Shown: positions 1 through 64,000 of the stretch, piece after piece | Layout: the number at the start of each line of letters is the position of its first letter | Numbering within the stretch: position 1 is the stretch's first letter | IMG/VR virus record: IMGVR_UViG_3300027844_002282 | DNA from: a virus | Reading direction: 5' to 3' (one strand) | Length of the DNA: 64,000 bases | Translations under genes and position numbers: made by a program | Notes under the pieces: generated by a model | What the model saw: the letters and a program-made list of their open reading frames with translations, nothing else | Database searches by the model: none | Told to the model about the DNA's origin: nothing

Positions 1-523
1 TTGGTCATCTCTACAGTCGTTGGTATTTCTCCAACCATAACAACTGCGGGTGAAGAATCTGTTCCGTCAAGATCGCTGTAATTAATGTCACCAGGCTGTA
101 TGTCGCCATCCAATGGATTAACGTCGTCCTCAAGAATCTCTCTTACATTATCAGCAGTCAATTCTTTCGGTAGGATATTCTCGTCATTCAGATCCTTTGT
201 CTCTTCTTCAATCATTATAGTTAATGATTGAAGAGGGTCTTCTTTAATAACCTTAGCGTTCGATTCATCGTCGGCGACAACAATATTTTCCTTCTCGGAA
301 CTCTCTTCCTCTTCTTTCTGATCGAAAGATTCATTAATCCCGCACATTGAGACCAGACCATTATGGATACAACCCAAAAGGTCAGCACTTTTTTCCACAT
401 CGTCTTTATCATATAGCACGAACTCCGTATTTGATGGTCGGATTGTTAAACCCAAACTGTCAATATGTAAGATCGTTCCGCTATTATTTCTTAGTTTTAC
501 CAAAGGCATTTTCATCTCCTGAT

Positions 524-880
524 TTATTTATTTGCTTTCTCGAATTTTTCTTCCTCAACGGGATTGTTAGAAAGTCTCTGTTCCTCAAGTTTCGGAACGT
601 CTCCTTTCGTTTCAACACGGTGATTAGAAAACATACTTTTCTCATTATCTAATTTTGCTTCGGTCACCCCAGCTTCTGCTCCAGTGTGCCTACTATCTAA
701 TTGACCTTCCGTCAATTCTGAATCATTTTGCCACCTTCCGTCTTCTAAATTGGCTTCAAGTGTTTCCGTTTTTATTAAATCAGCATAATCTCCAGATACT
801 TCGTCCAGCATCTTCTCGATTGTTCTCGCTTCTGCGAGCACCTTTGTACGCGCTCTTTTTTCGCTTAAGTTGTAAGACAT
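524..880 (-). CDS. hypothetical acidic protein, possibly virion-associated
   Basis: 118-aa ORF with RBS (GGAG), downstream of terminase; AGG-N19-GTA motif at 976-1000. Confidence 0.6.
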   Translation of the reverse strand: MSYNLSEKRARTKVLAEARTIEKMLDEVSGDYADLIKTETLEANLEDGRWQNDSELTEGQLDSRHTGAEAGVTEAKLDNEKSMFSNHRVETKGDVPKLEEQRLSNNPVEEEKFEKANK

Positions 881-1000
881 GTTATAAACTCCATTTTTCC
901 AAATTCATTTGTTGTTATTCTTTATAAGAGCGTTTATAGTCTTTGGCGCGAACCTGCTCCAGACTATCCTTATTTTACACTCAAGGACTATGTAAATCCT

Positions 1001-2752
1001 TTATGTAAAGTGTATATTAGCAACAACTCCCTGCGGGAGAGGATTTTTAAGAACTCTACCGATAGCCATCCAGGCAGCACCAGCGACACAATCAAGAAGA
1101 TCATCCGTGGTTATATCAGCCTGTGGGTCAGGAAAAATCTGGACCCCCCTCTGTGTTGGTCTATACTTAATATTAAGCATTTCACCAACAACCAAATCGC
1201 TTCCATAAAGAACCAATTCTCTCCTGTCCATGAGATCGAATAGGTTTTTGTAGTAATTAGCCTTTGGACCTCTTCCAAATGGTAACTGCTTGGCGTAAAA
1301 CCCCTTATTACTCAGGTAGCTTATGGAATGAACACTATTCCACGTGTCATATGTTACTGATATAGGCTTAAATATTCTTGCTATTTCAAGAATTTCATCA
1401 TCCAACTTTACAATATCAAGACCGACACCTGGCTGTGGTTTCCAGACCGCGTGGAAGGCTAATACTATCTTAAACCTCTTTTCCCCAGACGATGTGACAT
1501 ATCTCACTCTTTTAACAACAGCACAAGCGTAAGTGTCGTGTTTTGAGGCCGGGTCAATATGCATAAAGTATTCACAGCCACGGTCTCTTTGGTCCTCCAT
1601 ACTAAGATTAGGGTCAACTGCACCCATAACCTTGTCTTCAGGGAAGTACTTATGTACAGAGCCCATTGTAGACCACATTGCGCCAAACTCAATATTGAAA
1701 GCCTCTGGGTCTTTACTTCTCAACATTGTCAAATAGTCGCCATCATATGGGAATTCATCATTAATATCCCATGTTGCAAGGTGAAACCCAAGAATTCTGT
1801 CAAATTGCTTATCAATACTCTGCCCCTGCTTATGTATTGAATGGAAAATTCCAGACGGAATACCAGTCGTGGATAACTCCACCAACTTTCCTCCACCATA
1901 TGTGTCAAACTTTGCCATGGACGGAATCAAAGCGTTATAGAAGTCTCTTCCTGAAACAACTGGGTGTTCAGTGTAGTACTGTAGCTCATCAAACAGGATA
2001 CAAATAGCTGAATAACCACGCAAACTGTCCGGGTTACTATGTCCGCATATCAAAACAATAGATCCCTCAACAGCGATATTCATATCTGGATCGTCTTTTT
2101 TTCTAAGATCGATATCTGTATACAATCTTATCTCAGATGACGAGTCTCCCTTTCCCTGAACTCTCCCCTTAAAAAATGGAGCATTTCTTATCCTCGCCTT
2201 AACTTGTGAAAACAATCTTCCACCCTGTTTCTGGGAGTTTGCCACATTCAATATTGCTATCTCTTCATCGTATGGGATGTTATAATGCTTATATGGATCG
2301 CCAAGCTTGATTAACTTGTACGACTCGTAAGCGCAAATAACTGATGCGAGAAGGGTCTTGCTCGCACGTCTACCGCAGGCGAGATTTAGTTCCATAAAAT
2401 TGAAATTGTGAGGTTCTCCGGGATTGACCCCATCAACTTTTCTTTTTAACTTTTCAATGGCCGAATCTTGGCTCTTGGCGTATAGCCAGTTCCATTCTTC
2501 ATCCGTAAACTCTGTTTTTTCATTACCAGGAGTTCCGTAATAGAATGATTTGAGAATAACTCTCTGACTTAAAAATAAAACAAGGTTGTTTTTAGGTAGG
2601 GCCATCATGTCGTCCCTTTCACAAAAAGATATAACATCTATTAGACCTTCTTCAGTCTCGCCTTCTTCTATAACAAGATTATTCTTTTTTCTTATTTCGG
2701 TGACAGCGTTAGATAAGAAATTAACGTTGTTCCCTTTATTTTTCTTTTCCAT
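1001..2752 (-). CDS. terminase large subunit
   Basis: Walker A-like CGRRASKT, Walker B ILFDE, coupling motif LSTT, RNase H-like nuclease HIDPA ... DDLLD. Confidence 0.92.
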   Translation of the reverse strand: MEKKNKGNNVNFLSNAVTEIRKKNNLVIEEGETEEGLIDVISFCERDDMMALPKNNLVLFLSQRVILKSFYYGTPGNEKTEFTDEEWNWLYAKSQDSAIEKLKRKVDGVNPGEPHNFNFMELNLACGRRASKTLLASVICAYESYKLIKLGDPYKHYNIPYDEEIAILNVANSQKQGGRLFSQVKARIRNAPFFKGRVQGKGDSSSEIRLYTDIDLRKKDDPDMNIAVEGSIVLICGHSNPDSLRGYSAICILFDELQYYTEHPVVSGRDFYNALIPSMAKFDTYGGGKLVELSTTGIPSGIFHSIHKQGQSIDKQFDRILGFHLATWDINDEFPYDGDYLTMLRSKDPEAFNIEFGAMWSTMGSVHKYFPEDKVMGAVDPNLSMEDQRDRGCEYFMHIDPASKHDTYACAVVKRVRYVTSSGEKRFKIVLAFHAVWKPQPGVGLDIVKLDDEILEIARIFKPISVTYDTWNSVHSISYLSNKGFYAKQLPFGRGPKANYYKNLFDLMDRRELVLYGSDLVVGEMLNIKYRPTQRGVQIFPDPQADITTDDLLDCVAGAAWMAIGRVLKNPLPQGVVANIHFT

Positions 2753-2754
2753 TT

Positions 2755-4071
2755 TTACACATATTTTTCTAAGATATAACTCGGTAAAACTATTATATTC
2801 TCAACTTCATTGTCATATGTCATCTTGAGTGGAACGTCAAAATATCCATTCCTCTCTACAATTCCACTATGTATAACCTCTCCAGCTATACCGTCATATT
2901 TAGTTCCCGAATCAATGCATGTCATCAGTTTTGATTCTTGCAATGTCATCCTGTCTTTTTCAAGTGATTGTCTTATGGAATCTTCCACACCAGTCTTTGC
3001 GAACGAGACAAATGAGCAAAGCTTGGTTTCAGACTCTCCACCTTTCAACATGACATATACCTTTGTTTTGGTTCCGTCTCTCTTGTCAAATGCTAAAAAT
3101 CTATCTTTTACATAGTCCCCATTCTCTTGTGTCCCAACACTTATGTCGCCATCATTTGGTGGTTCTGGGACTATGATTATATCATCGTTTACCTTGTAAC
3201 TCGATATGGCCTTGAATATCGGATACCATAAATTGTTATAGTATGTCTGAGACATTAATGGGAACTTTGAAATCATATCTCCAAGTGGCTGGACCTTTGT
3301 CATGATCAAGCCCTTATCAAATTCAATACAGAATGGACCCTCATCAGTCGAGAAGTATAAGATATACTCTCCAGTATGCTCTCTATCTATCCCGGAAAAA
3401 GAGGTCTTAAAAGGAAGCCTTTCAATCACATCGTCGCTCATCTCAGATAGGGCTCCAGATATCCATGGAACATCTTTATTGGCCATTACCTGCATCATAG
3501 CTCCAGAGACGTTTGCTTCGAGGAAATCTCCAAAATGAGTTCTGATTTCCTTATATATTTTCTTCAATTTTCTCTTTAACTTGATCGTGTCTTTAGAATA
3601 TGGGCTCTTAACGTCGTGGTATCCTATTTCTAATATATCGATACCCTCTTTTGCATCGTTAACTGACTCGTCCGCCTCAAATTCCGCAATTGTATTAGAC
3701 ATTATTTCGGCATAATTATCTATCATGGTCTTAAAATTGTTAATTTTTGTCTTTAGACTGCCAGATTTACTATCGCCCTTCATATTCTCAATCATATTTA
3801 GGAAAGTCGTCAAAGCCATATTGAATTTATTTATAACCCTTGTTCTGATCTCATCAGGGCTAACCTTGTCTTCATAATCGGCCATTCTCGTCAGTTTGTC
3901 AGAATTCTCCCAATAGAATAGGCTCGCCTTAGAGGTCGCTTCCTGCATAGTTGGATAAGAACCCTCATCACCTATAAAAGGAAGATAATCATCTGAGCAG
4001 AACAGTTCTGTATCTGCATAAATGATTGAAAAAACGTATCCAGCATTCTTTTTATATATTTTTAGATCCAT
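2755..4071 (-). CDS. hypothetical protein co-transcribed with terminase
   Basis: 438-aa ORF with RBS AGGTG; abuts the terminase start. Confidence 0.75.
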   Translation of the reverse strand: MDLKIYKKNAGYVFSIIYADTELFCSDDYLPFIGDEGSYPTMQEATSKASLFYWENSDKLTRMADYEDKVSPDEIRTRVINKFNMALTTFLNMIENMKGDSKSGSLKTKINNFKTMIDNYAEIMSNTIAEFEADESVNDAKEGIDILEIGYHDVKSPYSKDTIKLKRKLKKIYKEIRTHFGDFLEANVSGAMMQVMANKDVPWISGALSEMSDDVIERLPFKTSFSGIDREHTGEYILYFSTDEGPFCIEFDKGLIMTKVQPLGDMISKFPLMSQTYYNNLWYPIFKAISSYKVNDDIIIVPEPPNDGDISVGTQENGDYVKDRFLAFDKRDGTKTKVYVMLKGGESETKLCSFVSFAKTGVEDSIRQSLEKDRMTLQESKLMTCIDSGTKYDGIAGEVIHSGIVERNGYFDVPLKMTYDNEVENIIVLPSYILEKYV

Positions 4072-4134
4072 ATGACACCTATATTTATTACATATTGCTT
4101 CTATAAACGGGTATGTAAACCCTTTTCCTAAAAA

Positions 4135-4899
4135 TTAGATATGAGCTTCTACTATGGGTACTTCAATGACTTTTTCATGGAAGAATGAGTGCCCCCAGAG
4201 GCCATCCTCTCCCATACAATCCCCGTGGTCTGAACATAGAATAATATCTGTGTTTTTCATCTTCGGAGATTGAAGTAATCTTTCGATCATTTTATCAAGA
4301 TACTCTATACATCTGATCTGAGCAGATCGACACCGTTTATCACCCCAATTAATTGGCTCATCATTTTCTCGTATCCTATAACTGTGATGAGTTTCTCCAA
4401 AATTCATAAATAAGAAAAACTTCTTATCTGTAGGTAATTCTTCAAGAACATAGTCAATCTGTTTCTTTGCAACCGTGAACTCTCCAAAGAACCCGAACTT
4501 CTTAAAATCGTCAATTGCCGAAATGTGCGCTGGTTTATTTATATTGAACCATCCAACAGCACCAGTTCCAACAGTATCATACCCCTTCATATTGAATCCA
4601 TGAACAATATTTCTCCCGTCAAGTTGAACATGAGCATCTCCGGGGGACTCTGGGTTATTCAATCTCCACCACTGGCGACCATCTGTCTTCCTACCCGATC
4701 TCGCACAAGTATCGAAAGATCCACTACGTGTATGGGGTAATTTTCCAATGAAGAATGAGGTATGAGCCGGTAGAGTATATGTCCCATGTGTAAATGCCTT
4801 TTCAAATGGGAACGATTTTATTGTCGGCAAGTTAGCGTCTCTGAACGTGTCCCATCTTAAACTGTCAAAAACTATTAATGCTTGATTTCTCATTTCCAA
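4135..4899 (-). CDS. sulfatase / alkaline-phosphatase-superfamily hydrolase
   Basis: motifs DSLRWD, TLPAHTS, ETHHSY, SDHG, WGH...EVPI. Confidence 0.8.
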   Translation of the reverse strand: MEMRNQALIVFDSLRWDTFRDANLPTIKSFPFEKAFTHGTYTLPAHTSFFIGKLPHTRSGSFDTCARSGRKTDGRQWWRLNNPESPGDAHVQLDGRNIVHGFNMKGYDTVGTGAVGWFNINKPAHISAIDDFKKFGFFGEFTVAKKQIDYVLEELPTDKKFFLFMNFGETHHSYRIRENDEPINWGDKRCRSAQIRCIEYLDKMIERLLQSPKMKNTDIILCSDHGDCMGEDGLWGHSFFHEKVIEVPIVEAHI

Positions 4900-6125
4900 T
4901 TTATCTCGTGAATATCTCCATTAAAACCATGTGGCGTAACTCCAACAGGTAGATACCTCTTTAAAATCTGAATATCTTCATTTCCAAACTTCAAACCGCT
5001 CAAATCTACGGGTCTCTTCCTTACTATTACGCTTATATTATATCCATACTTTTTTACCCTCGCTAATGAACAGTCGAATCCAGCCAGGATGAGATGCATA
5101 AGGAGTAACCCAGCGTTCCACAAAGATACGTGTCCGCCAACGATCTCGTGTTTTAATGGAGGTACTGTTATGGCTAAGACCCCATCGTCGGTAAGGTCTC
5201 TGTGTATCTTCTTCAAAAATTCATTAGGACTTAATTGGTGTTCGAGAACATGAGAACACCATATACAATCGAACTTCTTGTCGAATTCATGATCACTATA
5301 GTCCCCAACTATATCGGCGTGTTTTCCATGGACATAATCTATAGAGGTAACGTCCTTTCTACACGACTTAAAAGCCGCCTTATGGTTCCCATGTCTACCG
5401 CATCCGATATCAAGTACTGATTTGAACTCGAAGTCGTTGACGAGCTTTGAAATGCATTCGTGAGAATGCATTTCAGTAAAAACAATCGGCTTTCTCTTCG
5501 TAATAATAGCTGCACTGTCAATATCTATTTTCATATCAAGAAACTTTGATATTGTATTCCATTCTTCTTTAGGGAAAGATGTGACATCTTCAAAATTAAC
5601 ATTTAGACAATCAATACCCTGATTGCTTACGTGTTCAACCATTTTATCTCTAAACCCGTTCCATTTTTCTATCCTACCCTTATAGTGCTTCGGGCTCAAC
5701 TTGTTCATCTTAGCCGAAGAAGCGGCTTGGTTGTCAATGTTTCTATGGAGAACGATGACTCTTACATCTACACCTGAATCTTTTAACTCTTTCAAGAATG
5801 GAAGGTCGTATGTTCTATATGATTTAGTCGCTACGACATCTTTGTTTTTATACTGGTTATTTAGGAATTTCTTATAGTCCTTAATATTCTCTTCACCCCT
5901 CTCTATAACACTCTCGATTGGTGGCGGGTTTTCGCAAACAAATAATTTCTTGTATATCTTCTTTATCTTATTTATGTGGGGCTCACTCTCAAAATATCCG
6001 CCTGGATTGAATTTGTCTTCAGTCTTCGTGTCCTTCACGAACGCTCCTGATTTCCTCAAAACCTTCATCATGTATGAAGACCCAATCCTCCCCATCCCAT
6101 ATGTTAATACAATCAATTTCTTCAT
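4890..6125 (-). CDS. sulfotransferase-like domain fused to class I SAM methyltransferase
   Basis: N-terminal GMGRIGSS PAPS-loop and NPGGYFE; C-terminal VLDIGCG, SHVLEH. Confidence 0.8.
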   Translation of the reverse strand: MKKLIVLTYGMGRIGSSYMMKVLRKSGAFVKDTKTEDKFNPGGYFESEPHINKIKKIYKKLFVCENPPPIESVIERGEENIKDYKKFLNNQYKNKDVVATKSYRTYDLPFLKELKDSGVDVRVIVLHRNIDNQAASSAKMNKLSPKHYKGRIEKWNGFRDKMVEHVSNQGIDCLNVNFEDVTSFPKEEWNTISKFLDMKIDIDSAAIITKRKPIVFTEMHSHECISKLVNDFEFKSVLDIGCGRHGNHKAAFKSCRKDVTSIDYVHGKHADIVGDYSDHEFDKKFDCIWCSHVLEHQLSPNEFLKKIHRDLTDDGVLAITVPPLKHEIVGGHVSLWNAGLLLMHLILAGFDCSLARVKKYGYNISVIVRKRPVDLSGLKFGNEDIQILKRYLPVGVTPHGFNGDIHEINWK

Positions 6126-7525
6126 ACCAATTTCTCCAAGAAAGAAGTTTTGTCGTCACTAATGATGATACTTATTTTACCCTTATATTTATCAAGTATG
6201 CTTCTGTACGCTTTTGTTACCCCAGGCCAAGCCTGATTTTTGTAATCGTCAATAGCGATCACTCCGCCCTTAACAACATACGGGAACATCATTCCAAAAT
6301 CAGAATTTACAGCCGCCTCGCTGTGTTCTCCATCTATATACACGAAATTAAATTTTCGCCCTTCTATTTCTTTCTTAAGCTCGCATGAGGGGATGAAAAA
6401 ATGTTTATGGTTGGATAGCTTGGAGATGTGCTCGCAAAATTTTTCTCTAAATTTACCAATATTATTAGCCCCGTCTGTATTTAATCCTCCAGAGGCGAAT
6501 TTATCATTCAGTGGATCACATGAATACAATTCCCAATTTGGGAAAAGTGACATCATCATGTTAGAGATAAAAACAGTCGTCTTCCCAGCCTTCACCCCAA
6601 TCTCACACATATCTCCAACGATGTCTTTTTTCTTAAGCGAGAAAAATATATCTGCCATATCACCCATGACTTGTTTCTGACTTTTTAGATCCTCAACCTT
6701 TTTTGCTTCCCCTATAGCATCCCTAATGATCTTATTTTTCAAAGGTTCTGGGTATACCTCGTTATAGACTTTTCCCTTCTGTCGCCGTTCATTAAGTCTC
6801 TTGAAATGGGGGACATCCATCCAGTTATCTGGCCAGACTTGTGTGGCAGTTTCAATCCTCTTGCAATTCTTAAAATGTAAGTAGCATCTTTTGTCAATTT
6901 TACTCTCAGAAGAAGAATAGTTATTTAAGACTTCGCAGAAATCACCCTGTATATAATAAGACTCCGGGCAAACCTTGAAAACCCTTGGCTCGAATGTCGC
7001 TACCAAGTCTGGACTAAAATGAGAGATGTGATCCCCACTAAGATTTATTCCATGGAAAAACGTCTTCCCAAACTTTTTGTAGTTAGAAAGATCGGCGACC
7101 ATATTTGGCGTGGCTATCATATCACCATCCCACTTACAAACAAAGGATCTACTCGTGAGGGATAAGGACCAATTATAATAGTACGCAAGATCATGTATGG
7201 AGTCTTCTGGAATATCTCTATGACCGGGGCCATTATGATGCATCTTGAAAGGATATTGATATATCTTTATTTTATCAGAGTTAATATTCCTTATAATATT
7301 TTCTGTATTATCTTCCGAGCCATTTAGTGTAACGATTATCTCATCGAAAAACCCAAGTACAGACTGAATACTTGGTAGTATAAACTCTTCTTCGTTCTTT
7401 ATCCTGATCATTGCGGAAATTCCATCTTTCCTATTCTCAAGCCAGTCTTTTTTTATAAAATACTTTTCTACCCCTTCTCTATTTTTAAGATGCATTTTAA
7501 CCTCTATAGAATGGTTCCGAACCAT
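6122..7525 (-). CDS. GT2-like glycosyltransferase fused to Methyltransf_24-type methyltransferase
   Basis: ISAMIRIKNEE, KWDGD (DxD); C-terminal EIGVKAG, YIDGEH, IAIDDY. Confidence 0.8.
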   Translation of the reverse strand: MVRNHSIEVKMHLKNREGVEKYFIKKDWLENRKDGISAMIRIKNEEEFILPSIQSVLGFFDEIIVTLNGSEDNTENIIRNINSDKIKIYQYPFKMHHNGPGHRDIPEDSIHDLAYYYNWSLSLTSRSFVCKWDGDMIATPNMVADLSNYKKFGKTFFHGINLSGDHISHFSPDLVATFEPRVFKVCPESYYIQGDFCEVLNNYSSSESKIDKRCYLHFKNCKRIETATQVWPDNWMDVPHFKRLNERRQKGKVYNEVYPEPLKNKIIRDAIGEAKKVEDLKSQKQVMGDMADIFFSLKKKDIVGDMCEIGVKAGKTTVFISNMMMSLFPNWELYSCDPLNDKFASGGLNTDGANNIGKFREKFCEHISKLSNHKHFFIPSCELKKEIEGRKFNFVYIDGEHSEAAVNSDFGMMFPYVVKGGVIAIDDYKNQAWPGVTKAYRSILDKYKGKISIIISDDKTSFLEKLV

Positions 7526-8325
7526 TTATCTAATTTATCAGACCCTACCGGGATCTGCTTATCAATAAGGGCAGCAAGTAATTTGTCAACCCTATCGGTG
7601 TGAGAATTAACATATCCTATCCCAAGAGATGTCGTGGGAGCGCCAAGCATTAAAGATTCAAGCAAGCATGTTGAATTTATCCCTATCACACGCTTAGAAT
7701 ATCTTGCTATATCTAAAAAATTTCCAGTGCTTGTCACTTTATTTTTGGCAGAACAGGTGACCTTTATTGAATTCGGGTCTAACGGGTGACCCTTGAAAAT
7801 TATTTTGTCTTCTGGATATATCCTTTCAACATAGTTAATCAACGCCTGCATCTTTTTGAAAGGGGAAAACTTCAAAATATTTGTGTCCCCCTCAAGCTGT
7901 AGCGGGCATAGTATATTCTCTCCACCGACCCAAGGTTTACCACCAATGTATTTTTTTTTGAAATCTTCTAAAGATTTAATATGTGCATCCGTTATCCATG
8001 ATAAGTCATCTGACATCAAAGATCCATGCCCATTTATACCCATAGTGTCAACAAAATAGTTCGATCTTTGCGGAAACCATCCAACCTCAACAATCCGATG
8101 CGGAATGTTCAATTTTCTACAAAGGTGTTTGATATGGCTTGTCGATTCCATTTCACCATTCCATATCATTACAAAATCATACCTCTTGCTTGTAAGCTCA
8201 GATTCTGTAATCCTCTTTCGACAAACATTTATTTCAACTATATGACCCTTGTTTTTGCAATACGATTCAAAGCCTTTAAGCCATGGACCAAAATGATCAT
8301 CGAAATAGTCATAAAACCCTACCAT
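7504..8325 (-). CDS. capsular polysaccharide (KpsS/KpsC-like) GT-B protein
   Basis: motifs IWNG, EVGWFP, PLQLEGD, KGHP, INSTCLLE. Confidence 0.7.
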   Translation of the reverse strand: MVGFYDYFDDHFGPWLKGFESYCKNKGHIVEINVCRKRITESELTSKRYDFVMIWNGEMESTSHIKHLCRKLNIPHRIVEVGWFPQRSNYFVDTMGINGHGSLMSDDLSWITDAHIKSLEDFKKKYIGGKPWVGGENILCPLQLEGDTNILKFSPFKKMQALINYVERIYPEDKIIFKGHPLDPNSIKVTCSAKNKVTSTGNFLDIARYSKRVIGINSTCLLESLMLGAPTTSLGIGYVNSHTDRVDKLLAALIDKQIPVGSDKLDKWFGTIL

Positions 8326-8337
8326 AATAATTAGTCC

Positions 8338-9051
8338 TCAAAATTTAATACCATGTTTTTTATGGAACAGATTCGAATTTCTCCCGTTGCTGCCACCCTT
8401 CTTAGCTAATTCAGAAACTTTATGATGTAGATGTCGTGTCGTCGAAAACTTATGACTTTTGCATAGTATCTTAATATTTGCTGCACGTTTAGAAAAATCG
8501 AGATCTTCGAAGCCCCAGGCTCCATCAAAGCCCTCGTCAAAACCACCAATTTTATTCCAGAGAGCCTTTGTGAAACAAACGTTACCACCATAAGCCTTGG
8601 ACCAATTGATACCAACCAATGGTTTTCCATCTTTGAAATCTTTCCTTCTCGGATCTTTTTGTTGTAGGAACTTTCCGTTCGAATTATATCGATCAGTCAT
8701 ACCAACGGAAATAACTCCTGGGTGGTGCCAGAAAACACGGTCATGACCCTCAAAGTATTTCTTTTCTGGAGCGCAATCCGCATCGAGTAAAACAATGTGC
8801 TCGTGTTTCGCGAGAGAAATACCAATATTTCTATTGCCATTCAATCTGTATTGACCAGATTGGCCACGCTGGTAGATATGGTTGAAAAAATTAGAATCTC
8901 TCGCCCAATCCATAGTTTCGTCTGTTGATTTGTCATCAACCAAAATTATCTCAAGGCATCTCTCGTTTTCACGGATTCGATCAAGGACTATCATTAAAGA
9001 TTCTAATTTATTATAGCTGCAAATAACAACGCTATACGGCAATGTGTGCAT
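8338..9051 (-). CDS. glycosyltransferase family 2
   Basis: SVVICSYN, VDDKSTD, LDADC, GGFDEGF...WGFED. Confidence 0.9.
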   Translation of the reverse strand: MHTLPYSVVICSYNKLESLMIVLDRIRENERCLEIILVDDKSTDETMDWARDSNFFNHIYQRGQSGQYRLNGNRNIGISLAKHEHIVLLDADCAPEKKYFEGHDRVFWHHPGVISVGMTDRYNSNGKFLQQKDPRRKDFKDGKPLVGINWSKAYGGNVCFTKALWNKIGGFDEGFDGAWGFEDLDFSKRAANIKILCKSHKFSTTRHLHHKVSELAKKGGSNGRNSNLFHKKHGIKF

Positions 9052-9842
9052 TACTTGGCCTCATCCGGTGGTTCATATTCAAACATACCAAGAAGTCTTT
9101 CTACGCCAATTGGAAAGTCGTCAAAGTTGTCTGGTTTTGGGAGTCCAACTTCTCCATCGTAACCTTCGCTCTGTCTTTTCTTGGCCTTGTCCGCTTGCTC
9201 TTGATACGCTGGCATTGAAGAATAAATTTTCGCATGACTAATACTTTTTTCGTCGCAATTTTTAGGGAAGACCCAGCCGAGATGATAAATTGGTTTTGGT
9301 GGCATGGTCGGCGCGACTACTGGGTCGATCCCCCCCTCAAAAGTCCAAGCGTCTCCCATGAGGGAAATGCTTGGTACGTTCCGAACCATCCGAATCGCGG
9401 CGCTGTATGCTGCGGCACCTTTTGGCAAGGGTGTCCACGATCCAATAAAGTGGTTAAACATGAATTTAACGGAGTTTACTTTCCCCTGCTTACCTTCAGA
9501 AATTCCTTTGATGAACTGCCAGTTGTCTTCGTGAATAATTTCGTCCGCCTGAAGATAGTAGACCCATTCGTGTGAACATCTTTTTAGCGCCTCTGAAGAT
9601 ACGGTAGCGATAACTTCACCGTGAGCACTCTTCTTCCAGTTAGTTCTAAAAAGTTTAACCTTTTCGGGGTGAAGGTATCTGAATTTTTCCATGTATACGT
9701 ATGTGTCGTCATCTGAGTGCCCCTCGCTGATTACGATTTCATCAGCGAAATCAAGACAAGAATTTAGAGATTCCCAAAACGGATAACCATTTCTCATCCC
9801 GTTTCTAATTACGAAACACACTGATATCCCAGGTTTTTTCAT
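9051..9842 (-). CDS. glycosyltransferase (GT-A fold)
   Basis: GYPFWES, DEIVISEGHSDD, LQADE, IYHLGWV. Confidence 0.85.
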   Translation of the reverse strand: MKKPGISVCFVIRNGMRNGYPFWESLNSCLDFADEIVISEGHSDDDTYVYMEKFRYLHPEKVKLFRTNWKKSAHGEVIATVSSEALKRCSHEWVYYLQADEIIHEDNWQFIKGISEGKQGKVNSVKFMFNHFIGSWTPLPKGAAAYSAAIRMVRNVPSISLMGDAWTFEGGIDPVVAPTMPPKPIYHLGWVFPKNCDEKSISHAKIYSSMPAYQEQADKAKKRQSEGYDGEVGLPKPDNFDDFPIGVERLLGMFEYEPPDEAK

Positions 9843-10930
9843 ATTTTTTCGATCCTTTCGAGTAACTGGTTATTAATTGTAAAAATAGCCTCGGCAGAAA
9901 CGTGCTTAGCCCAATCCTTATCGAGATCTTCCACCGTTCTCAACTGCTTCAACATATCTCCGATACATTCCTCGTTTCGAGACTCATTTGGGAAAAACAA
10001 ACTCTGCGTCAAAATCCTAATCAACTCCTTGCGCCAGGTTTTCTGACCGATCTTGCTTTTGACCGTCAAGTCGATCATCCGATCAATATCAAAACCGTGA
10101 ATTATTTTCGGGCTGTGCGTCGTAAAAACTATTTGACAATTTGGGAAACATTTTTCAATGCAGCCAACCAGAGCCATGTGACGACTCAACTCTACGTGCA
10201 TCTCTACGTCATCGATCAACACCACAGATGGCATTATTTCCTTGTTTAACAACGTTGTGAAGCACTTTATGATCTTTTTCTCCCCCTTACTACACTCTCG
10301 GTCAGAAATCGTCTCATTGGGCTTAGTTATCGTCAATCCTAAAACGTGTTCATCCATCTGTGCGGCGCGATTTTTTAAGTTTCCGTTGTTAAGATTAACT
10401 GTGAACGGAGACATCGGACACTCGACTTTATCCACCTTGTATCCTGTAACGGATTCGAAGAGTTCTTTGAATTCTTCCCATTGTTCAAGTCGAAGTTGAA
10501 AAGTATGTAGCTCTTCGTCATATCTCGTCCTGAAAGATTGACGCATGAGCGTCTCCGCAATCTCCTTCGGGTGGCCCTTTTCACGGAGGTATCCACTCTT
10601 GTCGATGGCGATACTATAATCTCCGAACTCGGAACTAATCTCCGCCTCAATCAAAAAGTTAGCCTTCTCCTGCTCTGGCACGGTCATCTGTTTGTAATTA
10701 CGAATGCATTTTCTCATTGACACCTCAATTCTATCAGAATCGTATGCGGCGAAGGTTGACATCGCGAGAGTTATAGCGTCTAAAATCGTAGTTTTACCAC
10801 TGCCGTTGGGACCGAACAGGCCGAACAGTAGATAGATACCCTCGTCATTTGAGAAGTTTAAGTGAAAATCTTCGTAACACTTAAAGTTTTTAAGAGTAAG
10901 ACTTTTGATCGCTAATCGGGGTTGAGACAT
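9839..10930 (-). CDS. ABC/SMC-like AAA ATPase
   Basis: LTLKNFK, Walker A GPNGSGKT, signature SKGEK, Walker B LIDDVE, TTHSP. Confidence 0.85.
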   Translation of the reverse strand: MSQPRLAIKSLTLKNFKCYEDFHLNFSNDEGIYLLFGLFGPNGSGKTTILDAITLAMSTFAAYDSDRIEVSMRKCIRNYKQMTVPEQEKANFLIEAEISSEFGDYSIAIDKSGYLREKGHPKEIAETLMRQSFRTRYDEELHTFQLRLEQWEEFKELFESVTGYKVDKVECPMSPFTVNLNNGNLKNRAAQMDEHVLGLTITKPNETISDRECSKGEKKIIKCFTTLLNKEIMPSVVLIDDVEMHVELSRHMALVGCIEKCFPNCQIVFTTHSPKIIHGFDIDRMIDLTVKSKIGQKTWRKELIRILTQSLFFPNESRNEECIGDMLKQLRTVEDLDKDWAKHVSAEAIFTINNQLLERIEKI

Positions 10931-10935
10931 GGTTT

Positions 10936-11346
10936 TTATCCTTCTTTTTGAAATATCATTTTTTCTATTAAAATATCATGGAGTAGACTGACGTGAAACG
11001 TGAGTACTACACCGGCCCCCGTTTCTTGCATGCTAAAATGAACATGACTGAACAGCGAAAACGTGCTGTTGTATTCTTGCGGAGTGATCTCCACAATTTT
11101 TTCGATAAATTTTGAGAGATGACTTCTTACAATTAACTCACCGATAGTATCGACGTGGAAGATTGATATTGAAGCGGGCTTCAGCTTTTTGAAAGTGGCG
11201 GTTAGACGAGAGTCGCCGCCGCATAAATAACTTATTGGAACAGTGAAATTCACTCGCCCCTCTTTTCTCACACGCACATGCTTGATGAAGTCTTGCTCAC
11301 CTGTTGCTTTTAATAATTTGGAGCATATTCTTTCGCCTAAATTCAT
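10936..11346 (-). CDS. hypothetical protein
   Basis: 136-aa ORF heading the minus-strand operon. Confidence 0.6.
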   Translation of the reverse strand: MNLGERICSKLLKATGEQDFIKHVRVRKEGRVNFTVPISYLCGGDSRLTATFKKLKPASISIFHVDTIGELIVRSHLSKFIEKIVEITPQEYNSTFSLFSHVHFSMQETGAGVVLTFHVSLLHDILIEKMIFQKEG

Positions 11347-11625
11347 AAAAATGGCCCTATAAAAATTAGTTAGTCACTTCGTAATTATACACCTATGCAA
11401 AATAACTTACCCACTAACGTTAGTATTTTCTTACTTCTTTGATCCCAACCTACTTCCTAACTCTTCCATATAAGATTTTCATAGTACGCCCCTAATTATT
11501 AAAATAGATGCGCCTCCATTTTTACTATAGGACCCCTCTGGGATAATTTATTATCCCTTTAAACTAGTCTATAAGGGCCTATTTTTATAACATGTACATA
11601 CCGTGATACCAAGGGGTTACGACAC

Positions 11626-11893
11626 AGTACTTTGGCCCTAAACAGTGTTGAGATTACACTGATTGGAGGCAAAGTTGTTTCTTTTCAACATTATTTACTC
11701 CGAAATCAGTGTAAATTTTACACCGATTGTCTGGAAAGATGTCGAAAATAGCCAAAACACTTTTTAGTCTTTGATTTACTCTGAAATCAGTGTAAAATTT
11801 ACATCGATTGAGCCAACGGATTTTTCAATCTCTTCTTTTCAATAATACTTTGCCCGCAAACAGTGTTGAGATTACACTGATTAGCGAGTAAGT
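11626..11893. repeat. four palindromic repeats (A-B-B-A order) sharing core AATCAGTGTAA
   Basis: aaacagtgttgagattacactgatt twice (~11640, ~11858) and tttactc[c/t]gaaatcagtgtaaa..ttaca[c/t]cgattg twice (~11694, ~11775). Confidence 0.85.
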
Positions 11894-12025
11894 GGTGTAA
11901 AATCGAAAAGTTCAGATCGAACAACAAAATTTAACATACCAGCTTGAAATGAGCGGTTTTTAAGGTATGTTACATCCATTAGAAAAGCACGAAAGAAATT
12001 AAAAAAACGAATCAGAGGTAGAACT

Positions 12026-13306
12026 ATGAGCTTTGAAAAGGGCGGAATGACATTTCGAGTACTAAAACCACAAGTGGCGAGAGCAAGCGAAACGGAACAG
12101 GATCTCTTGGATCTTTCCTATCTCGAAACACCCGGCGTTGGCGACTACACCACAGTGGATGTATGTAGAGGCGTAACATTGCATACTGGTGAAAAGCCAG
12201 AAGGCGAAGACTTTTTGAAATACGGTGAGAATGTCTATTTCGCCATGAGAACCAGAGAAAGGGTCATTGATAAAAAAGCAGTTAAGGAACTTGTCAATTA
12301 CTTGTTAGATAAATTCTATACCGAAAAGGGATATGTGGCCAAGGGCAAGAACGTCAAAGAAATCAAAGAGAATGCTGAAGCTATTCTCGCTGACAAGACC
12401 TTCGAGGACTGCTCTGGTATTCGCGCCGTACTCACTCGACCAAAGGCCAATCTTCTCGTGGAGGGAGCCTCTATCAAAAAGGTTGATTCTCTCTTAGACG
12501 GAATGGGCTTGGACACCGCAACCAATTATACGGTATTATCCCCCGACGAACTCTTTACATCCATCACCGGAAAATCGCCAGCAGAATATCTTCCGTATTC
12601 TATTAACGGAAAGTCAACCACAGCAGAAATAGGTAAAGACTTTCTCACGTGGCTCTGGATGGCCTCCGAGACCGATGGTAAGTTGCCTGGGAAGATCGTG
12701 ACCGCTCTTTGCGGAGATATTGTCATGAAGGGCGAAGGAAGAAGTTCTTTGACCACAAAGCTCAGTAAGGGTACGCCTTGGGCTGGGGAAGAGGTATGCG
12801 CCGCATTCAACGAACATAAGAAAGTGTCGTCAGCCAAGTTTCGCGTAATAACGAAGGATGACTACATTGTCGAATGTATGATTGACGAAGAGTTTGTCTT
12901 TTCTGGATTTAAGACCATCACTGAAATTGATGGAAAAGACCCTCAAGAAATCATGGACGAAAGGATAAGAATGGTTGAAAGCTTTCTTGAAACCATTGAG
13001 GCGCTCTTCGAACGATTTTTACAAGAAGTCGATCCTGAACAGGTCGTGACAGCTTGGGTCCACCGTAAACAGGCCGCTCAAATCCAGGTTCAAATAGATT
13101 CTGGAATGGCAGACGCGAGACCGGATGCGCCTCTTGCGGATGGCTCATTTCATATGGATGTAGAACCATGTCCTAAATGTGGGAAAAGTCATGACGCGCT
13201 TATTTTTACAAGCTTGACAGCGCCATTCCAAGACTACAGTCACTGGGGGATGTGTCCCGATAGTCATGATCCAATTATGATGAAAAAAAGAGAGGATGAC
13301 TCTTAA
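12026..13306 (+). CDS. RdgC-like recombination-associated protein with C-terminal Cys/His extension
   Basis: MRTRERVIDKKAVK, GKDFLTWLW resemble RdgC family; sigma70-like promoter TTGAAA..TATGTT at ~11944-11971. Confidence 0.6.
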   Translation: MSFEKGGMTFRVLKPQVARASETEQDLLDLSYLETPGVGDYTTVDVCRGVTLHTGEKPEGEDFLKYGENVYFAMRTRERVIDKKAVKELVNYLLDKFYTEKGYVAKGKNVKEIKENAEAILADKTFEDCSGIRAVLTRPKANLLVEGASIKKVDSLLDGMGLDTATNYTVLSPDELFTSITGKSPAEYLPYSINGKSTTAEIGKDFLTWLWMASETDGKLPGKIVTALCGDIVMKGEGRSSLTTKLSKGTPWAGEEVCAAFNEHKKVSSAKFRVITKDDYIVECMIDEEFVFSGFKTITEIDGKDPQEIMDERIRMVESFLETIEALFERFLQEVDPEQVVTAWVHRKQAAQIQVQIDSGMADARPDAPLADGSFHMDVEPCPKCGKSHDALIFTSLTAPFQDYSHWGMCPDSHDPIMMKKREDDS

Positions 13307-13377
13307 AAGCCACCCTCTCTTATATCAATATCCTATAATTGGGACAATACTATACTATAATTGGGATAATATTAAAA

Positions 13378-13815
13378 CTAAACTGTGTTCTCCAAACGTA
13401 CTCTTTCTTTCTCAGCGTCGGCGTTTTCCGCCGCCTGCTCAGAGGCCTTGTCTTGTGATATTTCATTCTCGGTTAACTCTATCTTCTTCTCAACATCAAA
13501 AAGACTTGTGGGTTTACCCTTAGCGACATCAGCTAAAGCCGTTATTACGGCCTTGATGTCGTTTGGAACGGCAACGGTTTCTGGGTCCATAACATTATTC
13601 GGGGCCAAAAGTCTTTTTAGATCAGAGTCATTAATAAATGTAGAAAGACCCATTTCTACAATATTTTGAATCATAGTAAGGCATTCTTCTTTAACAGTTT
13701 GACTGTCGTCCCACTGCGCTATTTTACCAATAGACTTCCATTCCTTCTTGCTAATTTGAAGAAGCTTCCGTGATTTGCCATTAGAGTTGGCTATTTTTGT
13801 TGTCACAATTCTCAT
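13378..13815 (-). CDS. hypothetical protein (N-terminal SKKEW motif)
   Basis: 145-aa ORF in operon; N-terminus resembles 31719..32210. Confidence 0.6.
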   Translation of the reverse strand: MRIVTTKIANSNGKSRKLLQISKKEWKSIGKIAQWDDSQTVKEECLTMIQNIVEMGLSTFINDSDLKRLLAPNNVMDPETVAVPNDIKAVITALADVAKGKPTSLFDVEKKIELTENEISQDKASEQAAENADAEKERVRLENTV

Positions 13816-14139
13816 TTATATCCCGACCCTTTGCAGTTGGTTGTGTAAATTTGTCACCAGGTCACCGATATCTGTGAGAGATCTCTTGAGACCCTCAACG
13901 GCTTCAACCCTATGCCCAATAGAGGAACTAAGCCTTGCAATTTTTGTTCTTGCCGATACAATCTCACTCAACATAGTATTTAAAGTATCATAAGGTGTGC
14001 TTTCGCCATCCTCTTCAGGCTCATGTATCTCAGCAGCCTTGACTTCTCTTTTTTCAACAACCGGGAAATCAAGCTTGAAACTATCTTTATACTCCAGCTT
14101 ACTTAGCTTTTCAAAAATATCTTTGTTTACATCTCTCAT
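13816..14139 (-). CDS. hypothetical coiled-coil protein
   Basis: 107-aa ORF with RBS AGGAG. Confidence 0.6.
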   Translation of the reverse strand: MRDVNKDIFEKLSKLEYKDSFKLDFPVVEKREVKAAEIHEPEEDGESTPYDTLNTMLSEIVSARTKIARLSSSIGHRVEAVEGLKRSLTDIGDLVTNLHNQLQRVGI

Positions 14140-14156
14140 AATTTTTCTCCTGACGC

Positions 14157-14597
14157 CTATGGGCCGTGAGGGCCACTTTGTGCATGTTTATATTCTACAT
14201 TAAAATCGGCCTGTTTTCCTTCCGCATCGTCATTTAGCGCTCCAGCATCAGCTGTTTTTATGTTTTCACCATCAAGTATGAATATATCAGCGCCGTCTTT
14301 ATTTTCGGAATCAACCTCTGAAGCTCTCTCTATTGCCGAGGGTGGAGCAGTATTTTTTTCGTCAAAAGATTGTTTGAGATAATTCATACCAAGGAAAACT
14401 ACAATTGTGCAAATTGCAGCGGCTGCGCCCCATAGCCCAGACTTTACTTTAAGCTGTGCGACATCTACAGTTAAAACCGTAACGTCGTTCCTGAGATCAC
14501 CGATGTTATCGTTTAGTCTTTTTAATTCGGCAAGAACGTGATTGGCCCATTGACCCCACTCTCCATTACCACCTGAATTTTTATCATCAGATCCCAT
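14157..14597 (-). CDS. membrane protein, holin-like
   Basis: short coiled coil followed by one hydrophobic segment (SGLWGAAAAICTIVVFLGM). Confidence 0.45.
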   Translation of the reverse strand: MGSDDKNSGGNGEWGQWANHVLAELKRLNDNIGDLRNDVTVLTVDVAQLKVKSGLWGAAAAICTIVVFLGMNYLKQSFDEKNTAPPSAIERASEVDSENKDGADIFILDGENIKTADAGALNDDAEGKQADFNVEYKHAQSGPHGP

Positions 14598-14622
14598 TTT
14601 TCACATTCCCATATTAAAGAAG

Positions 14623-15462
14623 TTATCTCTGGGTTTTTAATACATAAAGCTCGGATTGTTCTCCTTTAATATTTATACATAATGTCGTTATTTCTATGTC
14701 ACAACTTGGCCCTGAAATGGGACTTGTATTACAACTAAAAACTATCGTCTCGCCTCCCCAGGCAATTATTGGCTTAAAAAACACATCTATATCCATGCCA
14801 ACTAATTCGACATTCGACTTTGGACCTCTTAAGAAATCATATCCTGACTTGTTAGCATATTTGATAATTCCACAGTTTACCACTATAGCTGGACAGTAGA
14901 TCATATCAATAACTTGATCTACAACAAGGATTGTCCTATCCTTTTCATTAAACTCTTCTTCCACGTCCCTTATAGATACAATATATCCAGAGATCCCATT
15001 CTTTACTGGGGAAACAACAATGTCCGCATGAAAGCTTTTTCCCTTGTCTCCACAAACCTCATCCTGATAGGAGCACTTAACCCCCCCCGTTCTTTCAATA
15101 CCATTGCTCAAGGCCGTGCTAAACGGCTCTCTATCTTTCCCGTCTTCAGAAGGTATAAAAATGAATTTTGAGACATGGAGCCCCTTGACCTCATTAAATA
15201 TAATACCAAACATTTTTTCAGAAGCAGGGTTTATAAAAACAATATTCTCAGATTCATCAAGAACTAAGAAGCCATCGGCAGAGGTGGATAAAATAGAGTC
15301 GGTTATCTTATATAGAGCCTTCAATTCAAAATCCTGAGAAGATATATCATTGGCCATTTTGGACAAGTCATCCAGTCTTCCTTGATTTTTTTTATGTTCT
15401 ATTTCCATGCGCTTGCTTTTCTCAACAGCATCGCCGACAAATAACTTCACAACCCAGTTCAA
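14623..15462 (-). CDS. PAS-domain protein
   Basis: DGFLVLDESENIVFINPASEKMFG...VKGLHV...IVSIRDV is a typical PAS S-box; a second PAS-like segment follows. Confidence 0.75.
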   Translation of the reverse strand: MNWVVKLFVGDAVEKSKRMEIEHKKNQGRLDDLSKMANDISSQDFELKALYKITDSILSTSADGFLVLDESENIVFINPASEKMFGIIFNEVKGLHVSKFIFIPSEDGKDREPFSTALSNGIERTGGVKCSYQDEVCGDKGKSFHADIVVSPVKNGISGYIVSIRDVEEEFNEKDRTILVVDQVIDMIYCPAIVVNCGIIKYANKSGYDFLRGPKSNVELVGMDIDVFFKPIIAWGGETIVFSCNTSPISGPSCDIEITTLCINIKGEQSELYVLKTQR

Positions 15463-15562
15463 AATTATACCTCACTGATAAAAAGAGTTAGAAAAAACAT
15501 ATAACACTGTTGTATTAAGTGAGATTTGACACAATCCCTTTGTGTCCAATAATGGATACAAA

Positions 15563-16297
15563 CTAATCTAAGTCAACACCGGTCCCCTTTTGTCTCTCTT
15601 TTATGATCCTAGTCTGAACCTCCACCGGCATTTCCTCATTTTGAATATGAGAAGTCCTATCCAAGTGTTGAATATCCAGAGATCTTTTTTGTTGCCAGAA
15701 TCCGCTGGCCATATCTACCATAGCTGAACCAAGACTATTTATCAGTCTGGTAATAGGCTGTAAGAACGGAATGTTTTGAAAAGCCATCCCTATCATAGTG
15801 AAAGCCAATCCGAAGCCAAGAAGGTACAAAAGGATCAACATGACTCCACTCATTTTCCACTTCCCCTTAGACTTGTTAATCGCATATTCTGAAAAATCGG
15901 TAAACGCTTTAGCACCCGCTTCCTGATCTTTGGATATATCTTGAACCAGACGAGCATCCTCGATAATACCTGAGCTTTTACCTATAATAGCATCTGTATG
16001 CTCAGAGGTTTGGGCAACGATTCCAGGAGCGCCCTTACGAACGATTTTATCGACTTCCGCTGTACGTCCAAGGATCTCAGCCGCATCTTCCTCGATACGC
16101 TCGCCTATTATCCCAACCGCTTCAGCGTTTTCACGCGCCTGTTTCGCTACAATAGCGGCTTCCCCGGCCTCAATTGCCAACCCAACGTCCTCGCCCTGCC
16201 TACCAGAGCTAAAGAAGCTTCGGCCCCCACCAACACACCCCGACATCAACACTGTCAACACCAACGAGATGATTAACATTTTTGGGACGGTCATCAT
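15563..16297 (-). CDS. lipoprotein with C-terminal transmembrane helix (unimolecular-spanin-like topology)
   Basis: lipobox LMSG-C after hydrophobic signal; helical middle; TM segment near C-terminus. Confidence 0.5.
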   Translation of the reverse strand: MMTVPKMLIISLVLTVLMSGCVGGGRSFFSSGRQGEDVGLAIEAGEAAIVAKQARENAEAVGIIGERIEEDAAEILGRTAEVDKIVRKGAPGIVAQTSEHTDAIIGKSSGIIEDARLVQDISKDQEAGAKAFTDFSEYAINKSKGKWKMSGVMLILLYLLGFGLAFTMIGMAFQNIPFLQPITRLINSLGSAMVDMASGFWQQKRSLDIQHLDRTSHIQNEEMPVEVQTRIIKERQKGTGVDLD

Positions 16298-16388
16298 AAC
16301 TACCTCCGAACACGTGATTTAGAGGACTAAACGCTTAGGGCAATTGTATTTTTGCCGACCTCCAAACCATGAGCGTCTAACTATTATA

Positions 16389-16545
16389 TAGTATTCTAAT
16401 TAATGAAAAGGAAACCTTTATTTCCCACCAAAAGGAGGATTTTGTGAGAAGCTTTCTTAAAATGACTTGACATCGACCGTTTGTGGTGTATTATAAGCAC
16501 ATTGAAACAAACACATCGACATAAAAGTTTTTCGGAACGAAAGGA
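16389..16545 (+). repeat. 157-bp direct repeat copy 1, carrying sigma70-type promoter and RBS
   Basis: appears identical to 17287-17443; contains TTGACA-N17-TATTAT. Confidence 0.95.
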
Positions 16546-16560
16546 ACAGGATATTCAAAA

Positions 16561-16674
16561 ATGACTACAGCAATTACAACCAGAGTAAAAACGAATACAG
16601 TCGCTGCTATTATAGCAGCGTCCATCCGCCATGATAATGGTAGATGGAACGGGATTCGTTCCTCAGGGTTGTAG
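16561..16674 (+). CDS. putative attenuator leader peptide (37 aa, MTTAITTRVKTNTVAAIIAASIRHDNGRWNGIRSSGL)
   Basis: RBS AGGA; its 3' end (ttcctcagg) is complementary to the 5' arm of the downstream terminator. Confidence 0.65.
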   Translation: MTTAITTRVKTNTVAAIIAASIRHDNGRWNGIRSSGL

Positions 16675-16700
16675 CCTTGTAGTTAAGTACAAGCGTACAA

Positions 16701-16740
16701 AAAAAAGGCCTGAGGGAATCAAAAACCTCAGGCCTTTTTT
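16701..16740 (+). terminator. intrinsic terminator (attenuator) upstream of tRNA genes
   Basis: aaaaaaggcctgagg-loop-cctcaggcctttttt. Confidence 0.9.
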
Positions 16741-16866
16741 GTGTTCATACACAGACGATCTTTGAAAATAGAATAGAATAAAGAAAAAACAAAAGGGATG
16801 TTGTACTTCACGGTATAATAGACCTTTAACATACTCCTGTCTCTGCGTAACAAACAGAGGCAGATT

Positions 16867-16942
16867 GCGGACATCGTATAAAGGATAATTACCTTTGGCT
16901 TCCACCCAAATGATGTGAGTTCGAGTCTCACTGTTCGCTCCA
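16867..16942 (+). tRNA. tRNA-Gly(TCC)
   Basis: cloverleaf; anticodon arm tttgg-cttccac-ccaaa; TTCGAG; CCA. Confidence 0.9.
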
Positions 16943-16952
16943 ATTTTTTCTT

Positions 16953-17028
16953 GCGGGTATAGTTCAATTGGTAGAGCAATAGGTTTCCAACCTGTCTGTT
17001 GTCGGTTCGAATCCGACTACCCGCTCCA
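16953..17028 (+). tRNA. tRNA-Gly(TCC)
   Basis: cloverleaf; atagg-tttccaa-cctgt; CCA. Confidence 0.92.
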
Positions 17029-17029
17029 C

Positions 17030-17132
17030 TCTTGAAGGGGCTCCCGATTCTGAATATCAATGTAGGTGAGCCAAGTGGCGGATCGTGATTCAGCATGATC
17101 AAGTGGTGCCCAATCACCACCCTTCAAGACCA
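17030..17132 (+). ncRNA. CCA-ended structured RNA of unknown class
   Basis: closing stem tcttgaagg/ccttcaaga followed by CCA; three internal hairpins. Confidence 0.6.
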
Positions 17133-17286
17133 TTTTTAATCACAACTGTTAAAAGGTTATATTATGGTAACGAAATGTATAAAAATAGTGGTGTTGCATG
17201 TTTGCTCTGATCGATCTATCTAATCTAAAATTGCCAGACATATCGACATTTATGGAAATGCACTCGAATAAGATCGAGTCAACGTT

Positions 17287-17443
17287 TAGTATTCTAATTA
17301 ATGAAAAGGAAACCTTTATTTCCCACCAAAAGGAGGATTTTGTGAGAAGCTTTCTTAAAATGACTTGACATCGACCGTTTGTGGTGTATTATAAGCACAT
17401 TGAAACAAACACATCGACATAAAAGTTTTTCGGAACGAAAGGA
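17287..17443 (+). repeat. 157-bp direct repeat copy 2 (promoter of the 17459-19238 cassette)
   Basis: appears identical to 16389-16545. Confidence 0.95.
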
Positions 17444-17458
17444 GAACGATGAGAACAA

Positions 17459-18277
17459 ATGAAAACTTACTGCATAATCGGTGCCTACGAGTATAATGGC
17501 AGTGCTCGTGATGCGATAGTCGAATACTTTTGTATGCAGGGGGTCGATGGCTTGGTTGTCGTTGATCATAGAAGCCAAAGACCGGCTAGCGACGAGATAG
17601 GGAATGCCGATGCTTGGATGTATCTATGCAGTGCTGCCTGTTCTGCTGGGATGGAGGTGATTTTTCAGTATCACGAATTACCGCGAAGCATAGACCAAGG
17701 ACGAATCGAGAAGATCGTGTCTACTGGGTGCGGCAAGATAAGTATCGGGAGCGCAGAAACTACAGAATGGGTCGGCTCTCACGAGTTGGCGGAAGAAAAC
17801 ATTGAGATTGGCAAGCGCATGGGTTTCGAGTGGGTGTGCGGCATAACGCCGAGGACGATCCTAATGGATTTACTTACTCGTAAGCGGAGAGAAGTTCTCG
17901 TCAGGAATAATGTCTTGTGCCTTACCCTTTCTCCCTATATCCTGTGGGGGTATATGTTTGCTGACGAGCGATTCCCCCATCAATGGGAAACCACGCTGGC
18001 GGGAAAGAACCTTCATGTCGAGTACGGTCTCACGCCGGAAAGACTTGCTGACTACGTTGAGCCACTTGACATAATGGCGGGAGTGGGATCACAGGTGGGT
18101 CTTGATGCCGGTAGCGCAGTATATGCCAAGATGTTAAACTTCAAGGGTTTGGTGATCTCGCTGCCGTTCGATCTGACGGGTGTGTTCGACACCTCAGTAA
18201 GAATGTCGCCTCCGGGCAGCTACCCGACTATTTGTGGGAATTTTGAAGAGGGAGGATACAGGAATGCCTATGCGTGA
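17459..18277 (+). CDS. hypothetical protein
   Basis: 272-aa ORF right after the duplicated promoter/RBS; higher GC than flanks. Confidence 0.7.
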   Translation: MKTYCIIGAYEYNGSARDAIVEYFCMQGVDGLVVVDHRSQRPASDEIGNADAWMYLCSAACSAGMEVIFQYHELPRSIDQGRIEKIVSTGCGKISIGSAETTEWVGSHELAEENIEIGKRMGFEWVCGITPRTILMDLLTRKRREVLVRNNVLCLTLSPYILWGYMFADERFPHQWETTLAGKNLHVEYGLTPERLADYVEPLDIMAGVGSQVGLDAGSAVYAKMLNFKGLVISLPFDLTGVFDTSVRMSPPGSYPTICGNFEEGGYRNAYA

Positions 18278-19238
18278 CGGGATCGTGCTGAGATTTATTC
18301 CGGGGGTCACTTATTCTGTCGTCATTTTTCATATTGGTCACATGACCACGATGATGTGCAATTTTCTTTACGCGAAAAAGCATCATGGTATCTGCTATAT
18401 TGCGCCAGAGATAAGTACAATCGGGTTAAACGGAGCGGGGTTTATAAGACCGTACCTGTCGATAAGTGGCTATCGAACAGATACTTCTCTCAGGCTGTTT
18501 GGTAATCTGGGTATCCCGGAAGTACTGATAAGACCGATTCCAACATACTGGGGTGGCTTAGAGCTACGCCAAGAGATGAGTAAAAAACTTCATGCAGAAA
18601 CTGGAGCATCGATTAGCCAAATATTGGATGAATTCCCGAAGGCTGATATCAGTAGTTCGATAGTCGCTGTTTTTGATTTTCTCTTGGGGTCGAATGTCAT
18701 AATTCGCGGTGGTGATTGGAAGGGCATTGTAGATCCCCATATCCGTGCTTCGACTTATGTAGAGACCCATCGAGCGATCCTAAATTATTTAAGAGGGATA
18801 GTCGGTCAAGGTCCGATTACGGAACACTTCGCACCACTAGTTCTTTCGGACGGAGAGAAGATATCCAAGTCAGCCATTGCTGACATGGGAGAAGACCCCG
18901 TAGTAGTATTCCGAGAAGGGGGATGTTCGACGGAAAATGCCCCCGGAATTTCCCCTCTGGCGTATCTGGTATGGATGGCTGGAAAGGTTGGAGAGGATCT
19001 TAGGTCGATTGATGATTTTGTCAATTATTATCAGCTTTTCGACATCGAGGCTGTTCCGGAAGAGCTTGATTTTGTATTGGATGACCTGCTCAATGCCGAC
19101 GAGGTTGTCAAAAAAGCGTTCGGTCATACATCGAGTAGCGGCGATGACTTGGTGAAACACCTTGCTGTTTTCAGCGATGCTTTAGGGGTTAGTCGGGTCG
19201 ATGGCGTTTACGAGGATACTATAATTTGTAATTTTTGA
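18264..19238 (+). CDS. divergent class I aaRS catalytic domain (GluRS/GluQ-like)
   Basis: LRFIPG...FHIGH...CNFLYAKKHHG, IIRGGD, HFAPLVLSDGEKISKS (HIGH and KMSKS equivalents); RBS GGAGG before ATG 18264. Confidence 0.7.
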   Translation: MPMRDGIVLRFIPGVTYSVVIFHIGHMTTMMCNFLYAKKHHGICYIAPEISTIGLNGAGFIRPYLSISGYRTDTSLRLFGNLGIPEVLIRPIPTYWGGLELRQEMSKKLHAETGASISQILDEFPKADISSSIVAVFDFLLGSNVIIRGGDWKGIVDPHIRASTYVETHRAILNYLRGIVGQGPITEHFAPLVLSDGEKISKSAIADMGEDPVVVFREGGCSTENAPGISPLAYLVWMAGKVGEDLRSIDDFVNYYQLFDIEAVPEELDFVLDDLLNADEVVKKAFGHTSSSGDDLVKHLAVFSDALGVSRVDGVYEDTIICNF

Positions 19239-19454
19239 ACTTTTACAGAATGCATGGGATGAGCCTATTTCAAAGGTGGAAATAGAATTGTCCCCTGTGG
19301 AAAATAAGGATGCATCATCTATCCTGATTATAAAATATGCATAAATACTTTGAAAATGTTGGCGAAACCGGAAGTCATGACTCAGTGGAAACCCTCCGGT
19401 AACTCTCACCGACAGAAAACAAGAGAGCAATAGGCCTGGGCGGGAAAAATAGAT

Positions 19455-19532
19455 GCAGACTGTAGTGTTAGTAGCTCAGCACACTTGATTGTGGCTCAAG
19501 TAGGGGCGGTTCGAATCCGCTCAGCCTGCCCA
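19455..19532 (+). tRNA. tRNA-His(GTG)
   Basis: cttga-ttgtggc-tcaag; G-1:C73; CCA. Confidence 0.9.
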
Positions 19533-19549
19533 TCTTTTGCTGTATAATA

Positions 19550-19636
19550 TCCAGTGTAAACCGTAATGGCAGCGGAACGGACTGTTAATCCGTGACATTT
19601 TATGTCCTGTAAGTTCAAGTCTTACCTCTGGAGCCA
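19550..19636 (+). tRNA. tRNA-Asn(GTT), long variable arm
   Basis: acgga-ctgttaa-tccgt; extra hairpin gacat-ttt-atgtc; GCCA end. Confidence 0.88.
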
Positions 19637-19646
19637 ATTTTATAAT

Positions 19647-19721
19647 AGGTCTGTAGCTTAGTTGGAAGAGCTACTGTCTTCTAAGCAGTTGGTCCGGGCT
19701 CGAATCCTGGCAGGAGCGCCA
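19647..19721 (+). tRNA. tRNA-Arg(TCT), weak acceptor stem
   Basis: actgt-cttctaa-gcagt; CCA; acceptor stem has mismatches. Confidence 0.7.
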
Positions 19722-19827
19722 GTCGCTCTATACGTCTCGTACCAAGCCGAGTGCAAACGGTTGGGATGTACCCGCAAGGGAAATTTTGCAACCGGATGGT
19801 ACCCGGCTGGACGAGCGCATTTTATTT

Positions 19828-19904
19828 GCCCCCGTAGTTCAATTGGATAGAGCAATAGTTTTCTAAACTATCTTGTGTAGGTTCGAGTCCTACCGGGGGT
19901 ACCA
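19828..19904 (+). tRNA. tRNA-Arg(TCT)
   Basis: atagt-tttctaa-actat; canonical D and T arms; CCA. Confidence 0.92.
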
Positions 19905-19915
19905 TTTCTCAAAGA

Positions 19916-19989
19916 GGGTCCGAAGCATTAAGGTGAGGCAATGGGTTTTTACCCTATGGAACAGGGATCATTACCCTGCGGGCCTACCA
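19916..19989 (+). tRNA. tRNA-Lys(TTT), non-canonical T-loop
   Basis: atggg-tttttac-cctat; T arm caggg-atcatta-ccctg; CCA. Confidence 0.8.
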
Positions 19990-20003
19990 ATTTTCAAAAC
20001 AGC

Positions 20004-20032
20004 TTGACTTTTTTCAAAAGCAGGTTATAATA
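20004..20032 (+). promoter_or_regulatory. sigma70-type promoter within tRNA array
   Basis: TTGACT ... TATAAT. Confidence 0.75.
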
Positions 20033-20044
20033 CACTTAACAGAT

Positions 20045-20116
20045 GCCTACGTAGCTCAACTGGAAGAGCACTTCGCTACGAAGAGGTTGCAAGTTCAAAC
20101 CTTGCAGTGGGTACCA
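20045..20116 (+). tRNA. tRNA-Arg(ACG), anticodon stem shortened (possibly defective)
   Basis: cttcg-ctacgaa then 3' stem strand missing bases; CCA. Confidence 0.6.
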
Positions 20117-20120
20117 TTTT

Positions 20121-20265
20121 GATAATGTGGCGGAATTGGAATACGCGCCGCTGTAATAGCGGTAGAGAGCAATGGGTTCAACTCCCATTTAAGGTACGGT
20201 TACCGCTTGGCTGTAATAGCTAAGGCAATGTCTCCTTGTGGGTTCGAGACCCATCATTATCATCA
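20121..20265 (+). ncRNA. tRNA-framed RNA with expanded variable region
   Basis: acceptor gataatg/cattatc, Leu-like D arm, T arm gtggg-ttcgaga-cccat; ~75-nt insert. Confidence 0.7.
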
Positions 20266-20275
20266 AAATTTAGAT

Positions 20276-20365
20276 TGCGGGTAAATCGACTGGCGTAGCA
20301 GATAACTGGCTCATAACCAGGGAGGGGCAACCCTTAGGTCGGTTCAATTCCGACACCCGCTACCA
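20276..20365 (+). tRNA. tRNA-Met(CAT), long variable arm, 1:72 mismatch
   Basis: ctgg-ctcataa-ccag; extra hairpin aggg-gcaa-ccct; CCA. Confidence 0.8.
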
Positions 20366-20461
20366 TTTTAACTATGATAAAATATGAAATCAGATAGAGA
20401 TATGGATGTAGAGTATACAAAAACCCAACTCGTTATTTTTGGGATATATGAGATTTAATGT

Positions 20462-20557
20462 TGTGAGGATTGATTGAAAGTACTATGCTTTCATCAGGAA
20501 AACTGTAAAGTTCCATGGACTTAGCGGCTGGAGGTTCGACGCCTTCTCTCACAGCCA
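20462..20557 (+). tRNA. tRNA-Tyr(GTA)-like with hairpin inserted in D-loop
   Basis: acceptor tgtgagg/tctcaca; loop ctgtaaa; T arm ggagg-ttcgacg-ccttc; CCA. Confidence 0.6.
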
Positions 20558-20558
20558 T

Positions 20559-20638
20559 AGCGGAAGAGTGGATGTGGATACATAGACCATACCAGCCTCA
20601 TAAGTTGGAGATTGCAGGTTCGACTCCTGCTTCCGCTA
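20559..20638 (+). tRNA. tRNA-Met(CAT), no encoded CCA
   Basis: agcggaa/ttccgct; ccagc-ctcataa-gttgg; T arm gcagg-ttcgact-cctgc. Confidence 0.82.
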
Positions 20639-20837
20639 GATTAGTATAATGACAAGCCTCCACGTGGCACTAATCGGAAACGAACTAACCCTCGGCTAAT
20701 TTGTCATTAATAATATCCGTAATTATCATCAAATATTTCTTCGCCCCATCGGTCTTGAAATATCCAAAAGAGGAGGTGTCGATAATACACAAGGAAATTC
20801 CATGGTTAATACACGATCCCATTAATTTTCGAATAGG

Positions 20838-20955
20838 TTGTGACTAAGGCCCGGTAAAGCCGGGTGCCGATCACTTACTAAGGCCTCAGCCCGTAAGTGC
20901 CGGGCGGGAACACAGAGGCTCTACCCCCGAAGATAACCAAACTTTGAGTCACAAT
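20838..20955 (+). ncRNA. pseudoknotted structured RNA of unknown class
   Basis: closing stem ttgtgact/agtcacaa, GC hairpins, cacttac complementary to loop gtaagtg. Confidence 0.6.
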
Positions 20956-21121
20956 ACTTTTTCCTTGGAGATAATATGGAAGATAAAATACACCCGCTGG
21001 TTGGACAATCGTTCAAAGTTGAATGGTGGATTCGAATCCCACTTGGTCCACCAATTTATTACAGGGATTTCTTTCGAATAATTAGAAGTATTAGCTCAAC
21101 CCACAACAATAGGAGGGTAAT

Positions 21122-21409
21122 ATGAATAAGAACAAAATCATCGGGACACTAATGGTGGCTCCGTTACCGATTTATCTCGTCTATCTTCTTTTGGCAAAAG
21201 AGATTTTGCCGATTGTCATTTGTCTTGCGGCTGGAGTTGGATTATTCCACTTCGGACTCAAACTTTTGACAGGATCAACACTCGAAGAGGTCGGCGAAGA
21301 TGTTGTCAGACATCTCGACGAGGTTGAGGAAGAAGCAGAAGAAGCAGTTGATAAGATTAAGAAAAAGACAAGGAAGCCAAGGGCGAAGAAGGCTGTTAAA
21401 AAGAGTTGA
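21122..21409 (+). CDS. small membrane protein
   Basis: two hydrophobic helices, basic tail, RBS GGAGG; AGG-N19-GAA motif at 21063. Confidence 0.7.
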   Translation: MNKNKIIGTLMVAPLPIYLVYLLLAKEILPIVICLAAGVGLFHFGLKLLTGSTLEEVGEDVVRHLDEVEEEAEEAVDKIKKKTRKPRAKKAVKKS

Positions 21410-21532
21410 CGGATAGGGTATGTTAAAATGACCGACGACCATTCTTCCCCACGGGGAAGTAGCTATTACATACGTTGAGGGATTGGATACGAGACCAATA
21501 CGTGAGTTTCACAAGATGGCAAGTCAATTTTT

Positions 21533-21609
21533 GGATCGGTGGCGCAATTAGGTAGCACAGCAGACTTTTAATCTGTGGGTTGTGGGTTCGATTCCCACCC
21601 GATTCACCA
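21533..21609 (+). tRNA. tRNA-Lys(TTT)
   Basis: gcaga-cttttaa-tctgt; CCA. Confidence 0.92.
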
Positions 21610-21700
21610 GCTTGATTGACAGGGTCTCGCAGACCGTACCAATAACAAAAGCAAATATCTTAATCTATGCCACCTGACATTTTATTTTTACGAGGAGCCA

Positions 21701-22009
21701 ATGAATAATTTAACGGAAGAAAAAATATTTGACGAGTTAAGACCAATATTAGACCCTGATCTTGGAATAAGCATTGTAGATATGGGTTTGATATATAAAG
21801 CCAAGATAAATGGAGATCATGTTGATGTTGAAATGACATTAACATCTATTGGATGTCCATATGGTCCATATTTAATATCTGAAGTAACAGAAACAGTCAA
21901 AAATATTGATAGTATTAAAACGGTAAATGTAGAACTCGTTTGGGAACCACCTTGGTCGATTGAAAATTTGTCAGACGAAGTTAAATTAGATATTGGAATA
22001 GACATCTAA
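21701..22009 (+). CDS. DUF59/SufT-family metal-sulfur cluster assembly factor
   Basis: DPDLGISIVDMGLIY, MTLTSIGCP, VELVWEPPW. Confidence 0.92.
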   Translation: MNNLTEEKIFDELRPILDPDLGISIVDMGLIYKAKINGDHVDVEMTLTSIGCPYGPYLISEVTETVKNIDSIKTVNVELVWEPPWSIENLSDEVKLDIGIDI

Positions 22010-22069
22010 ACCGGTTGCAAGTTCGATTCTTGCCTGGAGAGATAATTTTCAACAAGGGTATTTTTATTT

Positions 22070-22148
22070 GGCCTTAGCTCATGTTGTGGCTTAGAGCGCC
22101 TGTTTTGCAAGCAGGAGGTAGTGGGTTCGATGCCCACAGGGGCCACCA
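22070..22148 (+). tRNA. tRNA-Ala(TGC)
   Basis: cctgt-tttgcaa-gcagg; CCA. Confidence 0.85.
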
Positions 22149-22156
22149 ATTTTTAC

Positions 22157-22561
22157 TTAAAGTCCAGCCAATCCCCTAAATAAACGCATGGCACCAATTC
22201 TATCACCCGCGAAATTACCCTTTTGGTCATCTGGGCCAACAAAAAACCAGTAATCTCTGAATCTGTCGGTTGCAATTTCACCGAGGATCTTCCTGATCTG
22301 GGTGTGAGAGATATCTTGAGAAAAGGTCGCCTCAAAATTTTCCGCGAAGAATGTCAACCTACACCAGCCACTTGCGATAGCATTATAGCCAAGGGTGAGA
22401 CTGTCAAAGGGCATTGGAAACGATTCAGAACCAATCTCGTCTTCAGAAAGGTATTCTGCTAAAGCTTTCTCATGTCCCTGGAAATCATTTACGGGGACTT
22501 CTCCACCATCAGGGTCTATCCATAACCCATAAGCCCCTTGAGATTTTTTGTACCAATTCAT
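22157..22561 (-). CDS. hypothetical protein with MNWYKK leader
   Basis: 134-aa ORF starting MNWYKKSQ. Confidence 0.7.
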   Translation of the reverse strand: MNWYKKSQGAYGLWIDPDGGEVPVNDFQGHEKALAEYLSEDEIGSESFPMPFDSLTLGYNAIASGWCRLTFFAENFEATFSQDISHTQIRKILGEIATDRFRDYWFFVGPDDQKGNFAGDRIGAMRLFRGLAGL

Positions 22562-23303
22562 ATTTTGTCCATATCAAAATTTCTATGCTCAGTTGGGGAA
22601 ACGCCGGAGCGCGTAACTCCGCCCCTCTGGGCTCCTTTTCAACGAAGAGTAAGCATTAAAGAGGTACTGTCACAATTAGATGTACAATAAACTCAGTCCA
22701 CATCCCTCTCATATAACAATGACAGCATCGAGGTAAATATATGAAAAACTATGAAGAAATGAGCTGCGAAGAGCTTCGCCAAAACAGGAAAAAATAGTAT
22801 GGGGCTACTTAGCGCTATTTGTAAAGGTTGCAAGAAAAATATTGAACATTTTAGTTTCGACAATGACATCACCTGTAGAGGATGCGGAATTATAAATGCT
22901 TCAAGTGAAATTCAGCTTTCGACCTTAAGCTACGGAAAGGGACGTGAAGACGGAAAAGACTCATCATCCAGATGGCTTAAATCTTGGATGAACAATAGAG
23001 AAAAACATAATTCATTAGAAGATTGGTATAATGCACTATATAGTATTGTTTACAAAACCAAAAAGTCGCCGCCAAAATTCAAAACTAAAATATCCCTACA
23101 CGCATCAAACCTTCTTTTAAATATGGCAAGGCTTAAGAAAGAGGGGATGGGCGACGAGAAACACGACTATATGTGCGAAAAGATTTGCGATGTTATAATA
23201 GACGCAGAAGATTGGGAAAAAGAACATGATATAGAATCATAGTGGGAATAAATGGTGACAACATGACAAAAAGAATCGTAGTAACGAACAAGAGATAATC
23301 ATA

Positions 23304-24030
23304 ATGCAATGGGACTCAGTATACATGCCAAACTCAGCTTATCCCCCGCACGTTGGACATGCGGCAATGATCTTACACGCAAGAGCGAGCTTTCTCTACA
23401 CAAAATTTTATTTAGAATCTTATAACACGCCTGGAATCGATCTTAGATGGGGGGTCGTTCATGATGTTCGCTCAACACCAGAGTTTGAAAAAATGCAGGT
23501 TGATCTTATGAATTGGATGGGATACCCACCGGAATTTGAATTGCGACTAAATGAATATGGGAATTTTCAAGCCGACGTGATGTGCATGTTGTTAAAGATG
23601 GAAATTCGAGAGGCCGATTTCAAAAGCCTTGAAATTGGGAAGTTTATGGTTCTAAACTCAGTAAGAACTCACATAAGGGGGGTGGGACCTTGTTCCGTTA
23701 GAAAAAGTAGAGAGGCCATTGGCGGGCGCTTTTGGATTCGGCTACCCAACAATAAGATACGCCCCATTATTATTAGACAATAATGGCGAAAAGATATGCT
23801 CTAGTAAAAGCGAGCATAAAAAGTTTCAACTAACTCAAGTAACTATGGATTCAAATGGGCCAGACAGTCTGATTGAAAAGCTATTAAAATGCCACTGCCC
23901 TGACGCGGAACATGTGAGAGGCGAAGACCCTGACGAAATAGCGATCAGATGGTGTAGAAAACTATGGACGCATTACCATGGATTAGCTTGTCTTGGACAG
24001 CCAATGACGCCAATAAAATTTAACTTATAA
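23304..24030 (+). pseudogene. second divergent GluRS/GluQ-like domain, split by a frameshift
   Basis: PHVGH and HIRG in 23304..23783; YAPLLLDNNGEKICSSK in overlapping frame 23719..24030. Confidence 0.55.
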
Positions 24031-24033
24031 AAT

Positions 24034-24110
24034 GCCGATGAAACATTTATATGGATGATGTCCTGTCTTGTAAGCAGGTTAACTCGGATCGTTACCGAGC
24101 TTCGGCTCCA
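24034..24110 (+). tRNA. tRNA-Thr(TGT)
   Basis: cctgt-cttgtaa-gcagg; T arm ctcgg-atcgtta-ccgag; CCA. Confidence 0.85.
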
Positions 24111-24111
24111 A

Positions 24112-24603
24112 TTACGTCTTCAAACCGCCAGGAGCGTTTTGTTGATCAAAGTATTGAGTGACAGCACCCTGGTCAAAGTACCCCAGTTCCCCAAGATACT
24201 TCTCAACATCCAGGGAAGGGGCGAATACGCTTTTGAAATAAGTGCGTAGTTTTGGAATCACCTCACTTGGCATAAAGAGCCCGCTTCTGTTCATATCAAC
24301 AATGTGTATTTGAACCTGTTTGGTCCCTCTCGGATACAACGCTTCCCCTGCGTATGGGATAAGCCACATCTGAAGATACCCCAGACGAACATTCGTAGGG
24401 GCGAAAACCTGGATTTCAACAAGACTCCTGTCAGATCTATTTTCGACCCTTGATTTCACCTCAAGACCAAAAAACTCTTGAACTATATTAACAGCCCCGG
24501 CCTCTGCGGCCTGAACGTCTGCATCGTCCAAAGCCAATTTCTTGTCCAAAACAGATCTTACTTTCTGTTGAAGGGCATCATTATCGTCTGCATAAATTCT
24601 CAT
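24112..24603 (-). CDS. hypothetical protein
   Basis: 163-aa ORF preceded by AGG-N19-GTA motif (24644-24668). Confidence 0.65.
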   Translation of the reverse strand: MRIYADDNDALQQKVRSVLDKKLALDDADVQAAEAGAVNIVQEFFGLEVKSRVENRSDRSLVEIQVFAPTNVRLGYLQMWLIPYAGEALYPRGTKQVQIHIVDMNRSGLFMPSEVIPKLRTYFKSVFAPSLDVEKYLGELGYFDQGAVTQYFDQQNAPGGLKT

Positions 24604-24679
24604 GAAAATAACCTAATATGTAAAATTAACTTGTTTTTTCATATACGCGGTTACATTGCAGATATCCTTTTTCAATCTA

Positions 24680-24744
24680 TACATTGGTGGCGCAACAGGC
24701 TCTTAATCTGAAGGTTGCGGGTTCGATTACCGCCCGATGCACCA
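24680..24744 (+). pseudogene. tRNA-Lys(CTT) with deleted D arm
   Basis: cagg-ctcttaa-tctg, T arm and CCA intact; D arm truncated. Confidence 0.65.
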
Positions 24745-25056
24745 ATTACTCAAGGCCGAGCATCTCTTTTGCTCTCTCGTCAGTGATCAAGCCTGATTCA
24801 AAAGACTTAAAGATTTGCTCGAAAGAGAAACCGTCTTTGTAAATACGGCCAATCTCGTAAGCCTCGTTCCCATGCGGAACGGTAATTACAGCAGTGGCAG
24901 CCTGGGCGGCACCTAATTGCTTTTCGACTCTGGCCTTTTCTGACTCAAGGTCTTGGACGGAAGCGGGTGAATTTTGAGAGCCAACAGTAACGACAAATAA
25001 TCTTTTACTCATAATCAAACTCCTGTGGTTAGGTTAAAATATATTATACATCACAT

Positions 25057-25136
25057 GGACGCATAGCTTAGTCTGGCTAAAGCGCTTGTATGACACATGC
25101 AAGAGATCGTTGGTTCGAATCCAACTGTGTTCACCA
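25057..25136 (+). tRNA. tRNA-Val(GAC)-like with 9-nt anticodon loop
   Basis: cttgt-atgacacat-gcaag; canonical D and T arms; CCA. Confidence 0.7.
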
Positions 25137-25713
25137 AACTTAAAAATATTAATAGAAGGTCATATTATGGGTAAACATCACGAATGTAAAATTACAAAAC
25201 TAAAAGACCAGGAATTTTTCAAGAAAGATAATCCACACTATGGAAGGTCTCGCAGAATTTATAAGCAAGAATTCCACAGCCTTTGACCCAGATGATAAGA
25301 AAAAGCTAAAGCTATGGGCGGAAGAAGAGTTCGCGAGGCAAGAAAGGGCGTTAACAACTTGATATCAATAAGTAGTTAAAAGGATCTTAGTTAAAATCTA
25401 AAGAAATAGCCTATGGAGGCTATAAAATGGATGCTGACGAAAAAGATTTACAGAAAAGTCTTGGGATTGAAAACATAGATGAAGAAGATGAACTTCAGGA
25501 CGTGATAGGGAGAGAGGGGAAGATCGTTGAGGCGGACTTCCTGATTACGCAAATAATAATGCTACAATCCATCCTTAGAAGGGACTACTCTATCGACGAA
25601 AGAGAAATTAGGAAAAGGTCTTCCGTACTATGTAGAAGGTCCAATTTCGAATATTTATCAGATATTGTTAGAGAAATTGAATCCTTAAGAATAAGACATG
25701 ACAAGAAAAATAC

Positions 25714-25781
25714 GGCGGGATAGCTCAACTGGAAGAGCACTTGTTTCATACGCAAGAGGTTGGGGGGCGGTTCCGCCACCA
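25714..25781 (+). pseudogene. degenerate tRNA(CAT)
   Basis: D arm and cttgt-ttcatac-gcaag intact; T arm collapsed; CCA. Confidence 0.6.
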
Positions 25782-27272
25782 ATTTCCCACAACGACTTGA
25801 AAACAACGATAACAGTGCTATGTTATCTCATAACCTGCTTAAGGAAAAATCATGAATCATTACATCGAAGTGTTGATCAAACAAGAGATTGGGAAATTTG
25901 TCGAGGAAGAATTGAGAGGTAGATATAGAGATTACGTCTCAGACATCTTCTTGACTTCAATCTTATTGAATCGTATGAATGACAGCCATCATCATGGCGG
26001 CATATCAAGAGGTTAGTACTTTTTCGAGGACGACCACAACGCCACCGTTTTTTTACGAAGCATCTTGCTGTATCTTTGAATCGATCTTATAGTATGGTTG
26101 CAAAGTTGGCGGGAATGGCCATCACGTTGCCCAGAACTTTTATTCATACATGAAGATAAGATTGCATGGAGTGACAAGGGAAATCGCTATTAAAAAGGGC
26201 GAGACTATAGAAAGGGGTTATAATTAGCGCTCTTGAAGGAGAACTTAGTAAAAATCTCATAGAAGCCCGTGTCCCCCATTTGGCTGCGGCGATAAGAGAC
26301 ATGGAAGGTTGCCCTAATGGAGATCTAAAGTGTTCAAGGTGCAAAGCTGAAGGTGCGTCAAACAACAGACAACGCACCGCATATGCAAATCCAGACAATA
26401 TGGCAATTTATTGCCCATCATGTCAAGAAGAAGCGGACGCTTATTGGAAAGAGCAATGGGATGAATATTACGGTGCAATATTATAACTCGTAACCAGGAA
26501 GACATTATGACAATTTATAGAAGAACAATGGAAATTTCTAACAAAGAGTTGAGCAATGGCCAATGGGAAATTTTTAACAAAAAGAATATTGAATTTATTG
26601 CTCTGGCGCTAAGGAGCGACAAGTGGACATCAATTGATAATTTATCAAAAGACATTGGGCTCTATAGAAAAGCTCATAAAGAGCCAGAAATAACTCAAGA
26701 AGAGATCATCGTAGCGTTAGAAAGTTTAATATTGCACGACATGGCGGAGTGCAAAGAGTCCGAATAATACAACGAGAGGGAAGTATGGAAGATATGAAAT
26801 GGGAAATTGAGCCTCACAAACTAAGTCCGTGTCCTGGAGACTATGGTGAAATAATAGGGAACGTTAACCAAATGGAATATAATGGTAAAGAAATCCCATG
26901 GATACAGGATGTTCATTTATTGGTTGGCCAGCTACCCACATTTGAAAAAGAGATGAAATACGCGGTATTTCATGATTGCGTAGTAAAGTTAGACCGGAAC
27001 ACGTGCAAAAGTAAGCTAATGCCAGTTTATGAGGTGATCTCCAAAAGAAGGCCCATAGACACAAACGGTGAGGGAAACGAGTCTACTTACAAAGAGATGG
27101 AGATATTTCTTATGTCATGTCATCTTGACGCAAGAAGGACCTTGGCCTGCAATGTTCTCAAAGAGCTTGGTTGTGATTATGTAACTATGATTAGAAGGTT
27201 GGGTCCAACAATGATCGGCCCGCCAAACGGCTTTATTTATGAAGAATTAGCAATCGTTGGTCAATAATATAT

Positions 27273-27346
27273 GCTCTTGTGGTGAAAAGGAATCATTTCT
27301 CTTTCCTAAAGAGATGTTGCGGGTTCAAGTCCTGCCGGGAGTACCA
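27273..27346 (+). tRNA. tRNA-Arg(CCT)
   Basis: tctct-ttcctaa-agaga; CCA. Confidence 0.9.
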
Positions 27347-28781
27347 ATATAGTCCAAATATGATCCTCTCACCAATCTTGTTTATCAAAGATTATTTTGA
27401 AGGAATCGCATACGGACCTCCGAGAAAGTATAAAGCGAACATGAAATTAGTTTGTAATGACATCTATAGTTTAATAGGGGCCAGAGCATTTTCAATTTTA
27501 TAGAACAGGTAAAAAGAACAAACAGCAGGTATAGGTATGAATATCGAAAAAAATTTTTATATAACGATGTCCAATTCGGCGTAGAGGTCTTAGTACCAAG
27601 TTACCATACCATAGATAAAAACGCCATAAATAACGCGATAATAAAACTTGTAATGACTGGAGTGAAAAACATCAGTGTTGTAAAGTCTGGAGGCCAGGTC
27701 GGAATCATGGGATCAGAAAAAGAAATAACACCATGGTCTATATTTGGGGGAAGGGAATGAAAAAGAGTTCATTAATCCTGTTTATACTAATGACCATGGA
27801 GGCATTCTCATTTGAACCAAGGATGCAGGCCGAAGTCAGAACATACACTCCAGAGCACCTGGTTCCAAAAAAAGCAACAATTGAGCTTCTCGATGGCACT
27901 AAGATAATCGGAACTATAGAAGACAAAGATGGGAAATACATTATCAAATCCGAATCTGCCGGTGAAATAATCATAGAAAAAGACGAGGCGAAAATTATTG
28001 AATATAAGGAACGGGTTGTAAAGAAGAAAAGCGAGGGGAAAAAAACAATCAGTGATCTACAACAAATGATGCTTTCAGACCCAGACTTGATCAATGAAAT
28101 CATTCTTAGGTTCGCCACTGATAAAGATTTTCTTGATGTTATATCAGACCCAGAAGTAATAAAACATATCCAAGATTTTAATCTATTGGAGCTTCTTACA
28201 AATCCGAAAATACAGGCTCTTACCGAAAAGGAAAGCATTAAAGATTTTACCAAAAAAGTCACTGAATAATTATGGTCGAAGATGAAAAAGAATTACAAGG
28301 AATGATTGGACCTAACGGCGGGCCAGATATCCTATTTATAAGAAAATCTGAGACTCTTGATAGCATAGTCACAGAATACGAGTGGCCAAACGGATCTTCT
28401 TTCAGACTGGGATTCTCAGAACAGGGAGTCCGTGGGGATATTTATTGCGCGGACAGAAGTGGCGGTGTTAAAATGGGAATAGTAGACGACTCAGGAGGGT
28501 TTACTGTCCCAACATACTATTGTCATAAAATAAATATGCCAGTAATAATTAACGAATTGGCTATGCGTAGCTGTCGTAATATTTACATACTTAGAAAGGG
28601 CTCAGAACTTGGCGTGTTTGGCGGAAACATAGAACTTGATCTTTCTAAACCAGACAGGGGCTAAAGACTAATGCTAAGTAGAGAGTTCCTGTTAGATTTA
28701 GAAAAATGTTGTGGCAGCGGATGCTTTAACTGCCCATATGACCCAAGGCACACGAGAGGGTCAGAAAAAATTTCAAAAGAC

Positions 28782-28857
28782 GCCCCTGTAGTTCAATCGG
28801 AAGAACAGTTGCCTTCGAAGCAATCGCGTCCGGGTTCGAATCCTGGCAGGGGTACCA
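28782..28857 (+). tRNA. tRNA-Arg(TCG)
   Basis: gttgc-cttcgaa-gcaat; CCA. Confidence 0.92.
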
Positions 28858-28977
28858 ATAACGATTAATCTGGATTAGGGAGCCAGTTGAATGCCAACTT
28901 CCCAAGGACGGGCGTTGAGGAATCCTCAATAGCTCTTACGAGAGCGAATCCTTGTTAAAAACACGTCGCCATTTTAC

Positions 28978-29242
28978 GTCGATGTAGGCGAGAGGAATAG
29001 CCATCGTAAACACGGAAATGAAGTCCCTAACGGGAGTATGAGAAGATATATCTCGGTAATATAGCTGCGTTGTGGCGTTCCCGGTATACGTCTTTTGGTA
29101 TAAAGGTTGTAAATGAGCTTCTAAGGCGACCTGGAAAAGCGAAGAGTGGAACCAGGTGGGTATAAGTAACCTGCCTTATTGATGCCCGTGACCTAACAGT
29201 ACCGTTCATACCACGTCGATTCAAGTCCGACCATCGACACCA
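28978..29242 (+). ncRNA. 265-nt tRNA-framed RNA with ~190-nt insertion
   Basis: acceptor gtcgatg/catcgac-A-CCA; D arm taggcgagaggaatagcca; T arm gtcga-ttcaagt-ccgac. Confidence 0.75.
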
Positions 29243-29272
29243 ATTATGTAGAACCAAAAACGTAGAGAATTT

Positions 29273-29359
29273 GCATCGGTGACCGAATTGGCTGAAGGTA
29301 TCAGACTTTTAATCTGAAGAGCTAAGGCTCCACTGGGGGTTCGAATCCCTCCCGATGTA
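29273..29359 (+). tRNA. tRNA-Lys(TTT), long variable arm, no encoded CCA
   Basis: tcaga-cttttaa-tctga; extra hairpin gagc-taag-gctc. Confidence 0.88.
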
Positions 29360-29911
29360 AATGTGAAACCATAACCAATAAAGAACAACTAATAGATAAC
29401 AATAAATAGAATAACATAATCATAACTCAAAAAAAGGGGGGCGCATGAGTTGGTGGAAATTTTGGTCTAAGACCAAAAATTATAGGGTGTCGGGAGCGGA
29501 AGTGATTGAAGAAAAATGGCCAAGTGACAGGCTAATAATTATAAGAAAAAACAAGGGCGAATCAGTGATCTATTTGAAAGACACTAAGACCCCAGTAATA
29601 GCAAGAAACGATGATAATGATTACATTTTAATACCAAAATTTGAAGTGGGTAAACCATATCTAAAACTGAAAGATCTCGCATACAAAATAGCAAAATTCG
29701 GAATCTATACACACATACACATTTTCAACATAGACGGGAGTACGGTAGCGGTGGTGGGAACCGTTAGAAAAATCGGGTTAGCTAAGGAGTTTTATAGCAT
29801 AAGAGATAGCTCAAGCGCACATAATATTAACAAATATGTATAAAAGGGCTTGACTTTTCCCAATACCGAGCATATATTATCAACCAACGTACAATCAACA
29901 AGAGGTGAACC

Positions 29912-30439
29912 ATGAAGCTCCCGGTGTTATTAGTATTTTCAGCGTTCTTATCTGGATGTGCAACTTTACCAGTGGGGAAACAGTCTGCACCACCAATATA
30001 CACCTGTGAAACAATGCTCCCACCACTTCTTGAGGATTTTTACAGAATTTATCGAGAACCATACGTGGAAAACTTGTACGATTGTTCAAATAAATCTGCA
30101 AAATACACCCTCAAGTTGAGAGAAAATGGATTTGAGGCAAACACGATCCTTATTGAACAAGTCGGCTATGTTGTTGGCGACTTTATACACGCGGTTGTTA
30201 TTATAAAGATAGGGGACGATTGTGAGTTTTTCTGTGATATTACAAATGGGACTTGGACTACCGATTTACCCACACTCGGAATTCCTTTAGCCTACGTCAA
30301 CAGTATAGACTTGTTGACGAATTATGAATATGTTAACAATTTGCATTTGATCCCGTTTTTGGGAGAAGTGATAAAAGTGAGAGCTAATGGGGTCTTATAC
30401 ATAGACATAGCCGTTCCCGTTGTACTTGCACCAAAGTAG
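29912..30439 (+). CDS. lipoprotein, transglutaminase/papain-like Cys-His-Asp fold
   Basis: lipobox LSG-C; YDCSNK...HAVV...FCD. Confidence 0.55.
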   Translation: MKLPVLLVFSAFLSGCATLPVGKQSAPPIYTCETMLPPLLEDFYRIYREPYVENLYDCSNKSAKYTLKLRENGFEANTILIEQVGYVVGDFIHAVVIIKIGDDCEFFCDITNGTWTTDLPTLGIPLAYVNSIDLLTNYEYVNNLHLIPFLGEVIKVRANGVLYIDIAVPVVLAPK

Positions 30440-31294
30440 AGATGGGAGTATAGCTCAGATAGGGTTTTTACAGTTAGTTGTTCTCAATTAAAGAAGGATG
30501 TTTCAGGAAAAATGCGTGTTCGTATGTGAAACCTGCGGAACAAAACATCGAAAAGAAAAGACGGCCAAAGGGTGCTCGATACTTGACAAAAGGGAAGCTA
30601 TCATTAAGAAGTGCAAAAATTACACTGTAATGTTTGACTCGGCGATCCATAGACATAATCCAAATGCAGATACAGCAGATAGGTTTTTGGCTGGATTTAT
30701 CATAGACCAAGCCATTAACGATCCAGATTGGGAATGACATGAAAAATATTACCATATATGATGAAGAATGGAGATATTACCAAAAAGAAAATGGGGACAC
30801 GATTTTATACTCCCCTCTATATCAGATATATGAAATCGGATTCGCCCACTGTAACAAGTTGATGCATACAGGATTCACCATAATAGATCCTGTAAAATTG
30901 AGTGAGTACATAAAGAGGTATATTTTGGAGACTAATCATGGGTCTAAGTAACCATTGGAAATCTGACAAGGGAGTAAAATTCGATCACGAGTTAAGACTA
31001 ATAAACAATGGAATAGGTGAAGGCGAAATGGTCTTCTTTGGTGGAAAATGCTATCACGACATGGTATTTGGAATCACCAATATATCATTAGGGCGAGATG
31101 AGATCAGCAATGAGGCAATAATCAGAATATCCGAAGTTCTTGATGAGACTTCATACAAAGCGGCGAAAGAACATGCAGATCCGCAATGGGAGATGCAAGA
31201 TTTTGAATATGATGATTTTAGACTCATGTTCAGGAAATACGCAGAGGCAGGAGCAACGTTAACTGGATCGTGGTAGATTCGAGGAATACAAACA

Positions 31295-31738
31295 ATGATA
31301 TCAACAGAAAATCCGAAAGGAACAATCGTAATCACAAGCGGATATTTTGACCCTCTACATGTAGGACATATAGAGTATCTTGAGTTAGCAAAACACTGGG
31401 GCGACTATTTAATAGCGATAGTCAACAACAACAATCAAGCTCTCCTTAAAAGCGGCGGATTTTTAATGGATCAGTTCGATAGGTTGAAAATTGTTGGCTC
31501 ATTGGGAATAGTTGATTCCGCACACCTTTCCATTGATAAGGGGCAATCAGTGAAGGACACAGTCGCTTACTTGCGACAGCAGTACCCAGACAACAAAATG
31601 ATCTTCGCCAATGGCGGAGACAGGCCCTCTGAGGGGCTCGAAGAGACCCAAGTGTGTGCTGATGGCGGAATCGAGTTAATAGACGGCCTCGGTGATAAGA
31701 TCAGATCTTCATCAGATTTTAGGAATTATTCTGTGTAG
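31295..31738 (+). CDS. cytidylyl/adenylyltransferase (RfaE domain II / TagD-like)
   Basis: SGYFDPLHVGH, FANGGDR, KIRSSS. Confidence 0.88.
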   Translation: MISTENPKGTIVITSGYFDPLHVGHIEYLELAKHWGDYLIAIVNNNNQALLKSGGFLMDQFDRLKIVGSLGIVDSAHLSIDKGQSVKDTVAYLRQQYPDNKMIFANGGDRPSEGLEETQVCADGGIELIDGLGDKIRSSSDFRNYSV

Positions 31739-32210
31739 ATTGTAGCTCGTCCTTATACGATTGCAGCGCCGGGTTGTCAGCATCCCTTTGACGAACCCTC
31801 TTTTGAAAACCAGGATCGTCTTTCAACCAACCCTTTGCATCCCCCATCATGGTACTGATTCCAATACTTTTTGATTTTTCCTTAAGATATCTGTCCCAGG
31901 CACTAATCGTGTCATCTATTCCTGAGTCCATGCCTTTGACCAAGTCAAAAAACTTTCTCACCGCAAGATAGGCGGCATTTTTCTTTTCGTCATTACTATC
32001 GAGATTCAACACCGACAATATAGCGTGAGCTTCATTATAAGCATTTTCAATCTGTAGCCTCTTCCTTGGATACATGACTTGAAGCCGATCCCTTACTGGC
32101 ACATCGCCCGGCCCAGCTGTTATAGTCCAACCTCGACTCTTAGCCGTAGAAACCCAATCCTTTTTGCTTGTTTCGAGCACCTTGTTGCCATTTTTAGTTT
32201 TTATTATCAT
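31719..32210 (-). CDS. hypothetical protein (N-terminal SKKDW motif)
   Basis: 163-aa ORF; N-terminus resembles 13378..13815. Confidence 0.6.
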   Translation of the reverse strand: MIIKTKNGNKVLETSKKDWVSTAKSRGWTITAGPGDVPVRDRLQVMYPRKRLQIENAYNEAHAILSVLNLDSNDEKKNAAYLAVRKFFDLVKGMDSGIDDTISAWDRYLKEKSKSIGISTMMGDAKGWLKDDPGFQKRVRQRDADNPALQSYKDELQSTQNNS

Positions 32211-32450
32211 TACGCCCTCTTATGATTGGGTTGTGTTTTGTTATGTTGTGATTATGTTACTTATTTTTAGTAATACTCCTTCATAGAGCTTGCAAAACCA
32301 GTAATTAACGGTATAATATCACTGTTATGAACGCCATCCAGCCCGGAACGGCTGAGATGATAGGAAAAGCCCCGGACTGAACACTGGGGCATTTTCTATT
32401 TTAGGGCTTGACAAATGGGAAACACGAACTATTGTTATGTATTAACAATT

Positions 32451-32646
32451 TCTTTTAGGCCGACTCGTCGCTGGTTAAACCAGAGGAAAGTCAGGACTAC
32501 ACTTCTTAAGGTAGGACGGAAAACCGGATAGCACTACCGAGGTAGCAACGCAAACAGGCTGAGTGTGTGAGAAGCACTGTGAAGCCGGGTAGCGGCAAAG
32601 ATTAATGACGAGGTTGAAACAAAATCCTGCTTACGAGCCTAAAAGA
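32451..32646 (+). ncRNA. rnpB: RNase P RNA, minimal (~196 nt)
   Basis: P1 tcttttaggc/gcctaaaaga; P2 ctcgtcg/tgacgag; CR-I GAGGAAAGTC; CR-V ACAAAATCCTGCTTA; P4 pairing cagga/tcctg; upstream TTGACA promoter. Confidence 0.85.
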
Positions 32647-32959
32647 TTAATTATTGGTTAAAAAATGGAATGTCTAAATCAAAATAAAACTCACAAACGA
32701 GGTGAAGAATTGGAGAAACCAAGCAAAGTGAAGATGGTCATACGTTTCTTGATATTTTTTGCTATATCATTCCTTTTAATCGAAGGAATAGAGCATATTC
32801 TTCATGAGGTCTTCGATATACACATGCACGGCTGGTTTTCTTGGGGCGGACTTGGGGTTATCATCTTATTTGGATTTAAATTTCACATGATTTGTTGCGT
32901 CATTCCCTCAATCATCGCGGCAATCCTCTGCATTAAGAAGCGCCACAAACATTGCGACC

Positions 32960-33418
32960 ATGATCATTGCAAGAATGGGGCCCAGGATGAAAAACAGCCA
33001 TAAGACTGCGAAATCGAGAGATAAGGCCTCTGCCCCCGCACGATGGCTCAATAGAAAGTATTTATTAGTTGATAGATGCTTAGACTATGGGTGCGGTGCG
33101 GTAAGGGCACAGACGCTGATGAATTGTCAATGCACCGATATGATCCACATTTTTTCCCGACCTCACCAGAAGGTTTATATGACACGATTACATGCACTTA
33201 TGTATTAAATGCAGTTAGCGAGGAAGAGGGGGGCGGAAATCATCATCAAAATAAGAGGGCTCCTTAAGGATAGCGGTGTAGCATATATAACTGTCAGGAG
33301 AGACGTAAAAGAAGATGGTTGGACAAGAAGGAGTACATTTCAGAGGAATGTCATTTTGGATGAAGAATCATTAATTGACAATTCCAGTTTCTGCATTTAC
33401 AAAATAAATAAGGAGTAG
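32960..33418 (+). pseudogene. class I SAM methyltransferase, frameshifted
   Basis: LDYGCG, YDPHF, YDTITCTYVLN and AYITVRRD spread over three frames. Confidence 0.7.
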
Positions 33419-33420
33419 AC

Positions 33421-34407
33421 ATGAACGGTGAACCTCTCGTATTTTCTGGGCGTTCCAACGAAAAGTTGGCAAAAAGCGTTGCGCGGTATTTATCGATTCC
33501 ACTTGGCAACAGATTTATCAAGCTTTTTGAAAGCAATAGCAACCGGGGGGAAATACATGTCGAATATAACTGTAACCTCCGAAAACGAGACATTGTCATA
33601 ATCCAAACCATCTTCGATCCAGTGAACGATGACTTAATGGAATTGCTCGTCATGATCGATTGTGCTAAGAGGGCAAAGGCAAAAAATATCACCGTAATTA
33701 TTCCTTATATGGGATACTCAAGACAGGATCGCAAAGATAAGCCAAGAGTTCCCATCACATCAAAGTTGGTGGCTGGACTTATTGGGTATGCGGGGGCAGA
33801 CGACGCTCTTCTCATAAACTTACATGCTCCACAAATCGAGGGGTTCTTCGATATTGGTGTCGATCACATTTCATGCACCAAGATTATGGTGGAAGAACTT
33901 CTTAAGACGATTGGCAAATGCCCCACAGAAGACATTGTAATGGTCGCTCCAGACGAAGGCGCTGGAAAGATTGCCAAAGAGTACAGAAAGTTCGTTCCAG
34001 GATCAAGATTGGCTGTAATATCAAAAACCAGACATAGCGGAACAAACACGACATCTGACTTCATCATGGGAGAGGTTGACGGTAAGGTCTGTGTTCTTGT
34101 AGACGACTTGACCTCGACTGGTGGCACCTTGATCAATGGGGCGGAGTTGCTTATGAAAAAGGGGGCAACAAAAGTTTATGTTGCTGTCGCTCATGGCTGC
34201 TTTATCAACAATGGAAAAATCAAGAGCTATGAAAATATTGAAAATAGTTGTATCGAAAAAGTTTTGGTGACAAACTCTATTGACGTAAAGAAAAGTCCAA
34301 AAATTAAAATCGTAAACCTTGGAAAATTAATCGGAGAGTGTGTCCTTAGAGCTAACGACGGAAGGTCGATTTCGGATCTCTTTTCTTCACCGGAGGACGA
34401 CGAATGA
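33421..34407 (+). CDS. prs: ribose-phosphate pyrophosphokinase
   Basis: PYMGYSRQDRK, LHAPQIEGFF, VAPDEGA, VDDLTSTGGT. Confidence 0.93.
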   Translation: MNGEPLVFSGRSNEKLAKSVARYLSIPLGNRFIKLFESNSNRGEIHVEYNCNLRKRDIVIIQTIFDPVNDDLMELLVMIDCAKRAKAKNITVIIPYMGYSRQDRKDKPRVPITSKLVAGLIGYAGADDALLINLHAPQIEGFFDIGVDHISCTKIMVEELLKTIGKCPTEDIVMVAPDEGAGKIAKEYRKFVPGSRLAVISKTRHSGTNTTSDFIMGEVDGKVCVLVDDLTSTGGTLINGAELLMKKGATKVYVAVAHGCFINNGKIKSYENIENSCIEKVLVTNSIDVKKSPKIKIVNLGKLIGECVLRANDGRSISDLFSSPEDDE

Positions 34408-34832
34408 GCCTTAAAAGAAGTATACAGATAGCATACGAAAACAAGCTCGCTCGCGGGTGGGACAGAACTTATTGGGCTATCGACTTGCATGGAACAATAT
34501 GCCCTGGGGGATATTATTTAAACGATTTGGAGAACCAATCATTTTATCCTATGGCAGAAGAGGCGTTGAAAACGTTGACAGCAGATCCCGAATTGATTTT
34601 AATCTTATGGACTTGCTCACACGAGCCTTACATAGAAGGGTATTTGAAATGGTTTAAGAAACATGGAATCAAGTTTGATTTCATAAATTCTAATTTAGAA
34701 TGTCTCCCAAATGAATTTCAAGATTTTAGCAAGAAGTTTTATTGCAATGTTATTCTTGATGATAAAGCCGGATTTAATCCGTTATCTGATTGGCAGACTG
34801 TTCTTGAAGGGTATATACAATACAAAGAATAA
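34404..34832 (+). CDS. HAD-superfamily phosphatase-like phage protein
   Basis: AIDLHGTI, ILWTCS, ILDDKAGF. Confidence 0.75.
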   Translation: MSLKRSIQIAYENKLARGWDRTYWAIDLHGTICPGGYYLNDLENQSFYPMAEEALKTLTADPELILILWTCSHEPYIEGYLKWFKKHGIKFDFINSNLECLPNEFQDFSKKFYCNVILDDKAGFNPLSDWQTVLEGYIQYKE

Positions 34833-35290
34833 TGGGTAATTGGTACAAAACAGCTAAGAATAAATCCGCTAAAATGCCAGAAAATTTTTAAGTTGTTGAG
34901 AAGGGTCCCGACAATGGTTATTCATTAGACTGGAAACTATGGGCAGGCGCAAATGACTGGGAGGCCGGAATCACTCTAATGGCAGTCCTATTTGGACGTG
35001 ATACACCTGGTCAGAATAGAATCTGGGTTGAGATAGATAATAGCCAATTCCCAGATGGAAACAATAACGATAAAAAAGATGACGTTATTAATGAAATCAG
35101 AGAGTGGGGAGATCTCGCTATTAAGACTTGGATCGATGAAATGAAAGTCTCCGAGAAAGAAAAGGGCAAAGACTGGGAGAACCTACCACTTGACAATTTC
35201 ATGGGTGCTTTAGATTCAGATAAAATGAAACCATTTATATCTGAATGGGGATTTGATTCCTTATTATGGAAACCTACTGGTAAAAATTAA
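34832..35290 (+). pseudogene. MGNWYK-leader protein interrupted by an in-frame TAA
   Basis: ATG 34832 is in frame with ORF 34979..35290, with a single TAA at codon 20. Confidence 0.5.
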
Positions 35291-35386
35291 AGACGATCCT
35301 AATTTAACTTTAGCCCCTCATCACCTATTAGACTTTCAAATAGTTCCCACCAAGTGCCTTGAGAACGTTGTGGTACAGAACGGTTA

Positions 35387-35995
35387 TCAAGCGTAAGCTT
35401 TGGTCTTCTCTTCTGACGCATGAATGTAATCGATTGAAACTTTCGGCACCAACTTGGTGTAATCGAAAAATATCCATCTCTTCATGTCCTCAACCACTTC
35501 GTCTTCATTAACATGTCTGAGGTATTCATTTATTTCATCCCAGGTGCTAAACATGTGCTCATCCGGGATCATACCAAACATCCAGTCGGGAATTTCGCTC
35601 TTCCCCTGTTTGCAGTGTATGAGGACGGGGTTCTTCATCCTGTTGGCCCAACTAATCTCTTCATGGGTTCCACAAGTTGGTATTGAGGTATCGAGATTAA
35701 CAATTAAGAAGTCGGCCATATCGACCATTCTAAGATCAACGATTCTCACCTTTTTCATTTCACTGGCAATCGTTTTGTAATCCCCATCTTCTTTTAATTT
35801 AGTCCTATACTGAAGACACTCTATATCCAACCCGTCCTCAAGGTCAATGGGCTTGTCGCATGGGTTAAGAACAACAATCCCCATCTTTTCGAGTATATCA
35901 CCTTCCCACACCCGCCATTCCGCGCCCTGATCGGGGGCCTTGTCCATCGCACCCGACAAGTAGCATCTCATTCCCCATAACCTGTGATTTTTCAT
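35387..35995 (-). CDS. nucleoside 2-deoxyribosyltransferase-like (NDT superfamily) protein
   Basis: YLSGAM, VLNPC, DLRMVDMAD, GTHEE. Confidence 0.7.
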   Translation of the reverse strand: MKNHRLWGMRCYLSGAMDKAPDQGAEWRVWEGDILEKMGIVVLNPCDKPIDLEDGLDIECLQYRTKLKEDGDYKTIASEMKKVRIVDLRMVDMADFLIVNLDTSIPTCGTHEEISWANRMKNPVLIHCKQGKSEIPDWMFGMIPDEHMFSTWDEINEYLRHVNEDEVVEDMKRWIFFDYTKLVPKVSIDYIHASEEKTKAYA

Positions 35996-36593
35996 ATTAA
36001 CTCCAGTGTTGTGTTAAATAACATACTATACTCAAAATTTCTCGTAATACAAGCAGGAAGGAGCCAGATCGGTGAGCCAAGTAATAATAATAATAATGGA
36101 AGTTGATAGTCAAATCATTAGTTTATTTTTGATTGTCCATCTTTTCGATGGATGGGGTGGCAGCGAGTTAGTCGTTGATAAAGCAACAACGCTATCTCAT
36201 GGGTTTGCAAAAACACAAGTATTCACCCTCAATCAAAAATCTAAAATCGGAATCGGCACTGTTACTATTTCGGAATTTGGAGAATATGATGGCGTAGTTA
36301 AAGGCAAAGTTGTTTTATGTATGCGGTCTATACTTGAACTCTTCTATAAAGAACACGATAAAAAATGTTTCTGAAGGAGGCGCACGAAGAGTTCTCCTAC
36401 CAATGGATTGTGTTGTTATAAGCCAAGACGAAACATTGAAATATTATTTTGAAAGGAGATTCCACAATGACGAAGAAAAACTTGTTGAATACCTAAACAA
36501 AAATATAGGGCCTGAAATTGACAGAAGACATGTAATGGTCGTGTCAGGCGGATACATTGCCATAGAATTTTATTAACGATGTAGAATGATAGT

Positions 36594-37106
36594 ATGAGGA
36601 AAAATATAACAATTTGGTTTACCGGAATCCCGTGCAGTGGGAAAACAACCTTGGCATTGTCTTTCAAGAGAGAGTTAGAGACTCTTGGCCACAAGATTGT
36701 CCATTTAGATGGAGATAAATTAAGAGAGGGTTTATGCAAGGGCCTGGGGTTTTCTAACGAAGGGAGAAAAGAAAATTTGAAAAGGGTAGCTCACGTTGCA
36801 GAGTTACTGAACCAGGAAAATATTATTGTATTAGCAAGCTATGTTTCCCCAACTGAGGAAATGAGAGATGTGGTTAGAGAGATCGTTTCAGATCTAAACC
36901 TAATCCATGTCGATTGTTCACCAGAAGAATGCGCCAATAGAGACGTTAAAGGGATGTGGAAGAAGGCTAAAGATGGAGAAATCAAAGGATTCACTGGATA
37001 CGATGCCCCGTTTGAGCAGCCAGTTGATGCCGAGTTAACAATAAATACAAACGACTTGACATTAACGGAATCTATCGGTATATTATTAAACCATTTTAAC
37101 TCATGA
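36594..37106 (+). CDS. cysC: adenylyl-sulfate (APS) kinase
   Basis: WFTGIPCSGKTT, LDGDKLR, RDVKG, FTGYDAPFE. Confidence 0.95.
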   Translation: MRKNITIWFTGIPCSGKTTLALSFKRELETLGHKIVHLDGDKLREGLCKGLGFSNEGRKENLKRVAHVAELLNQENIIVLASYVSPTEEMRDVVREIVSDLNLIHVDCSPEECANRDVKGMWKKAKDGEIKGFTGYDAPFEQPVDAELTINTNDLTLTESIGILLNHFNS

Positions 37107-38159
37107 AGGGAGGGGAATTATGACAGAAATCACAGAAAAACAAGAAAACACCACATAATCACAACACTTTAGCGGACCAAACAGAAGATTGGAAAGCTCA
37201 AATAATATATATTACAAAACAATGAGTTTGATTCTCCAGAAGAAGCGGCAGAATATATCGAACAATATGTCAAAGATGTTAAGGAGTTGAATCATTTGAC
37301 GAAGAAGTTCAATATTCTCGGATATTCTCACGAAAGTGAAATGAGCGTGGGGCAACAAAAGGGTTTTGTAGGAAGTTTTGGCCCACTAATGGAGCAGTTG
37401 GCGGATATTGGCAGAAGAGAGTTGGAAAAGAAAGGAAGGAATAGCACCCCTATTTATTGAAAATATAACTATGTCTAATATGGCATAATTCAATAGGGGG
37501 GATAAAGTTATGGCAACCAAAGCCACGAATTCCAGGAAAAAGACTCCAACAAAATCGCGTACTCCAGCCAAGAAGCCCGCCGTGTCTGTAAAAGAAGACC
37601 CCAAGGTAAAAAAGACTGGTGTGTTTAGAGAGTCAAGGGTGATTATTTCATTTTGCATCGTTGCAATCATGTTTATTATCATTGTTTTGCAAGGCAAAGA
37701 AATCAGTGGTATAAAAAACTCCACTGATATTAATAGAACGCTAATTGCCCAAACGGATGACAAAGTCGCCGCAAACGTTAGTAAAATCCTAACGATATCA
37801 AGTGATATCGAGAAATTAAAGAAAAGATCCGCCTTCGCGGTAAAAAAAAAAGAGTGAGGTAGTCACATCAGAATCTGTCCCAATACCGACCATAGACCCC
37901 AATGTGACATTAAAGGTATTCGAAGATGTCGAAAGCCTCGAAGAGTTCACGCTTGATGTCACGACAGTGGAGCCCGCCCCTCCGGTAGAGACATGGTACG
38001 TAGAAGATAAGCCAGCCCTACTGAAGCCACGTTCGTGGAGGTGTAAAGCCCCATGGAAATGGAAGATTTGGTAGAAAAGATGTAGAATCTTTGTGTAAGA
38101 GCTTGACATTGCCCTTTTGAGAGGCTATGTTGTATCTCAGTTTGAAAATAGAATAGTTT

Positions 38160-38286
38160 GTGGTTTCCAGTTTCCGTAAAAACTGGTGGTGGAGGGTATA
38201 GCGATTCAAACCGTTTTTGCCCCTGGCTACAAGGAGTCGTTTTATTGGGTTAAGCACCTTGTCAATGCTAACCCAGATTTTCCACA
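38160..38286 (+). ncRNA. structured RNA immediately upstream of tmRNA
   Basis: tgtgg/ccaca closing stem; hairpins ccagttt/aaactgg and gggtta/taaccc; caagg-ccttg possible pseudoknot. Confidence 0.45.
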
Positions 38287-38292
38287 TTTTGT

Positions 38293-38997
38293 GGGGACGT
38301 AACAGGTATTCGACTAGAATGGTAGAATATCAATTGCATGTCGAGGATGACTGTTGGCCTCGTTAAACATCAGTTAAAAAACATAAAAGCGAACAACGAA
38401 GAAATCCTTCAGTTCCCTGGTCTTGATGCAGGTTTTGCAGCACCAGTAGAGGCTCCGGCCTTTGCAATCGCTGCCTAATTAGTTGACAGACTAACTCGGC
38501 CTTAATTGAGCCGAGCGCTTAACGGATGGACCCTTGATAAATCCGTAAGCGACAAAAATCGAGGAAAGCGCTTGATACTGACTCACCTGAGTTGAGAGTG
38601 AAAGTTTTAGGTGATCGTCATACTGCCAGTTGGTGTTAATACCTGCGAATGTAATACGGCACAGACTAAAAGATAGCAAAATTAACTATACATGTAGACG
38701 TTGATATAAAGTTGTTTTAGGACGCGGGTTCGATCAAATTGGTCGCCATGAGAAGTGATTCTCATTGGAAACTGAGAGCTTTCACGGTGAAAGCTAAGTT
38801 GAGTAATCAATATGCCAACGCCGTATGGTGAATCTGAAAAGAGGAAGCCATCTAGAGACTTATAGAGTCCTAAGGTATTTATACTATGGATCACTAGGAT
38901 GGGTAAAACCATAACACGCTCTCCCCTGACTTGTCAGGTGAAGAAATAGTCCTTGCCAGGTGAAAGTCTGGGTGTACAAGCCCCGCCGTCTCCACCA
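38293..38997 (+). ncRNA. ssrA: tmRNA (intron-containing); tag ANNEEILQFPGLDAGFAAPVEAPAFAIAA at 38389-38478
   Basis: GGGGAC...TCGAC 5' end; G3:U acceptor with gtctccACCA 3' end; tag ends IAA; T arm split. Confidence 0.93.
38735..38980 (+). mobile_element. group I intron in tmRNA T-loop
   Basis: 5' exon ends in U with P1 cgat/gtcg (U-G pair); R element AGAGACT, S element AAGAAATAGTCC; terminal G; splicing restores gcggg-ttcgatc-cccgc. Confidence 0.88.
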
Positions 38998-39002
38998 ATA
39001 TG

Positions 39003-39040
39003 AAAAAGGCTGAGTGCCTATAAAGCACTCAGTCTTTTTT
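39003..39040 (+). terminator. intrinsic terminator after tmRNA
   Basis: aaaaaggctgagtgc-loop-gcactcagtctttttt. Confidence 0.85.
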
Positions 39041-39114
39041 GTTTTCGAAGGGAATTGTTTTAATAAGAAGGCCCTTCGCCTCCACCTGTAGTATAATATG
39101 TTAGAGGTGATAAG

Positions 39115-39690
39115 ATGGCAAAAGAGAAAATAAAATGCGCTAACCCAGCATGTGAAAAAATTTTTGAAAAAGAAAGGAAAGAAATAAATAGAAGCGAGAG
39201 ACTTGGGAGGCTTCAATATTGTTGCTCTTCTTGTTATGGGAACCACAGGGGGAAGAACGCCTTGAAGTTCGTGTCGGAAGAAAATATTAAAAGGAATCAA
39301 ATAAATATTAAAAACTATTGTGGAAACAATAGAGATGGGTTTACAAGGTTTAGATATTTTCTAAAAAATTATAGAACAAGGGGCAAAGAAAGGCCTCAGA
39401 AAAAAGGGGATATAGACCTGGAATTCTTAAAATCACTATGGGAGTCTCAGAAAGGCATTTGCCCTATTACTGGATGGAATATGGTTTTGCCAAACTCTAT
39501 TGCCGGATGGGAAGACAAAGGTATGATGAGAGCGAGTCTTGATAGAATCAACTCTAATTTTGGGTACTTTAAAAATAACGTCAGATTCGTTTGTTTTATT
39601 GCAAACATTGCCAAAAACAATTTTTCAGATAATGATTTATTAAAATTTTGCGAGGCCGCGACAAAATTTAACAAAAAGTCAGATTTATAA
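39115..39690 (+). CDS. HNH-type (homing) endonuclease with N-terminal Zn-binding Cys motifs
   Basis: CANPAC...YCCSSC; CPITG...SLDRINSNFGY...NVRFVC...N. Confidence 0.75.
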   Translation: MAKEKIKCANPACEKIFEKERKEINRSERLGRLQYCCSSCYGNHRGKNALKFVSEENIKRNQINIKNYCGNNRDGFTRFRYFLKNYRTRGKERPQKKGDIDLEFLKSLWESQKGICPITGWNMVLPNSIAGWEDKGMMRASLDRINSNFGYFKNNVRFVCFIANIAKNNFSDNDLLKFCEAATKFNKKSDL

Positions 39691-39713
39691 ATGTCTATCT
39701 TTTTGTTTCCACA

Positions 39714-40541
39714 ATGTATAATCATATCAAATCTAAGGAGAGACCTATGCTATTAAGTAAAGATGGAAAGAGAAATATTATAGACAGAGTCACTGTTACT
39801 GGTGCAGATGACAATACAGACATTGACAATATGGTAGAGGTCTACGATGAATACCCCTTTGTTGAATGGGGTATTTTGCTATCACGCGAACAAATTGATG
39901 GAAACAGATTCCCCAGCTTTGATTGGATGAGAGATCTTTATAACATTTCTTCGCAAGAAGACCGATTCTTTAACATCGGTGGGTGGACTTGTAAAAAGCA
40001 ATTCCCCCTGTCTGGGCACATTTGCGGAAGCTGGGTTGACCAGATCCAAAAAGTTGGGTGGAAAAATTTCTTCAACTCCTTAGATAGAAATATGAAAAAT
40101 ATATTTGCGATGTTTTCAAGGCTCCAAATAAATCTTCATGGGGAAACCCCAAAAGTTACGGACGAGTTCTACAATGGGTTTTACGACCCGTCATTTGTAG
40201 GGAAACAAATAATCATACAAGAGAGCGGTGAAAGTAAAGACATTGTTGAAAGGCTTAGGCTTCGGGGAGTTAACGCGACATTGCTATTTGATAACTCCCA
40301 CGGTGCCGGAGTGTTACCTGGTGGTTGGCCAGACAGGAATGTTCCAGGATATATTGGATATGCTGGTGGCCTCGGACCAAAAAATGTCGCAGAAGAAATT
40401 CCAAAAATAGAAAAGTCATCGGGCGATGAGAAAATATGGATTGATGCTGAAACAAAGGTAAGGGATGGCGTTGGAGATCTTGACATGAATTTGACAAGGG
40501 AATTATTAAAGAAATCAGAACCGTTTATTATAGGACGATAA
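39714..40541 (+). CDS. TIM-barrel protein, phosphoribosylanthranilate isomerase-like
   Basis: TGADD, LFDNSHGAG, GYAGGLGP, WIDAETKVR. Confidence 0.7.
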   Translation: MYNHIKSKERPMLLSKDGKRNIIDRVTVTGADDNTDIDNMVEVYDEYPFVEWGILLSREQIDGNRFPSFDWMRDLYNISSQEDRFFNIGGWTCKKQFPLSGHICGSWVDQIQKVGWKNFFNSLDRNMKNIFAMFSRLQINLHGETPKVTDEFYNGFYDPSFVGKQIIIQESGESKDIVERLRLRGVNATLLFDNSHGAGVLPGGWPDRNVPGYIGYAGGLGPKNVAEEIPKIEKSSGDEKIWIDAETKVRDGVGDLDMNLTRELLKKSEPFIIGR

Positions 40542-40543
40542 AT

Positions 40544-41563
40544 ATGTACGAGCATTTTAAGGGCAGATTTGCCAACACAAGAATTCTTGTGATTGGAGAT
40601 CTAATGCTGGACAAATATATTGTTGGAGATGCAGTTCGGCTTTCTCCAGAGGCTCCAGTTCCGATTGTAATAATAAAATCTGAAAGATCAGTTCCAGGTG
40701 GAGCGGCTAACGTTGCAGCAAATCTTGCGACATTAGGATGCAAAGTTACGGCAATGGGAATTGTTGGATCAGATAACGATGGGACTGAACTATTCAATCT
40801 AATGCAAAAAATTGGTATTGAAACGAGCCGATCCTTAATAGCGTCTGGCTCCGAAGAGTATCGAGAGACAACTGTTAAGACAAGAGTTATTGCCAATGAC
40901 CATCAAATCGTTAGGTACGATAAAGAAGAAGCGAAAAAAATATGCGAAAGGATGGAAACCCTTCTAATAGGCCTTCTCACTGAGGATCTCTCAAAAGGCC
41001 TGTACGACGCAATAATAATTGAAGACTATGCGAAGGGCGTAATCACTCAAAGAATCGTCACAGAGGTCATTTCTGCTTGTAAAAAGGCTAAAATACCAGT
41101 TGCCATTGATCCATGTATAAAAAACAAACTCGAAATGGCTGGGGTGACCATAATGACCCCAAATAGGCAAGAGGCATTTGAATTGGTTGGGATGCGGGAT
41201 TATCACGAATGGGAAAACCCATTGGAGGATGAACAACTTGAACTTGTGGCGAATTCTATCTTTAGTATTTTTAAGCCCGTCTTATTATTAATAACTCTCG
41301 GATCAGACGGGATGCTTTTGGTAGAAGGTAGAGGAGATTTCAAGCATATTCCCACCAAGGCAATAGAAGTTTTTGATGTATCAGGCGCTGGCGACACCGT
41401 AATAGCCTCATTAACAGCCAGTTATGCTGTTTGTGGAGACGCAGTTGAAGCGTCTTCATTCTCAAATAACGCAGCTGGGGTGGTGGTAGGTAAGCACGGT
41501 GCTGCAACAATAACTATTGATGAAATAGAAAGACATCAAAAAGAAACAGAACTTATAATATAA
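40544..41563 (+). CDS. rfaE1: heptose-7-phosphate kinase (RfaE/HldE domain I, PfkB family)
   Basis: GDLMLDKY, RLSPEAPVP, GGAANVA, DYAKG, DVSGAGDT. Confidence 0.92.
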   Translation: MYEHFKGRFANTRILVIGDLMLDKYIVGDAVRLSPEAPVPIVIIKSERSVPGGAANVAANLATLGCKVTAMGIVGSDNDGTELFNLMQKIGIETSRSLIASGSEEYRETTVKTRVIANDHQIVRYDKEEAKKICERMETLLIGLLTEDLSKGLYDAIIIEDYAKGVITQRIVTEVISACKKAKIPVAIDPCIKNKLEMAGVTIMTPNRQEAFELVGMRDYHEWENPLEDEQLELVANSIFSIFKPVLLLITLGSDGMLLVEGRGDFKHIPTKAIEVFDVSGAGDTVIASLTASYAVCGDAVEASSFSNNAAGVVVGKHGAATITIDEIERHQKETELII

Positions 41564-42630
41564 TCTAAACAAAAAGAGGGTTTTTACAATGACAGAAGAA
41601 AATATTGATATAGAAGATAGTGAAGCAACCGAGTTGCCACCAGAGTATTACACATCAGAAGAGTATTTTGACAAAAACTCTGGGAAGCAAATTAAGGTTC
41701 TTTCGGAAATCACCCTATTGAGTGGTAATGAGGTGAGTAAAACTGGAAAAAAGATCTTGATTGGATCGGCTATGGGGTACAATCAGACAGGGGAGCCGGT
41801 TCCTTTTACATTCCCATTCTCAGACGGGACGGATCTAAAAAGCGCTTTCGAATCCTTTGAAGAGGTAGCCAACGCAGCAATCGAATTGAGTAGAAATGAA
41901 GCGGAGAGCCAAATCTTAGTTCCCGGAAAAGACTTTAACGTATAAACAGTAGCGAGTCATGAAAATAACATTAGATTTTATAGACGAGAACGAGGTTCCA
42001 AATTACCTTTTTGAGCAACATGCGACAGTCGGTAATTTAGAGTCTGGAAGAGCGTCAATGCCAACGATCAGTGGAGAGTTTTTTGAAGCTCCACTATATG
42101 AGGTCACAGATAAGGCATTAATAGCTCTCGGAGAACTGGTTAGGTCTAAGAGAAACTCTATTAAAGAGGCGGTCCTTGTCATTCAAAGCGCCTCAGTTGA
42201 GGATGGAGATGAGGACGACGATGAAGACGTTTTCGTTTTTGAAGACGAGGGCGAAGAATTCGATGAAGACGATTACGAATTTGAAGACGAAGAAGAAGAC
42301 GAAGACAATGCCGATCAGCAAACTGGTGGTAAAATAGGGATAGTTTTTTATAAATAGGTGAATTATGATAAAAATTAGCAGACAACTTAAAGCAATAAAG
42401 ACGAGCGAAAACGAAGAAGACCCTGATGACGGTGAGGGTGTTAAATTTTCCCCTCAGGATGTTAAGGATTGCGAGATTATTTCACAGGCAGTAGAATCTG
42501 CATTGAGAGCGTACATAATTGGTGAAAACAAAAGAGTGAGAGAAGGGTTTAATGTCAATCTGAACATTAAGGGCTCAAAATCTGGCGAAATTTCTTTATC
42601 ACTGTCTTAAATCAAACCAAGGAGAGAGCC

Positions 42631-43494
42631 ATGCCGACTAAAAAGGAAGTCCCAGACATCAAGAAGATGCATGAAGAGATGCTTTACACATCTGTAAGAA
42701 TAAGAGCCGATCAGGCCGGGGGGTCTGGAACGATATTATTCTCCAAGCCAGAATCTGCAAAAAAGAAGTTCTCAAAAACATTCGTTTTGACAAATCACCA
42801 TGTTGTTGAAGATTTAATTTGTGTTTCTGAAGAATGGGACCCAAAGCTTGGGAGAAAGATTAAAAAAGAAAATAGGTCCATTGCCCAGGTTGAGTTGTTC
42901 AAGTACAACGATCTATCAAGAAACGTTGGGCAAACGTCTTTAGACGCGGATATTGTAGCCTATGACGCTCAATTAGATTTGGCCCTACTTCAAGTTAGAG
43001 ATACGACAAAAGCCGAACATGTAGCATTAATCATCCCCGAAGGCAGCACGGAAGATATTCATATTTATGATGAAATAATCGCAATTGGAGCACAGCTTGG
43101 CGTCCCACCGATTAGTACTTCTGGAAATGTGGTCTATATGGATGCGGATATAAACAATGCCAGATATAATATGGGAACCTACAACTCTATTTATGGATCG
43201 TCTGGAGGATCGGTCTTTAGATACAGTTATGAGAGGGCTCAATATGAATTTGTTGGAGTCCCGGCCAGAGTTACGGTTAGACCAATGATGTTTGATGTCG
43301 AAACGATCACTCATATGAGCTATTTCATTCCAATCGAGAGTGTTATGGGATTTCTTGACGAATGGAGTTATGAATTCATCTACGATCAAAGTAAGACCAT
43401 CGCCGAATGTGACGACAAGAGAGAAGAAAAACAATCGGCTGCAAGGAAGAATTTGGAAAGAATGTACGGAATGATAGAACCAGAAGGTGAATAA
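42631..43494 (+). CDS. trypsin-like serine protease
   Basis: GSG, LTNHHVV (His), DLALL (Asp), GSSGG (Ser). Confidence 0.85.
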   Translation: MPTKKEVPDIKKMHEEMLYTSVRIRADQAGGSGTILFSKPESAKKKFSKTFVLTNHHVVEDLICVSEEWDPKLGRKIKKENRSIAQVELFKYNDLSRNVGQTSLDADIVAYDAQLDLALLQVRDTTKAEHVALIIPEGSTEDIHIYDEIIAIGAQLGVPPISTSGNVVYMDADINNARYNMGTYNSIYGSSGGSVFRYSYERAQYEFVGVPARVTVRPMMFDVETITHMSYFIPIESVMGFLDEWSYEFIYDQSKTIAECDDKREEKQSAARKNLERMYGMIEPEGE

Positions 43495-43701
43495 CTCTCA
43501 CTGAAGGGTATTACGTGGATCATTATAAAAAATTAGTAAGCGTAGGGGAAAATGACGACAATGGTGGGAAATGCACATATGACGGGCTAAAAACTTTAGC
43601 AAACGACCAAGACGACTTGCATTTCGAATTAGGCACGTTATATATAAGGGAACACTGCGATCCCGAATTTGAAAAACAACTAAGAGAGCAAATAAAATAC
43701 T

Positions 43702-44328
43702 ATGAATGAATCATTGAATGACGGGCAGAAAATTGCTGACCCACCTGAATTTTCTATCATAACGTTTCAACAAACCCCTAAAGTGACTCATTTAGACCCC
43801 GCCGACACACCCGATTGGATCAAGGGGAACTACGACCTTGTTGACCGCTTTGTAAAGTTCTCGAACTCCATAGAAAACGCCCTTGGATTAGCAGCCAACC
43901 AAGTTGCCAGAAAAGGCAAGAGATTGGATTGTCCATTTTTCATCTGGAGAAACGAGATGAATGCGACATGCCCTATCAATATTGCGATCAACCCTACCAT
44001 AAACGAAAAATTTGGGAATCCAGTCAGTGAGATAGAGGGCTGTCTTAGTTGGCCAGGATTTAGAGTTCACGCCCAAAGACATCTCAGGGTAAATGTGTCA
44101 TACTGGAATTTGAACGGGGACCACATAGAAAATCAAGACTTGGGAAGATTCCCATCACAAGTCTGGCAACATGAGATGGACCATCTTCTTGGTGTCGAAG
44201 AGATAATCAAGCAAGCAAAAGAAGCATTCGTTAGAGTTGAAAAGAAAGTCCAAAGAAATGACCCATGCCCCTGCGGCAAGGCGATAGATGGAAAACCGAA
44301 AAAGTATAAAAAATGCTGTGGTAGATAA
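43702..44328 (+). CDS. def: peptide deformylase with C-terminal SEC-C motif
   Basis: GLAANQ, EGCLS, QHEMDHLLG; RNDPCPCG...KKYKKCCG. Confidence 0.92.
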   Translation: MNESLNDGQKIADPPEFSIITFQQTPKVTHLDPADTPDWIKGNYDLVDRFVKFSNSIENALGLAANQVARKGKRLDCPFFIWRNEMNATCPINIAINPTINEKFGNPVSEIEGCLSWPGFRVHAQRHLRVNVSYWNLNGDHIENQDLGRFPSQVWQHEMDHLLGVEEIIKQAKEAFVRVEKKVQRNDPCPCGKAIDGKPKKYKKCCGR

Positions 44329-44348
44329 CACAAATCAAGGAGTGCAGA

Positions 44349-44954
44349 TTGAATAAATTTCCAGAAATTCAAGAATGGGGTGATATGGCGATAACCGAAA
44401 AGGAGCGCCAAAGAATTACAACCCCAAAGTTTTACAACTACTACAAAGAGAAGTTCGACTTTTGCACTGACGCGACCCTGCCAGACATTCCCCGAATTGT
44501 TGAGATTGGAGTCCGCTACGGATATTCAGCTTTCAGTTTTTTGAGAGCGCGACCAAACGCTACCTATCTTGGCATTGATATGATCAATGGTGGGCATGGC
44601 GGCGCAAAGAATGAAGACACTTTCCCAATTGTCAGAGAAATGCTCGATAGGAATTTTCCCGATGCAGATATTACATTGATGCATCAGAATACTTTTAAGT
44701 TAGATGAAATCCCAGGTGAATTTGACTTTTGCCACGTCGATGGAAACCACAGAAGAGCGAATTGCTTGCATGATCTTAAGATATGTTTTGAAGCATGTTC
44801 ATCCGGCGGAACCATTCTCATTGACGATTACACATATATAGAAAGTGTAAAGTTGGGCGTCAATGATTTTATTGAAGAGTTTGGCCCAAGATTAAAGAAT
44901 GTTGACATTCGAGAGAGTGGTCTTCGGGGAAATGTAATATTAACGAAGGCATAA
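44349..44954 (+). CDS. class I SAM methyltransferase (Methyltransf_24-like)
   Basis: VEIGVRYG, HVDGNH, ILIDDY. Confidence 0.8.
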   Translation: MNKFPEIQEWGDMAITEKERQRITTPKFYNYYKEKFDFCTDATLPDIPRIVEIGVRYGYSAFSFLRARPNATYLGIDMINGGHGGAKNEDTFPIVREMLDRNFPDADITLMHQNTFKLDEIPGEFDFCHVDGNHRRANCLHDLKICFEACSSGGTILIDDYTYIESVKLGVNDFIEEFGPRLKNVDIRESGLRGNVILTKA

Positions 44955-44955
44955 T

Positions 44956-45642
44956 ATGTCAAAGAATATTTACATCGTGTGGTCATTAAAAAGAAGTGGC
45001 GCTCATGGTTTTGAAGAGTGGCTATTCCCGCACTTCTCAAATTACGGCTTTGTCAATAATACCAACATAAGACAACCACTTAGCGGTGGCGCGTCCGCTG
45101 CCGACAAAGACAATATTATATTTGGCTTTGAAGACATAAAATTAGATGTCATACCTGGATTTAATAATGGCACCGATGGTATAATAAAACAGAATATCAG
45201 TGATTTCGATACCATTACAAATATTTTGTTTATCAGAGATCCATATAACTTGTTCGCAAGTCGTCTTAGAAAAAATCAAGATGATAAAAGAATGTTTATG
45301 GATGAGTCCACAGTCCGCTTGTGGAAAGGCTACGCAAAAGAAGCGATAGGGGAAACCTCTTATTTGAGCAACAAGGTTGTTGTGAATTTTGGTAGGTGGT
45401 ATACGATAAGAGAATACCGAAATCAAATATCTGAAAAATTAGGATTGGAATTCACCGATGAGGGAATAAAAAAAGTTGGAATTAGAGGTAGTTCGTTTGA
45501 TGGGAAGAAAATAAAGAACTCAAGAAATCTTGGCGTTCTTGAAAGGTGGACGGAATTCATAGGAAATGAGGAATACAATGATCTTATTAATGATGAAGAG
45601 TTAGCGTCTCTTTACAGACAAGTAAATGAAATAGGTATTTAA
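44956..45642 (+). CDS. sulfotransferase-like protein
   Basis: LKRSGAH, RDPYNLFAS; paralog of 49262..49969. Confidence 0.7.
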   Translation: MSKNIYIVWSLKRSGAHGFEEWLFPHFSNYGFVNNTNIRQPLSGGASAADKDNIIFGFEDIKLDVIPGFNNGTDGIIKQNISDFDTITNILFIRDPYNLFASRLRKNQDDKRMFMDESTVRLWKGYAKEAIGETSYLSNKVVVNFGRWYTIREYRNQISEKLGLEFTDEGIKKVGIRGSSFDGKKIKNSRNLGVLERWTEFIGNEEYNDLINDEELASLYRQVNEIGI

Positions 45643-46473
45643 ATGAAGAAACTACTATATGGATGGTTCGGAGAGTTCGGGTGGGAGATAATGACAGCCA
45701 TACCCGAAGTAAACGAGCTACAAAAACATTTTGATGTCACCGTATTGAGCTTTCCCTCTGTAGAGGGAATGTACTCAGACATGAATGTTAAATTCATATC
45801 CCACGGACTTGAAATGAGGGCGAGTGGGCTTGGGAAAGATTTCAAAAACTGCAACTTCAAAAATGCCGATTTAGAAAAGTACTCTTATGACCAATTGAAA
45901 ATACATTATCATCCTCAGTCAATCCGAGGAATGGGAAAAAGACCCAAGGAAATAAGAACAGATATCCCCAGAACAGTCAACAAGAAATTAATCCTTGTCC
46001 ACGCCAGAGAGTTCCCCAGAACAAAGACGGGCAGAAACTGGCGAGACCAATATAACGCTCTTCTCGACTACTTAATTGACCGTGGATTTGAAATAGGATT
46101 CATTGGACTCCCCATGCATTCCGCATACGTTAAAGGAAAAGGGGCGGATTGGCGATCAGACGACATTAATGTCGCCATAACTAAAATAAAACAAGCGGCG
46201 CTTGTTCTTGGTCCGTCATCAGGAACCATGGTGTTGTCCCTTTGGTGTAAGACCCCAATATTTTCATGGAGTTGTGGAGACCAAAGATTGTTCCACGACA
46301 GAAAGAAAGGAAAAGCATGGAACCCATTCAAGATTTGTCATTATCACCCGTGGTCCAACAGAGAGACACCGGAATTAATGAAACTCTACACCACATCCTC
46401 ATACAAGCCCCCTCTTGCTGATTTGATAAGAGGGGTCGAGGTGGCTATTTCTTCAGAAAAGCTTGAATCCTAA
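45643..46473 (+). CDS. GT9-like (heptosyltransferase-like) glycosyltransferase
   Basis: GEFGWE, RNW, LVLGPSSGTMVL. Confidence 0.55.
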   Translation: MKKLLYGWFGEFGWEIMTAIPEVNELQKHFDVTVLSFPSVEGMYSDMNVKFISHGLEMRASGLGKDFKNCNFKNADLEKYSYDQLKIHYHPQSIRGMGKRPKEIRTDIPRTVNKKLILVHAREFPRTKTGRNWRDQYNALLDYLIDRGFEIGFIGLPMHSAYVKGKGADWRSDDINVAITKIKQAALVLGPSSGTMVLSLWCKTPIFSWSCGDQRLFHDRKKGKAWNPFKICHYHPWSNRETPELMKLYTTSSYKPPLADLIRGVEVAISSEKLES

Positions 46474-46526
46474 GAACCCTGTGCTACATTTCCTCATAAC
46501 TAATCAACAAAGTGCGAGGTTAAGTA

Positions 46527-47240
46527 ATGAGAGTTCTTCTTGGAGTGTCATCCAGCATATCTGTCTACAAAACCCCAAGCATAGTCAGCGGGCTCAATAG
46601 CACTGGCCATGAAGTCAAGGTCGTAATGACCGACAACGCCGCTTTCTTCGTTGGTAAATTGTGTTTCCAAGCAGAGTGCTTCGATGGTCAGTTTAATAAC
46701 CCCTTGGAATCTTCCGTCGCCATTAAACACATCGATCTTGCAGATTGGGCAGAGATATTTCTTATAGCCCCCGGAACAGCCAACATTATTGTGAAATTTG
46801 CAAATTGGATAGCAGACGATTTGTTGTCTACGGTAAACTTGGCAATGAATAATGATGCTGCTAAAGTCATGTATCCCGCGATGAATCCAAGGATGTTTGA
46901 ATCATCCAGCGACACAGCGTAATCTTGAAACCTTAGAAAAAGATGGCTGGCGCATCAAAGGCACACAATCTGGGACACGAACACGTTCCTTGTTAGCTTA
47001 AAGTTTGAAGTCGATGCTGGGAATGAAGGATTGAAAGTGGCGGTTACAGCATCAAGGAACGCAGCCGATGGGGATCTCGTGATAGCGAATGATAAGTGGG
47101 AGATGAACAGAGAAAAAGAACACATTGCATACCTCTACTTCAAAGACGAGGAAAAGTTCGCTTCAGTGTACCATAAGGTTCACGGAAAAAATAGATAGCC
47201 AGAGCAATCGCATCAGCTATATTCCTCAACGAAGAAGAAG
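46527..47240 (+). pseudogene. CoaBC/Dfp-like flavoprotein, frameshifted or truncated
   Basis: VLLGVSSSISVYK, HIDLADWA, PAMNPRM; QRNLETL and KFEV...IAND continue in other frames. Confidence 0.7.
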
Positions 47241-47326
47241 AATTGAAAATAGTTAGAACTTGGTTGACAACCATACGTTCACATACTATGTTATTGGTGT
47301 TTTAGTAAGTAGTAGATAGTGTCAGA

Positions 47327-48247
47327 TTGACACAAGCGGTAACAACCAAACGAAAGGGTAACATTATGTCCAAAATCGAAGGTCTCTGCATCGATCCCCA
47401 GTGGGATTTCTGCCACCCCGGTATGCCAGGGTATGACCCAACAAATCCAAACACGTGTGAATTCACAGCGGAAATAGAGAAGCCCGGCGCGCTCTACGTC
47501 CCCGGCGCTGAGAAAGGGTGCTACAACATCGCGAACATGATCACCAAGAGCAAGAAGAAGTTTGATGGCCTCAGCGTCAGCTTGGACTCCCACAGATCTG
47601 TCCATGTTGCACATGCCGACTACTACCGCGACAACGACGGAAACATGCCCAACCCATTTGACATCATCACGCTCGACGACTTCACGGGGCCGAATGCCAA
47701 ATGGAAGACGTACTGTCCGAAGTCCCAAGACTGGATTGAGAAAAGCTATCTTCCAGGTCTCCGAGATAGGAACAGAAACCCGCTTTGTATTTGGCCAAAG
47801 CATTGCATCATCGGAGAAAATGGTTGGCGCGTCTACCCTCCCGTTTCGAGAGCAATCCGGGAATGGTGCGAAGGCAACTGGTCCGCCATCAACTGGAAGT
47901 TGAAGGGGCAGAACACTCGTACTGAGTGGTACTCGGCAGTAGGGGCTGATTTTGAAGACCCGGCAGACCGCCAGACCTGGATTGACACCGACTTCATTGC
48001 AAGATTCGACAAGGCCGATCTCTTCGTCCTCTTCGGATTCGCAAGAACACACTGCCTCCGTTGGACCTTCTCCGATATCATCAACCACTTCGGGGACAAG
48101 TTCCTCAAGAAGACTTTGTTGGTGGAAGACTGCACGGCAGACGTTCCGATCCCCGAAGTCGTTACCGCGACCGATGAGTTCTTTGCGGAATGCAAGCGAA
48201 ACGGTATGCAGACCTGCACAGCCGAACAGTTCGTCTCTGACGTTTAA
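47327..48247 (+). CDS. nicotinamidase/isochorismatase-family cysteine hydrolase (likely start 47366)
   Basis: IDPQWDF, LDSH, WPKHC, KG, ARTHCL, EDCT; own TTGACA promoter. Confidence 0.85.
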   Translation: MTQAVTTKRKGNIMSKIEGLCIDPQWDFCHPGMPGYDPTNPNTCEFTAEIEKPGALYVPGAEKGCYNIANMITKSKKKFDGLSVSLDSHRSVHVAHADYYRDNDGNMPNPFDIITLDDFTGPNAKWKTYCPKSQDWIEKSYLPGLRDRNRNPLCIWPKHCIIGENGWRVYPPVSRAIREWCEGNWSAINWKLKGQNTRTEWYSAVGADFEDPADRQTWIDTDFIARFDKADLFVLFGFARTHCLRWTFSDIINHFGDKFLKKTLLVEDCTADVPIPEVVTATDEFFAECKRNGMQTCTAEQFVSDV

Positions 48248-48570
48248 TCATCAAGTAACCATATAACAAAACGGAGAATTACACATGTCAGATCCAATTA
48301 ACCCAGATCCAACCCCTTAAAACAAGGGGCTCAAAAGTTGCAAGCAAGGAATAGTCATCAAATTCTTGGAAAAGATATTCAGACGCCATCATCATTCGTT
48401 ATTTACTGGTCGCCAGGAATGGGTGGTACGGAACAGGCTTTTGAGGATTTCCGACGACAAGAAAATTATAGTCATCAACCTTGAAAACCTTCCAGATGGT
48501 GTTACAATACTCTCTGTGTTAAGTAAAATACAGGGAGTTATGCCTAATAACGCACCGAGGTTCTGGAAAA

Positions 48571-49230
48571 ATGGAATACCCACACCCCCCCCACTTGACG
48601 TGGTCTCCCAACCGGAAGAGTGACAAGGAAGACAGAATCCTTGAAACTGAAGATTGTTTCATTGGCAAGGAAGTTGTTTATCTTGAGAAACTCGACGGCG
48701 AGAATACCGTTATGTCTCTTGACCGAGTTCACGCAAGATCGGTAGACAGTCCCAGTACGAAATGGAGAACCCTTGTTTCCACAATGTATGGCATGATCAA
48801 GCATTCGATCCCCAGATCCATGTATATTTACGGCGAGAACATGTATGCTACGCATTCTATCGAGTATGGAGGGTTACCGAGTGCGTTTTTCGTCTTCGCC
48901 GTTTTATATGACAAAGAATGGTTTTCCTGGGGAGACACGGTTGAGGTCGCCAAGCACTTTGGGTTTGACACAGTTCCGACTATTTATAAAAATAGTAAAA
49001 AATTGGAGAAGCACCCGATCCCAATCGAATCCGAATTCGGAGGGGCTTGCGAAGGATACGTTGTCAGAAACAAAGAGGCTTTCTCAAACAAGTTCTTCAG
49101 TGATAACATAGCAAAGTGCGTTCGACATGACCATGTCCAAACAGATGAGATATGGTATAAAAGCTGGACCAAAGCCAACTTCACTGATGATCCCATAGAG
49201 AGAGTGTGCAGGATACAAAGTGAAGAATGA
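48571..49230 (+). CDS. ATP-dependent RNA ligase family protein
   Basis: YPHPPHLTWSP, EKLDGEN, GENM, EGYVVR, AKCVR. Confidence 0.85.
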   Translation: MEYPHPPHLTWSPNRKSDKEDRILETEDCFIGKEVVYLEKLDGENTVMSLDRVHARSVDSPSTKWRTLVSTMYGMIKHSIPRSMYIYGENMYATHSIEYGGLPSAFFVFAVLYDKEWFSWGDTVEVAKHFGFDTVPTIYKNSKKLEKHPIPIESEFGGACEGYVVRNKEAFSNKFFSDNIAKCVRHDHVQTDEIWYKSWTKANFTDDPIERVCRIQSEE

Positions 49231-49261
49231 AGAATTATTATAAACCACCGGAGTATTAAAC

Positions 49262-49969
49262 GTGAAAAAAAGATTCATTTTGCAATGGACAATGAAAAGG
49301 GCGGGATCTCACGCAATAGTTGAATGGATAAAAGGGCACATAAAACCGGGTCCATTTTGTTTTTTCAATCAAAGGCAGATAAATTGCCTAGTTGGACCCA
49401 AGCGGAATCATTTGATATCGGAAGATCATGAAATTTTTATGTTTAATCTTGAAGACGGGAAGATAGTAGAGAATAAAGTTGTAGATCAAAGAATTAAAGA
49501 TTTAGGTCTATCAAATCAAATTGAAAAAAGAATAAACATAATACTTCTAAGAGACCCATTTAACATTTTCGCGAGCAGAATGAGAGGGTGGAGTTTAAAA
49601 TTCGCAGAAAACAGCGTTAAATTATGGAAAGAGTACGCGAAAGAGTTTCTCAGAGAAACTCAAAAGCTTGACAATGTCCTACCATTAAATTTTAACTCAT
49701 GGTTTTCAAATGAAGATTACAGAAAACAGTTATCTATCGACCTGGACTTAGAGTTTTCAGACTCTGGAAAAAACAATCTTGGATATTGGGGAAGTTCTTT
49801 CGATGGTAAAGAGTATAAATCCAATGCAAATGAGATGGACGTTATAAATAGATGGCGAAATTATGTTGACGATGAAAACTATATTAATCTTTTTGACGAA
49901 GAAATAATTAGCTTATCAAAAAGGATTTTTAATTTTTGTCCAGAAGAAATAATAAAACAAATAAAGTAA
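49262..49969 (+). CDS. sulfotransferase-like protein
   Basis: MKRAGSHA, RDPFNIFAS, GSSFDG. Confidence 0.7.
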   Translation: MKKRFILQWTMKRAGSHAIVEWIKGHIKPGPFCFFNQRQINCLVGPKRNHLISEDHEIFMFNLEDGKIVENKVVDQRIKDLGLSNQIEKRINIILLRDPFNIFASRMRGWSLKFAENSVKLWKEYAKEFLRETQKLDNVLPLNFNSWFSNEDYRKQLSIDLDLEFSDSGKNNLGYWGSSFDGKEYKSNANEMDVINRWRNYVDDENYINLFDEEIISLSKRIFNFCPEEIIKQIK

Positions 49970-49981
49970 GAGACTTCTATT

Positions 49982-50251
49982 ATGAGTTGGTATCAAATAT
50001 CTTCATTTAACAAAAAGGACCTGTCGGACCAGGATTTGATGAAAATCCTCGACGGTCTCCCTAATGACTTGGGTAAATTAGCTGAAGAAATAGGTCTATC
50101 AGAAACTCCAAATAAAGACTCTGAAGAATTCGAAACATGGAGAGACAGAGCCATGGATTTCGTAAATATGATCTCAGAGACCGAAACAAAAACCGCAAAT
50201 GATCATGAAACCCCTGAGTACTGGGGCGTTAAGCAAGATCTATTGGAGTAA
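49982..50251 (+). CDS. hypothetical protein with MSWYQ leader
   Basis: 89-aa ORF. Confidence 0.55.
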   Translation: MSWYQISSFNKKDLSDQDLMKILDGLPNDLGKLAEEIGLSETPNKDSEEFETWRDRAMDFVNMISETETKTANDHETPEYWGVKQDLLE

Positions 50252-50841
50252 ACCCCTCCAACATCGTTCTAATATCCTTTGATACGGAAACCATCTCTCT
50301 GGCAATCGCCTCGACCTCTTCCAAAAAAGAAAACATGGTTTCGTCAACATCAAATGGATTTGACCTGCCAGCCTCTCTCTTATTGAATTTTTCAATCCAC
50401 TTTTTATGATCGCTCGATAGATATTGTAAATATTCAAGACGCTCCTTCAATGGCTTGACCTTATTAATTCCTTTGGGGATTTTCTTTTGACAATTGGCGC
50501 AATATCCTAAAACAAGAAGCATTGATGAAACAATACCGTCCGCATCGTCGTCGTTGGTATCCATACTGAATGAATCGCTGGGGCCAATTGTCAATGGATA
50601 CAAACCATTATTGACTAATCCTATCTTTCTTATTTCATTTATGTCAACATTGCTTTCGCTTACAAACGTGACACCAGTCTTATAGTCTATACCTTTGACC
50701 CCTTCATCATCGATAGAGTTGAAAAACCTTTTTTGCTCTGTCGGATTATCATAATTTAGAACTGCTACATATCTCATATTCAAACACCTTTGTGTAATTG
50801 GTTACTTAACACAGTACAATATATCGGCATTCTGTCATTTT

Positions 50842-51303
50842 TCAAGTGGGTAAATTAAACATTTTATTTCGCGTAAGAACATTGTCCCCAAGAACTTCGC
50901 AATCATTTGATATTCTTATTATGTTTTCCCGCTCTTTTTTATCTGTTATCATATAACTGTTTTCAACTCTGTAGGAATCCTCATCAAAATGCTCTGTTGA
51001 CACCTCAATTATTTTCGAAGACTCATCCAATCCTGTAAAACGGTGTTTAGTGTCGGTAGGGATGGTCACTGTTCCACCAGGGATCATTCTAAACATGTGG
51101 TCTTCTATTTCCATCATAATGTGACCAGATAATAAGAAAAACGTCTCTGTTTTTTTCTTATGAAAATGAATACTACATCGACCACTGCCTACAACTTCTA
51201 AAATCTTTCCACAATAAAGAGACGTGTTAGCCATCCAGTACTCTCTTCCCCAGACTTTGTCGTAAACTTTAGTGTGAGAAACCAAGCCATGAAAATTTTC
51301 CAT
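50842..51303 (-). CDS. cupin-fold sugar isomerase-like protein
   Basis: KVWGRE, SIHFHKKKTETF, HRF, EVST...DSYR. Confidence 0.8.
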   Translation of the reverse strand: MENFHGLVSHTKVYDKVWGREYWMANTSLYCGKILEVVGSGRCSIHFHKKKTETFFLLSGHIMMEIEDHMFRMIPGGTVTIPTDTKHRFTGLDESSKIIEVSTEHFDEDSYRVENSYMITDKKERENIIRISNDCEVLGDNVLTRNKMFNLPT

Positions 51304-52916
51304 AAACCCCTCCGATTGTTTGTAACGTCTATTGTATAATACATCTAAGATACCGATGTATAATTTAAAAACCGATTAATATTAAGAGAGGACTCTATGA
51401 GCAGAAACATAATTCGGATAAATAGTGACATAAAGCCAGAAAGTGGTCTATTATGCCATAGTGGAAAAGTATATTACGGAAAAGAAGAGGTGGCATTAGA
51501 AGAAGAGCCATCGGTATACCTTCAACAATGGCCGAGCATGAAGCTGATGAAGGTCAACAGAGACTGTAACTATTTCATGATCCCATTCACTGAGTTGTTG
51601 ACTGAAACCGCATTACCTTTTGAAGAAGTAGAGAAAATGTGTGAGTATTTGGGATGGTCCAGCGAAGACGTTCTATCTCATATGGTCAATGTTGGGCAGC
51701 TAAATATGTATGAGAAGATGAAGAAAATAGAGTCGAGTTTTCCAGAAAACTGTACGATTGTAGAGCTTTTCACCCTCAAAAACTCCATATGCACCCAAAG
51801 CGAAGAAGAAAAGGCGGTTTCCGACAAAGAAAAAATTTACAAGAGAAATTTGGCTACAAGGGTTGCAATATTCACAATCGGTAGTCCATTGACCCCTGTT
51901 GTAGATGAATCAACGATTAAAAACAGCGCCGAACAAACAGAAGAGGGCATCGAACATGAGCGATCCGAAAAAGAGTCAGCCAAAGGACTCAATCCTTTGG
52001 GGGTGGAAGAATGAAAAAGTTCCTGACAGCGGCTTTGTTGTCAACGGCATTGATACCACTCACTTTGAGCTTTTTGATTGTAAGTCGAAAGAGAAAGCGT
52101 CGTTTGTGCGTCCCATGTCGAAAACGTCCGCTCACTTTAAGGGACTTTCAGAAATTAAGGAAGTTCTTATAGAGCTTCTCGCCAAAAGGCTCGTCCATGA
52201 TTTATACGCTGTTAATGGATTACTTCAATCCGCTGGTCTCGGAGACGGATTAATCCCGTCAGACATTCTCGAAATAATCAAAATCGCCGAGGACGAAGAG
52301 GCGGATGAAGATTACGATAAAGAAACTCATGATTTGATGTCAACTTTAACAATCGTTGAGGATAATCTCAATGAAGATGGTGAAACGACAGATTCCCCAC
52401 CAGACGATGTGGCTTAGATAGCGGGCTCAGCAAAGGAATTTTGCCAGTCCTTAATTATGCTAAGTCTTGCATAATATCTTTTTGTGGATTCTGAATTTAT
52501 AACTGAGAACCCAATCTGCAACTTGAGGGGACTATCAGAATTATAGATTGACCACTTGTTAGCCCTGGCATGATCATAATGTGACCTCAACTCGCCAATA
52601 TTATCGACTTCAATTTCTTCATCAACCGATCCGAATACAGGGACCTCCAATAAAAAATCCCTGTCAGAATTCCCATTCTCAAATATCACAAATCCCATAT
52701 TTCCAGAGACACTATCCCACGCTGGTAACACTTCAGGATTGATCCCGCTTTTAACGAAAACATCAATGATGTTTTTTAACTTCTCCGCCGATGCGATTCC
52801 CTCAGTTTGCTGACCACCCTCATAGTCTCCCCTTTTTATGAACTCATCAAAAGTTACCGTTCTACCTATTTGTTTCACTATTCTTACTCCGACTTGAATT
52901 TTAGTTATACCATGGT

Positions 52917-53790
52917 ATGGTACACCTTAACGAAGAGAATTATATGAATGTGACCTGGGCAATAGAGGAAGAGATATGGAATGACAACAGTGTCGCCCTC
53001 TTGAGCGATGCTCTTGACGGGTTAGGAATACCATACTTCAAAGTTTCACAACAGGCACACTGGGATCACGTTTCCGGGAAACCATTCCTTCCAGAATACG
53101 ACAAAGAAGATTGCATAATTTTCTACGGGTCACTTCAAGTGGCAAAGGATATTATGAAAACGAAACCTTGGATACCGGGGGCTTCTATACCCCGGAGAAC
53201 TATAGATGTTCAAAATATTATCCAAAACTTGGATCGACTCTCACCAACTCAGAATATATAATGTTGCCAATTGGAGAGTTGAACAGGAGAAAAGAATTTC
53301 TCTTGAAGACACTCGGTAAAGAAAACACATTGTTCATCAGACCTGACGACGAGGCAAAATTATTCACGGGACAAACCATTGAGTTGGAAAGGTGGGACAA
53401 GGACTTCGTCAAATTACAGCATATGGAGTTGACGATAGTGAGATCGTAATTGTTGCGCCACCAAAAAATATAGAGAAAGAATGGCGATTCATAGTTTGTG
53501 AAGGGAAGGTTTTAACAGGGAGCCTTTATAAAAGTGGGGGGGGGTAAATCCGTTAGAATAGAAGGCGCTCCTAAAGAATCTTATGATTTGGCACAGTCAA
53601 CAGCTGATAGATATTGTCCTGACAGAGTTTGGGTTTGTGACATCTGTCAAACCAGGTTAAAAATATTATTATGTTTTAGAGATCGGATGTTTTAGTTGTG
53701 CTGGATTATATGCAGCAGACATGGACATCGTCGCTAAAGAAGTTTCGAATGCAGCGTATAATGAATACAAAGAAATAATGGAGATATAAA
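52917..53790 (+). pseudogene. ATP-grasp (R2K/DUF4343-like) protein, multiply frameshifted
   Basis: FYGSL, FIRP...KLFTG and EWRF in successive frames; one break at a G homopolymer (~53535). Confidence 0.6.
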
Positions 53791-54387
53791 ATGAGGGCTT
53801 GGTTCACAGCAGACTGGCATCTTGGACAGAAAAATCCAGAGATCATGCATCGTCCATTCGAGGGGCCGGATGAGATGGCAGATTTCATGTCAAATAGACA
53901 CAATACCTTTGTAAATGAAGATGATACGGTATATGTCGTCGGCGACGTGTGCCACTCAACTTCCCCAGAGGCGCTCCCTCAAGTGGCCAAGTTCAACGGG
54001 AGGAAAGTCCTTATCAGAGGAAATCACGACAGAGTTTTCTCAGATGATGAGTTGAGACCGTATTTTGATGTCATTGTCGCAGAGGGTGAGGGTGTAGAAA
54101 TGGGTATCAACGGATTACCATGTTATGTCACTCACTACCCAACTTGTGGCGTTGCAAACAGATTCAATATAGTAGGCCATGTTCATAGTGTTTGGCGTCT
54201 CCAACTTAATATGATAAATATTGGAGTTGACGCCAATCATTTTACGCCGACAAGTGCTGACAATATACCTAAAGAGTTGGACTCAATTAGAACTTTCTAT
54301 GATGATGACGCCTGGGTTGCATACAATGAAACAAATTCAATGTTTTACGGAAAGAGGGGGTTGCAGGAAACACGGTTTCCTGAATAA
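53791..54387 (+). CDS. calcineurin-like metallophosphoesterase
   Basis: DWHLG, VGD, GNHD, THYP, GHVH. Confidence 0.9.
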   Translation: MRAWFTADWHLGQKNPEIMHRPFEGPDEMADFMSNRHNTFVNEDDTVYVVGDVCHSTSPEALPQVAKFNGRKVLIRGNHDRVFSDDELRPYFDVIVAEGEGVEMGINGLPCYVTHYPTCGVANRFNIVGHVHSVWRLQLNMINIGVDANHFTPTSADNIPKELDSIRTFYDDDAWVAYNETNSMFYGKRGLQETRFPE

Positions 54388-54389
54388 TT

Positions 54390-54928
54390 ATGAACACAAC
54401 AGTTGTTAATTTTTTTCGGTGGTCCAGGTTCAAGGAAGAGCACGATATCAACAAATTTATTTGCAGAATTGAAGGCTAAATGTGAATTGCGAGTTGGTAT
54501 CTGAATACGCAAAAGACCTTGTTTGGGAGGGCTCCATGGGAGTCTTAGACGATCAAGTACACATGTTCGGAGAACAGTACCATAGATTGTTCAGGGTGCT
54601 CGGCAAGGTCGAGTTAGTGATCTCAGACTCTCCAATAATATTGCCGGTGTTGTATGACAAGACCAAATCCCCATCTTTGGCAGCATTAGGTTTGGAAAAG
54701 CATTTGGAATTAGATAACATCAACTTCTTTGTCAACAGAATAGAGCGATACGACGGGTCCGGTAGATATCAAGATGAGCGAGGCGCTGATGAAATGACGA
54801 AGAAAATAAAGACCTTCTTAAATGATTCTGGAATCAAATACGTCGATATTAACGGTGATCGAGCGGCTGTAATATACACCCTTCAATACCTTTTGGCAGA
54901 GAAAGAAGGACTCTTTCAAGGGAAATAG
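54390..54928 (+). pseudogene. NadR-type P-loop kinase/ATPase, frameshifted near the 5' end
   Basis: GGPGSRKST P-loop upstream in another frame after a T-run; EYAKDLVWE, DSP, GRYQ. Confidence 0.65.
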
Positions 54929-55331
54929 CCCACTCTTGCGGTAAACTATAATAACATACAGAGTGGTTTATTATGGGAAAATTTAAGATAATTGGACATG
55001 AAGAATACAATTATAAAGGAAGAAAGTATATTGTATTTTACAGACAAGACGAAAATGGTGTTCAAATAAAACAGATGTCTAAAAATCCAGTCATGAGCTA
55101 CGATCCAAATGATATTATAGGATTGTTCTCAAGACTTTTTAAAAAGAAAGAGATAGTTATTCTTTCAAAGACGGATGCGTATCAGATCGCGGACAAATAC
55201 GAAGACAGTCTTAATGTGATCATAGAAAATAAACGTCAGGAAGATTTGGAAAGAGAGCCGCCAGCGACAACTGAGCAGGTTGAAGAGATTCTCAATCGTA
55301 TGAGAGAGAGATTCGCATCACAATCGTATTA

Positions 55332-55360
55332 GCCCTGCGCCAGATAACTGGCGCAGGGTC
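55332..55360. terminator. hairpin between convergent genes
   Basis: ccctgcgccag-ataa-ctggcgcaggg. Confidence 0.75.
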
Positions 55361-56536
55361 AACACTTAATCTTTATTCTTCAAATCCATAAGCAAACAAC
55401 TGCTCAAGGCTTAACTTGCACGTTCTCCCGGCGCTTATGTTGTTCCCCACGATACTAAGACATCTCCTTTCGTTCTCAAGTCTCTCAATCTTTTCTTGAT
55501 CTCTTGAAATGTGATTTTGTACATGGATATCTTTCTGGCCATATCATTATGAAGATTTCTCCAGTTAAATTTGGACCTGACATCATCAGATTCAAAATTT
55601 TCCCACATCTGCATCGAAGCATAATCCAATCCGTTAGTGGTGGTCACATGATAAGCAGAGGCTGTCTTAGCCGCCTTTCTCCCATCACTTGAACACGATG
55701 AAGATGAATGCCCCATCACTCTACTGGATGAAGATGAAGACGGCTTACTTTCTACGACGGGAAGCTCCCATTCGTCAGATATGTCAATATTCGCCTTCTC
55801 AATAACTTCAATGATATCATCCCACCCGTCATTAAAATTCTTGAATGGTTTTGCAAAGAACTTATTCGATTGCTCGTTGAATACATCAACAGAATCATCT
55901 TTGTCGCCATCAAGATCATCTACCTTCTTAAGCAGGGCCTTTCTCTTTTTTACTAATGGGGAGAGATTTACCTTAAGCTCTTTTTCCTTACCGCGCTGAA
56001 GCTCTTTGATACTCTCAAGTTCAGCATCCTTTGACTCAAGGAAACCTTTGATGGGGGTTATCATGGCTACGAGGGTGTCTATTTCCCCGTTAATGTTTGC
56101 TATTTTACTTCCGATAGCATCGCGAATTTCAGATCCAGTTTTTTCAAATAGAATTCCAACTACGGTTCCATCAAGCGATGAAGCTGAAAAATTGGGTTCT
56201 TTGGATCTACAATAATTTTGTGTGAATAAATAATATTCCCCTGTTGGCATTTAATTATATTATGGATGCCAATATTTTCTGTGTCTATCCACATTGTCAT
56301 TATAATTTAAGAATACAGGAATCACAATAACTGGTTAGGAAAGCTATAGTGTTATAATAAACTTCAAGAGGGCGAGGGAATGACCAATTATAGTACTATT
56401 TATAGACGACCCAAAACAGGCTTTCGTTTTATTGTATTATCTGGGTTTGTCTCAATGGTTAGATCAAACAAGGTGCCATTAATAGAAAAAGAAAATCTTC
56501 CTAAGTATATTGCAGACTTATTAAACATAGAATACA

Positions 56537-57217
56537 ATGAATTGGTATAAAAAAGCAACAAGAGACCGAAACTCTAAAATACTATATTATGTGGGACCTG
56601 GCCCTGCACAGCCAAACCCACCAAAACATGGTGGATGGAGTAGACGAGATAAGGAGTACGGAAAACAAGAGAAGGTATTCTTCTTAACCCCAGACTATTG
56701 CACCGTATGGACAAACCATGGAAGAAGGGGAAACGTTTACATATATGAAGTCCCCAATTGGGTTATAAAGGAAAGTGGAGGCGTTCAACGATATGATAAT
56801 GCTGCCGAAGTTATAATTCCAGCGTCTCTTTTTGTAGAGGTAAAAATGATTGGGAGTATTGATGAGCAAAAGGTCAATGACAAATGCCGACACAGATTGA
56901 ATAACTACGTAAAAAGGATGGATCTATTTGATAAAAGCGAGCCAGAAGAAAAAGTAGATGTTGGGTCATTTGTACATTGGATGAATGCATCTGAAAAGGG
57001 GATGCCAAAAGAAACCATATTTAAAGTTGACAATATAAAAGGAGGAATGATTGAAATATCAGTCGTTGGGGCGCTTCAGTTCTCTTATAGATATGATGAC
57101 AATGGAAGAATGATGAGGAAATGGAACATACAGAAAGGCGAAGGGAAATACACCTCTAAGCAACAATCAGTATACCCTATAAGCAAAAAAACCCAGTCTC
57201 AACTGGCGGAAGTATAG
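56537..57217 (+). CDS. MNWYKK-leader protein, possible ADP-ribosyltransferase-like fold
   Basis: LYYVG...VFFLT...VYIYEV...EVIIP spacing resembles an ART core. Confidence 0.5.
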   Translation: MNWYKKATRDRNSKILYYVGPGPAQPNPPKHGGWSRRDKEYGKQEKVFFLTPDYCTVWTNHGRRGNVYIYEVPNWVIKESGGVQRYDNAAEVIIPASLFVEVKMIGSIDEQKVNDKCRHRLNNYVKRMDLFDKSEPEEKVDVGSFVHWMNASEKGMPKETIFKVDNIKGGMIEISVVGALQFSYRYDDNGRMMRKWNIQKGEGKYTSKQQSVYPISKKTQSQLAEV

Positions 57218-57594
57218 ACTAAGTTCTTACCACTTGCTCTTCTGTCAATTGCAATCTTCCTGGGTTTGCCACAATACCTACCAAATTCTCATACTTTAAA
57301 ATGTACCCAAAAGACCCCTCTTCAGACATCTCTTCTATTTGCTCAAGATATGGTGACAAGTGATCATCAGTTACGACGCCATCCGTTGTCCTTGCTGATA
57401 ATACGGTAGCGCCACTCTCTTTTCTGAAGGTAAAAAATGGGACGACGACAGTTACGCCATCTTCCATTCTCATTTTTGCCCCAAGCGGAATTCCACCCTG
57501 TTTTATAATATATGCATCGTTTACAATGTTTATAGTTTCAAAATCCATTATTCTCTCCAATAGTTTAATGATCCACTTGGATTAGACACTATTT

Positions 57595-58287
57595 TTAAAT
57601 ACTTGGTATCTCACCGCGAACTATATCTTTCAATCGGTACTCGTATAGCTCTATAATCTTGCTATAACTTTCATGGATTGTCATGCCATTTCTAAGAACG
57701 TGGTCATCGCCAAAATAAATCTCTATAGCAATTTCACTCATGTTTGGGAAGAAAAACCATTTAACCGTCTCTCTAACTAAATCATTGGCATCACGACCAG
57801 ACTTCTTCGCCTTCATCAACAAACCCCTTAAAAAAGCATCCGTTTCATGATTTTGTAGCATATATTTGGTATAATCGTTTACGCGGGATCTTATATTGGA
57901 ATGCTGTTTGTAGTTATCAATCATTTTGGGCGCGTAAACGACTGGTTTAATTTGATCTGAATGTTCAATCTCATGCCTTATAATCTCTATTAAATCCATA
58001 TACATATCATTCCAATGGTGACTGTTATATAGATTGCTATAATCAAACTTGATATTAATATGGTTTTCTTCTGCAAATCCAGAAAGAAGATATGGGCTTT
58101 GCATAACTTTTGATTGGATATCAACCGTAAGATATTCAATTCCCTGCTCAATTATAGCCGGGAATGGCTTCAGAGAAATGTTCAACACCCTATCACCCAA
58201 GTCTAAAGACCTAAGCCTGGCACTGATTATTTCAGCGATTTGATTTGATAGCGTGTCTAATTTGTTTCTAAATGATTGTTTATCCAT
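57595..58287 (-). CDS. putative zinc metallopeptidase-like protein
   Basis: HEIEH (HExxH) with downstream ETDA. Confidence 0.55.
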   Translation of the reverse strand: MDKQSFRNKLDTLSNQIAEIISARLRSLDLGDRVLNISLKPFPAIIEQGIEYLTVDIQSKVMQSPYLLSGFAEENHINIKFDYSNLYNSHHWNDMYMDLIEIIRHEIEHSDQIKPVVYAPKMIDNYKQHSNIRSRVNDYTKYMLQNHETDAFLRGLLMKAKKSGRDANDLVRETVKWFFFPNMSEIAIEIYFGDDHVLRNGMTIHESYSKIIELYEYRLKDIVRGEIPSI

Positions 58288-58373
58288 AATGCACCTCTAT
58301 ATGATTATACAAAATAGGAGCAATTAATCCCTATCCAAGAGGACATAAGCTATAAAAAACTGAAATAATGGTT

Positions 58374-58676
58374 ATGAACTGGTACAAAATATCCGCAATA
58401 GAGAGATACTCACTAAACGGGGCTGTTTTTTCAATAAAAACATCTCATGGGGAATTTATTGTCTCAATCACCAAGCCAGCAGTTTTAATATCTGGAGAAA
58501 GCATCCTTACTAAAACAAAGAAGCTAACAGATAAGACATCAAACACAAGGGCAGAAGCGATATCTATCCTTAAAGAGCATGGATATGACGGGATAATCCA
58601 ACTCGGAGAAGAAAAGCCGTCAATAGAGCCGTTCTTCAAGAATCAAGTTAAAAGAATTTCTATTCGAAATCTATAA
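58374..58676 (+). CDS. MNWYK-leader protein
   Basis: starts MNWYKISA; GYDGII motif. Confidence 0.6.
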   Translation: MNWYKISAIERYSLNGAVFSIKTSHGEFIVSITKPAVLISGESILTKTKKLTDKTSNTRAEAISILKEHGYDGIIQLGEEKPSIEPFFKNQVKRISIRNL

Positions 58677-58808
58677 CGTGTAAGGCGGCTTCTTATTAGG
58701 GAATATTTGAGTGTCTAACTTCCCACTTGGTGGAATCTTCGGCTGCTTTTTCTTCTTTTTCTTCTTTTTCTTCTTCCCAGCTTCAATGTATTTTTTGTAC
58801 CAATCCAT
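58671..58808 (-). CDS. 45-aa poly-lysine protein with MDWYKK leader
   Basis: MDWYKKYIEAG-K10-QPKIPP...; RBS AGGAGG; absent from ORF track because <60 aa. Confidence 0.7.
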   Translation of the reverse strand: MDWYKKYIEAGKKKKKKKKKKQPKIPPSGKLDTQIFPNKKPPYTL

Positions 58809-58855
58809 AAGGCCTCCTATATAGACTCTTTCAACAGAGGATGGCACCATTCCTG

Positions 58856-59545
58856 TTAGTCCGCAAACATTGAGGCGAAAATATCGTCGTCATCATCAGC
58901 GTCATTTACTACAGTTTCTTCGACACTTATAAGATAACCCTTGCCGTTCTTATCAATAACCCCAGAGATGTATTTTGGGTCAATGAAATCCGTTAACCAA
59001 ACATCATTATCCGCCAAGAATAAGTTAACACCGTCATCCCGCATCGCTTTCGTATCTATTCGCAATATAACAGGTGTGCCATGGCGCTGCCCGACACTCG
59101 TTGCTGTTGGGATATCCGCAGATATGTGAACATACTGACGCTTCCCCTTGCTTACACCAGAACCCATAATTGGAAACAACACCTCAAGGCTTGTCCCATG
59201 GAATAATTCATCTGGCGGAGCAGTTGGTGACAAATTGAGATCGACATCTATTGAATGTCCCTGGTTCGCCCTAACTCTTTGACCATCGTCACTGACCGCA
59301 AATCTCTTCTTATTGTTAGTGTCAACAACGTTGTCGAATTGGGCTCTCGTAACATCGGTTGCCCCGGCTTTCTTAACCTGATTGATTCTATTGATAAGAT
59401 AATCAATACTTGTCCAGCCTTCTCCATCAAGTTTGATCCCCATCGCTTCCGGCTTGTGTCTCAAGACCAAGCTCAATATTTTACTCAAATTGTAATCTTT
59501 CATAGTAGTTTCATTTTTAGTATTTACGAAGACAATATAGCACAC
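58856..59545 (-). CDS. kptA: RNA 2'-phosphotransferase (Tpt1/KptA)
   Basis: SKILSLVLRHKP, KKRF, RANQGHS, HGT, RQYVHIS, VWL. Confidence 0.95.
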   Translation of the reverse strand: MCYIVFVNTKNETTMKDYNLSKILSLVLRHKPEAMGIKLDGEGWTSIDYLINRINQVKKAGATDVTRAQFDNVVDTNNKKRFAVSDDGQRVRANQGHSIDVDLNLSPTAPPDELFHGTSLEVLFPIMGSGVSKGKRQYVHISADIPTATSVGQRHGTPVILRIDTKAMRDDGVNLFLADNDVWLTDFIDPKYISGVIDKNGKGYLISVEETVVNDADDDDDIFASMFAD

Positions 59546-59647
59546 GTAATGGCCATTACAAGCGGGTTGGCGGGATTTGTCAAATAGTATACTATAATGG
59601 CCATTATCCCGCCATTATGGCGGGAAAAATGGCACTTTAGTGACTTA

Positions 59648-61246
59648 TTACACTTGTGAGCTAACAAGTGACTGCACAACTTCCTGGAATCTCGGATCTG
59701 CCTCTAAGGCTGATCGTACATTCGCTTTCGTGACTTCAAGATCTTCATCGATCAAAGACGGATTATCAAGAATAATGTCTTCCTGAACTTCTTTGATGAT
59801 TCCAATATGACGCCCCGGCTTGATATCAGGAACTCTGGCTCTCAACATATTCATGATCTCATGCCCATCAATAATGTCCTTCCCCTTTTCAGGGAGCTTC
59901 TCCATCATTAACTCAGGCATCCTGTTCTTTATCAACGCACTATTGTTCTTCAGCTCACCTTCTGCGGGAATTGAAGAGACTTCATCCGCGACGAGAAGAG
60001 CAAGAACGTCATCAAAAGCATCGTCCATATCTCTGTAATAGCGTCTAAAGGCCTTGTCACCCCATTCTCCGGCGCTGTGTCCTCTCATATGATTATCAAC
60101 AAGCTTAACAGTTTTATCGACAACGTCATTGGGATACTTCAAAGCCTTCATTCTCTCTTTAATCATATCTCCAGAATGCTTCTCGTGCTTGTAGAAATGG
60201 ATTCTATCATCGACCCTCTCTTGAGTGACTGCCTTCCCCCAATCGTGAGAGATAGCCGCCCAAGTAAGATGGATTCCAGCATCGGGGTTCTCATTTTCCA
60301 AAGCCTCAATAACTTTCAAGGTATGGACGTATGCATCCCCTTCACTGTGATGGACAGTATCCTGTTCAACTCCAATCAAAGCATGCATCTCAGGGAGAAT
60401 GGGCTCAAGGAGATCAAGCTCTTCCATCAACGGAATAGCTTCATGCATCTTACCGTACCCAGCAATTTTGTCAATTTCACCACGAAATCTTTCTGCTGAA
60501 GTATTGGAGAGATTGTGAATATTATTCCTGATCGCCTCTTTCACTTCGTCAGTCATAGTCCATCCATGCTTAACAGCAAATCTGACACCCCTAAGCATTC
60601 TAAGAGCATCGTCCTCAAAGATCGGATTGGGATCGCTCGGAGTCCTGATAATTCCATCTTCAATATCCTTCAAGCCCATTCCGGTCAAATCCACAATGTC
60701 GCCATTAGATATTTTTTCTGCAAGAACATCGGGGGAAATAACAGGTCCAGCCTCCATCTTCTTCAAAAGAGAGTTAACAGTAAAATCCCGTCTCATAACA
60801 TCATCTTGAAGAGTCCCAAAGGCAACCTCCGGTTTACGACTTCCGGTCCTGTACTGCTCCTTTCTGGTTTGAACGGCTTCGATCTCAATGCCATCGACAT
60901 TGTATGTCTGTCCTTTGTATATCAAATCTTTCAATATGACAGCGTAAACACCGTATCCCTTATCAATAGGGGGCTTCAAGCCAAGAATCGATGTGACGTA
61001 ATCGCCAAACACCAAGCCACCATCGGGATATTCGATTACAGCATCGATATCCTTGGGGATAATTCCAAGCATCTCATCTCTGACAGTTCCGCCAACGATG
61101 TAAGACTTTCCTTTGAGAACATGCCCATTGGGAATGTTCTTTGCCACTTCCGACAAAAGAATCTGCGCCTGAACAAAAGGGGCGTCGGAATTATCCGCAT
61201 CAGCAGTCAAGTATTTTTCTAAATAAGTTTTTTTGTACCAGTCCAT
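59648..61246 (-). CDS. cca: CCA tRNA nucleotidyltransferase with HD domain and MDWYKK leader
   Basis: VGGTVRD, DID, RRDFTVN, EDDALRMLR, ERF; HD domain HTL...HDWGK. Confidence 0.92.
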   Translation of the reverse strand: MDWYKKTYLEKYLTADADNSDAPFVQAQILLSEVAKNIPNGHVLKGKSYIVGGTVRDEMLGIIPKDIDAVIEYPDGGLVFGDYVTSILGLKPPIDKGYGVYAVILKDLIYKGQTYNVDGIEIEAVQTRKEQYRTGSRKPEVAFGTLQDDVMRRDFTVNSLLKKMEAGPVISPDVLAEKISNGDIVDLTGMGLKDIEDGIIRTPSDPNPIFEDDALRMLRGVRFAVKHGWTMTDEVKEAIRNNIHNLSNTSAERFRGEIDKIAGYGKMHEAIPLMEELDLLEPILPEMHALIGVEQDTVHHSEGDAYVHTLKVIEALENENPDAGIHLTWAAISHDWGKAVTQERVDDRIHFYKHEKHSGDMIKERMKALKYPNDVVDKTVKLVDNHMRGHSAGEWGDKAFRRYYRDMDDAFDDVLALLVADEVSSIPAEGELKNNSALIKNRMPELMMEKLPEKGKDIIDGHEIMNMLRARVPDIKPGRHIGIIKEVQEDIILDNPSLIDEDLEVTKANVRSALEADPRFQEVVQSLVSSQV

Positions 61247-61295
61247 AATTAACCAAGTTTCAAGTAATTATACAAATTCGCTCAAGGACCCACCT

Positions 61296-61784
61296 TCAAC
61301 AATATCCCTTGTGGAGCAAAATATCACTTCTGGAAGATCGTTTATTGGGAAGAACTTCCATTCTTCGTACTTGTCCTTTTCCATTATCTTTGGGGGCCTG
61401 TCTCGTGTCCCATTTAGCGATGAAGAACAATGTTACATAATGCAATCCCTCGTCCTCCATTATATTATTTGTGAAACGAACTTGTTCCACACTATCTATT
61501 GTAACACCAGACTCTTCTTTAACTTATCGTTCGCAACATTCAAAGAACCCCTCTCCAATATCTATATGACCGCCGTCACAAAGAGCTTGAAAGACAACAG
61601 AGACGCTGCTTTCACCCATAAAGTCAATAAACTTTTTTTCACCATCAAGAATTATTCTCATATGCTCGAAAAAATGTTCGGGACATGAGATCAACCCAAG
61701 TATTGCGTTGGTCGCCTTCATATTATCAATAAAGTTGCAAAGATAACCACGGCTTCTTCCAATATAAGAAGATAAATTTTTCAA
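61296..61784 (-). pseudogene. Nudix hydrolase (NUDT15/MutT-like), interrupted
   Basis: Nudix box GGHIDIGEGFFECCER*VKEESG with in-frame TAA; FTNNIMEDEGLHYVTLF; later frameshift. Confidence 0.7.
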
Positions 61785-62418
61785 TGCATAATCATCAATC
61801 TCCGAAAAGATGATTATGCGTCAACATTGAATTCGTTCCATTAACAATAATATTGACTGATTCCTTGCTCATTTCTTTTTCCTCTTTGGTTTTTCGTCTT
61901 TATTTAATTGTTTGTAATCAGCGAAATCTACGTCAGGGAGATCGAAGCTCATCTCTTTCTCATCAAGAGATTGGAGAGCTTCTATCAACTCCTTAGGATA
62001 AAAATGTGTCAAGTGAAGCTCACCTTTGTTGAGATCCTTGAGTATGTATAAGCTAAAACTATTTCGAGGTGCTTTGTGAGAGTGGTTTTTGATTAAGACC
62101 CAATACTCTCGTGGATTTTTGGCGCTCGAAACTATTTTTATTACTGTGCCGTAATAGAGGCGCTGACCTTCAGTTATCATCTTTTTCTACAACACTTATC
62201 CAGTGCCCTACGGAGTATGCAGAAAAGATCTTTCCACGGGTGTCAAAAAAATCCAAGACTCCAGCGCGGATTTCAAAACGATCCGCAGATATCGTTGCAG
62301 AGGAACGATCCGTGTGGTGCCCTCCTGGCATACCAGGGCTCAATGTTCCTACTATGTATGTCATATAACGCCTCATAAGTTAAGTTATTTTTGTTAGCTG
62401 GTGAGGTACTATAGCTCG

Positions 62419-62823
62419 CTAATCCAGGATATCAACAGTATGCGCCCGTTTTTTTCTATGTTTTCTCCAGGCACACCAGCCACCGGCCCTGCACCCGAAC
62501 CACATTAGGAGTCTCAGGTAGGTTTTGGTCCCCGAAGATTTCATAGCGCGACGAAAAATACCGTCAGCATCTTTTCTCGACACAATTCCTGTAGCGTATA
62601 GGTAATCGTGAAGAACCGCAGCGGCGGCATAAGTCCCCGTTGGTGGAATGAGATTCCAGAAAATTCTTGGAATAGAAGCAAAATCTGTAATTGTCCCCTT
62701 AGGAACCGTAAATGTTTCACGATTACCTTTGTAGCGAAGAATGTTTTCGGTCTTCCAATATCTACTGTTATGTTGTCGTACAACTACATCATCTAAAAAA
62801 TTATTACCCACTTGATACCTCAA
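62419..62823 (-). CDS. DUF1353 family protein
   Basis: VPKGTITDFASIP, AAVLHDYLY, ADGIF. Confidence 0.85.
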   Translation of the reverse strand: MRYQVGNNFLDDVVVRQHNSRYWKTENILRYKGNRETFTVPKGTITDFASIPRIFWNLIPPTGTYAAAAVLHDYLYATGIVSRKDADGIFRRAMKSSGTKTYLRLLMWFGCRAGGWCAWRKHRKKRAHTVDILD

Positions 62824-62826
62824 GGT

Positions 62827-63582
62827 TTAATAGGAGTCGCCAGAAACCCAATTGGGATCTGGAGTCCAAGGATCAGGTTTGATAACCGTCACACACTCCG
62901 AGGGGATCATCCCAAAGAAAACCAAAGTATCATCCGAAAGCATATCACCATCTATTTGTTCATCGTAATAATTTTCAACCCCTATCATATGGGCAAGGGC
63001 TTCTTTTTTATGGTACCCTTCGAGCGGATCTTCGCCGCCGACCTCTGGCACGGCACCCATCGATTTCATTTTCCCAACATCGATTTCTACAATAGCATCA
63101 TAGTCTCTGTCGGCAGTTTCGTAATCTGGAGAGGTGAAGACCCCACTTGGAGTCCATTTATTACTGAGCCCCCTACTTTCACTTCTTGGCTCTATCCCCT
63201 CATGGACGAGAGAATTTAATCGGTCAGAAGTAGTCCCGTGGTAGACTTTGTAATTATCGCCGACAGTGTCCCAAAACGGATCTTCTTCAGGGCTTGCTAT
63301 ATAACTATATATCTCCAGATCTGAAATATCACTAAGCCATTCATTTGTGTCCTTTATTGAAACACCAAATCCCTGTAGGCTACCATCCTTATTGAAGTCG
63401 TCAATTAACTGATCGTTGTCAAATACCAGAACAGGAGATGCTTCATGGAATTTAACTATTTCAAAAGTCTTCCCATAGTGATTCAAGATATTGATAATCC
63501 TTTGAGTACTTTCCGACTCTTCAATATCATCGTCAAAATATCCAGAAAAAGTCTCTTCTTGTGCTGATTTATACCAATCCAT
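62827..63582 (-). CDS. MDWYK-leader protein with ART-like domain
   Basis: likely start ATG 63582 (MDWYKSAQ); VYHGT...GIEP...GVFTS. Confidence 0.6.
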   Translation of the reverse strand: MDWYKSAQEETFSGYFDDDIEESESTQRIINILNHYGKTFEIVKFHEASPVLVFDNDQLIDDFNKDGSLQGFGVSIKDTNEWLSDISDLEIYSYIASPEEDPFWDTVGDNYKVYHGTTSDRLNSLVHEGIEPRSESRGLSNKWTPSGVFTSPDYETADRDYDAIVEIDVGKMKSMGAVPEVGGEDPLEGYHKKEALAHMIGVENYYDEQIDGDMLSDDTLVFFGMIPSECVTVIKPDPWTPDPNWVSGDSY

Positions 63583-63583
63583 A

Positions 63584-63838
63584 TTAATAACTCTCAATAG
63601 ATATTGACCACTCAGTCTCAATAGATTCGATTTCTGAGATAGTCTTGTCGATATTTTCCGGCGGCATTTCGCTGGGGTTGAAAAAAACAATAGCGGACTT
63701 ATTCATCTTGTTAAAATGAGGAAACCCATCTCCGCCAAATCTTCGAAAAGAAGACACGATTGAATTCAATTGTAGAGTTAGATTGTCTTTGGAATCATTT
63801 TCCTGAATACTCTTCGCCTTTTTATACCAATCCATCAT
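63584..63838 (-). CDS. MDWYKK-leader hypothetical protein
   Basis: RBS AGGGG before MMDWYKKAK; AGG-N19-GTA motif at 63862-63886. Confidence 0.6.
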   Translation of the reverse strand: MMDWYKKAKSIQENDSKDNLTLQLNSIVSSFRRFGGDGFPHFNKMNKSAIVFFNPSEMPPENIDKTISEIESIETEWSISIESY

Positions 63839-64000
63839 GTAACCCCTTGTATTGTTATAAATACAAAACAAGACTTAAAAGACCCTTCAAGATGGCCATG
63901 GCCAGTTCCTCAATCCCTTTCTGTTGGCGATAGTGATGTGGAATTTCTTGAATCTGTCAAAATGGGCCGTGAGGCCCAACTCGGCGCGAATAGCCATAAT

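Follow-up and report, generated by a model that had tools for sequence, protein, structure and literature searches.

Phage-specific promoters are a well-known kind of feature. The middle promoters of the Bacillus phage SPO1, which are read by the phage sigma factor gp28, carry AGGAGA at −35 and TTTNTTT at −10. Those of phage T4 combine a MotA box (TGCTT) at −30 with a sigma-70 −10 element and depend on sigma appropriation by AsiA and MotA. SigH promoters have a spacer of 11–12 bp, which places AGG and GAA 18–19 nt apart, and the extended −10 element is defined by TG at −15/−14. Almost everything known about giant phages comes from sequence, and their transcription programmes have yet to be mapped. 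The consensus for SigH promoters is RNAGGAWWW at −35 and RNNGAATWW at −10 (PMC8510167).

In the window (the whole 64,000-nt stretch of DNA analysed here, from an uncultivated giant phage), about 20 copies of the motif AGG-N19-G[AT]A are located directly upstream of protein genes. Judging from the sequence, this motif probably forms the core of a genuine class of phage-specific promoters, read via a phage-supplied specificity factor. The motif, its spacing, orientation and position, and a −10-like extension are read directly off the DNA, and from these features we infer a promoter role, a reading factor and timing. All 15 N19 sites in the initial annotation proved to be exact matches at their coordinates and strands, and five further sites, marked as added, were missing from that list.

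976–1000 (−): AGG-N19-GTA (next bases AAAT, hexamer TAAAAT), 95 nt before the gene at 524–880(−); weak or doubtful
4099–4123 (−): AGG-N19-GAA, 27 nt upstream of a 438-aa gene at 2755–4071(−), which is followed by a TerL-like gene at 1001–2752(−)
14196–14220 (−): added AGG-N19-GTA (hexamer TAGAAT), 56 nt upstream of 13816–14139(−)
14641–14665 (−): added AGG-N19-GTA, within the 3ˊ end of a PAS-domain gene and 43 nt upstream of 14157–14597(−)
16394–16417 (−): N18 'variant', 99 nt from the start; not supported
21063–21087 (+): AGG-N19-GAA, 34 nt upstream of 21122–21409(+)
22683–22707 (−): AGG-N19-GTA, 121 nt upstream of a WYK-leader gene at 22157–22561(−); weak or doubtful because of its distance from the start
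24644–24668 (−): AGG-N19-GTA (hexamer TATATG), 40 nt upstream of 24112–24603(−)
25381–25405 (+): AGG-N19-GAA, 21 nt upstream of 25427–25723(+)
30870–30894 (+): added AGG-N19-GTA (hexamer TAAAAT), 43 nt upstream of 30938–31276(+); within a palindrome, with a minus-strand match at 30867–30891
36059–36083 (+): AGG-N19-G[AT]A, probably a chance match because its AGG belongs to the ribosome-binding site (AAGGAG) of an ORF with a GTG start (36072–36374)
37437–37461 (+): AGG-N19-GAA, with the ATG (37510) 48 nt downstream
39069–39093 (+): AGG-N19-GTA with perfect TATAAT, 21 nt upstream of an HNH-endonuclease gene (39115–39690); directly after the tmRNA terminator hairpin (39010–39032) and at the head of a long plus-strand operon
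49210–49234 (+): added AGG-N19-GAA (hexamer AATTAT), at the 3ˊ end of an RNA ligase gene and 27 nt upstream of 49262–49969(+)
54919–54943 (+): added AGG-N19-GTA, 29 nt upstream of 54973–55332(+)
56317–56341 (+): AGG-N19-GAA, 38 nt upstream of 56380(+); ambiguous because a housekeeping-type extended −10 (TGTTATAAT) lies 12 nt further on
58308–58332 (−): AGG-N19-GTA with perfect TATAAT, 20 nt upstream of 57595–58287(−); one arm of a divergent pair
58340–58364 (+): AGG-N19-GAA, 9 nt ahead of an ORF that starts at 58374 with MNWYK; weak or doubtful, with just 3–9 nt between site and start codon
58830–58854 (−): AGG-N19-GAA, 21 nt upstream of a WYK-leader ORF starting at 58808(−)
61271–61295 (−): AGG-N19-GTA with perfect TATAAT, 24 nt upstream of a CCA-adding/poly(A)-polymerase-HD gene at 59648–61246(−), after which comes Tpt1 at 58856–59545(−)
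63862–63910 (−): tandem pair, GTA at 63862–63886 and GAA at 63886–63910, 23 and 47 nt upstream of a WYK-leader gene at 63584–63838(−)

Among the sites counted below, those at 36059 and 22731 are probably ribosome-binding-site coincidences, and those at 62185 and 58340 are too close to an ATG.

Distribution of the motif

Across the whole window, 63 matches to AGG-N19-G[AT]A are observed compared to a shuffle mean of 58.6, and a count of at least 63 arises in 31 of 100 shuffles. Because this total is at the level of chance, positional evidence alone counts, and the positional bias on which the initial annotation relied is real. Specifically, 20 sites (10 GTA and 10 GAA) lie no more than 60 nt upstream of a same-strand start, whereas the other spacings yield 0–6 sites per half-motif, which bears out the proposed preference for N19. 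Expressed as shares, 10 of the 22 AGG-N19-GTA matches and 10 of the 41 AGG-N19-GAA matches fall within this distance, against a background of 5.5% of positions. Sites in noncoding DNA that are oriented toward the next start number 15 at N19 versus 1–7 across N10–N30. The N18 variant that had been included at 16394–16417(−) drops out, given its distance from the start and the lack of enrichment at this spacing.

The spaced-dyad analysis that the initial annotation had suggested gives a concordant result. In a motif-blind screen of 94,208 dyads, AGG-N19-GTA ranks first (10 observed, 1.09 expected), and 17 of 400 dinucleotide shuffles yield a top dyad as good (family-wise p about 0.04). Phage SPO1 served as a positive control, and there the screen picks out the known housekeeping promoter as TTG-N23-AAT. 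The N19 peak is present in each half of the window separately (p about 9e-5 and 1e-5), and co-directional intergenic DNA carries 18 sense sites versus 1 antisense site at this spacing. Enrichment requires the G at −13, as AGG-N19-[AT]TA is flat. In addition, the sites are not duplicated DNA, with a mean identity outside the fixed triplets of 0.284 versus 0.269 expected. As had been claimed, this is an oriented and rigidly spaced bipartite signal ahead of genes, which behaves like a class apart from the canonical promoters.

Composition of the two boxes

Bases nnAT tend to follow the GWA triplet, which creates a G at −13 and a housekeeping-like −10 box of the form (T/A)AnnAT. With AGGnnn and WAnnAT taken as the two hexamers, exactly 17 bp separate them, and lengths of 16 and 18 are unused. 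The 21 aligned sites (12 GTA and 9 GAA) include 14 with A at −8, 11 with T at −7, and three with a perfect TATAAT. Bases that played no part in choosing the sites are biased as well. An A at the third position past GWA occurs in 70% of sites compared to 41% of all GWA triplets in upstream regions (p 0.008), and the A and T occur together in 35% versus 14% (p 0.012). The GAA sites form the weaker half of the class, and their −10 extension is poorer.

The −35-like element reads (R)(A)AGG(R) and is followed by mildly A/T-rich bases. A purine directly after AGG is present in 17 of 20 sites versus 85 of 151, with the 21 aligned sites carrying A in 11 cases, G in seven and another base in three. A purine is also found two bases before AGG in 17 of the 21, and the three bases after the fourth −35 base are 71–81% A/T versus a background of 62%. 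Closer to the −10 box, a purine three bases before the G is no more frequent than background (11/21), and T enrichment is confined to two isolated positions, −17 and −14, just upstream of the G. Beyond the six to seven fixed bases, the sites carry little information.

Genes downstream of the motif and of canonical promoters

The motif directly precedes the TerL-like operon and four of the seven WYK-leader genes, in agreement with the initial annotation, which had placed it at the head of the terminase operon and most WYK-leader units. The same annotation had described a 'late' regulon, and this timing is not supported. The class also heads the HNH endonuclease gene, the unit encoding the CCA-adding enzyme and Tpt1, and many unknown genes. 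Canonical TTGACA/TATAAT promoters are located upstream of the tRNA operons (16467 and 20004), tmRNA (38103) and an isochorismatase/nicotinamidase-like gene (47264). This agrees with the initial annotation for these units. An rnpB gene, which it had also listed, was not confirmed by Rfam at gathering score. A two-hexamer scan calls none of the AGG-N19-GWA sites housekeeping-type, except for an overlapping call near 56317. Host-type canonical promoters, at RNA genes and some enzyme genes, would coexist with a class of the phage's own, a pattern that usually signals a temporal cascade.

Candidate reading factors

Presumably, a specificity factor that the phage supplies brings host core RNA polymerase to AGG-N19-GWA sites. 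This factor might be a phage sigma that recognises AGG through region 4 and the TATAAT-like box with G at −13 through region 2, or it might be an activator that takes the place of the host housekeeping sigma in recognising the −35 element. The canonical TTGACA-N16/17-TATAAT promoters would then serve the unaided host polymerase at RNA genes and some enzyme genes. Transcription is predicted to start about 10–12 nt past GWA. This start fits the ten sites that lie 20–29 nt from a start codon, because it leaves room for a Shine-Dalgarno leader only. The site at 58340, if real, may imply a leaderless or near-leaderless mRNA for the 58374 unit.

Searches of about 50 window proteins revealed no Pfam sigma domain, no PHROG sigma family, and no MotA/AsiA-like or other transcription factor by either resource. 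A search for relatives of this phage found none. Tentatively, these sites might represent a novel specificity that serves most protein-coding units including the packaging operon. It would combine an AGG −35 with a TATAAT-like −10 across a rigid spacer of 17 bp, and the G at −13 would be obligatory. Its reader could be a sigma-like or sigma-redirecting protein that current profile libraries miss, and one unit or more (58374) might give leaderless mRNA. We regard this fuller proposal as possible rather than probable.

A variant of the main explanation, considered separately because the reading factor differs, requires no new sigma. The sites might be ordinary housekeeping-sigma promoters whose −10 is good but whose −35 is unusable, with a phage activator binding at AGG and overlapping the −35 position. 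This arrangement would correspond to class II activation or to sigma appropriation as at T4 middle promoters. The TATAAT-like −10, with its three perfect hexamers and enriched A−8 and T−7, is consistent with this possibility, as is the position of AGG, exactly that expected of TTG in a −35 hexamer when the spacer is 17 bp. The roughly 50 window proteins searched also include no visible sigma. However, half of the sites carry A rather than T at −12, and several hexamers are poor, which is unfavourable for a housekeeping sigma. Moreover, the G at −13 is invariant and is not known to be contacted by a housekeeping sigma, and no activator candidate was found among these proteins. We therefore consider this variant unlikely, although it is the strongest of the alternatives.

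It is improbable that the motif is no transcription signal at all and reflects either a statistical remnant of A/T-rich leaders with AGG resembling a ribosome-binding site, or an element acting in the RNA of leaders, such as a processing or standby site. The absence of global enrichment and the family-wise p value of only 0.04 from the blind screen are in line with such an origin, and Shine-Dalgarno sequences do make AGG common upstream of genes, as at 36059 and 22731. However, an effect of composition or ribosome binding would not select one of 21 spacings in both halves of the window. AGG is located 42–75 nt from the start codon, beyond the Shine-Dalgarno distance, and neither the −10-like extension nor the G−13 requirement has a rationale at the RNA level.

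Slightly less probable still is that a host SigH-type alternative sigma reads the sites and so plugs phage genes into the host transition-state regulon, for although the −35 half appears to fit RNAGGAWWW (purine two bases before AGG in 17/21, A or G after it in 18/21) and the 11–12 bp spacer allows a comparable AGG-to-GAA distance, RNNGAATWW is not matched (GTA in 12/21, T after GAA in 1/9 GAA sites), N18 is not enriched, and it would be odd for the terminase operon of a lytic giant phage to need a stationary-phase host sigma.

If the preferred reading of a phage-specific class is correct, its searchable consensus would permit the partition of a giant-phage genome into transcription units and regulons and would predict transcript start positions. 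DNA carrying AGG-N19-GWA would also be a concrete bait for the specificity factor. Because phage-specific promoters are well known, the gain would be practical, and conceptual only if the reading factor proves new.

Comparison with known promoter systems

The resemblance to SigH (Spo0H) promoters of Bacillota noted in the initial annotation may hold for the −35 half, where the AGG core, itself fixed by the selection of sites, the purine two bases upstream and the A/T-rich bases that follow look alike. A G also precedes the −10 A residues, and the distance from AGG to this G is similar. In contrast, the likeness fails in the −10 half, as the phage box is G-(T/A)-A-n-n-A-T rather than GAAT, with T after GAA only at 49210. 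The phage also uses N19 only and never N18, and its fourth −35 base is A or G.

The gp28 promoters of SPO1 are likewise a phage-specific class in a large Bacillota-type phage with a −35 that begins with AGG. They coexist with consensus housekeeping early promoters, and the T-richness at −17 to −14 is to some extent shared. However, AGGAGA occurs in only one or two of the phage sites (14641, and 36059 as AGGAGC, which is probably a ribosome-binding site), and the rest carry AGGR with varied bases after it. In SPO1's own upstream regions a T-run begins 18–21 nt after AGGAGA, whereas the sites described here have no TTTNTTT heptamer and carry a TATAAT-like WAnnAT hexamer instead. No gp28 homologue was detected among the approximately 50 window proteins by Pfam or PHROGs.

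T4 middle promoters offer a parallel in architecture, as a housekeeping-like −10 is retained, the −35 is exchanged for a phage box at a fixed distance, and canonical promoters serve another gene set. The box itself differs, being AGG at −35 to −33 rather than TGCTT centred at −30, and no TGCTT is present at the sites. Furthermore, the host appears Gram-positive-like, no PHROG match to MotA or AsiA was seen among the window proteins searched, and the G−13 requirement has no T4 counterpart.

Finally, the sites share the WAnnAT −10 and an equivalent 17-bp spacer with housekeeping sigma-A/sigma-70 promoters (TTGACA-N17-TATAAT). They differ in that AGG replaces TTG at −35 to −33, the G at −13 is invariant, the spacing is fixed where theirs is 17 ± 1, and there is no TGn extended −10, with TG falling at −14/−13 and not at −15/−14. 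Genuine TTGACA promoters are present elsewhere in the same window.

Position and spacing of AGG-N19-GWA matches

The AGG-N19-GWA motif (where GWA is G[AT]A) is a genuine upstream signal in the window, with a defined orientation and rigid spacing, and very probably represents a phage-specific promoter class. Each of the 15 N19 sites listed in the initial annotation is an exact match. The total number of matches in the window is at chance level (63 observed versus 58.6 ± 7.6 in shuffles), and therefore position and spacing were tested. Genes were called with a simple caller based on codon usage and ribosome-binding sites, which reproduced the annotation of phage G well.

Among noncoding matches oriented toward the next start codon, 15 have the N19 spacing, whereas every other spacing from N10 to N30 yields 1 to 7, an enrichment upstream of genes that agrees with the original proposal. 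When location in noncoding DNA is not required, 10 of 22 AGG-N19-GTA and 10 of 41 AGG-N19-GAA matches reside within 60 nt of a same-strand start, compared to 0–3 (GTA) and 1–6 (GAA) for other spacings and a background of 5.5% of positions within this distance of a start. The N19 peak is present separately in both halves of the window (9 versus a mean of 1.75, and 11 versus 2.10), and N19 matches in co-directional intergenic DNA are sense in 18 cases and antisense in one. No spacing peak is found in the window when G[AT]A is replaced by G-C-A, G-G-A or [AT]TA, or when AGG is replaced by its one-base variants. Apart from the fixed triplets, the mean identity between sites (0.284) is about what base composition would give (0.269), and therefore the sites are not copies of a single duplicated cassette.

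To guard against the motif having been picked from the same data, a motif-blind screen examined all 3-mer-Nk-3-mer dyads with k = 8–30 (94,208 tests) in 77 oriented upstream regions totalling 8.9 kb. In this spaced-dyad analysis, a check suggested by the initial annotation, AGG-N19-GTA ranked first of all dyads, with 10 occurrences observed and 1.09 expected (p = 2.5e-7); an equally extreme best dyad arose in 17 of 400 dinucleotide-preserving shuffles. The identical screen applied to phage SPO1 returned TTG-N23-AAT as the top dyad, which corresponds to TTGACA-N17-TATAAT, and therefore the method detects real promoters.

Architecture of the motif

Positions that played no part in site selection are also biased among 21 sites. 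A purine is present two bases ahead of AGG in 17 sites and directly after AGG in 18, and a T signal is evident at −17 and −14. Downstream of GWA, A occurs at +3 in 14 of the 21 sites and T at +4 in 11, where the frequency of A at +3 (70% of sites) exceeds that for all GWA triplets in upstream regions (41%, p = 0.008). The 3ˊ half therefore consists of a G and then (T/A)AnnAT, and a perfect G-TATAAT is present at the sites beginning at 39069, 58308 and 61271. If the two halves are treated as the hexamers AGGnnn and WAnnAT, the spacer is exactly 17 bp. This geometry is that of a predicted sigma-70-family promoter with a −35 specificity other than that of the housekeeping factor. At 10 sites the start codon is 20–29 nt away, and therefore the predicted transcription start is located just upstream of the Shine-Dalgarno sequence.

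Five listed sites, named by their start coordinates, are weak:

36059, AGG forms part of an AAGGAG ribosome-binding site that serves a GTG-start ORF
58340 (+), ends 9 nt ahead of the MNWYK start codon at 58374
976, 95 nt from the start
22683, 121 nt from the start
56317, a housekeeping-type extended −10 (TGTTATAAT) is located 12 nt downstream

An N18 variant at 16394, which had been included among the original sites, is unsupported because N18 exhibits no enrichment. Five sites were added to the list (14196, 14641, 30870, 49210 and 54919). The divergent gap at 58288–58367 (80 nt) contains two opposed AGG-N19 sites, and the plus-strand site at 58340, if real, suggests a leaderless mRNA beginning at 58374.

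Several other arrangements were observed near these elements. At 30864–30894, both strands of a near-perfect inverted repeat (TACAGGAT ... ATCCTGTA, with a 12-nt centre) contain an AGG-N19-GTA match; this palindrome could act like an operator and would overlap the promoter of 30938–31276. Two long ORFs on the same strand but in different frames, 51397–52014 and 51905–52417, overlap by 110 nt, and an AGG-N19-GTA match at 51859–51883 lies 21 nt ahead of the second ATG; this pair may reflect a nested start or a frameshift. A 45-aa ORF at 58671–58808(−), which encodes a WYK-type leader, carries its own AGG site and a strong ribosome-binding site, is convergent with 58368–58676(+), and may represent a WYK-family member that has been truncated.

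Two probable promoter classes and the units they head

A two-hexamer search for TTGACA/TATAAT-type promoters gave best calls with 10–11 of 12 hexamer matches:

16467, ahead of the tRNA-Gly leader
17365, duplicate of the 16467 promoter
20004, ahead of a tRNA
32408, ahead of the stretch proposed as rnpB
38103, ahead of the tmRNA
47264, canonical TTGACA-17-TATGTT promoter upstream of the nicotinamidase-like gene at 47366–48247
48481, ahead of the RNA ligase

The AGG sites are not called by this search, with the sole exception of an overlapping call near 56317. Thus two promoter classes coexist, as had been proposed, with the housekeeping calls heading RNA and enzyme units. The AGG class is found upstream of the TerL operon, ahead of the HNH endonuclease gene and a long sugar-metabolism operon (39069), ahead of the CCA-adding/Tpt1 unit (61271), and ahead of many genes without an assigned function. 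The late timing proposed in the initial annotation is not supported by this range of units. The association of the AGG class with WYK-leader genes holds for four of seven, which have an AGG site within 90 nt.

The promoters at 16467–16494 and 17365–17392 are identical (TTGACA-16-TATTAT) and 898 bp apart, the first feeding the tRNA-Gly leader and the second the gene at 17459–18277. Their sequences are consistent with a duplicated promoter cassette. Around 39010–39093, the tmRNA is followed by a terminator hairpin, then by an AGG-class promoter whose TATAAT is perfect, and then by the HNH endonuclease gene, an arrangement that could reflect a mobile endonuclease inserted beside the tmRNA.

Genome setting and search for relatives

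The source of the window is an orphan giant phage with a Bacillota-like host. The window has a GC content of ~40%, 18 tRNA-like genes and ~95 ORFs with strong ribosome-binding sites of the GGAGG type. Its annotated features include:

1001–2752(−), TerL-like protein, ~25% identity to Streptomyces phage terminases
38303–38736, tmRNA
47366–48247, isochorismatase/nicotinamidase-like protein of 293 aa, no Pfam hit (ESM Atlas features 0.96, structure TM 0.9)

Also encoded are glycosyltransferases, a PAS protein, PRPP synthetase, a CCA-adding/poly(A)-polymerase-HD enzyme, Tpt1, an RNA ligase and an HNH endonuclease; most remaining proteins of the window have no matches.

The TerL region gave no blastn match among phages, an exact 40-mer of the window is absent from the viral, metagenome and genome contigs searched, and a TerL protein search of such contigs gave no match. 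The N19 peak is absent from bases 1–50,000 of phage G, which also lack a strong dyad, and from LR745208.1, the uncultured phage (485 kb) with the top TerL hit. These two results are uninformative because the window TerL is not significantly similar to gp1 of phage G, and LR745208.1 has 54% GC and a TerL identity of only 22.6%. The phage G paper gives PhagePromoter predictions only and does not report a motif resembling AGG-N19-GWA.

Comparison with known promoter systems

The AGG class would most likely be read by a specificity factor supplied by the phage. This factor could be a phage sigma or, as at the middle promoters of T4, an activator that takes the place of −35 recognition. Among ~50 proteins of the window, neither a sigma nor any other transcription factor was detected, a negative of little weight since the window covers only part of the genome. 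An ESM Atlas look-up of two unannotated proteins in search of a sigma factor returned one isochorismatase-like enzyme and otherwise nothing usable.

A sigma of the SigH type supplied by the host is a less likely reader. The loose resemblance to SigH noted in the initial annotation may hold for the −35 half, which is compatible with the RNAGGAWWW consensus (PMC8510167), but not for the −10 half, which is unlike RNNGAATWW; in addition, the AGG class does not use the N18 spacing. The SigB (AGGTTTAA/GGGTAT), ECF sigma (GGAAC/CGT) and TcdR-family (TTTACA) consensuses do not match the spacing or the −10 bases, and the AGG consensus matches none of the named sigma classes tested.

The promoters of SPO1 gp28 share only the AGG start with the AGG class. 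In SPO1 upstream regions, T-runs start 18–21 nt after AGGAGA, and several AGGAGA copies upstream of genes make up the 5ˊ side of an AGGAGA...TCTCCT hairpin that has a T-run after it. The idea that the AGG sites are likewise hairpins or terminators was rejected because they share no common stem. The hairpin-forming SPO1 copies, judged by their sequence, are predicted terminators rather than gp28 promoters, which calls for caution in SPO1 motif counts.

Follow-up and report, generated by a model that had tools for sequence, protein, structure and literature searches.

The window, a stretch of 64,000 nucleotides, is part of the genome of a large (giant) uncultured phage with a terminase (1001–2752) and a CCA-adding enzyme. 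Its tRNA island spans 16.8 to 29.4 kb and contains a match to an HDV-like ribozyme, and an RNase P RNA-like gene and a tmRNA gene are situated past the island. The features described below all lie on the + strand. A sigma70-type promoter, P1 (TTGACA-16-TATTAT, 16467–16494), agrees with the consensus at 11 of 12 positions and is followed by the Shine-Dalgarno (SD)-like sequence AGGA (16548–16551), which is located 9 nt 5′ of the ATG of an open reading frame (ORF) of 37 codons (16561–16674; MTTAITTRVKTNTVAAIIAASIRHDNGRWNGIRSSGL). The calculated energy of the anti-SD duplex, −5.8 kcal/mol, is near the median of −5.5 kcal/mol for 29 long ORFs of the same phage. An intrinsic terminator (16701–16740) is found beyond the ORF, and a 9-bp hairpin (16838–16864) that can be read from the sequence just 5′ of the first tRNA gene may be a processing site. 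Two tRNA-Gly(TCC) genes follow, both called by ARAGORN and by Rfam: the first (16867–16942) is ∼72–76% identical to T4-type tRNA-Gly, and the second (16953–17028) encodes its CCA. A CCA-ended RNA of 103 nt (17030–17132) is closed by a 10-bp terminal stem and is structured (z −3.9), and neither ARAGORN nor Rfam calls a tRNA within it; it is thus folded and not a canonical tRNA. A previous reading of the DNA, made from the sequence alone (hereafter the sequence-only reading), had named this promoter, ribosome binding site, ORF, terminator, pair of tRNA-Gly genes and CCA-ended RNA in the same order, and each of them is borne out.

The promoter and 5′ untranslated region are contained in a direct repeat of 176 nt, of which copy 1 is located at 16389–16564 and copy 2 at 17287–17462. 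The copies are 95% identical overall and 100% identical over 157 nt (16389–16545 vs 17287–17443), and they bracket a module, flanked by two identical promoters, that comprises the leader with its terminator, both tRNA-Gly genes and the tRNA-like RNA. The second promoter, P2 (17365–17392), is assigned to genes for proteins of 272 and 334 amino acids and to the rest of the island. The two genes 3′ of repeat copy 2 recur with 99% identity as a cassette in a phage whose backbone is quite different, and P2 therefore probably arrived with the inserted cassette or was copied for it. Neither this repeat nor two further elements described below, the pairing of regions 1 and 2 and a boxA-like 18-mer, had been remarked upon in the sequence-only reading. 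In several metagenome contigs the assembly breaks inside the direct repeat. Several metagenomes contain the identical phage (100% over the leader region) and consequently offer no variation for analysis. A search of a phage collection yielded matches to the tRNAs of the window only, with terminase identity of at most 25%; a search of IMG/VR recovered no relative of the 272-aa protein, of the leader terminator or of the promoter pattern, and its matches to an RdgC-like protein encoded 3 kb upstream of the leader were only 21–27% identical and lacked tRNAs. The two proteins adjoining the leader have no homologues in these searches other than their own copies.

The terminator consists of a 9-bp G+C-rich stem (16707–16715 paired with 16726–16734) with a loop of 10 nt, preceded by an A-tract and followed by six T residues (16735–16740). 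We refer to 16707–16721 as region 3 and to 16726–16734 as region 4. At −25.2 kcal/mol it ranks among the strongest terminators of the window, and the sequence-only reading had also called it strong; its absence from a stock terminator scan is explained by the 10-nt loop, which exceeds the 8-nt limit of that scan. Upstream, the whole ORF (16562–16685) folds as a single rod with a three-way tip, in which the start codon and codons 2 through 13 pair with codons 29 through 37 and the bases just 3′ of the stop codon. Its calculated stability of −55.4 kcal/mol compares with −28.6 ± 3.5 kcal/mol for shuffled sequences (z −7.7). Because the entire ORF folds in this manner, region 1 (16562–16601), which forms the 5′ arm of the rod, is paired with region 2 (16652–16668, codons 31–36); the part of region 1 that contacts region 2 comprises codons 7–12 (Thr-Arg-Val-Lys-Thr-Asn). 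Two hairpins predicted at the tip of the rod (16602–16648) may serve as a pause structure. A further hairpin between regions 2 and 3 (16669–16700) has the stop codon in its 5′ stem and competes with the base of the rod.

Region 2 has a second potential partner. The sequence-only reading had noted that ttcctcagg (16659–16667), near the end of the ORF, is complementary to cctgaggga (16709–16717) in the 5′ arm of the terminator and could form an antiterminator. This complement is longer than first stated: the core, in which CCUCAGG (16661–16667) pairs with CCUGAGG (16709–16715), is extended by pairing of GAUUC (16653–16657) with GAAUC (16716–16720) in the terminator loop. The 2:3 duplex has a calculated energy of −17.5 kcal/mol against −9.1 ± 1.9 kcal/mol in dinucleotide shuffles of the 130 nt upstream, only 1 of 2000 of which was as good. 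For four other strong terminators of the window, which served as controls, shuffled sequences were as good in 33, 666, 874 and 835 of 1000 cases, respectively. The 1:2, 2:3 and 3:4 pairings are mutually exclusive, and region 1 is situated within the ORF. Both of the alternative structures foreseen in the sequence-only reading are recovered by folding: nascent RNA extending to 16722 adopts the antiterminator when region 1 is withheld, and the terminator prevails once its 3′ arm is present. The stop codon in the window begins 3 nt 3′ of region 2, at a distance that would allow a terminating ribosome to mask region 2 directly.

Relatives of the leader were identified by a profile search with the RdgC-like protein encoded 3 kb upstream, which defines a small family of syntenic phages. 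Two contigs, L012 and L293 (with 34% and 37% identity, respectively, to the RdgC-like protein of the window), reach the position of the leader, and three others (L009, L010 and L046) end short of it; three members of the leader family, including the window, were found. All three phages share a common order of elements, namely a sigma70-like promoter, an ORF of 35–40 codons, a rod, an antiterminator, a terminator, a boxA-like element and a tRNA-Gly as the first tRNA gene, so that the leader and terminator recur before the tRNA arrays of related phages, as the sequence-only reading had suggested might be looked for. In L012, a promoter (TTGACA-17-TATGAT) that aligns with and is homologous to P1 precedes a 35-codon ORF (MSLIRVTTKTAAVADARKRNGHGWNTPVSGSLSGL), codons 6–11 of which pair with codons 26–31 in the rod. 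The L012 antiterminator is a perfect 13-bp helix with the 5′ arm of the terminator (−29.7 kcal/mol, with none of 2000 shuffles as good), and beyond the terminator lie TCTTTGAAAACAGAATAG and then tRNA-Gly(GCC), the first of at least 11 tRNAs. In L293, which has two promoters and a 40-codon ORF (MQTRWTTTIRTNTTAMVAAAAVAKRHGKGDNTCPGSPGLY), the rod pairs codons 2–6 with codons 32–37, the antiterminator reaches −23.7 kcal/mol (1 of 2000 shuffles as good), and the terminator is followed by TCTTTGTAAACTGAAGAG and by tRNA-Gly(TCC), the first of 12 tRNAs. Whole-leader folds give z values of −4.9 for L012 and −6.2 for L293. The helix sequences differ among the three phages and the architecture is kept; in a MAFFT alignment of the switch region, L293 is shifted one column out of register. 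Region 2 ends 13 nt (L012) and 11 nt (L293) 5′ of the stop codon, and a terminating ribosome would therefore cover only its last few bases in the relatives, where blocking of the 2:3 pairing would need steric hindrance together with re-formation of 1:2. The SD sequences of the relatives are weak (−2.4 and −3.3 kcal/mol).

Frame conservation was assessed on the peptides, because unguided nucleotide alignment of the ORFs is ambiguous at such divergence and displays no codon periodicity. For the three pairs of leaders, alignment in the ORF frame scored 37, 60 and 43, as compared with scores of 11–26 for the eight other frame combinations of each pair; shuffled peptides scored at least as high in 38, 0 and 8 of 5000 trials. 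Shared residues are often specified by synonymous codons, as in GGG TTG TAG vs GGA CTC TGA. Alignment that is confined to the ORF frame, together with these synonymous differences, argues that the reading frame of the leader is under selection. The peptide has no family match and lacks a hydrophobic stretch of transmembrane length, and a reading of it as a type I toxin was rejected.

The degree of peptide conservation raises the question of whether the nascent peptide itself could be the sensor. In such a scheme the RNA switch would be the same, and the leader would encode an arrest peptide, like TnaC, SecM and the Erm leaders, that responds to the condition of the translation machinery or to some ligand, and not to a scarce tRNA. 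The residues shared among the leaders (T-x-T, VAA, R/K-R-H/N-G, W/D-N and the C-terminal G-L) exceed what a string of regulatory codons would need, and synonymous differences such as GGG TTG vs GGA CTC point in the same direction, but the RNA helices may impose some of this conservation. The peptides are also without a known arrest motif, the spacing from W/D-N to the stop codon varies from 9 to 11 residues, and a stall at the stop codon would in the present geometry favor termination and not read-through. We therefore give little credence to the arrest-peptide explanation.

A second possibility is that the ORF is irrelevant and that the switch is thrown by a trans-acting protein, tRNA or small molecule with a binding site in the rod or the antiterminator, as in riboswitches, T-boxes or TRAP/PyrR. 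A highly structured fold of ∼125 nt with a three-way junction is what such a factor might recognize, and both relatives have a weak SD. Yet it is the ORF and its frame that are conserved, while the sequences of the helices are not. Moreover, the rod is nearly as stable when calculated for the opposite strand (−51.3 kcal/mol), and is therefore mostly Watson-Crick and devoid of conserved loops that would hint at a ligand pocket. The leader does not match any Rfam family. Thr_leader (RF00506) scores 29.8 bits (E = 0.041) against a gathering threshold of 55, over a match that covers only the hairpin and terminator (16671–16742); membership in this family was rejected on that score, and there is no sequence homology to thrL. 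T-box membership was likewise rejected, since no covariance-model match was obtained at E ≤ 1 in the leader of the window or of L012. A trans-acting factor thus appears improbable to us.

Downstream of the terminator, an 18-mer resembling the boxA of rRNA (rrn) operons (TCTTTGAAAATAGAATAG, 16759–16776) begins 19 nt 3′ of the terminator and is conserved in L012 with one mismatch and in L293 with four. Outside the promoter, it is nearly the sole sequence that can be aligned between the window and L012. In bacteria, rrn operons carry boxA at two places, before the 16S gene and after the spacer tRNAs, and the rRNA spacer is also the target of a mycoplasma PCR primer that contains GTTCTTTGAAAAC. 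Exact copies of the 18-mer from metagenome and genome collections are found in both contexts: of 245 fetched sites, 27 precede the 5′ end of a 16S rRNA by 44–174 nt, and at least five immediately follow a spacer tRNA-Ile or tRNA-Ala. The core of the element, TCTTTGAAAA, is close to the gamma-proteobacterial boxA consensus GYTCTTTAANA (PMC5725501). The mycoplasma primer in which GTTCTTTGAAAAC also occurs is in wide use (PMC3019172). A second copy in the window (38139–38156, two mismatches) has a promoter on one side and the phage tmRNA gene on the other, and in an unrelated IMG/VR phage an exact copy immediately precedes an array of 15 tRNAs. Searches of three collections with the 18-mer revealed no further homologue of the leader, most matches being rrn leaders, conserved genes or chance occurrences, and the variant of the motif in L293 matched coding sequence only. 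The element was also considered, and rejected, as part of a promoter: in neither the window nor L293 is it followed by a −10 sequence, and for the copy at 38139 the −10 of its promoter is situated upstream. By analogy with rRNA operons, the site probably loads host Nus factors. A boxA acts only if it is transcribed, and this one lies only ∼19 nt from the terminator; its conservation therefore implies that functional transcripts pass through the terminator, and hence that transcripts arriving by that route matter.

The sequence-only reading had recognized that its proposal would fail if the tRNAs were transcribed mainly from a promoter of their own between 16740 and 16867. No sigma70-like promoter is present on the + strand in that interval, or between the terminator and the first tRNA in either relative. 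A lone TATAAT is located at 16814. An unrecognized phage-specific promoter may nonetheless exist 3′ of the terminator, and it features in a different account of the locus, in which the ORF is a small protein gene with a function of its own, the terminator merely ends that gene, the 2:3 complement is incidental, and the tRNAs are expressed from such a promoter or by leak-through. The conserved frame in three phages and the strength of the terminator would fit this account, and the TATAAT might be part of a promoter that depends on a phage factor. Against it, each of the three phages has a significant 2:3 complement, which the control terminators lack; conservation extends to the rod, in which the start codon is buried; the peptide is without family; and the conserved boxA-like site lies 3′ of the terminator but 5′ of any start that might exist there, which indicates that read-through transcripts are used. 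On balance, we regard an independent small protein gene as unlikely. With its strong promoter and terminator and a structured body between them, the P1 transcription unit would also be plausible as a stand-alone small RNA of ∼240 nt without a part in tRNA expression. That explanation leaves the conserved ORF frame, the 2:3 complement, and the boxA-like site and tRNA-Gly that follow without a role, and is in our judgment highly improbable.

Taken together, the arrest peptide, the small protein gene, the trans-acting factor and the stand-alone RNA command somewhat less than half of our confidence. With moderate confidence, we interpret the locus as a ribosome-mediated (leader-peptide) transcription attenuator that heads the phage tRNA island and gates the boxA-like element and the tRNA genes. 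The sequence-only reading had likened the geometry to that of classical attenuators, a comparison that is strengthened by the 1:2 rod, the recurrence of the layout in two distant phages, the conserved frame, the boxA-like element and the lack of an intervening sigma70-like promoter. From these features we infer that the ORF is translated and that its translation sets the switch. Transcription from P1 would produce an RNA with a 60-nt untranslated region and the 37-codon, Thr-rich ORF. If the ORF is not translated, the 1:2 rod would form, leaving the 3:4 terminator free to end transcription at ∼16740; if translation runs as far as the stop codon, the ribosome would cover region 2, and the terminator would form likewise. 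Were the ribosome instead to stall on the Thr, Arg, Lys and Asn codons of region 1, within the first third of the ORF, it would release region 2, which could then pair with the 5′ arm and loop of the terminator (2:3) and permit RNA polymerase to read through. The read-through RNA would carry the boxA-like site, at which Nus factors would load and keep the polymerase going across the untranslated tRNA genes. Several features were counted against the attenuator reading, namely the average or weak SDs, the interspersed Thr codons, the gap between region 2 and the stop codon in the relatives, the tRNA-Gly identity of the targets, and a weak codon match to the tRNAs of the phage.

The codon content of the leaders bears on what such a switch would respond to. 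The sequence-only reading had stressed the sampling of many synonymous codons, and its codon list is correct (Thr ACT/ACA/ACC/ACG; Ala GCA/GCT/GCG; Ile ATT/ATA/ATC), but this sampling is not a conserved feature; what is conserved is the Thr-richness of the 5′ third of the ORF. Threonine accounts for 6 of 37, 4 of 35 and 8 of 40 residues in the window, L012 and L293, respectively, as compared with 4.4% of the phage proteome (P = 0.005, 0.07 and 0.0003). Codons 2–14 of the three leaders contain 6, 3 and 7 of these residues, that is, 16 of 39 codons in this segment and 16 of the 18 Thr codons in all. They are located in or beside region 1, where they do not form a run and are interspersed among Ala, Ile, Arg, Lys and Asn codons, and each leader uses three or four of the Thr synonyms. 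The suggested match of leader codons to the tRNAs of the phage itself is weak: 19 of 37 codons are matched by tRNAs of the island, against a background of 37% in genes (P = 0.05), with 8 of 12 matched among codons 2–13 (P = 0.035). The genes immediately 3′ of this Thr/Ala/Ile-rich leader specify tRNA-Gly and not tRNA-Thr.

The most likely trigger is slow decoding of Thr codons, or of a mixture of Thr, Arg, Lys, Asn and Ala codons; cleavage of tRNA by an anticodon nuclease, which the sequence-only reading had put forward, is speculation. Should the attenuator operate as outlined, tRNA synthesis would probably rise when ribosomes translate slowly. We tentatively extend the attenuator reading to a sensor of decoding speed that feeds back on the tRNA supply of the phage, an extension that is possible but doubtful, in which slow Thr codons (with Arg, Lys and Asn) would switch the island on. 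Slow reading could stem from depleted host tRNAs, from anticodon-nuclease cleavage or from degradation during infection. A boxA-modified polymerase would then transcribe the entire untranslated island, and as phage tRNAs accumulate the leader would be read fast and the island would be turned off again.

Leader-peptide attenuation is the textbook mechanism of amino-acid operons and of a few synthetase and resistance genes. The thrL, trpL, hisL, leuL, ilv and pheL leaders of Escherichia coli likewise have a promoter-proximal short ORF with region 1 inside it, mutually exclusive 1:2, 2:3 and 3:4 pairings and an intrinsic terminator, and thrL is, like the phage leader, rich in Thr and Ile. In contrast to these leaders, that of the phage fronts tRNA genes and not biosynthetic genes, and a boxA-like site is placed after its terminator; its Thr codons, which include all four synonyms, are interspersed where thrL and hisL have runs of codons, and its peptide is conserved beyond the regulatory codons. 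In attenuators of this kind the sensed amino acid is usually one that the controlled genes synthesize or attach to tRNA, which is not the case at the locus, where two tRNA-Gly genes, a tRNA-like RNA and the tRNA island lie downstream. In the pheST attenuator of E. coli (the pheM leader), a component of the translation apparatus is controlled by the supply of charged tRNA. There the target is an aminoacyl-tRNA synthetase and the leader contains a run of Phe codons, whereas the targets of the phage leader are the tRNA genes themselves. The mechanism thus appears closest to the attenuators of the thr and other amino-acid operons and to the pheST leader, and the tRNA-gene targets set the phage leader apart.

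Other systems share individual elements. T-box riboswitches follow the same logic, in that the state of the tRNA pool chooses between terminator and antiterminator, but they bind uncharged tRNA directly and need no ORF, and the phage antiterminator is without the T-box bulge. The phage 18-mer resembles the boxA elements of rrn leaders and spacers (NusB/NusE antitermination) and of lambda nut in its location within a transcribed leader 5′ of stable-RNA genes; it differs from rrn boxA in its placement after an attenuator, before the tRNA island, and before the tmRNA gene, with Nus binding that is putative. The tRNA cluster of phage T4, with its small stable RNAs, offers a parallel to the T4-like tRNA-Gly and the additional CCA-ended structured RNA in the window, although we know of no leader-peptide attenuator or boxA described for that cluster. 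A full-text literature search retrieved no description of phage tRNA genes preceded by a leader-peptide attenuator or by a boxA.

The tRNA genes of phages are usually regarded as passively expressed cargo. If the attenuator reading is correct, leader-peptide attenuation would extend to tRNA genes themselves, and large phages would gauge translation in the infected cell and tune their tRNA synthesis accordingly. They would also borrow the rRNA antitermination machinery of the host for the transcription of long untranslated RNA islands. Such a system would bear on the question of why phages carry tRNAs, whether to suit codon usage, to replace degraded host tRNAs, or to escape defences that cleave tRNA.

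The leader module and its tRNA-Gly genes are flanked on both sides by copies of a 176-nt direct repeat, composed of promoter and UTR sequence, which lie at positions 16389-16564 and 17287-17462 of the window and are identical at 157 nt. This repeat is also the end point of several metagenome contigs from the same phage. Downstream, a cassette encoding a 272-aa protein and a GluRS-like 334-aa protein (17456-19225) is 99% identical to positions 9998-11767 of L001, a phage with a different backbone in which no tRNAs are located near the cassette. Inspection of the window at 17449 reveals a relic, ATGAGAACA, that corresponds to the beginning of an additional ORF found in L001 and L002, and this sequence match suggests that the window phage underwent a deletion. 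Repeated sequence is also found in the divergent intergenic region 5' of the RdgC-like gene, where a 51-nt hairpin-forming repeat occurs in three copies (11628-11896).

The boxA 18-mer that follows the leader terminator recurs in other settings. An exact copy on the minus strand of L013, an unrelated 106-kb IMG/VR phage (4930-4947), directly precedes a 15-tRNA array, and neither a leader ORF nor a terminator is found upstream of it. In L012, the distant syntenic phage with the same leader layout, a long-range perfect 14-bp stem composed of CATGGGAACCGGAC and GTCCGGTTCCCATG (13531-13624) is situated in the interval that separates boxA from the first tRNA; it loops around GTCCGGTT repeats and may serve as a processing stem. 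A boxA-like sequence in the window, AGTTTGAAAATAGAATAG (38139-38156), is located between a promoter at 38103 and a tmRNA gene (38303-38736; Rfam score of 91.9 bits). This gene, for which ARAGORN made no call, contains a tag-like ORF ending in AFAIAA, and is followed by ∼300 nt of further RNA with a CCACCA end and then by a bidirectional terminator (locus 38103-39040).

The tRNA island also contains several unusual RNAs. The 103-nt CCA-ended RNA (17030-17132), in which a 10-bp terminal stem is stacked on a 6-bp hairpin, is non-canonical as a tRNA and is reminiscent of small stable RNAs from the tRNA cluster of phage T4. Two tRNAs (20043-20118 and 24678-24746) are odd: in one, the anticodon loop is 8 nt long (GCUACGAA), and the second, which resembles tRNA-Lys(CUU), is truncated and lacks a normal D arm. 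Immediately 3' of tRNA(CAT) (20562-20638) is a match to an HDV-like ribozyme (20639-20708; RF02682) that, at 33.8 bits, is below the gathering score of 44.

Beyond the island, a short, 198-nt gene that resembles RNase P RNA (32452-32649) scores 63.9 bits against the class A model, which is below the gathering score of 100, yet with an E value of 5.5e-18. It has its own promoter at 32408, which is preceded by another promoter, a 17-codon ORF, and a strong terminator with a T-tract at 32392 (32290-32400). The stop codon of this ORF is located within the terminator loop, and the upstream sequence that could pair with the terminator arm is only marginally better than chance, with 33 of 1000 shuffles as good. 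This region may constitute a second small leader.

Follow-up and report, generated by a model that had tools for sequence, protein, structure and literature searches.

What would a phage do with relatives of glutamyl-tRNA synthetase (GluRS) that have no domain for reading an anticodon? The question is raised by a window of 64,000 nucleotides (the whole stretch of DNA analysed) from a large uncultured marine phage, which holds one intact and one frameshifted GluRS-like gene within a tRNA island. The intact gene, ORF2 (18264–19238, + strand; 324 aa), overlaps by 14 nt the upstream ORF1 (17459–18277, + strand; 272 aa), a gene without known family that is preceded by a sigma-70-like promoter candidate proposed from its consensus match (TTGACA-16-TATTAT, 11/12; 17365–17392, + strand). 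Two tRNA-Gly(TCC) genes (16867–17028, + strand) lie directly upstream of this ORF1-ORF2 operon, and tRNA-His(GTG) and tRNA-Asn(GTT) (19456–19636, + strand) follow 218 nt downstream of ORF2. The second, frameshifted copy (copy 2; 23304–24030, + strand) stops 3 nt before tRNA-Thr(TGT) (24034–24110, + strand).

The preliminary description of this locus had proposed two GluRS/GluQ-type catalytic cores that lack an anticodon-binding domain, and fold, motifs and sequence all bore this out. The structure model of ORF2 showed a class I aminoacyl-tRNA synthetase (aaRS) fold with bacterial GluRS closest, composed of a Rossmann fold with intact HIGH and KISKS signatures (the latter in place of KMSKS) and an IIRGGD motif, a short CP domain and a stem-contact fold; structure prediction gave neither a non-aaRS HUP fold nor a loss of the Rossmann fold, the outcomes named beforehand as refuting the proposal. 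The model aligned to GluRS residues 1 to ~345 alone and ended before the anticodon domain, ORF2 itself ending at residue 324 with no further ORF in the interval from 19238 to tRNA-His at 19456. ORF2 scored 20.1 bits on PF00749 (tRNA-synt_1c), just below the 23.4-bit cut-off, and all seven family members matched this model (best E 1.3e-8), with L012_346 above the cut-off at 35.2 bits. Searched against the PDB, the family profile matched GluRS with an E of 6.9e-9 and GluQRS with an E of 0.15, and hhalign gave 94% for GluRS and 4% for GluQRS. We regard the GluRS homology and fold of ORF2 as nearly certain. The closest ortholog, L007 (79% identity), gave a dN/dS of 0.28, and the three population SNPs found in ORF1/ORF2 were all synonymous; ORF2 is a functional gene under selection.

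In T. thermophilus GluRS, Arg5, Asp195 and Arg205 form a strictly conserved glutamate network, and GlnRS has Cys in place of Arg5 (PMC2978374). Their equivalents in ORF2 (R10, D138 and R148, aligned by MAFFT, with D138 and R148 also aligned by hhalign) were invariant in the 7-member family alignment, and the Asp-Arg spacing was the same 10 residues as in GluRS. The parts of the enzyme that engage tRNA showed the opposite tendency. In GluRS the CP domain holds the tRNA CCA end, with the zinc knuckle normally near the CCA-binding region; this domain was ~83 residues in the ORF2 family against ~141 in E. coli GluRS, and the zinc knuckle was lost, as no invariant Cys or His cluster occurred in the CP segment of the 7-member alignment. 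The canonical RIEDTD motif after strand 2 was missing, as previously described, with YIAPEI in its place in ORF2 and a variable position across the family. Net charge and pI did not discriminate tRNA binders, the E. coli GluRS core being equally acidic as ORF2. Because the ATP- and glutamate-holding parts are kept and the anticodon reader is gone, ORF2 probably attaches glutamate to some target. Judged from these residues, the earlier term 'adenylating enzyme' fits ORF2, and glutamate-type adenylation is the somewhat likelier state of affairs: the enzyme would form glutamyl-AMP or else adenylate a closely similar dicarboxylic acid, since the variable position of the RIED glutamate means that the activated acid may not be glutamate.

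Several paralogs of the family have a degenerate KMSKS (KISQA, KLSSS, KVSHS, KICSS), which could be interpreted as non-catalytic proteins that use the GluRS fold for binding or as a decoy and that soak up a GluRS-targeting host factor, such as HipA-type kinases phosphorylating the KLSKR serine, or that sequester tRNA; HipA is described in PMC7029023 as inactivating GluRS. However, ORF2 keeps every checkable catalytic signature (HIGH, KISKS and the triad), and these are all invariant family columns, so the pattern points to catalysis rather than mimicry and we consider a decoy role highly improbable.

The nearest known system for the catalytic core is bacterial GluRS (GltX; M. tuberculosis 2ja2/3pnv, T. 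thermophilus 1j09, E. coli 8i9i). In comparison to GltX, the ORF2 family has just 13–19% identity, lacks the anticodon-binding domain, RIEDTD and the zinc knuckle, and has its own insertions (after IRGxD and after KISKS), paralog sets and a companion gene. The family is very rare and known from metagenomic or viral-type contigs alone, often as 2–3 paralogs adjoining a conserved companion protein of ~300 aa. Scans with short patterns or tblastn, in which absence is weak evidence, found no relatives in IMG/VR, in GTDB species genomes or among INPHARED phages (just marginal HIGH-region matches in two huge phages), and JGI metagenomes yielded one more fragment of the family (L015). The ORF2 family is a rare, undescribed lineage of stand-alone GluRS-type cores.

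A genuine minimal GluRS would charge host or phage tRNA-Glu (or tRNA-Gln) without anticodon reading and top up Glu-tRNA in infection. This would be consistent with bacterial GluRS providing the closest structures and with the intact triad and ATP motifs, and huge phages do carry aaRS genes, GluRS among them, as translation-type genes adjoining tRNA arrays like those of the present phage (Al-Shayeb et al. 2020, PMC7162821). Those synthetases are host-related and recognised by TIGRFAM models, whereas the ORF2 family is far more diverged, lies at or below the Pfam threshold and has no tRNA-reading domain. Neither tRNA-Glu nor tRNA-Gln was found in the 64-kb window, RIEDTD is lost and the CCA-binding CP domain remodelled, and 2–3 paralogs with a conserved companion would be unexpected for a housekeeping synthetase. 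In our view charging of tRNA-Glu is very unlikely.

Which acceptor, then, would receive the acyl group? To our knowledge, GluQRS is the sole stand-alone GluRS paralog with a known job, and it acts on tRNA. GluQRS (YadB, the glutamyl-queuosine tRNA(Asp) synthetase; PDB 4a91, 1nzj) shares with the ORF2 family a GluRS-type core without anticodon-binding domain, but it keeps a full CP with a Cys cluster and the RIED motif, which the ORF2 family does not. By the profile and hhalign values above the family is nearer to GluRS proper, and the GluQ-type affinity suggested earlier was not upheld. A GluQRS-like reading of ORF2 (and possibly of ORF1) would have tRNA-free activation of glutamate followed by ester formation on a modified base or ribose of particular tRNAs, the candidates being the Q-family tRNA-His(GUG) and tRNA-Asn(GUU) encoded a short way downstream or the island's odd tRNA-like RNAs; this could alter decoding or protect the target tRNAs against anticodon nucleases. 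Arguing for it, the genes lie within the tRNA island beside tRNA-His and tRNA-Asn, and the phage also encodes a CCA-adding enzyme, an RNA ligase and Tpt1. Among the relatives, the L012 pair of GluRS-like genes has tRNAs at 2.5–6 kb, tRNA-His(GTG) included. Against these associations, the loci of three other relatives (L007, L009 and L010) had no tRNA genes nearby, the island lacks tRNA-Asp, and no queuosine genes were found by Pfam scans of the window. Specific GluQRS kinship is missing, as are the zinc knuckle and part of the CP domain. The tRNA modification, anticodon shielding and role with atypical tRNA-like RNAs put forward in the preliminary description are tied to the two genes by nothing more than position in one phage, and we view modification of tRNA as a serious but rather unlikely alternative.

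The suggestion that the upstream gene is a partner of ORF2 fared better in part. No Pfam match or PDB relative was found for ORF1. Its ESM Atlas model (pTM 0.69) matched TIM barrels at TM 0.55–0.64, with GH-like barrel leads at 0.82–0.83, and the predicted fold is probably a (beta/alpha) barrel of TIM-barrel type; an AF2 model on alignment A2 reached a pLDDT of 41, too poor for structure search. A predicted complex of ORF2 (alignment A1) with ORF1 (A2) scored 0.00, which has no bearing either way. The companion family directly adjoins GluRS-like genes in L008, L009, L010 and L012, and the companion genes of L008 and L009 are placed upstream with an overlap, the same arrangement as ORF1-ORF2. 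It had no Pfam, PHROG or PDB sequence match, and an Atlas search with L010_296 gave low recognition and was uninformative. ORF1 gave a weak BLAST match to the companion L008_299 (E 7e-5) over a conserved C-terminal G..P..Y..G..G block, which was unconfirmed against the companion family profile (alignment A3; hmmsearch E 7.3, hhalign 4%). ORF1 is a plausible partner of ORF2 because relatives adjoin this conserved protein, although its own resemblance to the companion is weak.

In the reading that we favour, the acyl group would be passed to an acceptor that is not selected by anticodon reading. A molecule other than tRNA is the likelier candidate, for example a sugar or sugar-nucleotide, on which ORF2 would act jointly with the barrel-like product of the co-translated ORF1; the place of ORF2 in the tRNA island would then be incidental. 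The analogy is with MshC-type ligases. MshC (PDB 8hfn), a CysRS-like cysteine:GlcN-Ins ligase, belongs to another, CysRS-derived subfamily, and what points to a sugar acceptor in the present phage is no more than the barrel-like fold of the partner and a sugar cassette some distance away. Loss of the anticodon domain and zinc knuckle, the shortened CP, the companion family beside relatives, the barrel leads for ORF1 and the lack of a steady tRNA link (three tRNA-free loci, and an island without tRNA-Glu, tRNA-Gln or tRNA-Asp) are all consistent with a non-tRNA acceptor, as are the sugar-type genes at 4138–9842 (sulfatase-like, two methyltransferases, capsule-synthesis-like, two GT2). On the other hand, this cassette lies 8 kb from the GluRS-like genes on the opposite strand, and no sugar genes were found at the relatives' loci examined. 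Both copies sit inside the tRNA island, the L012 pair also has tRNAs within a few kb, the one characterised stand-alone paralog acts on tRNA, and the stem-contact fold is kept. ORF1 is not firmly established as a homolog of the companion, and L007 is without an ORF1-like neighbour. We lean towards a non-tRNA acceptor over GluQRS-like tRNA modification, while holding the acceptor assignment itself to be tentative, somewhat short of an even chance, and the complete chain from adenylation to acceptor no firmer than that.

The preliminary description had treated both copies as enzymes, which fits ORF2 with its intact signatures but probably not copy 2. This paralog is more degenerate, and its frame is broken at a G6 run (23677–23682, + strand) that has one G too many for an open gene. 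The 0-frame part (23304–23783, + strand; PHVGH to HIRG) continues past the run as an out-of-frame tail of 35 codons, and the +1-frame part (23677–24030, + strand; GWDLV through KICSS to the stop) has 117 open codons. Of the glutamate triad, the Arg205 equivalent alone is kept; the equivalents of Arg5 and Asp195 are missing, and KICSS replaces KMSKS. The link between copy 2 and the ORF2 family came from profile-profile comparison alone, HMMER giving an E of 0.39. Because two of three triad residues are missing and the frame is shifted, copy 2 probably does not work as an enzyme in this phage.

An intact homolog of 258 aa (P0010) exists elsewhere and reads CGA GGG CTG GAT at the shift site. The +1 frame after the G run has 46% identity to it, matching it as well as the part upstream of the run does, and a read-through of copy 2 aligns to it gap-free and restores the invariant IRGxD aspartate. 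Identical G6 runs occurred in six independent assemblies (L001–L006) from different samples. This could be interpreted as a living gene whose full-length product arises by polymerase slippage on G6 or by +1 ribosomal frameshifting, in which peptidyl-tRNA-Arg slips from AGG to GGG in A-AGG-GGG-G, perhaps adjusted by a tRNA-Arg(CCU) that the phage itself encodes (27273–27346). However, the six contigs differ by 0–2 bases over 10–17 kb; they stem from a single clone and lend the shift no evolutionary depth. AGG is a frequent codon in this phage (10 per 1000), and four further genes, the terminase gene among them, contain AGG GGG in frame, so the site is no obvious shift signal; no stimulatory RNA structure was detected downstream (z 0.12). 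A one-base gain in a homopolymer is, moreover, the commonest way in which genes break. Copy 2 would accordingly be a catalytically degenerate paralog recently broken in the phage population by a one-G insertion, its full-length product probably not made at a useful level. We judge its expression by either route unlikely, an estimate separate from the acceptor question and not additive with the other readings.

A more speculative proposal, to which we give little credence, joins these elements into a two-part phage acylation system, in which GluRS-derived ligases, one active and others degenerate, would act with a barrel-type partner to place glutamate elsewhere than on the tRNA-Glu 3' end, copy 2 being expressed through a +1 shift set by tRNA-Arg(CCU) supply. 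The target might be a glycan or sugar nucleotide serving to decorate the surface of the virion or host, or else position 34 of the Q-family tRNAs (His, Asn), where the modification would blunt anticodon nucleases or a defence that senses tRNA fragments; some defence systems do take the products of tRNA cleavage as their signal (PMC13692257).

In summary, the ORF2 family forms a second, independent and much more diverged stand-alone GluRS lineage beside GluQRS. It keeps the residues that hold glutamate and ATP, while the anticodon domain and the CP zinc knuckle, with which GluRS engages tRNA, have been shed or remodelled. Sets of paralogs have arisen in the family, which is accompanied by a partner protein on phage-like DNA. 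Glutamylation of sugars, nucleotides or tRNA bases by its members, if it occurs, would be a new reaction among the few roles that the class I synthetase fold has outside translation, and also a new tool for the phage during infection.

Profile comparisons and a predicted structure indicate that ORF2 (18264-19238, plus strand, 324 aa) is a real GluRS-type core. As a single sequence ORF2 scored 20.1 bits against PF00749, below the 23.4 cut-off, and its phmmer matches in the PDB were likewise sub-threshold (E 0.015-0.07); these were GlnRS and GluRS entries, aligned in the HIGH and KMSKS regions. An exhaustive phmmer search of 1.84 billion representative proteins identified only six relatives, and alignment of the resulting seven-member family showed 21 invariant columns, including R10, F11, P13, H23, G25, D138, R148, G149, D151, K199 and S201. 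All seven members matched PF00749 (best E 1.3e-8), while the family profile matched 41 PDB sequences that were GluRS, GlnRS or GluQRS without exception, with H. pylori GluRS the best match (E 6.9e-9) and GluQRS reaching only E 0.15. The same distinction was obtained with hhalign, where the family aligned to E. coli GluRS at 94% probability (E 1.4e-7) in a 122-column alignment that starts at VVDD, takes in IRGED and KLSKR and reaches into the stem-contact fold, in comparison to only 4% for E. coli GluQRS. The top Foldseek match of the ORF2 AF2 model (pLDDT 62.9, pTM 0.69) was also GluRS. All of the motifs listed in a preliminary description of this DNA were recovered at the positions assigned to them, and its claim of a GluRS-type core survives, as the AF2 model and Foldseek placed GluRS first and not a non-aaRS HUP fold.

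The ORF2 start codon is most likely ATG 18264, since a GGGAGGA Shine-Dalgarno sequence occurs 7 nt upstream, gene callers selected the same start on other contigs, and the start of ortholog P0002 lies two residues after that of ORF2. ORF2 overlaps the preceding ORF1 (17459-18277, plus strand) by 14 nt, and a promoter-like site (TTGACA-16-TATTAT, 17365-17392) is located 5' of ORF1. ORF2 is under purifying selection: dN/dS was 0.28 in comparison to its closest ortholog (79% identity), and all three SNPs found in ORF1 and ORF2 among population contigs were synonymous.

Glutamate recognition by GluRS involves a strictly conserved Arg5-Asp195-Arg205 network (T. thermophilus numbering), with Arg5 changed to Cys in GlnRS (PMC2978374). 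The equivalent ORF2 residues, R10, D138 and R148, are invariant across the family and the 10-residue Asp-Arg spacing is kept. ORF2 also has a canonical HIGH motif (H-I-G-H) and both lysines of KISKS; that the GluRS-like proteins are non-catalytic appears very unlikely. The preliminary description had further noted that the anticodon-binding domain and RIEDTD were missing, and both losses were borne out, the latter region reading YIAPEI in ORF2 and being variable across the family. The CP insertion, 141 residues in E. coli GluRS, is 83 residues in ORF2 (between E49 and I133), so that most of it is gone, including the zinc knuckle that normally lies beside the CCA-binding region in GluRS.

Copy 2, the second GluRS-like gene, was confirmed to be frameshifted: PHVGH and HIRG are encoded in the 0-frame ORF (23304-23783, plus strand), and GWDL...KICSS in a +1 frame that is open for 117 codons (23677-24030, plus strand), with the switch at a G6 run (23677-23682). 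Reading AGGG as a single step gives a 241-aa product that aligned to the intact 258-aa homolog P0010 at 46% identity (E 2e-63), gapless over the junction (HIRGWDLV vs HVRGLDLV). This alignment, together with the P0010 junction sequence CGA GGG CTG GAT, indicates one surplus G in the window. An assembly slip is ruled out by the identical G6 in all six independent contigs, although these represent one clone and therefore give the shift no evolutionary depth. Decoding of the shift by recoding into a full-length product is unlikely; the 117 codons past the run remain open with undiminished similarity, but AGG is frequent (10 per 1000), AGG GGG is also present in frame in four further genes, one of them the terminase gene, and no RNA structure was found 3' of the shift site. 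By profile comparison, copy 2 is distant but collinear kin of the ORF2 family, as hhalign matched IRG to KISKS across the junction at 86% (E 4.6e-6) and the HIGH block at 38% (E 3.4e-4), and BLAST matched copy 2 to L012_346, a protein from a contig with relatives (7.6e-4). In both copy 2 and P0010 the motif reads KICSS and no equivalent of Arg5 or Asp195 is present, and this subfamily, even when whole, is probably without GluRS-like glutamate binding.

The window derives from a large uncultured phage, with a large terminase subunit at 1001-2752 (minus), and its DNA recurs in several independent metagenome assemblies, with 0-2 differences per 10-17 kb, on contigs as long as 153,618 bp. Its tRNA island (16.8-29.4 kb) has at least 17 tRNA or tRNA-like genes, none of them tRNA-Glu, tRNA-Gln or tRNA-Asp. 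This weakens the interpretation of ORF2 as either a true GluRS or a classical GluQRS, and genuine GluRS activity is judged highly unlikely. Also inside the island is a DUF59/FeS_assembly_P protein (21701-22009, plus; E 6.9e-15), flanked by tRNA-Lys and an Ala-like tRNA, while a short way upstream of the island is a 279-aa PAS-domain protein (14623-15462, minus; PAS_9 E 3.6e-13), which is unusual in phage. Along with a CCA-adding enzyme (59648-61246, minus), an RNA ligase (48571-49230, plus; PF09414, E 4.6e-25) and a Tpt1/KptA RNA 2'-phosphotransferase (58859-59545, minus; E 7.3e-44) form a tRNA-care set and suggest that cleaved tRNAs are repaired. Directly 3' of the RNA ligase gene is ORF 49262-49969 (plus), which forms a paralogous pair without assigned function with 44956-45642 (plus); the two share 34% identity in a 236-aa alignment (E 5.5e-38). 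Metabolic genes encode PRPP synthetase (33421-34407), a nucleoside 2-deoxyribosyltransferase-like protein (35387-35995, minus), APS kinase (36594-37106; E 5e-53) and a cupin/mannose-6-phosphate-isomerase-like protein (50842-51303, minus), and a peptide deformylase (43702-44328) is encoded as well.

Relatives of ORF2 were found on metagenomic contigs ranging from 29% to 55% G+C. The GluRS-like genes often occur in sets: L009 (339-3070) encodes three paralogs, only one of which has full KISKS, and L012 (4983-9139) encodes a tandem pair (74% identical) that converges on two copies of a companion gene. L012 belongs to a contig of 472 kb that also encodes TnpB, an FtsH-like protease, tRNA-Val and tRNA-His. 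This companion of about 300 aa, which had no match in Pfam, PHROG or PDB, directly adjoins GluRS-like genes in L008, L009, L010 and L012; its gene precedes and overlaps the GluRS-like gene in L008 and L009, the same arrangement as ORF1-ORF2. The closest ORF2 ortholog shares 79% identity and is encoded on another marine phage-like contig (L007, 1951-3183), where neither a tRNA nor an ORF1-like gene is present; there and in L015 the ortholog comes after a tubulin gene with no ORF1-like neighbour. In L007 it lies directly 3' of tubulin (PhuZ-type), 5'-3' exonuclease and RecA genes. Only in the window and L012 are tRNA genes near family members.

ORF1 resembles the companion in a C-terminal block only (BLAST E 7e-5 to L008_299), where the invariant residues are G190, P193, Y199, G208 and G230, and HMM and profile-profile tests gave no confirmation of its membership in the companion family. 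Its ESM Atlas model (pTM 0.69) matched many kinds of TIM barrel (TM 0.55-0.64), and the feature search returned glycoside-hydrolase-like barrels (scores 0.82-0.83) that serve as leads only. On the minus strand, adjoining the terminase and an SMC/AAA gene, a glycan-type cassette (4138-9842) encodes a sulfatase/phosphodiesterase-like protein (4138-4899), two methyltransferases (4890-6125 and 6122-7525), a capsule-synthesis-like protein (7507-8325), a GT2 (8341-9051) and a weakly matched GT2 (9054-9842). A tie of ORF1/ORF2 to these sugar-type genes, or to the cupin/mannose-6-phosphate-isomerase-like and APS kinase genes, is suggestive only, since all of them lie at least 8 kb from ORF1.

Most aaRS paralogs with known roles, such as MshC, PoxA and AsnA, act on non-tRNA targets. 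This precedent, together with the loss of the anticodon domain, the remodelling of the CCA-side CP domain, a conserved partner that does not look RNA-related and the unsteady link to tRNA genes, leads us to propose tentatively that the acceptor of ORF2 may be a non-tRNA molecule. A role in tRNA modification is possible but somewhat doubtful; it would agree with the position of both copies in the tRNA island, the GluQRS precedent, the preservation of the stem-contact fold and the presence, a short way 3' of ORF2, of tRNA-His and tRNA-Asn, which belong to the Q family.

A literature search for such a family found no description; the papers returned dealt solely with GluQRS or with aaRS in general, and the synthetases in a huge-phage survey were host-related (PMC7162821). 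The ORF2 family is a new, rare lineage of stand-alone aaRS catalytic-core paralogs, and its unusual traits are its paralog sets, its companion gene, the kept glutamate triad and the loss of RIEDTD.

Follow-up and report, generated by a model that had tools for sequence, protein, structure and literature searches.

The cargo-loading peptides of encapsulins and the encapsulation peptides of microcompartments are short, terminal sequences that dock unrelated enzymes inside a shell, and the encapsulin shell has the HK97 fold. In phage T4 the capsid-targeting sequence (CTS) reads MKTYQEFIAE. Nothing but the CTS is conserved among the diverse internal proteins, which it directs into the scaffolding core (PMC3012670); the prohead protease is reported to remove it (Mullaney and Black 1996, cited in PMC10052503). 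The prohead proteases of giant phages (SPN3US gp245, phiKZ, 201phi2-1) cut N-terminal propeptides at one recurring motif, and the cleavage consensus also occurs many times in scaffold-like head proteins (PMC10052503). For polyvalent proteins, which have ART-PolyVal, kinase, nuclease and peptidase domains, Iyer et al. (2017, PMC5512222) predict packaging and injection together with the DNA; the term 'N-terminal leader' is absent from that paper.

The window analyzed here comprises 64,000 nt of IMGVR_UViG_3300027844_002282, an uncultured marine giant phage. As with the T4 CTS, a short N-terminal peptide is common to unrelated proteins of this phage. The tag has the consensus MNWYKKAQ, and its form in the window is M-N/D-W-Y-K-K-A-Q, eight residues. 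A sequence-only reading of the window had placed the leader at nine starts, all of which were confirmed on the sequence. One of the nine, a 19-codon ORF (34832..34891, + strand, MGNWYKTAK), is doubtful as a gene, possibly a remnant or a micro-peptide, and the public annotation of this contig calls no gene there. The other plus-strand members are an 89-aa ORF with the weak variant MSWYQISS (49982..50251), which adjoins an RNA ligase gene, a 226-aa ORF in which MNWYKKAT is followed by a 6-residue linker and the body (56537..57217) and a 100-aa ORF starting with MNWYKISA (58374..58676). The minus strand encodes a 134-aa protein (22157..22561, MNWYKKSQ), whose body has no assigned family and whose gene lies within the tRNA gene region, a 45-aa peptide (58671..58808) in which MDWYKKYIEAG is joined to a run of 11 lysines with mixed AAG and AAA codons, a 532-aa CCA-adding enzyme / tRNA nucleotidyltransferase with an HD domain (59648..61246), a 251-aa protein without a family match (62827..63582, MDWYKSAQ) and an 83-aa protein (63584..63835, MDWYKKAK). 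Gene callers start the poly-lysine ORF 14 codons upstream of MDWYK, but the shorter form is favoured by an AGGAGG box located 6 nt upstream of the MDWYK ATG. A possible tenth member, absent from the earlier list, is a 132-aa ORF (29445..29843, + strand) that begins MSWWKFWSK and has aromatic-aromatic-Lys at the same positions as the tag. The tagged genes of this phage sit in an accessory/RNA-repair region outside the head module, and Tpt1 and RNA ligase genes are among their neighbours.

The window contains eight matches to the DNA pattern ATGNNNTGGTAYMAR (ATG-NNN-TGG-TAY-MAR), whereas 100 dinucleotide-preserving shuffles gave 0.11 on average and 2 at most. In the six-frame translation of the window, WY[KQ] directly followed the initiator Met in 9 of its 14 occurrences. 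Both counts bear out the proposed enrichment of the motif at N-termini. The tagged proteins had also been described as otherwise dissimilar, and BLAST indeed found no relationship between their bodies after masking of the first 12 residues. The 70 nt upstream of the tagged starts in the window showed no likeness to one another, and synonymous sites within the tags varied (AAT/AAC, GAT/GAC, TAT/TAC and GCA/GCG/TCT/TCC).

Across huge phages the tag was defined as M-[NDS]-W-[YF]-[KR]-x-[AS]-[QKST]. About 70 tagged proteins forming 64 BLAST clusters (some 60 unrelated bodies) were found in uncultured huge phages, on IMG/VR contigs that often carry them in tandem arrays, and the location of the tag was almost always N-terminal. 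In G005, a complete genome of 548 kb, about 18 genes are tagged, and in an unrelated 735-kb huge phage the tag is at background level. The tag is specific to one lineage of huge phages, and all phages bearing it are uncultured; tag strings were not found in the published papers searched. The tagged proteins include members of the ART-PolyVal, AAA_33 kinase (PNK-like), HicA, 2H/LigT phosphoesterase, cREC_REC, HTH_23, DUF5661, PARP+GNAT and CCA enzyme families and an SLT transglycosylase with a membrane helix; in three tagged proteins a membrane helix directly follows the tag. In bacterial and archaeal genomes the DNA pattern gave 60 matches, most of them internal or out of frame rather than at gene starts. 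The largest recognisable group among them was Sel1-type repeats, whose helix (PF08238) starts A-M-N-W-Y-K-K-A-A-E-Q-G. A Sel1-like repeat was rejected as the identity of the tag: 7-8 residues are shared, the rest of the 36-residue two-helix repeat is missing, and the phage copies are single and terminal. A search of G001-G005 with PF08238 gave no match.

The product of 59648-61246 is, judging from its domains, a class II CCA-adding enzyme / tRNA nucleotidyltransferase. It matched PF01743 (PolyA_pol head, 62 bits), PF12627 (RNA-binding, 48 bits) and PF01966 (HD, 27.6 bits) above the Pfam cut-offs, and phrog_2244 with E 5e-59. Solved CCA enzymes and A-adding enzymes align to it from residue ~47, where the catalytic head domain begins, so that the leader and a linker of ~35 residues are extra; tag-less orthologues exist, and the proposal that the leader of this enzyme is an add-on was upheld. 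The 226-aa protein has a 44%-identical homologue without the tag that begins at the body (MILYHIGPGP). In the ART-PolyVal family about 50 homologues at 60% identity or more carry the tag, whereas those at ~54% identity or less mostly start M-IVYHGS, with three tagged exceptions (P0052, P0070 and P0071). Since in three cargo families the first residue of the tag-less homologues coincides with the start of the body, the tag is an add-on, and with some 60 unrelated bodies bearing it the claim of a modular leader holds. Within the tag W is invariant, Y and F as well as K and R (including CGA) interchange, position 7 is a conserved small residue, and Ala, Ser, Arg, Tyr and Asn codons drift. Tolerance of Y to F and K to R exchanges while synonymous sites drift agrees with the constraint at the protein level that had been suggested. 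The tag is real, modular and selected as a peptide.

The sequence-only reading had further counted ART-like proteins among the tagged products. This label is unsupported for the 251-aa protein, whose alignment to the ART-PolyVal profile (PF18760) is confined to the 8 leader residues and which has no Pfam match. For the 100-aa protein there is a weak, sub-threshold C-terminal resemblance to ART-PolyVal/DUF7307 (17 columns at a probability of 9%; Pfam E 0.027, under the cut-off). A tagged orthologue family in G005 does match ART-PolyVal (E 8e-15).

The motif is also present within proteins and at C-termini and is therefore not a strictly N-terminal leader. The head-region NTase multidomain protein of this phage has SWYRKAQ at an aligned domain boundary, and the corresponding proteins of G001 and G004, 22-30% identical to it, have NWYKTAQ at the same boundary. 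Further copies are retained in one fusion protein and at two C-termini. In a DUF192 protein the Pfam domain ends at 110 and IKTAG is found at 116; in a trypsin-like protein MKTAN stands at 120 and the Pfam domain runs from 156. The motif looks functional inside proteins too. A translation-initiation element at the nucleotide level, raised in the sequence-only reading as an objection to itself, is made less likely by the in-frame internal copies, one of them at a conserved domain junction, and the dissimilar upstream DNA.

Gene position links the tagged genes to head genes in relatives, a link that is indirectly supported. In five relatives a distance of 0.1-5 kb separates tagged genes from the major capsid gene, or they belong to the head operon; they come immediately after the capsid gene in G007 and in G005/G002 and border it in G001/G004, and 6 of the 18 tagged genes of G005 are within the 31-kb head zone, where about one is expected. 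The capsid proteins of the genomes with capsid-adjacent arrays are 71-94% identical, so these genomes do not represent independent lineages, and gene neighbourhood in phages is weak evidence. In the phage studied here at least ~20 kb separates the tagged genes from the terminase gene, and they lie on the flank opposite to the portal and protease-scaffold genes. The protease-scaffold protein has 1750-1870 residues, with a head maturation protease domain first and a long scaffold-like region after it. The proteins of this kind in four relatives contain a total of 29 phi-phi-[KR]-x-[AS] sites (phi, hydrophobic) against ~9.5 expected; an acidic motif, the reversed motif and other long G005 proteins served as controls and were flat, and the IKTAS-type sites are conserved in position. 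In the protease-scaffold protein of this phage itself the enrichment was not significant (3 vs 1.5; 9 vs 6.6). The sites in the protease-scaffold proteins have I/V/L as hydrophobic residues and A-[STAG] at the end, whereas the tag has W-Y and a preference for Q behind Ala; the two are similar without being identical.

The reading we favour, at somewhat less than an even chance, is that the protease/scaffold core of the head recognizes the tag, by analogy with the T4 CTS. M-[N/D/S]-W-[Y/F]-[K/R]-x-[A/S]-[Q/K/S/T] is a portable short linear motif, an address tag that this huge-phage clade bolts, usually at the extreme N-terminus, onto unrelated accessory proteins. Its reader would be the head-assembly core, i.e. 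the 1750-1870-residue protein, and the tag would join a family of hydrophobic-hydrophobic-Lys-x-Ala/Ser sites along that protein and at domain junctions of head-region multidomain proteins. Tagged proteins may dock on the core during prohead formation and so become trapped in the head; trimming at the tag may or may not follow. The CCA enzyme, the kinase and the HTH proteins count against a head role, as they are not obvious virion cargo, and the C-terminal copies would suit docking to whatever partner, so that the protease is not singled out. A more far-reaching version is rather doubtful: NWYKxAQ and a sibling, MK-I-[IY]-K-x-A, might form a position-tolerant code by which the protease-scaffold protein loads dozens of swappable anti-defence, RNA-repair and host-takeover enzymes into the capsid for co-injection, in place of the giant polyvalent proteins of smaller phages.

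The same peptide might instead dock its carriers to a common partner outside the head, either a host hub (ribosome, RNA polymerase or chaperone) or a phage scaffold on which enzymes of RNA repair and host takeover assemble in the infected cell. The N-terminal, internal and C-terminal locations are as in position-tolerant docking motifs, many carriers act on RNA or translation (CCA enzyme, PNK-like kinase, 2H phosphoesterase, cREC and HicA, with Tpt1 and RNA ligase adjoining), and in this phage the tagged genes are in the accessory/RNA-repair region and not in the head module. We consider such docking unlikely. It leaves unexplained the tag-like sites enriched in the protease-scaffold protein and the clustering at capsid genes, and no candidate for the reader emerged; a Sel1/TPR-type receptor, to which the identical string in Sel1 repeats had pointed, failed, as the complete genome G005 has no Sel1 protein. 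A degradation signal, read by a host AAA+ protease or adaptor, is improbable. ClpX recognizes an N-terminal motif of the type polar-hydrophobic-hydrophobic-basic, and ClpS reads an N-terminal Trp degron, which trimming of Met-Asn would expose, so that toxic effectors could be kept short-lived. Besides the resemblance of pattern, this would suit the almost always N-terminal tag and the several toxic enzymes among its carriers (HicA, ART and nuclease-like proteins), but conserved in-frame internal and C-terminal copies misfit an N-terminal degron, a short life would be of no benefit to repair enzymes like the CCA enzyme, the ClpS route requires an additional trimming enzyme, and no link to any such protease was found.

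Two further explanations dispense with a protein reader. If the first five to seven codons boosted initiation, or a shared 20-nt start aided recombination of cassettes, the peptide would have no role. Slight codon skews speak for this highly improbable idea: all 12 tags of G001/G004 have AAC as codon 2, compared with ~25% in the background, and all eight Lys-5 codons of the window are AAA against 54%; the tandem arrays of small genes also resemble cassettes. It is at odds with the invariant Trp, as TGG is the least A/T-rich choice, with the accepted F and R (including CGA) and the drift of Ala, Ser, Tyr and Asn codons, with the unconserved upstream DNA and with the motif being kept in frame inside proteins, where no initiation takes place. 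The slimmest chance is left to Trp-Tyr-Lys-Lys as a reader-free anchor to the inner membrane or to RNA/DNA. Aromatic and Lys residues are typical of interfaces and stacking, which the composition of the tag suits, and in three proteins the membrane helix is right behind it; seven residues are, however, too few for stable binding, and the strict order N-W-Y-K-x-A-Q with a small position 7 points to a shaped pocket rather than to bulk chemistry.

Should the tag signal head loading or processing, sequence alone would suffice to list the proteins brought into the cell by uncultured huge phages: here the tRNA CCA-repair enzyme and the poly-lysine peptide, and in relatives ADP-ribosyltransferases, kinases, the HicA toxin and the transglycosylase. 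T4-style cargo addressing would then have arisen independently and at a larger scale, and large capsids could be loaded with foreign proteins by means of an eight-residue handle. As an annotation marker the tag is useful whatever its reader, and it points to this huge-phage lineage, to true start codons and to fast-evolving, unannotated accessory genes.

Among the described systems, the CTS of T4 IPI, IPII and IPIII is alike in being an N-terminal peptide of ~10 residues on fast-changing accessory/anti-defence proteins. Homology to it was rejected, as MNWYKKAQ and MKTYQEFIAE have no sequence likeness, and the tag is an analogue at most. It differs from the CTS in also being internal and C-terminal, in the unrelated huge phages that bear it and in its cargo, among which are large enzymes and a transglycosylase anchored in the membrane. 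To the cleavage motifs of giant phages there is a resemblance in that hydrophobic-K-x-A recurs in the protease-scaffold protein and at domain junctions; those motifs, however, end in Glu and their cleavage has been proven by mass spectrometry, whereas the present motif is basic (K-x-A) and a putative cleavage site. Encapsulin and microcompartment peptides bind the shell protein itself and stay uncut, whereas the reader of the huge-phage tag is a putative one. With polyvalent proteins the tagged cargo shares kinds of domains, and a tagged G005 protein is itself a member of ART-PolyVal; in polyvalent proteins, however, the domains are joined in one giant polypeptide, often on a MuF/portal-binding module, whereas the tagged domains are encoded by separate small genes, each with an 8-residue tag of its own.

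The sequence-only reading had described a WY[KQ] leader at the N-termini of otherwise dissimilar window proteins. Such a leader is present: 9 of the 14 six-frame copies stand directly after an initiator Met, ATGNNNTGGTAYMAR occurs eight times in the window against 0.11 expected in the shuffle comparison, and the nine protein bodies show no detectable relation to each other. The proposed constraint at the protein level was also borne out, the DNA upstream of the starts being dissimilar and the two-fold synonymous sites free to vary. The 'ART-like' label given to window proteins was lost on profile comparison. A good Shine-Dalgarno box precedes the 45-codon poly-Lys ORF, in which the Lys codons are mixed; the 19-codon ORF at 34832 is doubtful as a gene because it is absent from public annotation. 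A search for homologues of the window's own tagged orphans found almost none (2 matches each).

The tag is a modular peptide, selected at the protein level. With the first 12 residues masked, 76 tagged ORFs fell into 64 BLAST clusters, and the tag information was limited to residues 1-8, with the composition N59/D6/S3, W68, Y63/F5, K65/R2/Q1, then K>R>Q/I, A39/S14 and Q23/K11. Among the cargo families are ART-PolyVal, AAA_33 kinase, HicA, 2H phosphoesterase, cREC_REC, SLT with a membrane helix, HTH_23, DUF5661, PARP+GNAT and CCA enzymes. Among the substitutions accepted are Y to F and K to R (AGA and CGA), and the Ala/Ser codons drift.

Three natural comparisons of homologues with and without the tag show it as an add-on. 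About 50 ART-PolyVal homologues of at least 60 % identity start MNWYKKAxxY-[IV]-x-YHG, and where identity is about 54 % or lower most start M-IVYHG, with three exceptions at this level (P0052, P0070 and P0071) that keep the tag. For cultured phages with the ART-PolyVal body the alignments begin at residue 6-13 and show the tag in none, so there is no virion proteome to borrow. In the tagged CCA enzyme (59648-61246), whose comparison with homologues the earlier reading had called for, the tag and about 35 extra residues precede the catalytic domain; the CCA enzymes of the related huge-phage contig G001 and of LR756501 are without the tag, and no close relatives of the window enzyme were found in IMG/VR. 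A homologue of the 226-aa window protein, 44 % identical, begins at the body.

Scanning of IMG/VR with the tag DNA pattern revealed tandem arrays of small genes, every one starting MNWYKKA[QKST], on contigs which according to the CheckV estimate are fragments of several-hundred-kb genomes. One relative, G005 (IMGVR_UViG_3300033145_003233, 547,943 bp), is a complete genome with about 18 tagged genes; PHROG/Pfam annotation of the untagged genes neighbouring its arrays was mostly blank. NCBI assigns one protein of this contig to a 'Candidatus Asgardarchaeia archaeon' MAG, which reflects wrong binning or else hints at the host. The 735-kb huge phage encoding the nearest CCA-enzyme homologue gave tag counts at background only. 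Since the terminase, portal and protease-scaffold giant are common to the window phage and the tag-array genomes, the tag is a trait of a clade.

Bacterial and archaeal genomes gave 60 matches to the tag pattern, mostly internal or out-of-frame and not at gene starts; the few genuine N-terminal cases lay on phage-like contigs binned into MAGs. The largest recognisable group was that of Sel1-type repeats (…AMNWYKKAAEQG…). The Sel1-repeat helix of many bacteria starts with the exact string of the tag (EAMNWYKKAAEQG; loci L195, L201, L215, L238 and others), which accounts for many of the matches in bacteria and could lead searches for the motif astray. A Sel1/TPR receptor for the tag was considered and rejected, there being no Sel1 protein in G001-G005. 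A search for four tag strings in the full text of a paper library found nothing relevant.

The window belongs to an uncultured giant phage of marine origin. Metagenome contigs as long as 153 kb carry its sequence at 99.97-100 % identity, so they gave no signal of between-sample variation; JGI 3300009409 and the COLA18 sample of ENA ERZ23486727 are among the samples concerned. The first 20 kb of the window had no megablast match among GenBank phages. The large terminase gene at the window start (1001-2752, minus strand) is followed by 13 tRNA genes (16.8-29.4 kb), including an ARAGORN-predicted tRNA-Cys with the anticodon ACA, unusual for Cys (25057-25136), and by genes of nucleotide and sugar metabolism, among others. 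The genes for a trypsin-like protease (PF13365, 42631-43494) and peptide deformylase (PF01327, 43702-44328) share one operon on the plus strand; these enzymes, acting on protein chains or N-termini, could bear on tag processing. An APS-kinase-like P-loop kinase (36594-37106), an RNA ligase (PF09414, 48571-49230) and a metallophosphatase (53791-54387) are also encoded. The accessory region farther along holds the CCA-adding enzyme, a Tpt1/KptA-type 2'-phosphotransferase (58856-59545) and numerous small orphan genes. The P-loop kinase, RNA ligase, metallophosphatase, 2'-phosphotransferase and CCA enzyme make up a full RNA-repair kit interspersed with the tagged genes of the window, the CCA enzyme being its sole tagged member; in relatives the kinase of the kit is tagged instead.

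An outward walk from the terminase of the window phage led to the genes for the portal, for proteins of 1585 and 1754 aa and for a 2071-aa AAA protein; the capsid gene was not reached on this walk. The 1754-aa protein (L262:14779-20043) is the protease-scaffold, its N-terminus being a head maturation protease (domain at about residues 40-260). The 1585-aa protein (L262:10001-14758) has no family match, and its front is a fused 138-aa protein which in relatives stands free between the portal and the giant. The tagged genes of the window phage lie far from the head module. In the G005 genome 6 of the 18 tagged genes fall in a 31-kb zone containing capsid, protease-scaffold, portal and terminase genes, against about 1 expected. 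In G007, another related contig, the capsid gene is followed by three tagged genes on the same strand, and in both G001 and G004 the tag array abuts the capsid gene. These capsid-adjacent relatives are not independent because the major capsid proteins of G001, G002, G004, G005 and G007 (287-290 aa) are 71-94 % identical (alignment A2). The first 7 capsid residues vary yet keep a hydrophobic-x-K-x-small pattern (MAIDKKA, MAFDKKG, MINKRS) with spacing equal to that of the tag.

The protease-scaffold giants contain 29 phi-phi-[KR]-x-[AS] sites (phi, hydrophobic residue) against about 9.5 expected, the acidic and reversed controls and other long proteins being flat, and sites of the IKTAS type keep their positions. 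For the giant of the window phage itself the enrichment is not significant. Two head-region proteins of this phage carry the motif, one just after its DUF192 domain and the other about 30 residues ahead of its trypsin-like domain. That the N-terminus of the giant (MAMYKRA, MIYKFA) carries the tag is no more than a weak lead. The aligned giants all have the K and the A, but in the window phage the aromatic residue is replaced and the site, GIRKIA, stands 14 residues in. The AlphaFold2 model of the protease domain (five sequences) was too poor to use (mean pLDDT 48).

A sibling leader, MK[IL][IVY][KR]x[AS], occurs in the G007 array and in G001 (24085-24291, 38805-39164 and 52300-54327) and G004 (540-1361, 18290-18496 and 18864-19823). 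In G007 (412000-428000, locus L263) it is borne by at least 10 of the 24 genes that follow the capsid gene, interspersed with MNWYK-type genes, and three of them have a longer N-terminal domain of ~32 residues in common. A conserved 68-aa MKIYRIA protein is encoded within the head operon of G001 and G004.

The tag is not bound to the start codon. Outside the window, 1.5-4 kb ahead of its first position (L258:14257-16692), lies the gene for an 811-aa multidomain protein whose C-terminal domain is a nucleotidyltransferase. This protein has SWYRKAQ at residue 227, exactly at the end of the first homologous block and at a conserved domain boundary, and its G001 and G004 orthologues (22-30 % identical) have NWYKTAQ at the aligned position. 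These orthologues themselves begin MNIKKISQ and MKIHKIGQ. In a fusion protein of G005 the tag is kept at the junction of the two modules; in two proteins it is C-terminal. Such copies argue strongly against a degron needing a free N-terminus, which is improbable, and against a nucleotide or translation-initiation element, which is more improbable still. With regard to codons, Asn-2 is encoded by AAC in 12/12 cases in G001 and G004, where AAT makes up 70-77 % of Asn codons, and Lys-5 by AAA in 8/8 window tags against a background of 54 %; these skews are a mild start-of-gene codon bias atop the peptide constraint.

Docking of the tag to a different hub is unlikely, and an intrinsic membrane- or nucleic-acid-binding patch is the least credible explanation; some of the probability is assigned to none of the readings. 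The best fit, held tentatively, is a short linear motif that would be read by the head protease/scaffold core. Under this reading by the protease/scaffold core, the tag would have its analogue in the capsid-targeting sequence of phage T4 (PMC3012670), and a second one in the protease motifs that recur in the head proteins of giant phages (PMC10052503).

Follow-up and report, generated by a model that had tools for sequence, protein, structure and literature searches.

A half-size RNase P RNA homologue of bacterial type A descent in a phage genome, with relatives on phages and bacterial tRNA arrays

Introduction

RNase P RNA is traditionally regarded as a housekeeping ribozyme of cells and organelles that each genome encodes in a single essential copy; the M1 RNA of E. 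coli, encoded by rnpB, is ~377 nt long and is the essential single copy of the cell. In full-size RNase P RNAs the specificity domain (S-domain), P7–P14 with CR-II/CR-III, recognizes the T-loop/D-loop, and the P18 loop docks on P8. In bacterial holoenzymes the P protein is contacted by P2–P4, J18/2 and J2/4. The archaeal type T RNA, by comparison, is the only RNase P RNA of its organism and works with Pop5, Rpp30 and Rpp29.

Type T combines an archaeal-type catalytic domain (C-domain) with a 3-bp P2, a 2-nt linker between P5 and P15 and a shortened P15, and its P10 either closes with a small loop or is missing (PMC3579882). On the bacterial side, a C-domain engineered from E. coli (Eco CP RPR in Mao et al. 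2018) cleaves whether or not the C5 protein is present; a P6-like interaction is needed, P18 brings no benefit once the S-domain has been removed, and C-domain-only constructs are less efficient than the full-size RNA (PMC5839562). Translation RNAs, in the form of tRNA arrays and tmRNA, are carried by huge phages (Al-Shayeb et al. 2020, PMC7162821), and tRNA array units have been described in bacteria and on plasmids (PMC5966550, PMC8421152). RNase P is not mentioned in any of these last three papers (0 occurrences), nor do the DLP6 genome paper and an rnpB-annotation paper mention an RNA of the kind described here. The openly searchable full-text literature yielded no account of an RNase P RNA that is viral or linked to tRNA arrays, and we found neither an Rfam family nor a publication devoted to a mini RNase P RNA.

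The RNA analysed here is encoded in a 64-kb stretch of DNA (the window) from IMG/VR record IMGVR_UViG_3300027844_002282. It shares with bacterial type A (RF00010) the topology of the C-domain, P1, a 6-bp P2, P3, the bulged U of P4, P5, the P6–L17 interaction, P15–P17, the GGU of L15, the CAA linker, CR-I and CR-V, whereas it is half the size and lacks P8–P14 (CR-II/CR-III) and P18. It also differs in being an accessory RNA of phages and tRNA-array islands, accompanied by a full-size rnpB in those host genomes that could be examined. Judged by its 6-bp P2, 3-nt CAA linker, P6, P16 and P17 and the L15 GGU, the window RNA is of bacterial type A descent.

A preliminary description, made from the letters of the window, had likened the RNA to archaeal type T. 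As an analogy this is fair: both are natural RNase P RNAs of ~200 nt that keep the catalytic domain and have lost most of the S-domain, and the stub left in the window RNA is comparable. Membership of type T does not hold, given the 6-bp P2, the 3-nt linker and the bacterial L15, P16, P17 and P6 of the window RNA. The two differ in core type, and the reduction of the S-domain is therefore independent and convergent. Eco CP RPR is likewise a bacterial type A RNA minus its S-domain, and its inventory recurs in the phage RNA, with P6 kept and P18 lost; in contrast to this laboratory construct, the phage RNA is natural and selected, retains P7 together with a stub hairpin, and has a predicted activity. 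Its genomic neighbourhood is that of the huge-phage translation RNAs, with the same logic of a phage-owned translation apparatus, and that of the bacterial and plasmid tRNA array units.

Results

Identification of the RNA

A permissive Rfam scan of 32250-32850 identified 32451-32646 (+) as a match to RF00010, the bacterial class A RNase P RNA, with 63.9 bits and an E-value of 3.7e-19 over model positions 1-367. The alignment borders are 32452-32649, the match is the only strong one within the scanned interval, and RF00010 is the best model of the RNase P clan for this RNA. The proposal of a minimal phage RNase P RNA of ~196 nt from which most of the S-domain is gone, which the preliminary description had offered together with a search against the Rfam RNase P models as a check, is thus borne out by an end-to-end match, and the ends that it had given are exact.

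The score remains below the gathering score of RF00010 (100 bits) because P8–P14 and P18 are missing. About 140 consensus positions of the S-domain correspond to 39 nt in the window RNA, and the 24 model positions of P18 correspond to 0 nt. At Rfam gathering thresholds the 64-kb window yields 17 tRNAs and a tmRNA, with no RNase P reported. Below the gathering score and without S-domain and P18, the window RNA is not a regular member of RF00010. Related RNAs (see below) reach 33–57 bits with RF00010, and some of them score best with archaeal or type B models; all family members that were scored against Rfam fall under its thresholds and have therefore been overlooked by routine annotation.

Secondary structure of the window RNA

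Each helix of the window RNA was written out and its pairs were verified by script; the coordinates are collected in Table 1 with those of the surrounding features. P1, P2, P3, CR-I, CR-V and P4, all claimed in the preliminary description, lie exactly where it had placed them. P5, the P6 pseudoknot, P15–P17 and the L15 GGU are present as well and had not been listed there; nor had the loss of P18, which is gone from the window RNA together with its docking partner P8. The ~70 nt that had been assigned to the position of the S-domain have to be corrected to 41 nt between the P5 strands (32501-32541), of which 29 nt are the S-domain proper. In the ACAGAA motif of J2/4, the window RNA has an A where 90% of the family has a G.

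Table 1. Features of the window RNA and of its surroundings (positions in the window)
Feature	Position	Strand	Remarks
tRNA array, 17 dispersed genes on the same strand, likely substrates	16867-29360	+	15/17 encode 3'-CCA
Sigma-70-like promoter, TTGACA, 16 nt, TATTGT	32408-32435	+	10/12 consensus matches
Mini RNase P RNA gene, 196 nt, P1 5' end to P1 3' end	32451-32646	+	RF00010, helix check, covariation
P1, 10 bp	32451-32460 / 32637-32646	+	compensatory changes in 10/10 pairs
P2, 6 bp	32464-32469 / 32607-32612	+	compensatory changes in 5/6 pairs
P3 hairpin	32471-32483	+	compensatory changes in 5/5 pairs
CR-I, GAGGAAAGUC	32483-32492	+	RF00010 alignment, helix check
P4, AAG and CAGGA around bulged U32491, with UCCUGCUU	32488-32490 and 32492-32496 / 32625-32632	+	
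P5 5' strand, P6 5' strand and J6/7	32497-32509	+	
P5	32497-32500 / 32542-32545	+	99% paired in family
P6 pseudoknot, CUUC with GAAG in P17 loop	32502-32505 / 32571-32574	+	100% paired
S-domain proper, whole remnant (P7 and stub hairpin), 29 nt	32510-32538	+	
P7	32510-32514 / 32534-32538	+	encloses stub hairpin and 7-nt linker
3-bp stub hairpin inside P7	32517-32526	+	
Region J7/5 through P15 3' strand	32539-32594	+	helix check, covariation
J5/15, CAA	32546-32548	+	3-nt linker
P15	32549-32551 / 32592-32594	+	99% paired in family
P16	32557-32560 / 32583-32586	+	93% paired in family
P17	32565-32567 / 32575-32577	+	80% paired in family
L15 3' side, GGGUA with GGU motif	32587-32591	+	
12-nt joiner at the position of P18	32595-32606	+	
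J2/4 and P4 3' strand (CR-V)	32613-32632	+	
tmRNA gene, split, complete, possible further substrate	38294-38998	+	~245-nt insert in T-loop
ORF resembling CCA-adding enzyme, 532 aa	59648-61246	-	PolyA_pol head, RNA-binding and HD domains

Across the family the loop of the stub is unconserved, measuring 4–7 nt in most members and carrying inserts of 15–100 nt in others. S-domain elements were sought in the members with inserts of 50–100 nt, and their Rfam scores were not higher. Because the stub loop is unconserved and the Rfam scores stay flat in the longer members, the comparison indicates that no conserved module for reading the T-loop/D-loop elbow is left in the family.

Relatives in phages, metagenomes and bacteria

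A blastn search against deposited phages recovered diverged copies in LR756502 (642 kb) and LR756511 (595 kb). Both are huge phages from PMC7162821 and are found here to carry the mini RNA. The flanks of the RNA in the window gave no blastn match among deposited phages, and neither did three other family members used as queries; blastn is too weak for this RNA. Three DNA patterns taken from the alignment of the window with LR756502 were rejected, as they retrieved nothing or hit coding DNA by chance. Another pattern, drawn from the conserved 3' half and too tight to admit a P18 helix, yielded 44 IMG/VR loci; in nearly all of them CR-I lies 99–250 nt upstream of the pattern match.

The window sequence also served as the sole source of a covariance model, R1, which contains nested helices only and from which P4 and P6 were deliberately omitted. 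R1 matched 33 out of 40 viral loci (IMG/VR and phage) with 23–146 bits, at least 54 out of 80 metagenome loci and 31 out of 80 loci of cellular assemblies. In five of five complete or large phage genomes there was exactly one match per genome. No match at E<=1 was obtained on 585 kb of unrelated viral control DNA, consisting of the loci that the rejected DNA patterns had retrieved.

The cultured Stenotrophomonas phage DLP6 carries a copy at KU682439.2 105773-106021 (R1 45.7 bits; RF00010 54.7 bits), situated in an unannotated gap 4 nt ahead of a tRNA-Arg gene. Bacterial copies of ~220 nt were found in metagenome-assembled genomes (MAGs) of Gemmataceae and other Planctomycetia, in an Opitutaceae MAG and in the isolate Achromobacter anxifer LMG 26857 (NZ_CAHLAR010000005.1), where the mini RNA at 6075-6298 lies inside an array of 32 tRNAs in 8 kb. 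A. anxifer LMG 26857 also has a full-size rnpB (202 bits), and such a gene (202–226 bits) is present beside the mini RNA in three of the five bacterial genomes. The mini RNA is an accessory copy, since a normal full-size rnpB coexists with it in these three; it is linked to tRNA arrays and is not strictly viral.

Weak R1 matches (24–35 bits, ~181–209 nt) were also seen in WOR-3, uncultured-bacterium and Euryarchaeota/Methanomicrobia MAGs. They may represent other kinds of short RNase P RNA or natively reduced forms.

Covariation and conservation

In an alignment of 33 sequences, 95.8% of the cells are standard pairs, as compared to 63.6% in shuffles and 31–44% with slid partners, and both partners have changed in 52 out of 55 pairs. 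P5, P6, P15, P16 and P17 each contain compensatory changes. The cleanest helices of the alignment are P4 and P6, although both are absent from R1: P6 is 100% paired with 4/4 pairs covarying, while pairing in P4 reaches 98%, and 7/8 of its pairs have compensatory changes. The preliminary description had singled out covariation in P4 as a test of its reading, and that covariation is strong. Between the window RNA and its nearest relative, we counted 22 compensatory changes and 2 broken pairs, and the unpaired columns are 79% identical, as compared to 56% for the paired ones.

At least 90% of the sequences conserve CR-I, AGGAA, the bulged U of P4 and the GCAAC block of J5/15, none of which is forced by the retrieval pattern. 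GGUAG, AGA..AAUG and ACARAA are part of that pattern, and their conservation is partly by construction; the L15 GGU is also required by it, so that the family-wide conservation of this motif is not independent.

With these data, we regard it as virtually certain that 32451-32646 is a structurally selected RNase P RNA homologue. Its sequence and helices are most likely those of a miniaturised RNase P RNA gene that consists of a complete catalytic domain and a 29-nt P7 stub.

Genomic setting

The window is phage DNA, as indicated by a gene for the large terminase (phrog_2, 1.4e-24), and it also has genes resembling a CCA-adding enzyme, a PRPP synthetase and others. The mini RNA is isolated in the window, 3.1 kb past the last tRNA. 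In 20 out of 29 family loci it is surrounded by a same-strand tRNA array, and the adjoining tRNA is often only 1–10 nt away; the ends of the mini RNA would be set by tRNA processing in such arrays. The tRNAs of the relatives are ordinary and were called by ARAGORN without trouble.

T-loops of the ordinary GTTCRANYC type are present in 13 of the 17 window tRNAs. Four low-scoring tRNA-like genes on the (+) strand (19651-19713, 19916-19986, 24681-24741 and 25714-25778) have aberrant arms, namely a T-loop AUCAUUA, a very short T arm, a molecule of 61 nt and a C in place of T54; three of these four still encode 3'-CCA. A further tRNA, at 29273-29359 (87 nt, anticodon UUU), has a long variable arm. 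The tmRNA gene was missed by ARAGORN, and its Rfam alignment lacks the acceptor ends. Its 5' acceptor GGGGACG is at 38294, the 5' half of the T-arm ends at 38736, and the 3' end (...GUCUCCACCA) lies at ~38981-38998; the insert gives a weak match to the group I intron model (RF00028, 23 bits, E 7.7e-4).

The promoter listed in Table 1 would start transcription ~6–9 nt ahead of P1; it is a consensus match of a kind that shuffled sequence yields equally often. No terminator that would define the 3' end of the transcript was found downstream of the mini RNA gene. Upstream, at 32290-32400 (+), lies what appears to be a separate small unit, with a promoter TTGCAA, 16 nt, TATAAT (32290-32317, +), a predicted transcript of ~75 nt with a 17-codon ORF, and a predicted intrinsic terminator at 32369-32390 followed by a T tract; the sole Rfam signal in this unit is Thr_leader at chance level (16.7 bits, E 1.8). 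Directly downstream, the ORF 32665-33003 (+) encodes a predicted small membrane protein of 112 aa with a His/Cys-rich tail (HKHCDHDHC) and no Pfam match. This ORF is similar in size to RnpA, and an assignment as RnpA was rejected in view of its His/Cys-rich membrane character.

Possible protein partner and anchoring of 3'-CCA

No RnpA was detected in the window, either by tblastn with the RnpA of LR756502 or by Pfam scans of 20 ORFs. Among ten carrier genomes, PF00825 is credible in one, LR756502 (52 bits), and the other nine are without RnpA. The RnpA-family ORF of LR756502.1 lies at 525189-525473 (+) in a 131-aa frame, 89 kb from the mini RNA, and it is possible from these two sequences that LR756502 encodes a complete RNase P holoenzyme of its own. 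With nine of ten carriers lacking the protein, most must use a host protein or none, and the mini RNA probably makes use of host RnpA.

The presence of 3'-CCA in 15/17 tRNA genes of the window fits an anchoring of the substrate by the L15 GGU. Among the carriers, CCA encoding is all-or-none per phage, for which reason it was rejected as a family rule, and pairing of L15 with CCA therefore cannot be the general substrate hold. The ORF at 59648-61246 is a candidate for a second tRNA-maturation function in the window, judging from its domains. It is present although most window tRNA genes already encode CCA.

Discussion

Proposed function and alternatives

From the observed fold, conservation and association with tRNA arrays we infer catalysis, a protein partner and substrates. 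The RNA of the window would be transcribed from its own promoter, whereas in most relatives it would be cut out of the tRNA-array transcript. It would then fold into the P1–P4 core with the P6 pseudoknot as a brace, and would probably bind host RnpA through the retained P2–P4, J18/2 and J2/4 region. A pre-tRNA would be held by its acceptor stem and, in the window phage, by pairing of the L15 GGU with the encoded 3'-CCA, and the 5' leaders of the phage's own tRNA precursors, perhaps also of the tmRNA precursor, would be cleaved. The net effect would be an added, or a host-independent, tRNA-processing capacity during infection.

We consider it likely that the mini RNA is an active tRNA-processing ribozyme of this kind. 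The setting in phage tRNA arrays, the conservation of catalytic residues, the CCA-bearing tRNAs and the candidate CCA-adding enzyme of the window, the RnpA of LR756502 and the published activity of the engineered E. coli C-domain, with its matching inventory, all support this reading. It is weakened by the lower efficiency of C-domain-only constructs, the lack of RnpA in 9/10 carriers, the missing terminator, the A for G in J2/4 and the all-or-none pattern of CCA encoding.

A trivial origin, in which the phage has picked up a host rnpB fragment that is now decaying, or in which the resemblance is due to chance, would agree with a score under the Rfam gathering threshold and with a plain minimum free energy (MFE) fold whose stability does not significantly exceed that of shuffles (z = -1.49). 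A weak MFE result is what one would expect, however, because the two pseudoknots are invisible to a plain fold, and compensatory changes keep every helix over more than 30 divergent sequences, with one copy per genome and zero false positives in the control search; we therefore see hardly any chance for such an origin. Alternatively, the RNA might not be an enzyme: as a decoy, it would tie up the host RNase P protein or compete with host RNase P, and so damp the maturation of host tRNAs. The regions that contact the P protein (P2–P4, J18/2 and J2/4) are kept, catalysis would suffer from the missing S-domain (PMC5839562), and most carriers are without RnpA, all of which suits a decoy. Protein binding alone, however, does not need the conserved residues of catalysis and docking, namely the bulged U of P4, the CR-I adenosines, the GCAA of J5/15 and P6; the L15 GGU is also kept, though it is required by the retrieval pattern. 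Moreover, the gene lies among tRNA genes of the phage itself, and these depend on RNase P, and the RnpA supplied by LR756502 would be senseless for a sponge, all of which makes a decoy quite improbable.

A different specificity of an active ribozyme is harder to dismiss, and we still regard it as unlikely. The mini RNA would then act mainly on substrates that host RNase P handles poorly, such as phage tRNAs whose T or D arms are aberrant, precursors that contain introns, the precursor of the tmRNA, or phage transcripts other than tRNAs. The four aberrant tRNA-like genes and the intron-split tmRNA gene of the window would be targets of this type, and the conserved module that reads the T-loop is gone. 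The preliminary description had gone in this direction and had seen in the S-domain loss a fit to odd tRNAs, which we find unsupported: 13/17 window T-loops are ordinary, the relatives sit among ordinary tRNAs, and in bacterial genomes with ordinary tRNA arrays the mini copy is found beside a full-size rnpB. The mini RNA may nevertheless tolerate odd tRNA elbows.

Significance

The mini RNA and the tRNA array may together form a self-contained, horizontally mobile module of tRNA supply, borne by large phages, proviruses and bacterial tRNA-array islands. Such a module would let its carrier mature its tRNAs even with the RNase P of the host saturated, switched off or under attack, and, lacking a domain that reads the elbow, may work with the RnpA of any host or with none, and on deviant tRNAs. 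We put this forward as a tentative idea that has less in its favour than against it. If true, it would represent both the first RNase P of a virus and a naturally occurring ribozyme of bacterial type that consists of nothing but the C-domain.

Among its members, the family counts a phage–host pair in culture, DLP6 and S. maltophilia D1571. It would offer a natural case of a bacterial catalytic domain without a specificity domain, so far represented only by engineered constructs, and the mini RNA could help to explain how the dense tRNA arrays of large phages are expressed. With a conserved half-size RNase P RNA on mobile tRNA islands and viruses, ribozyme biology would come to include phages.
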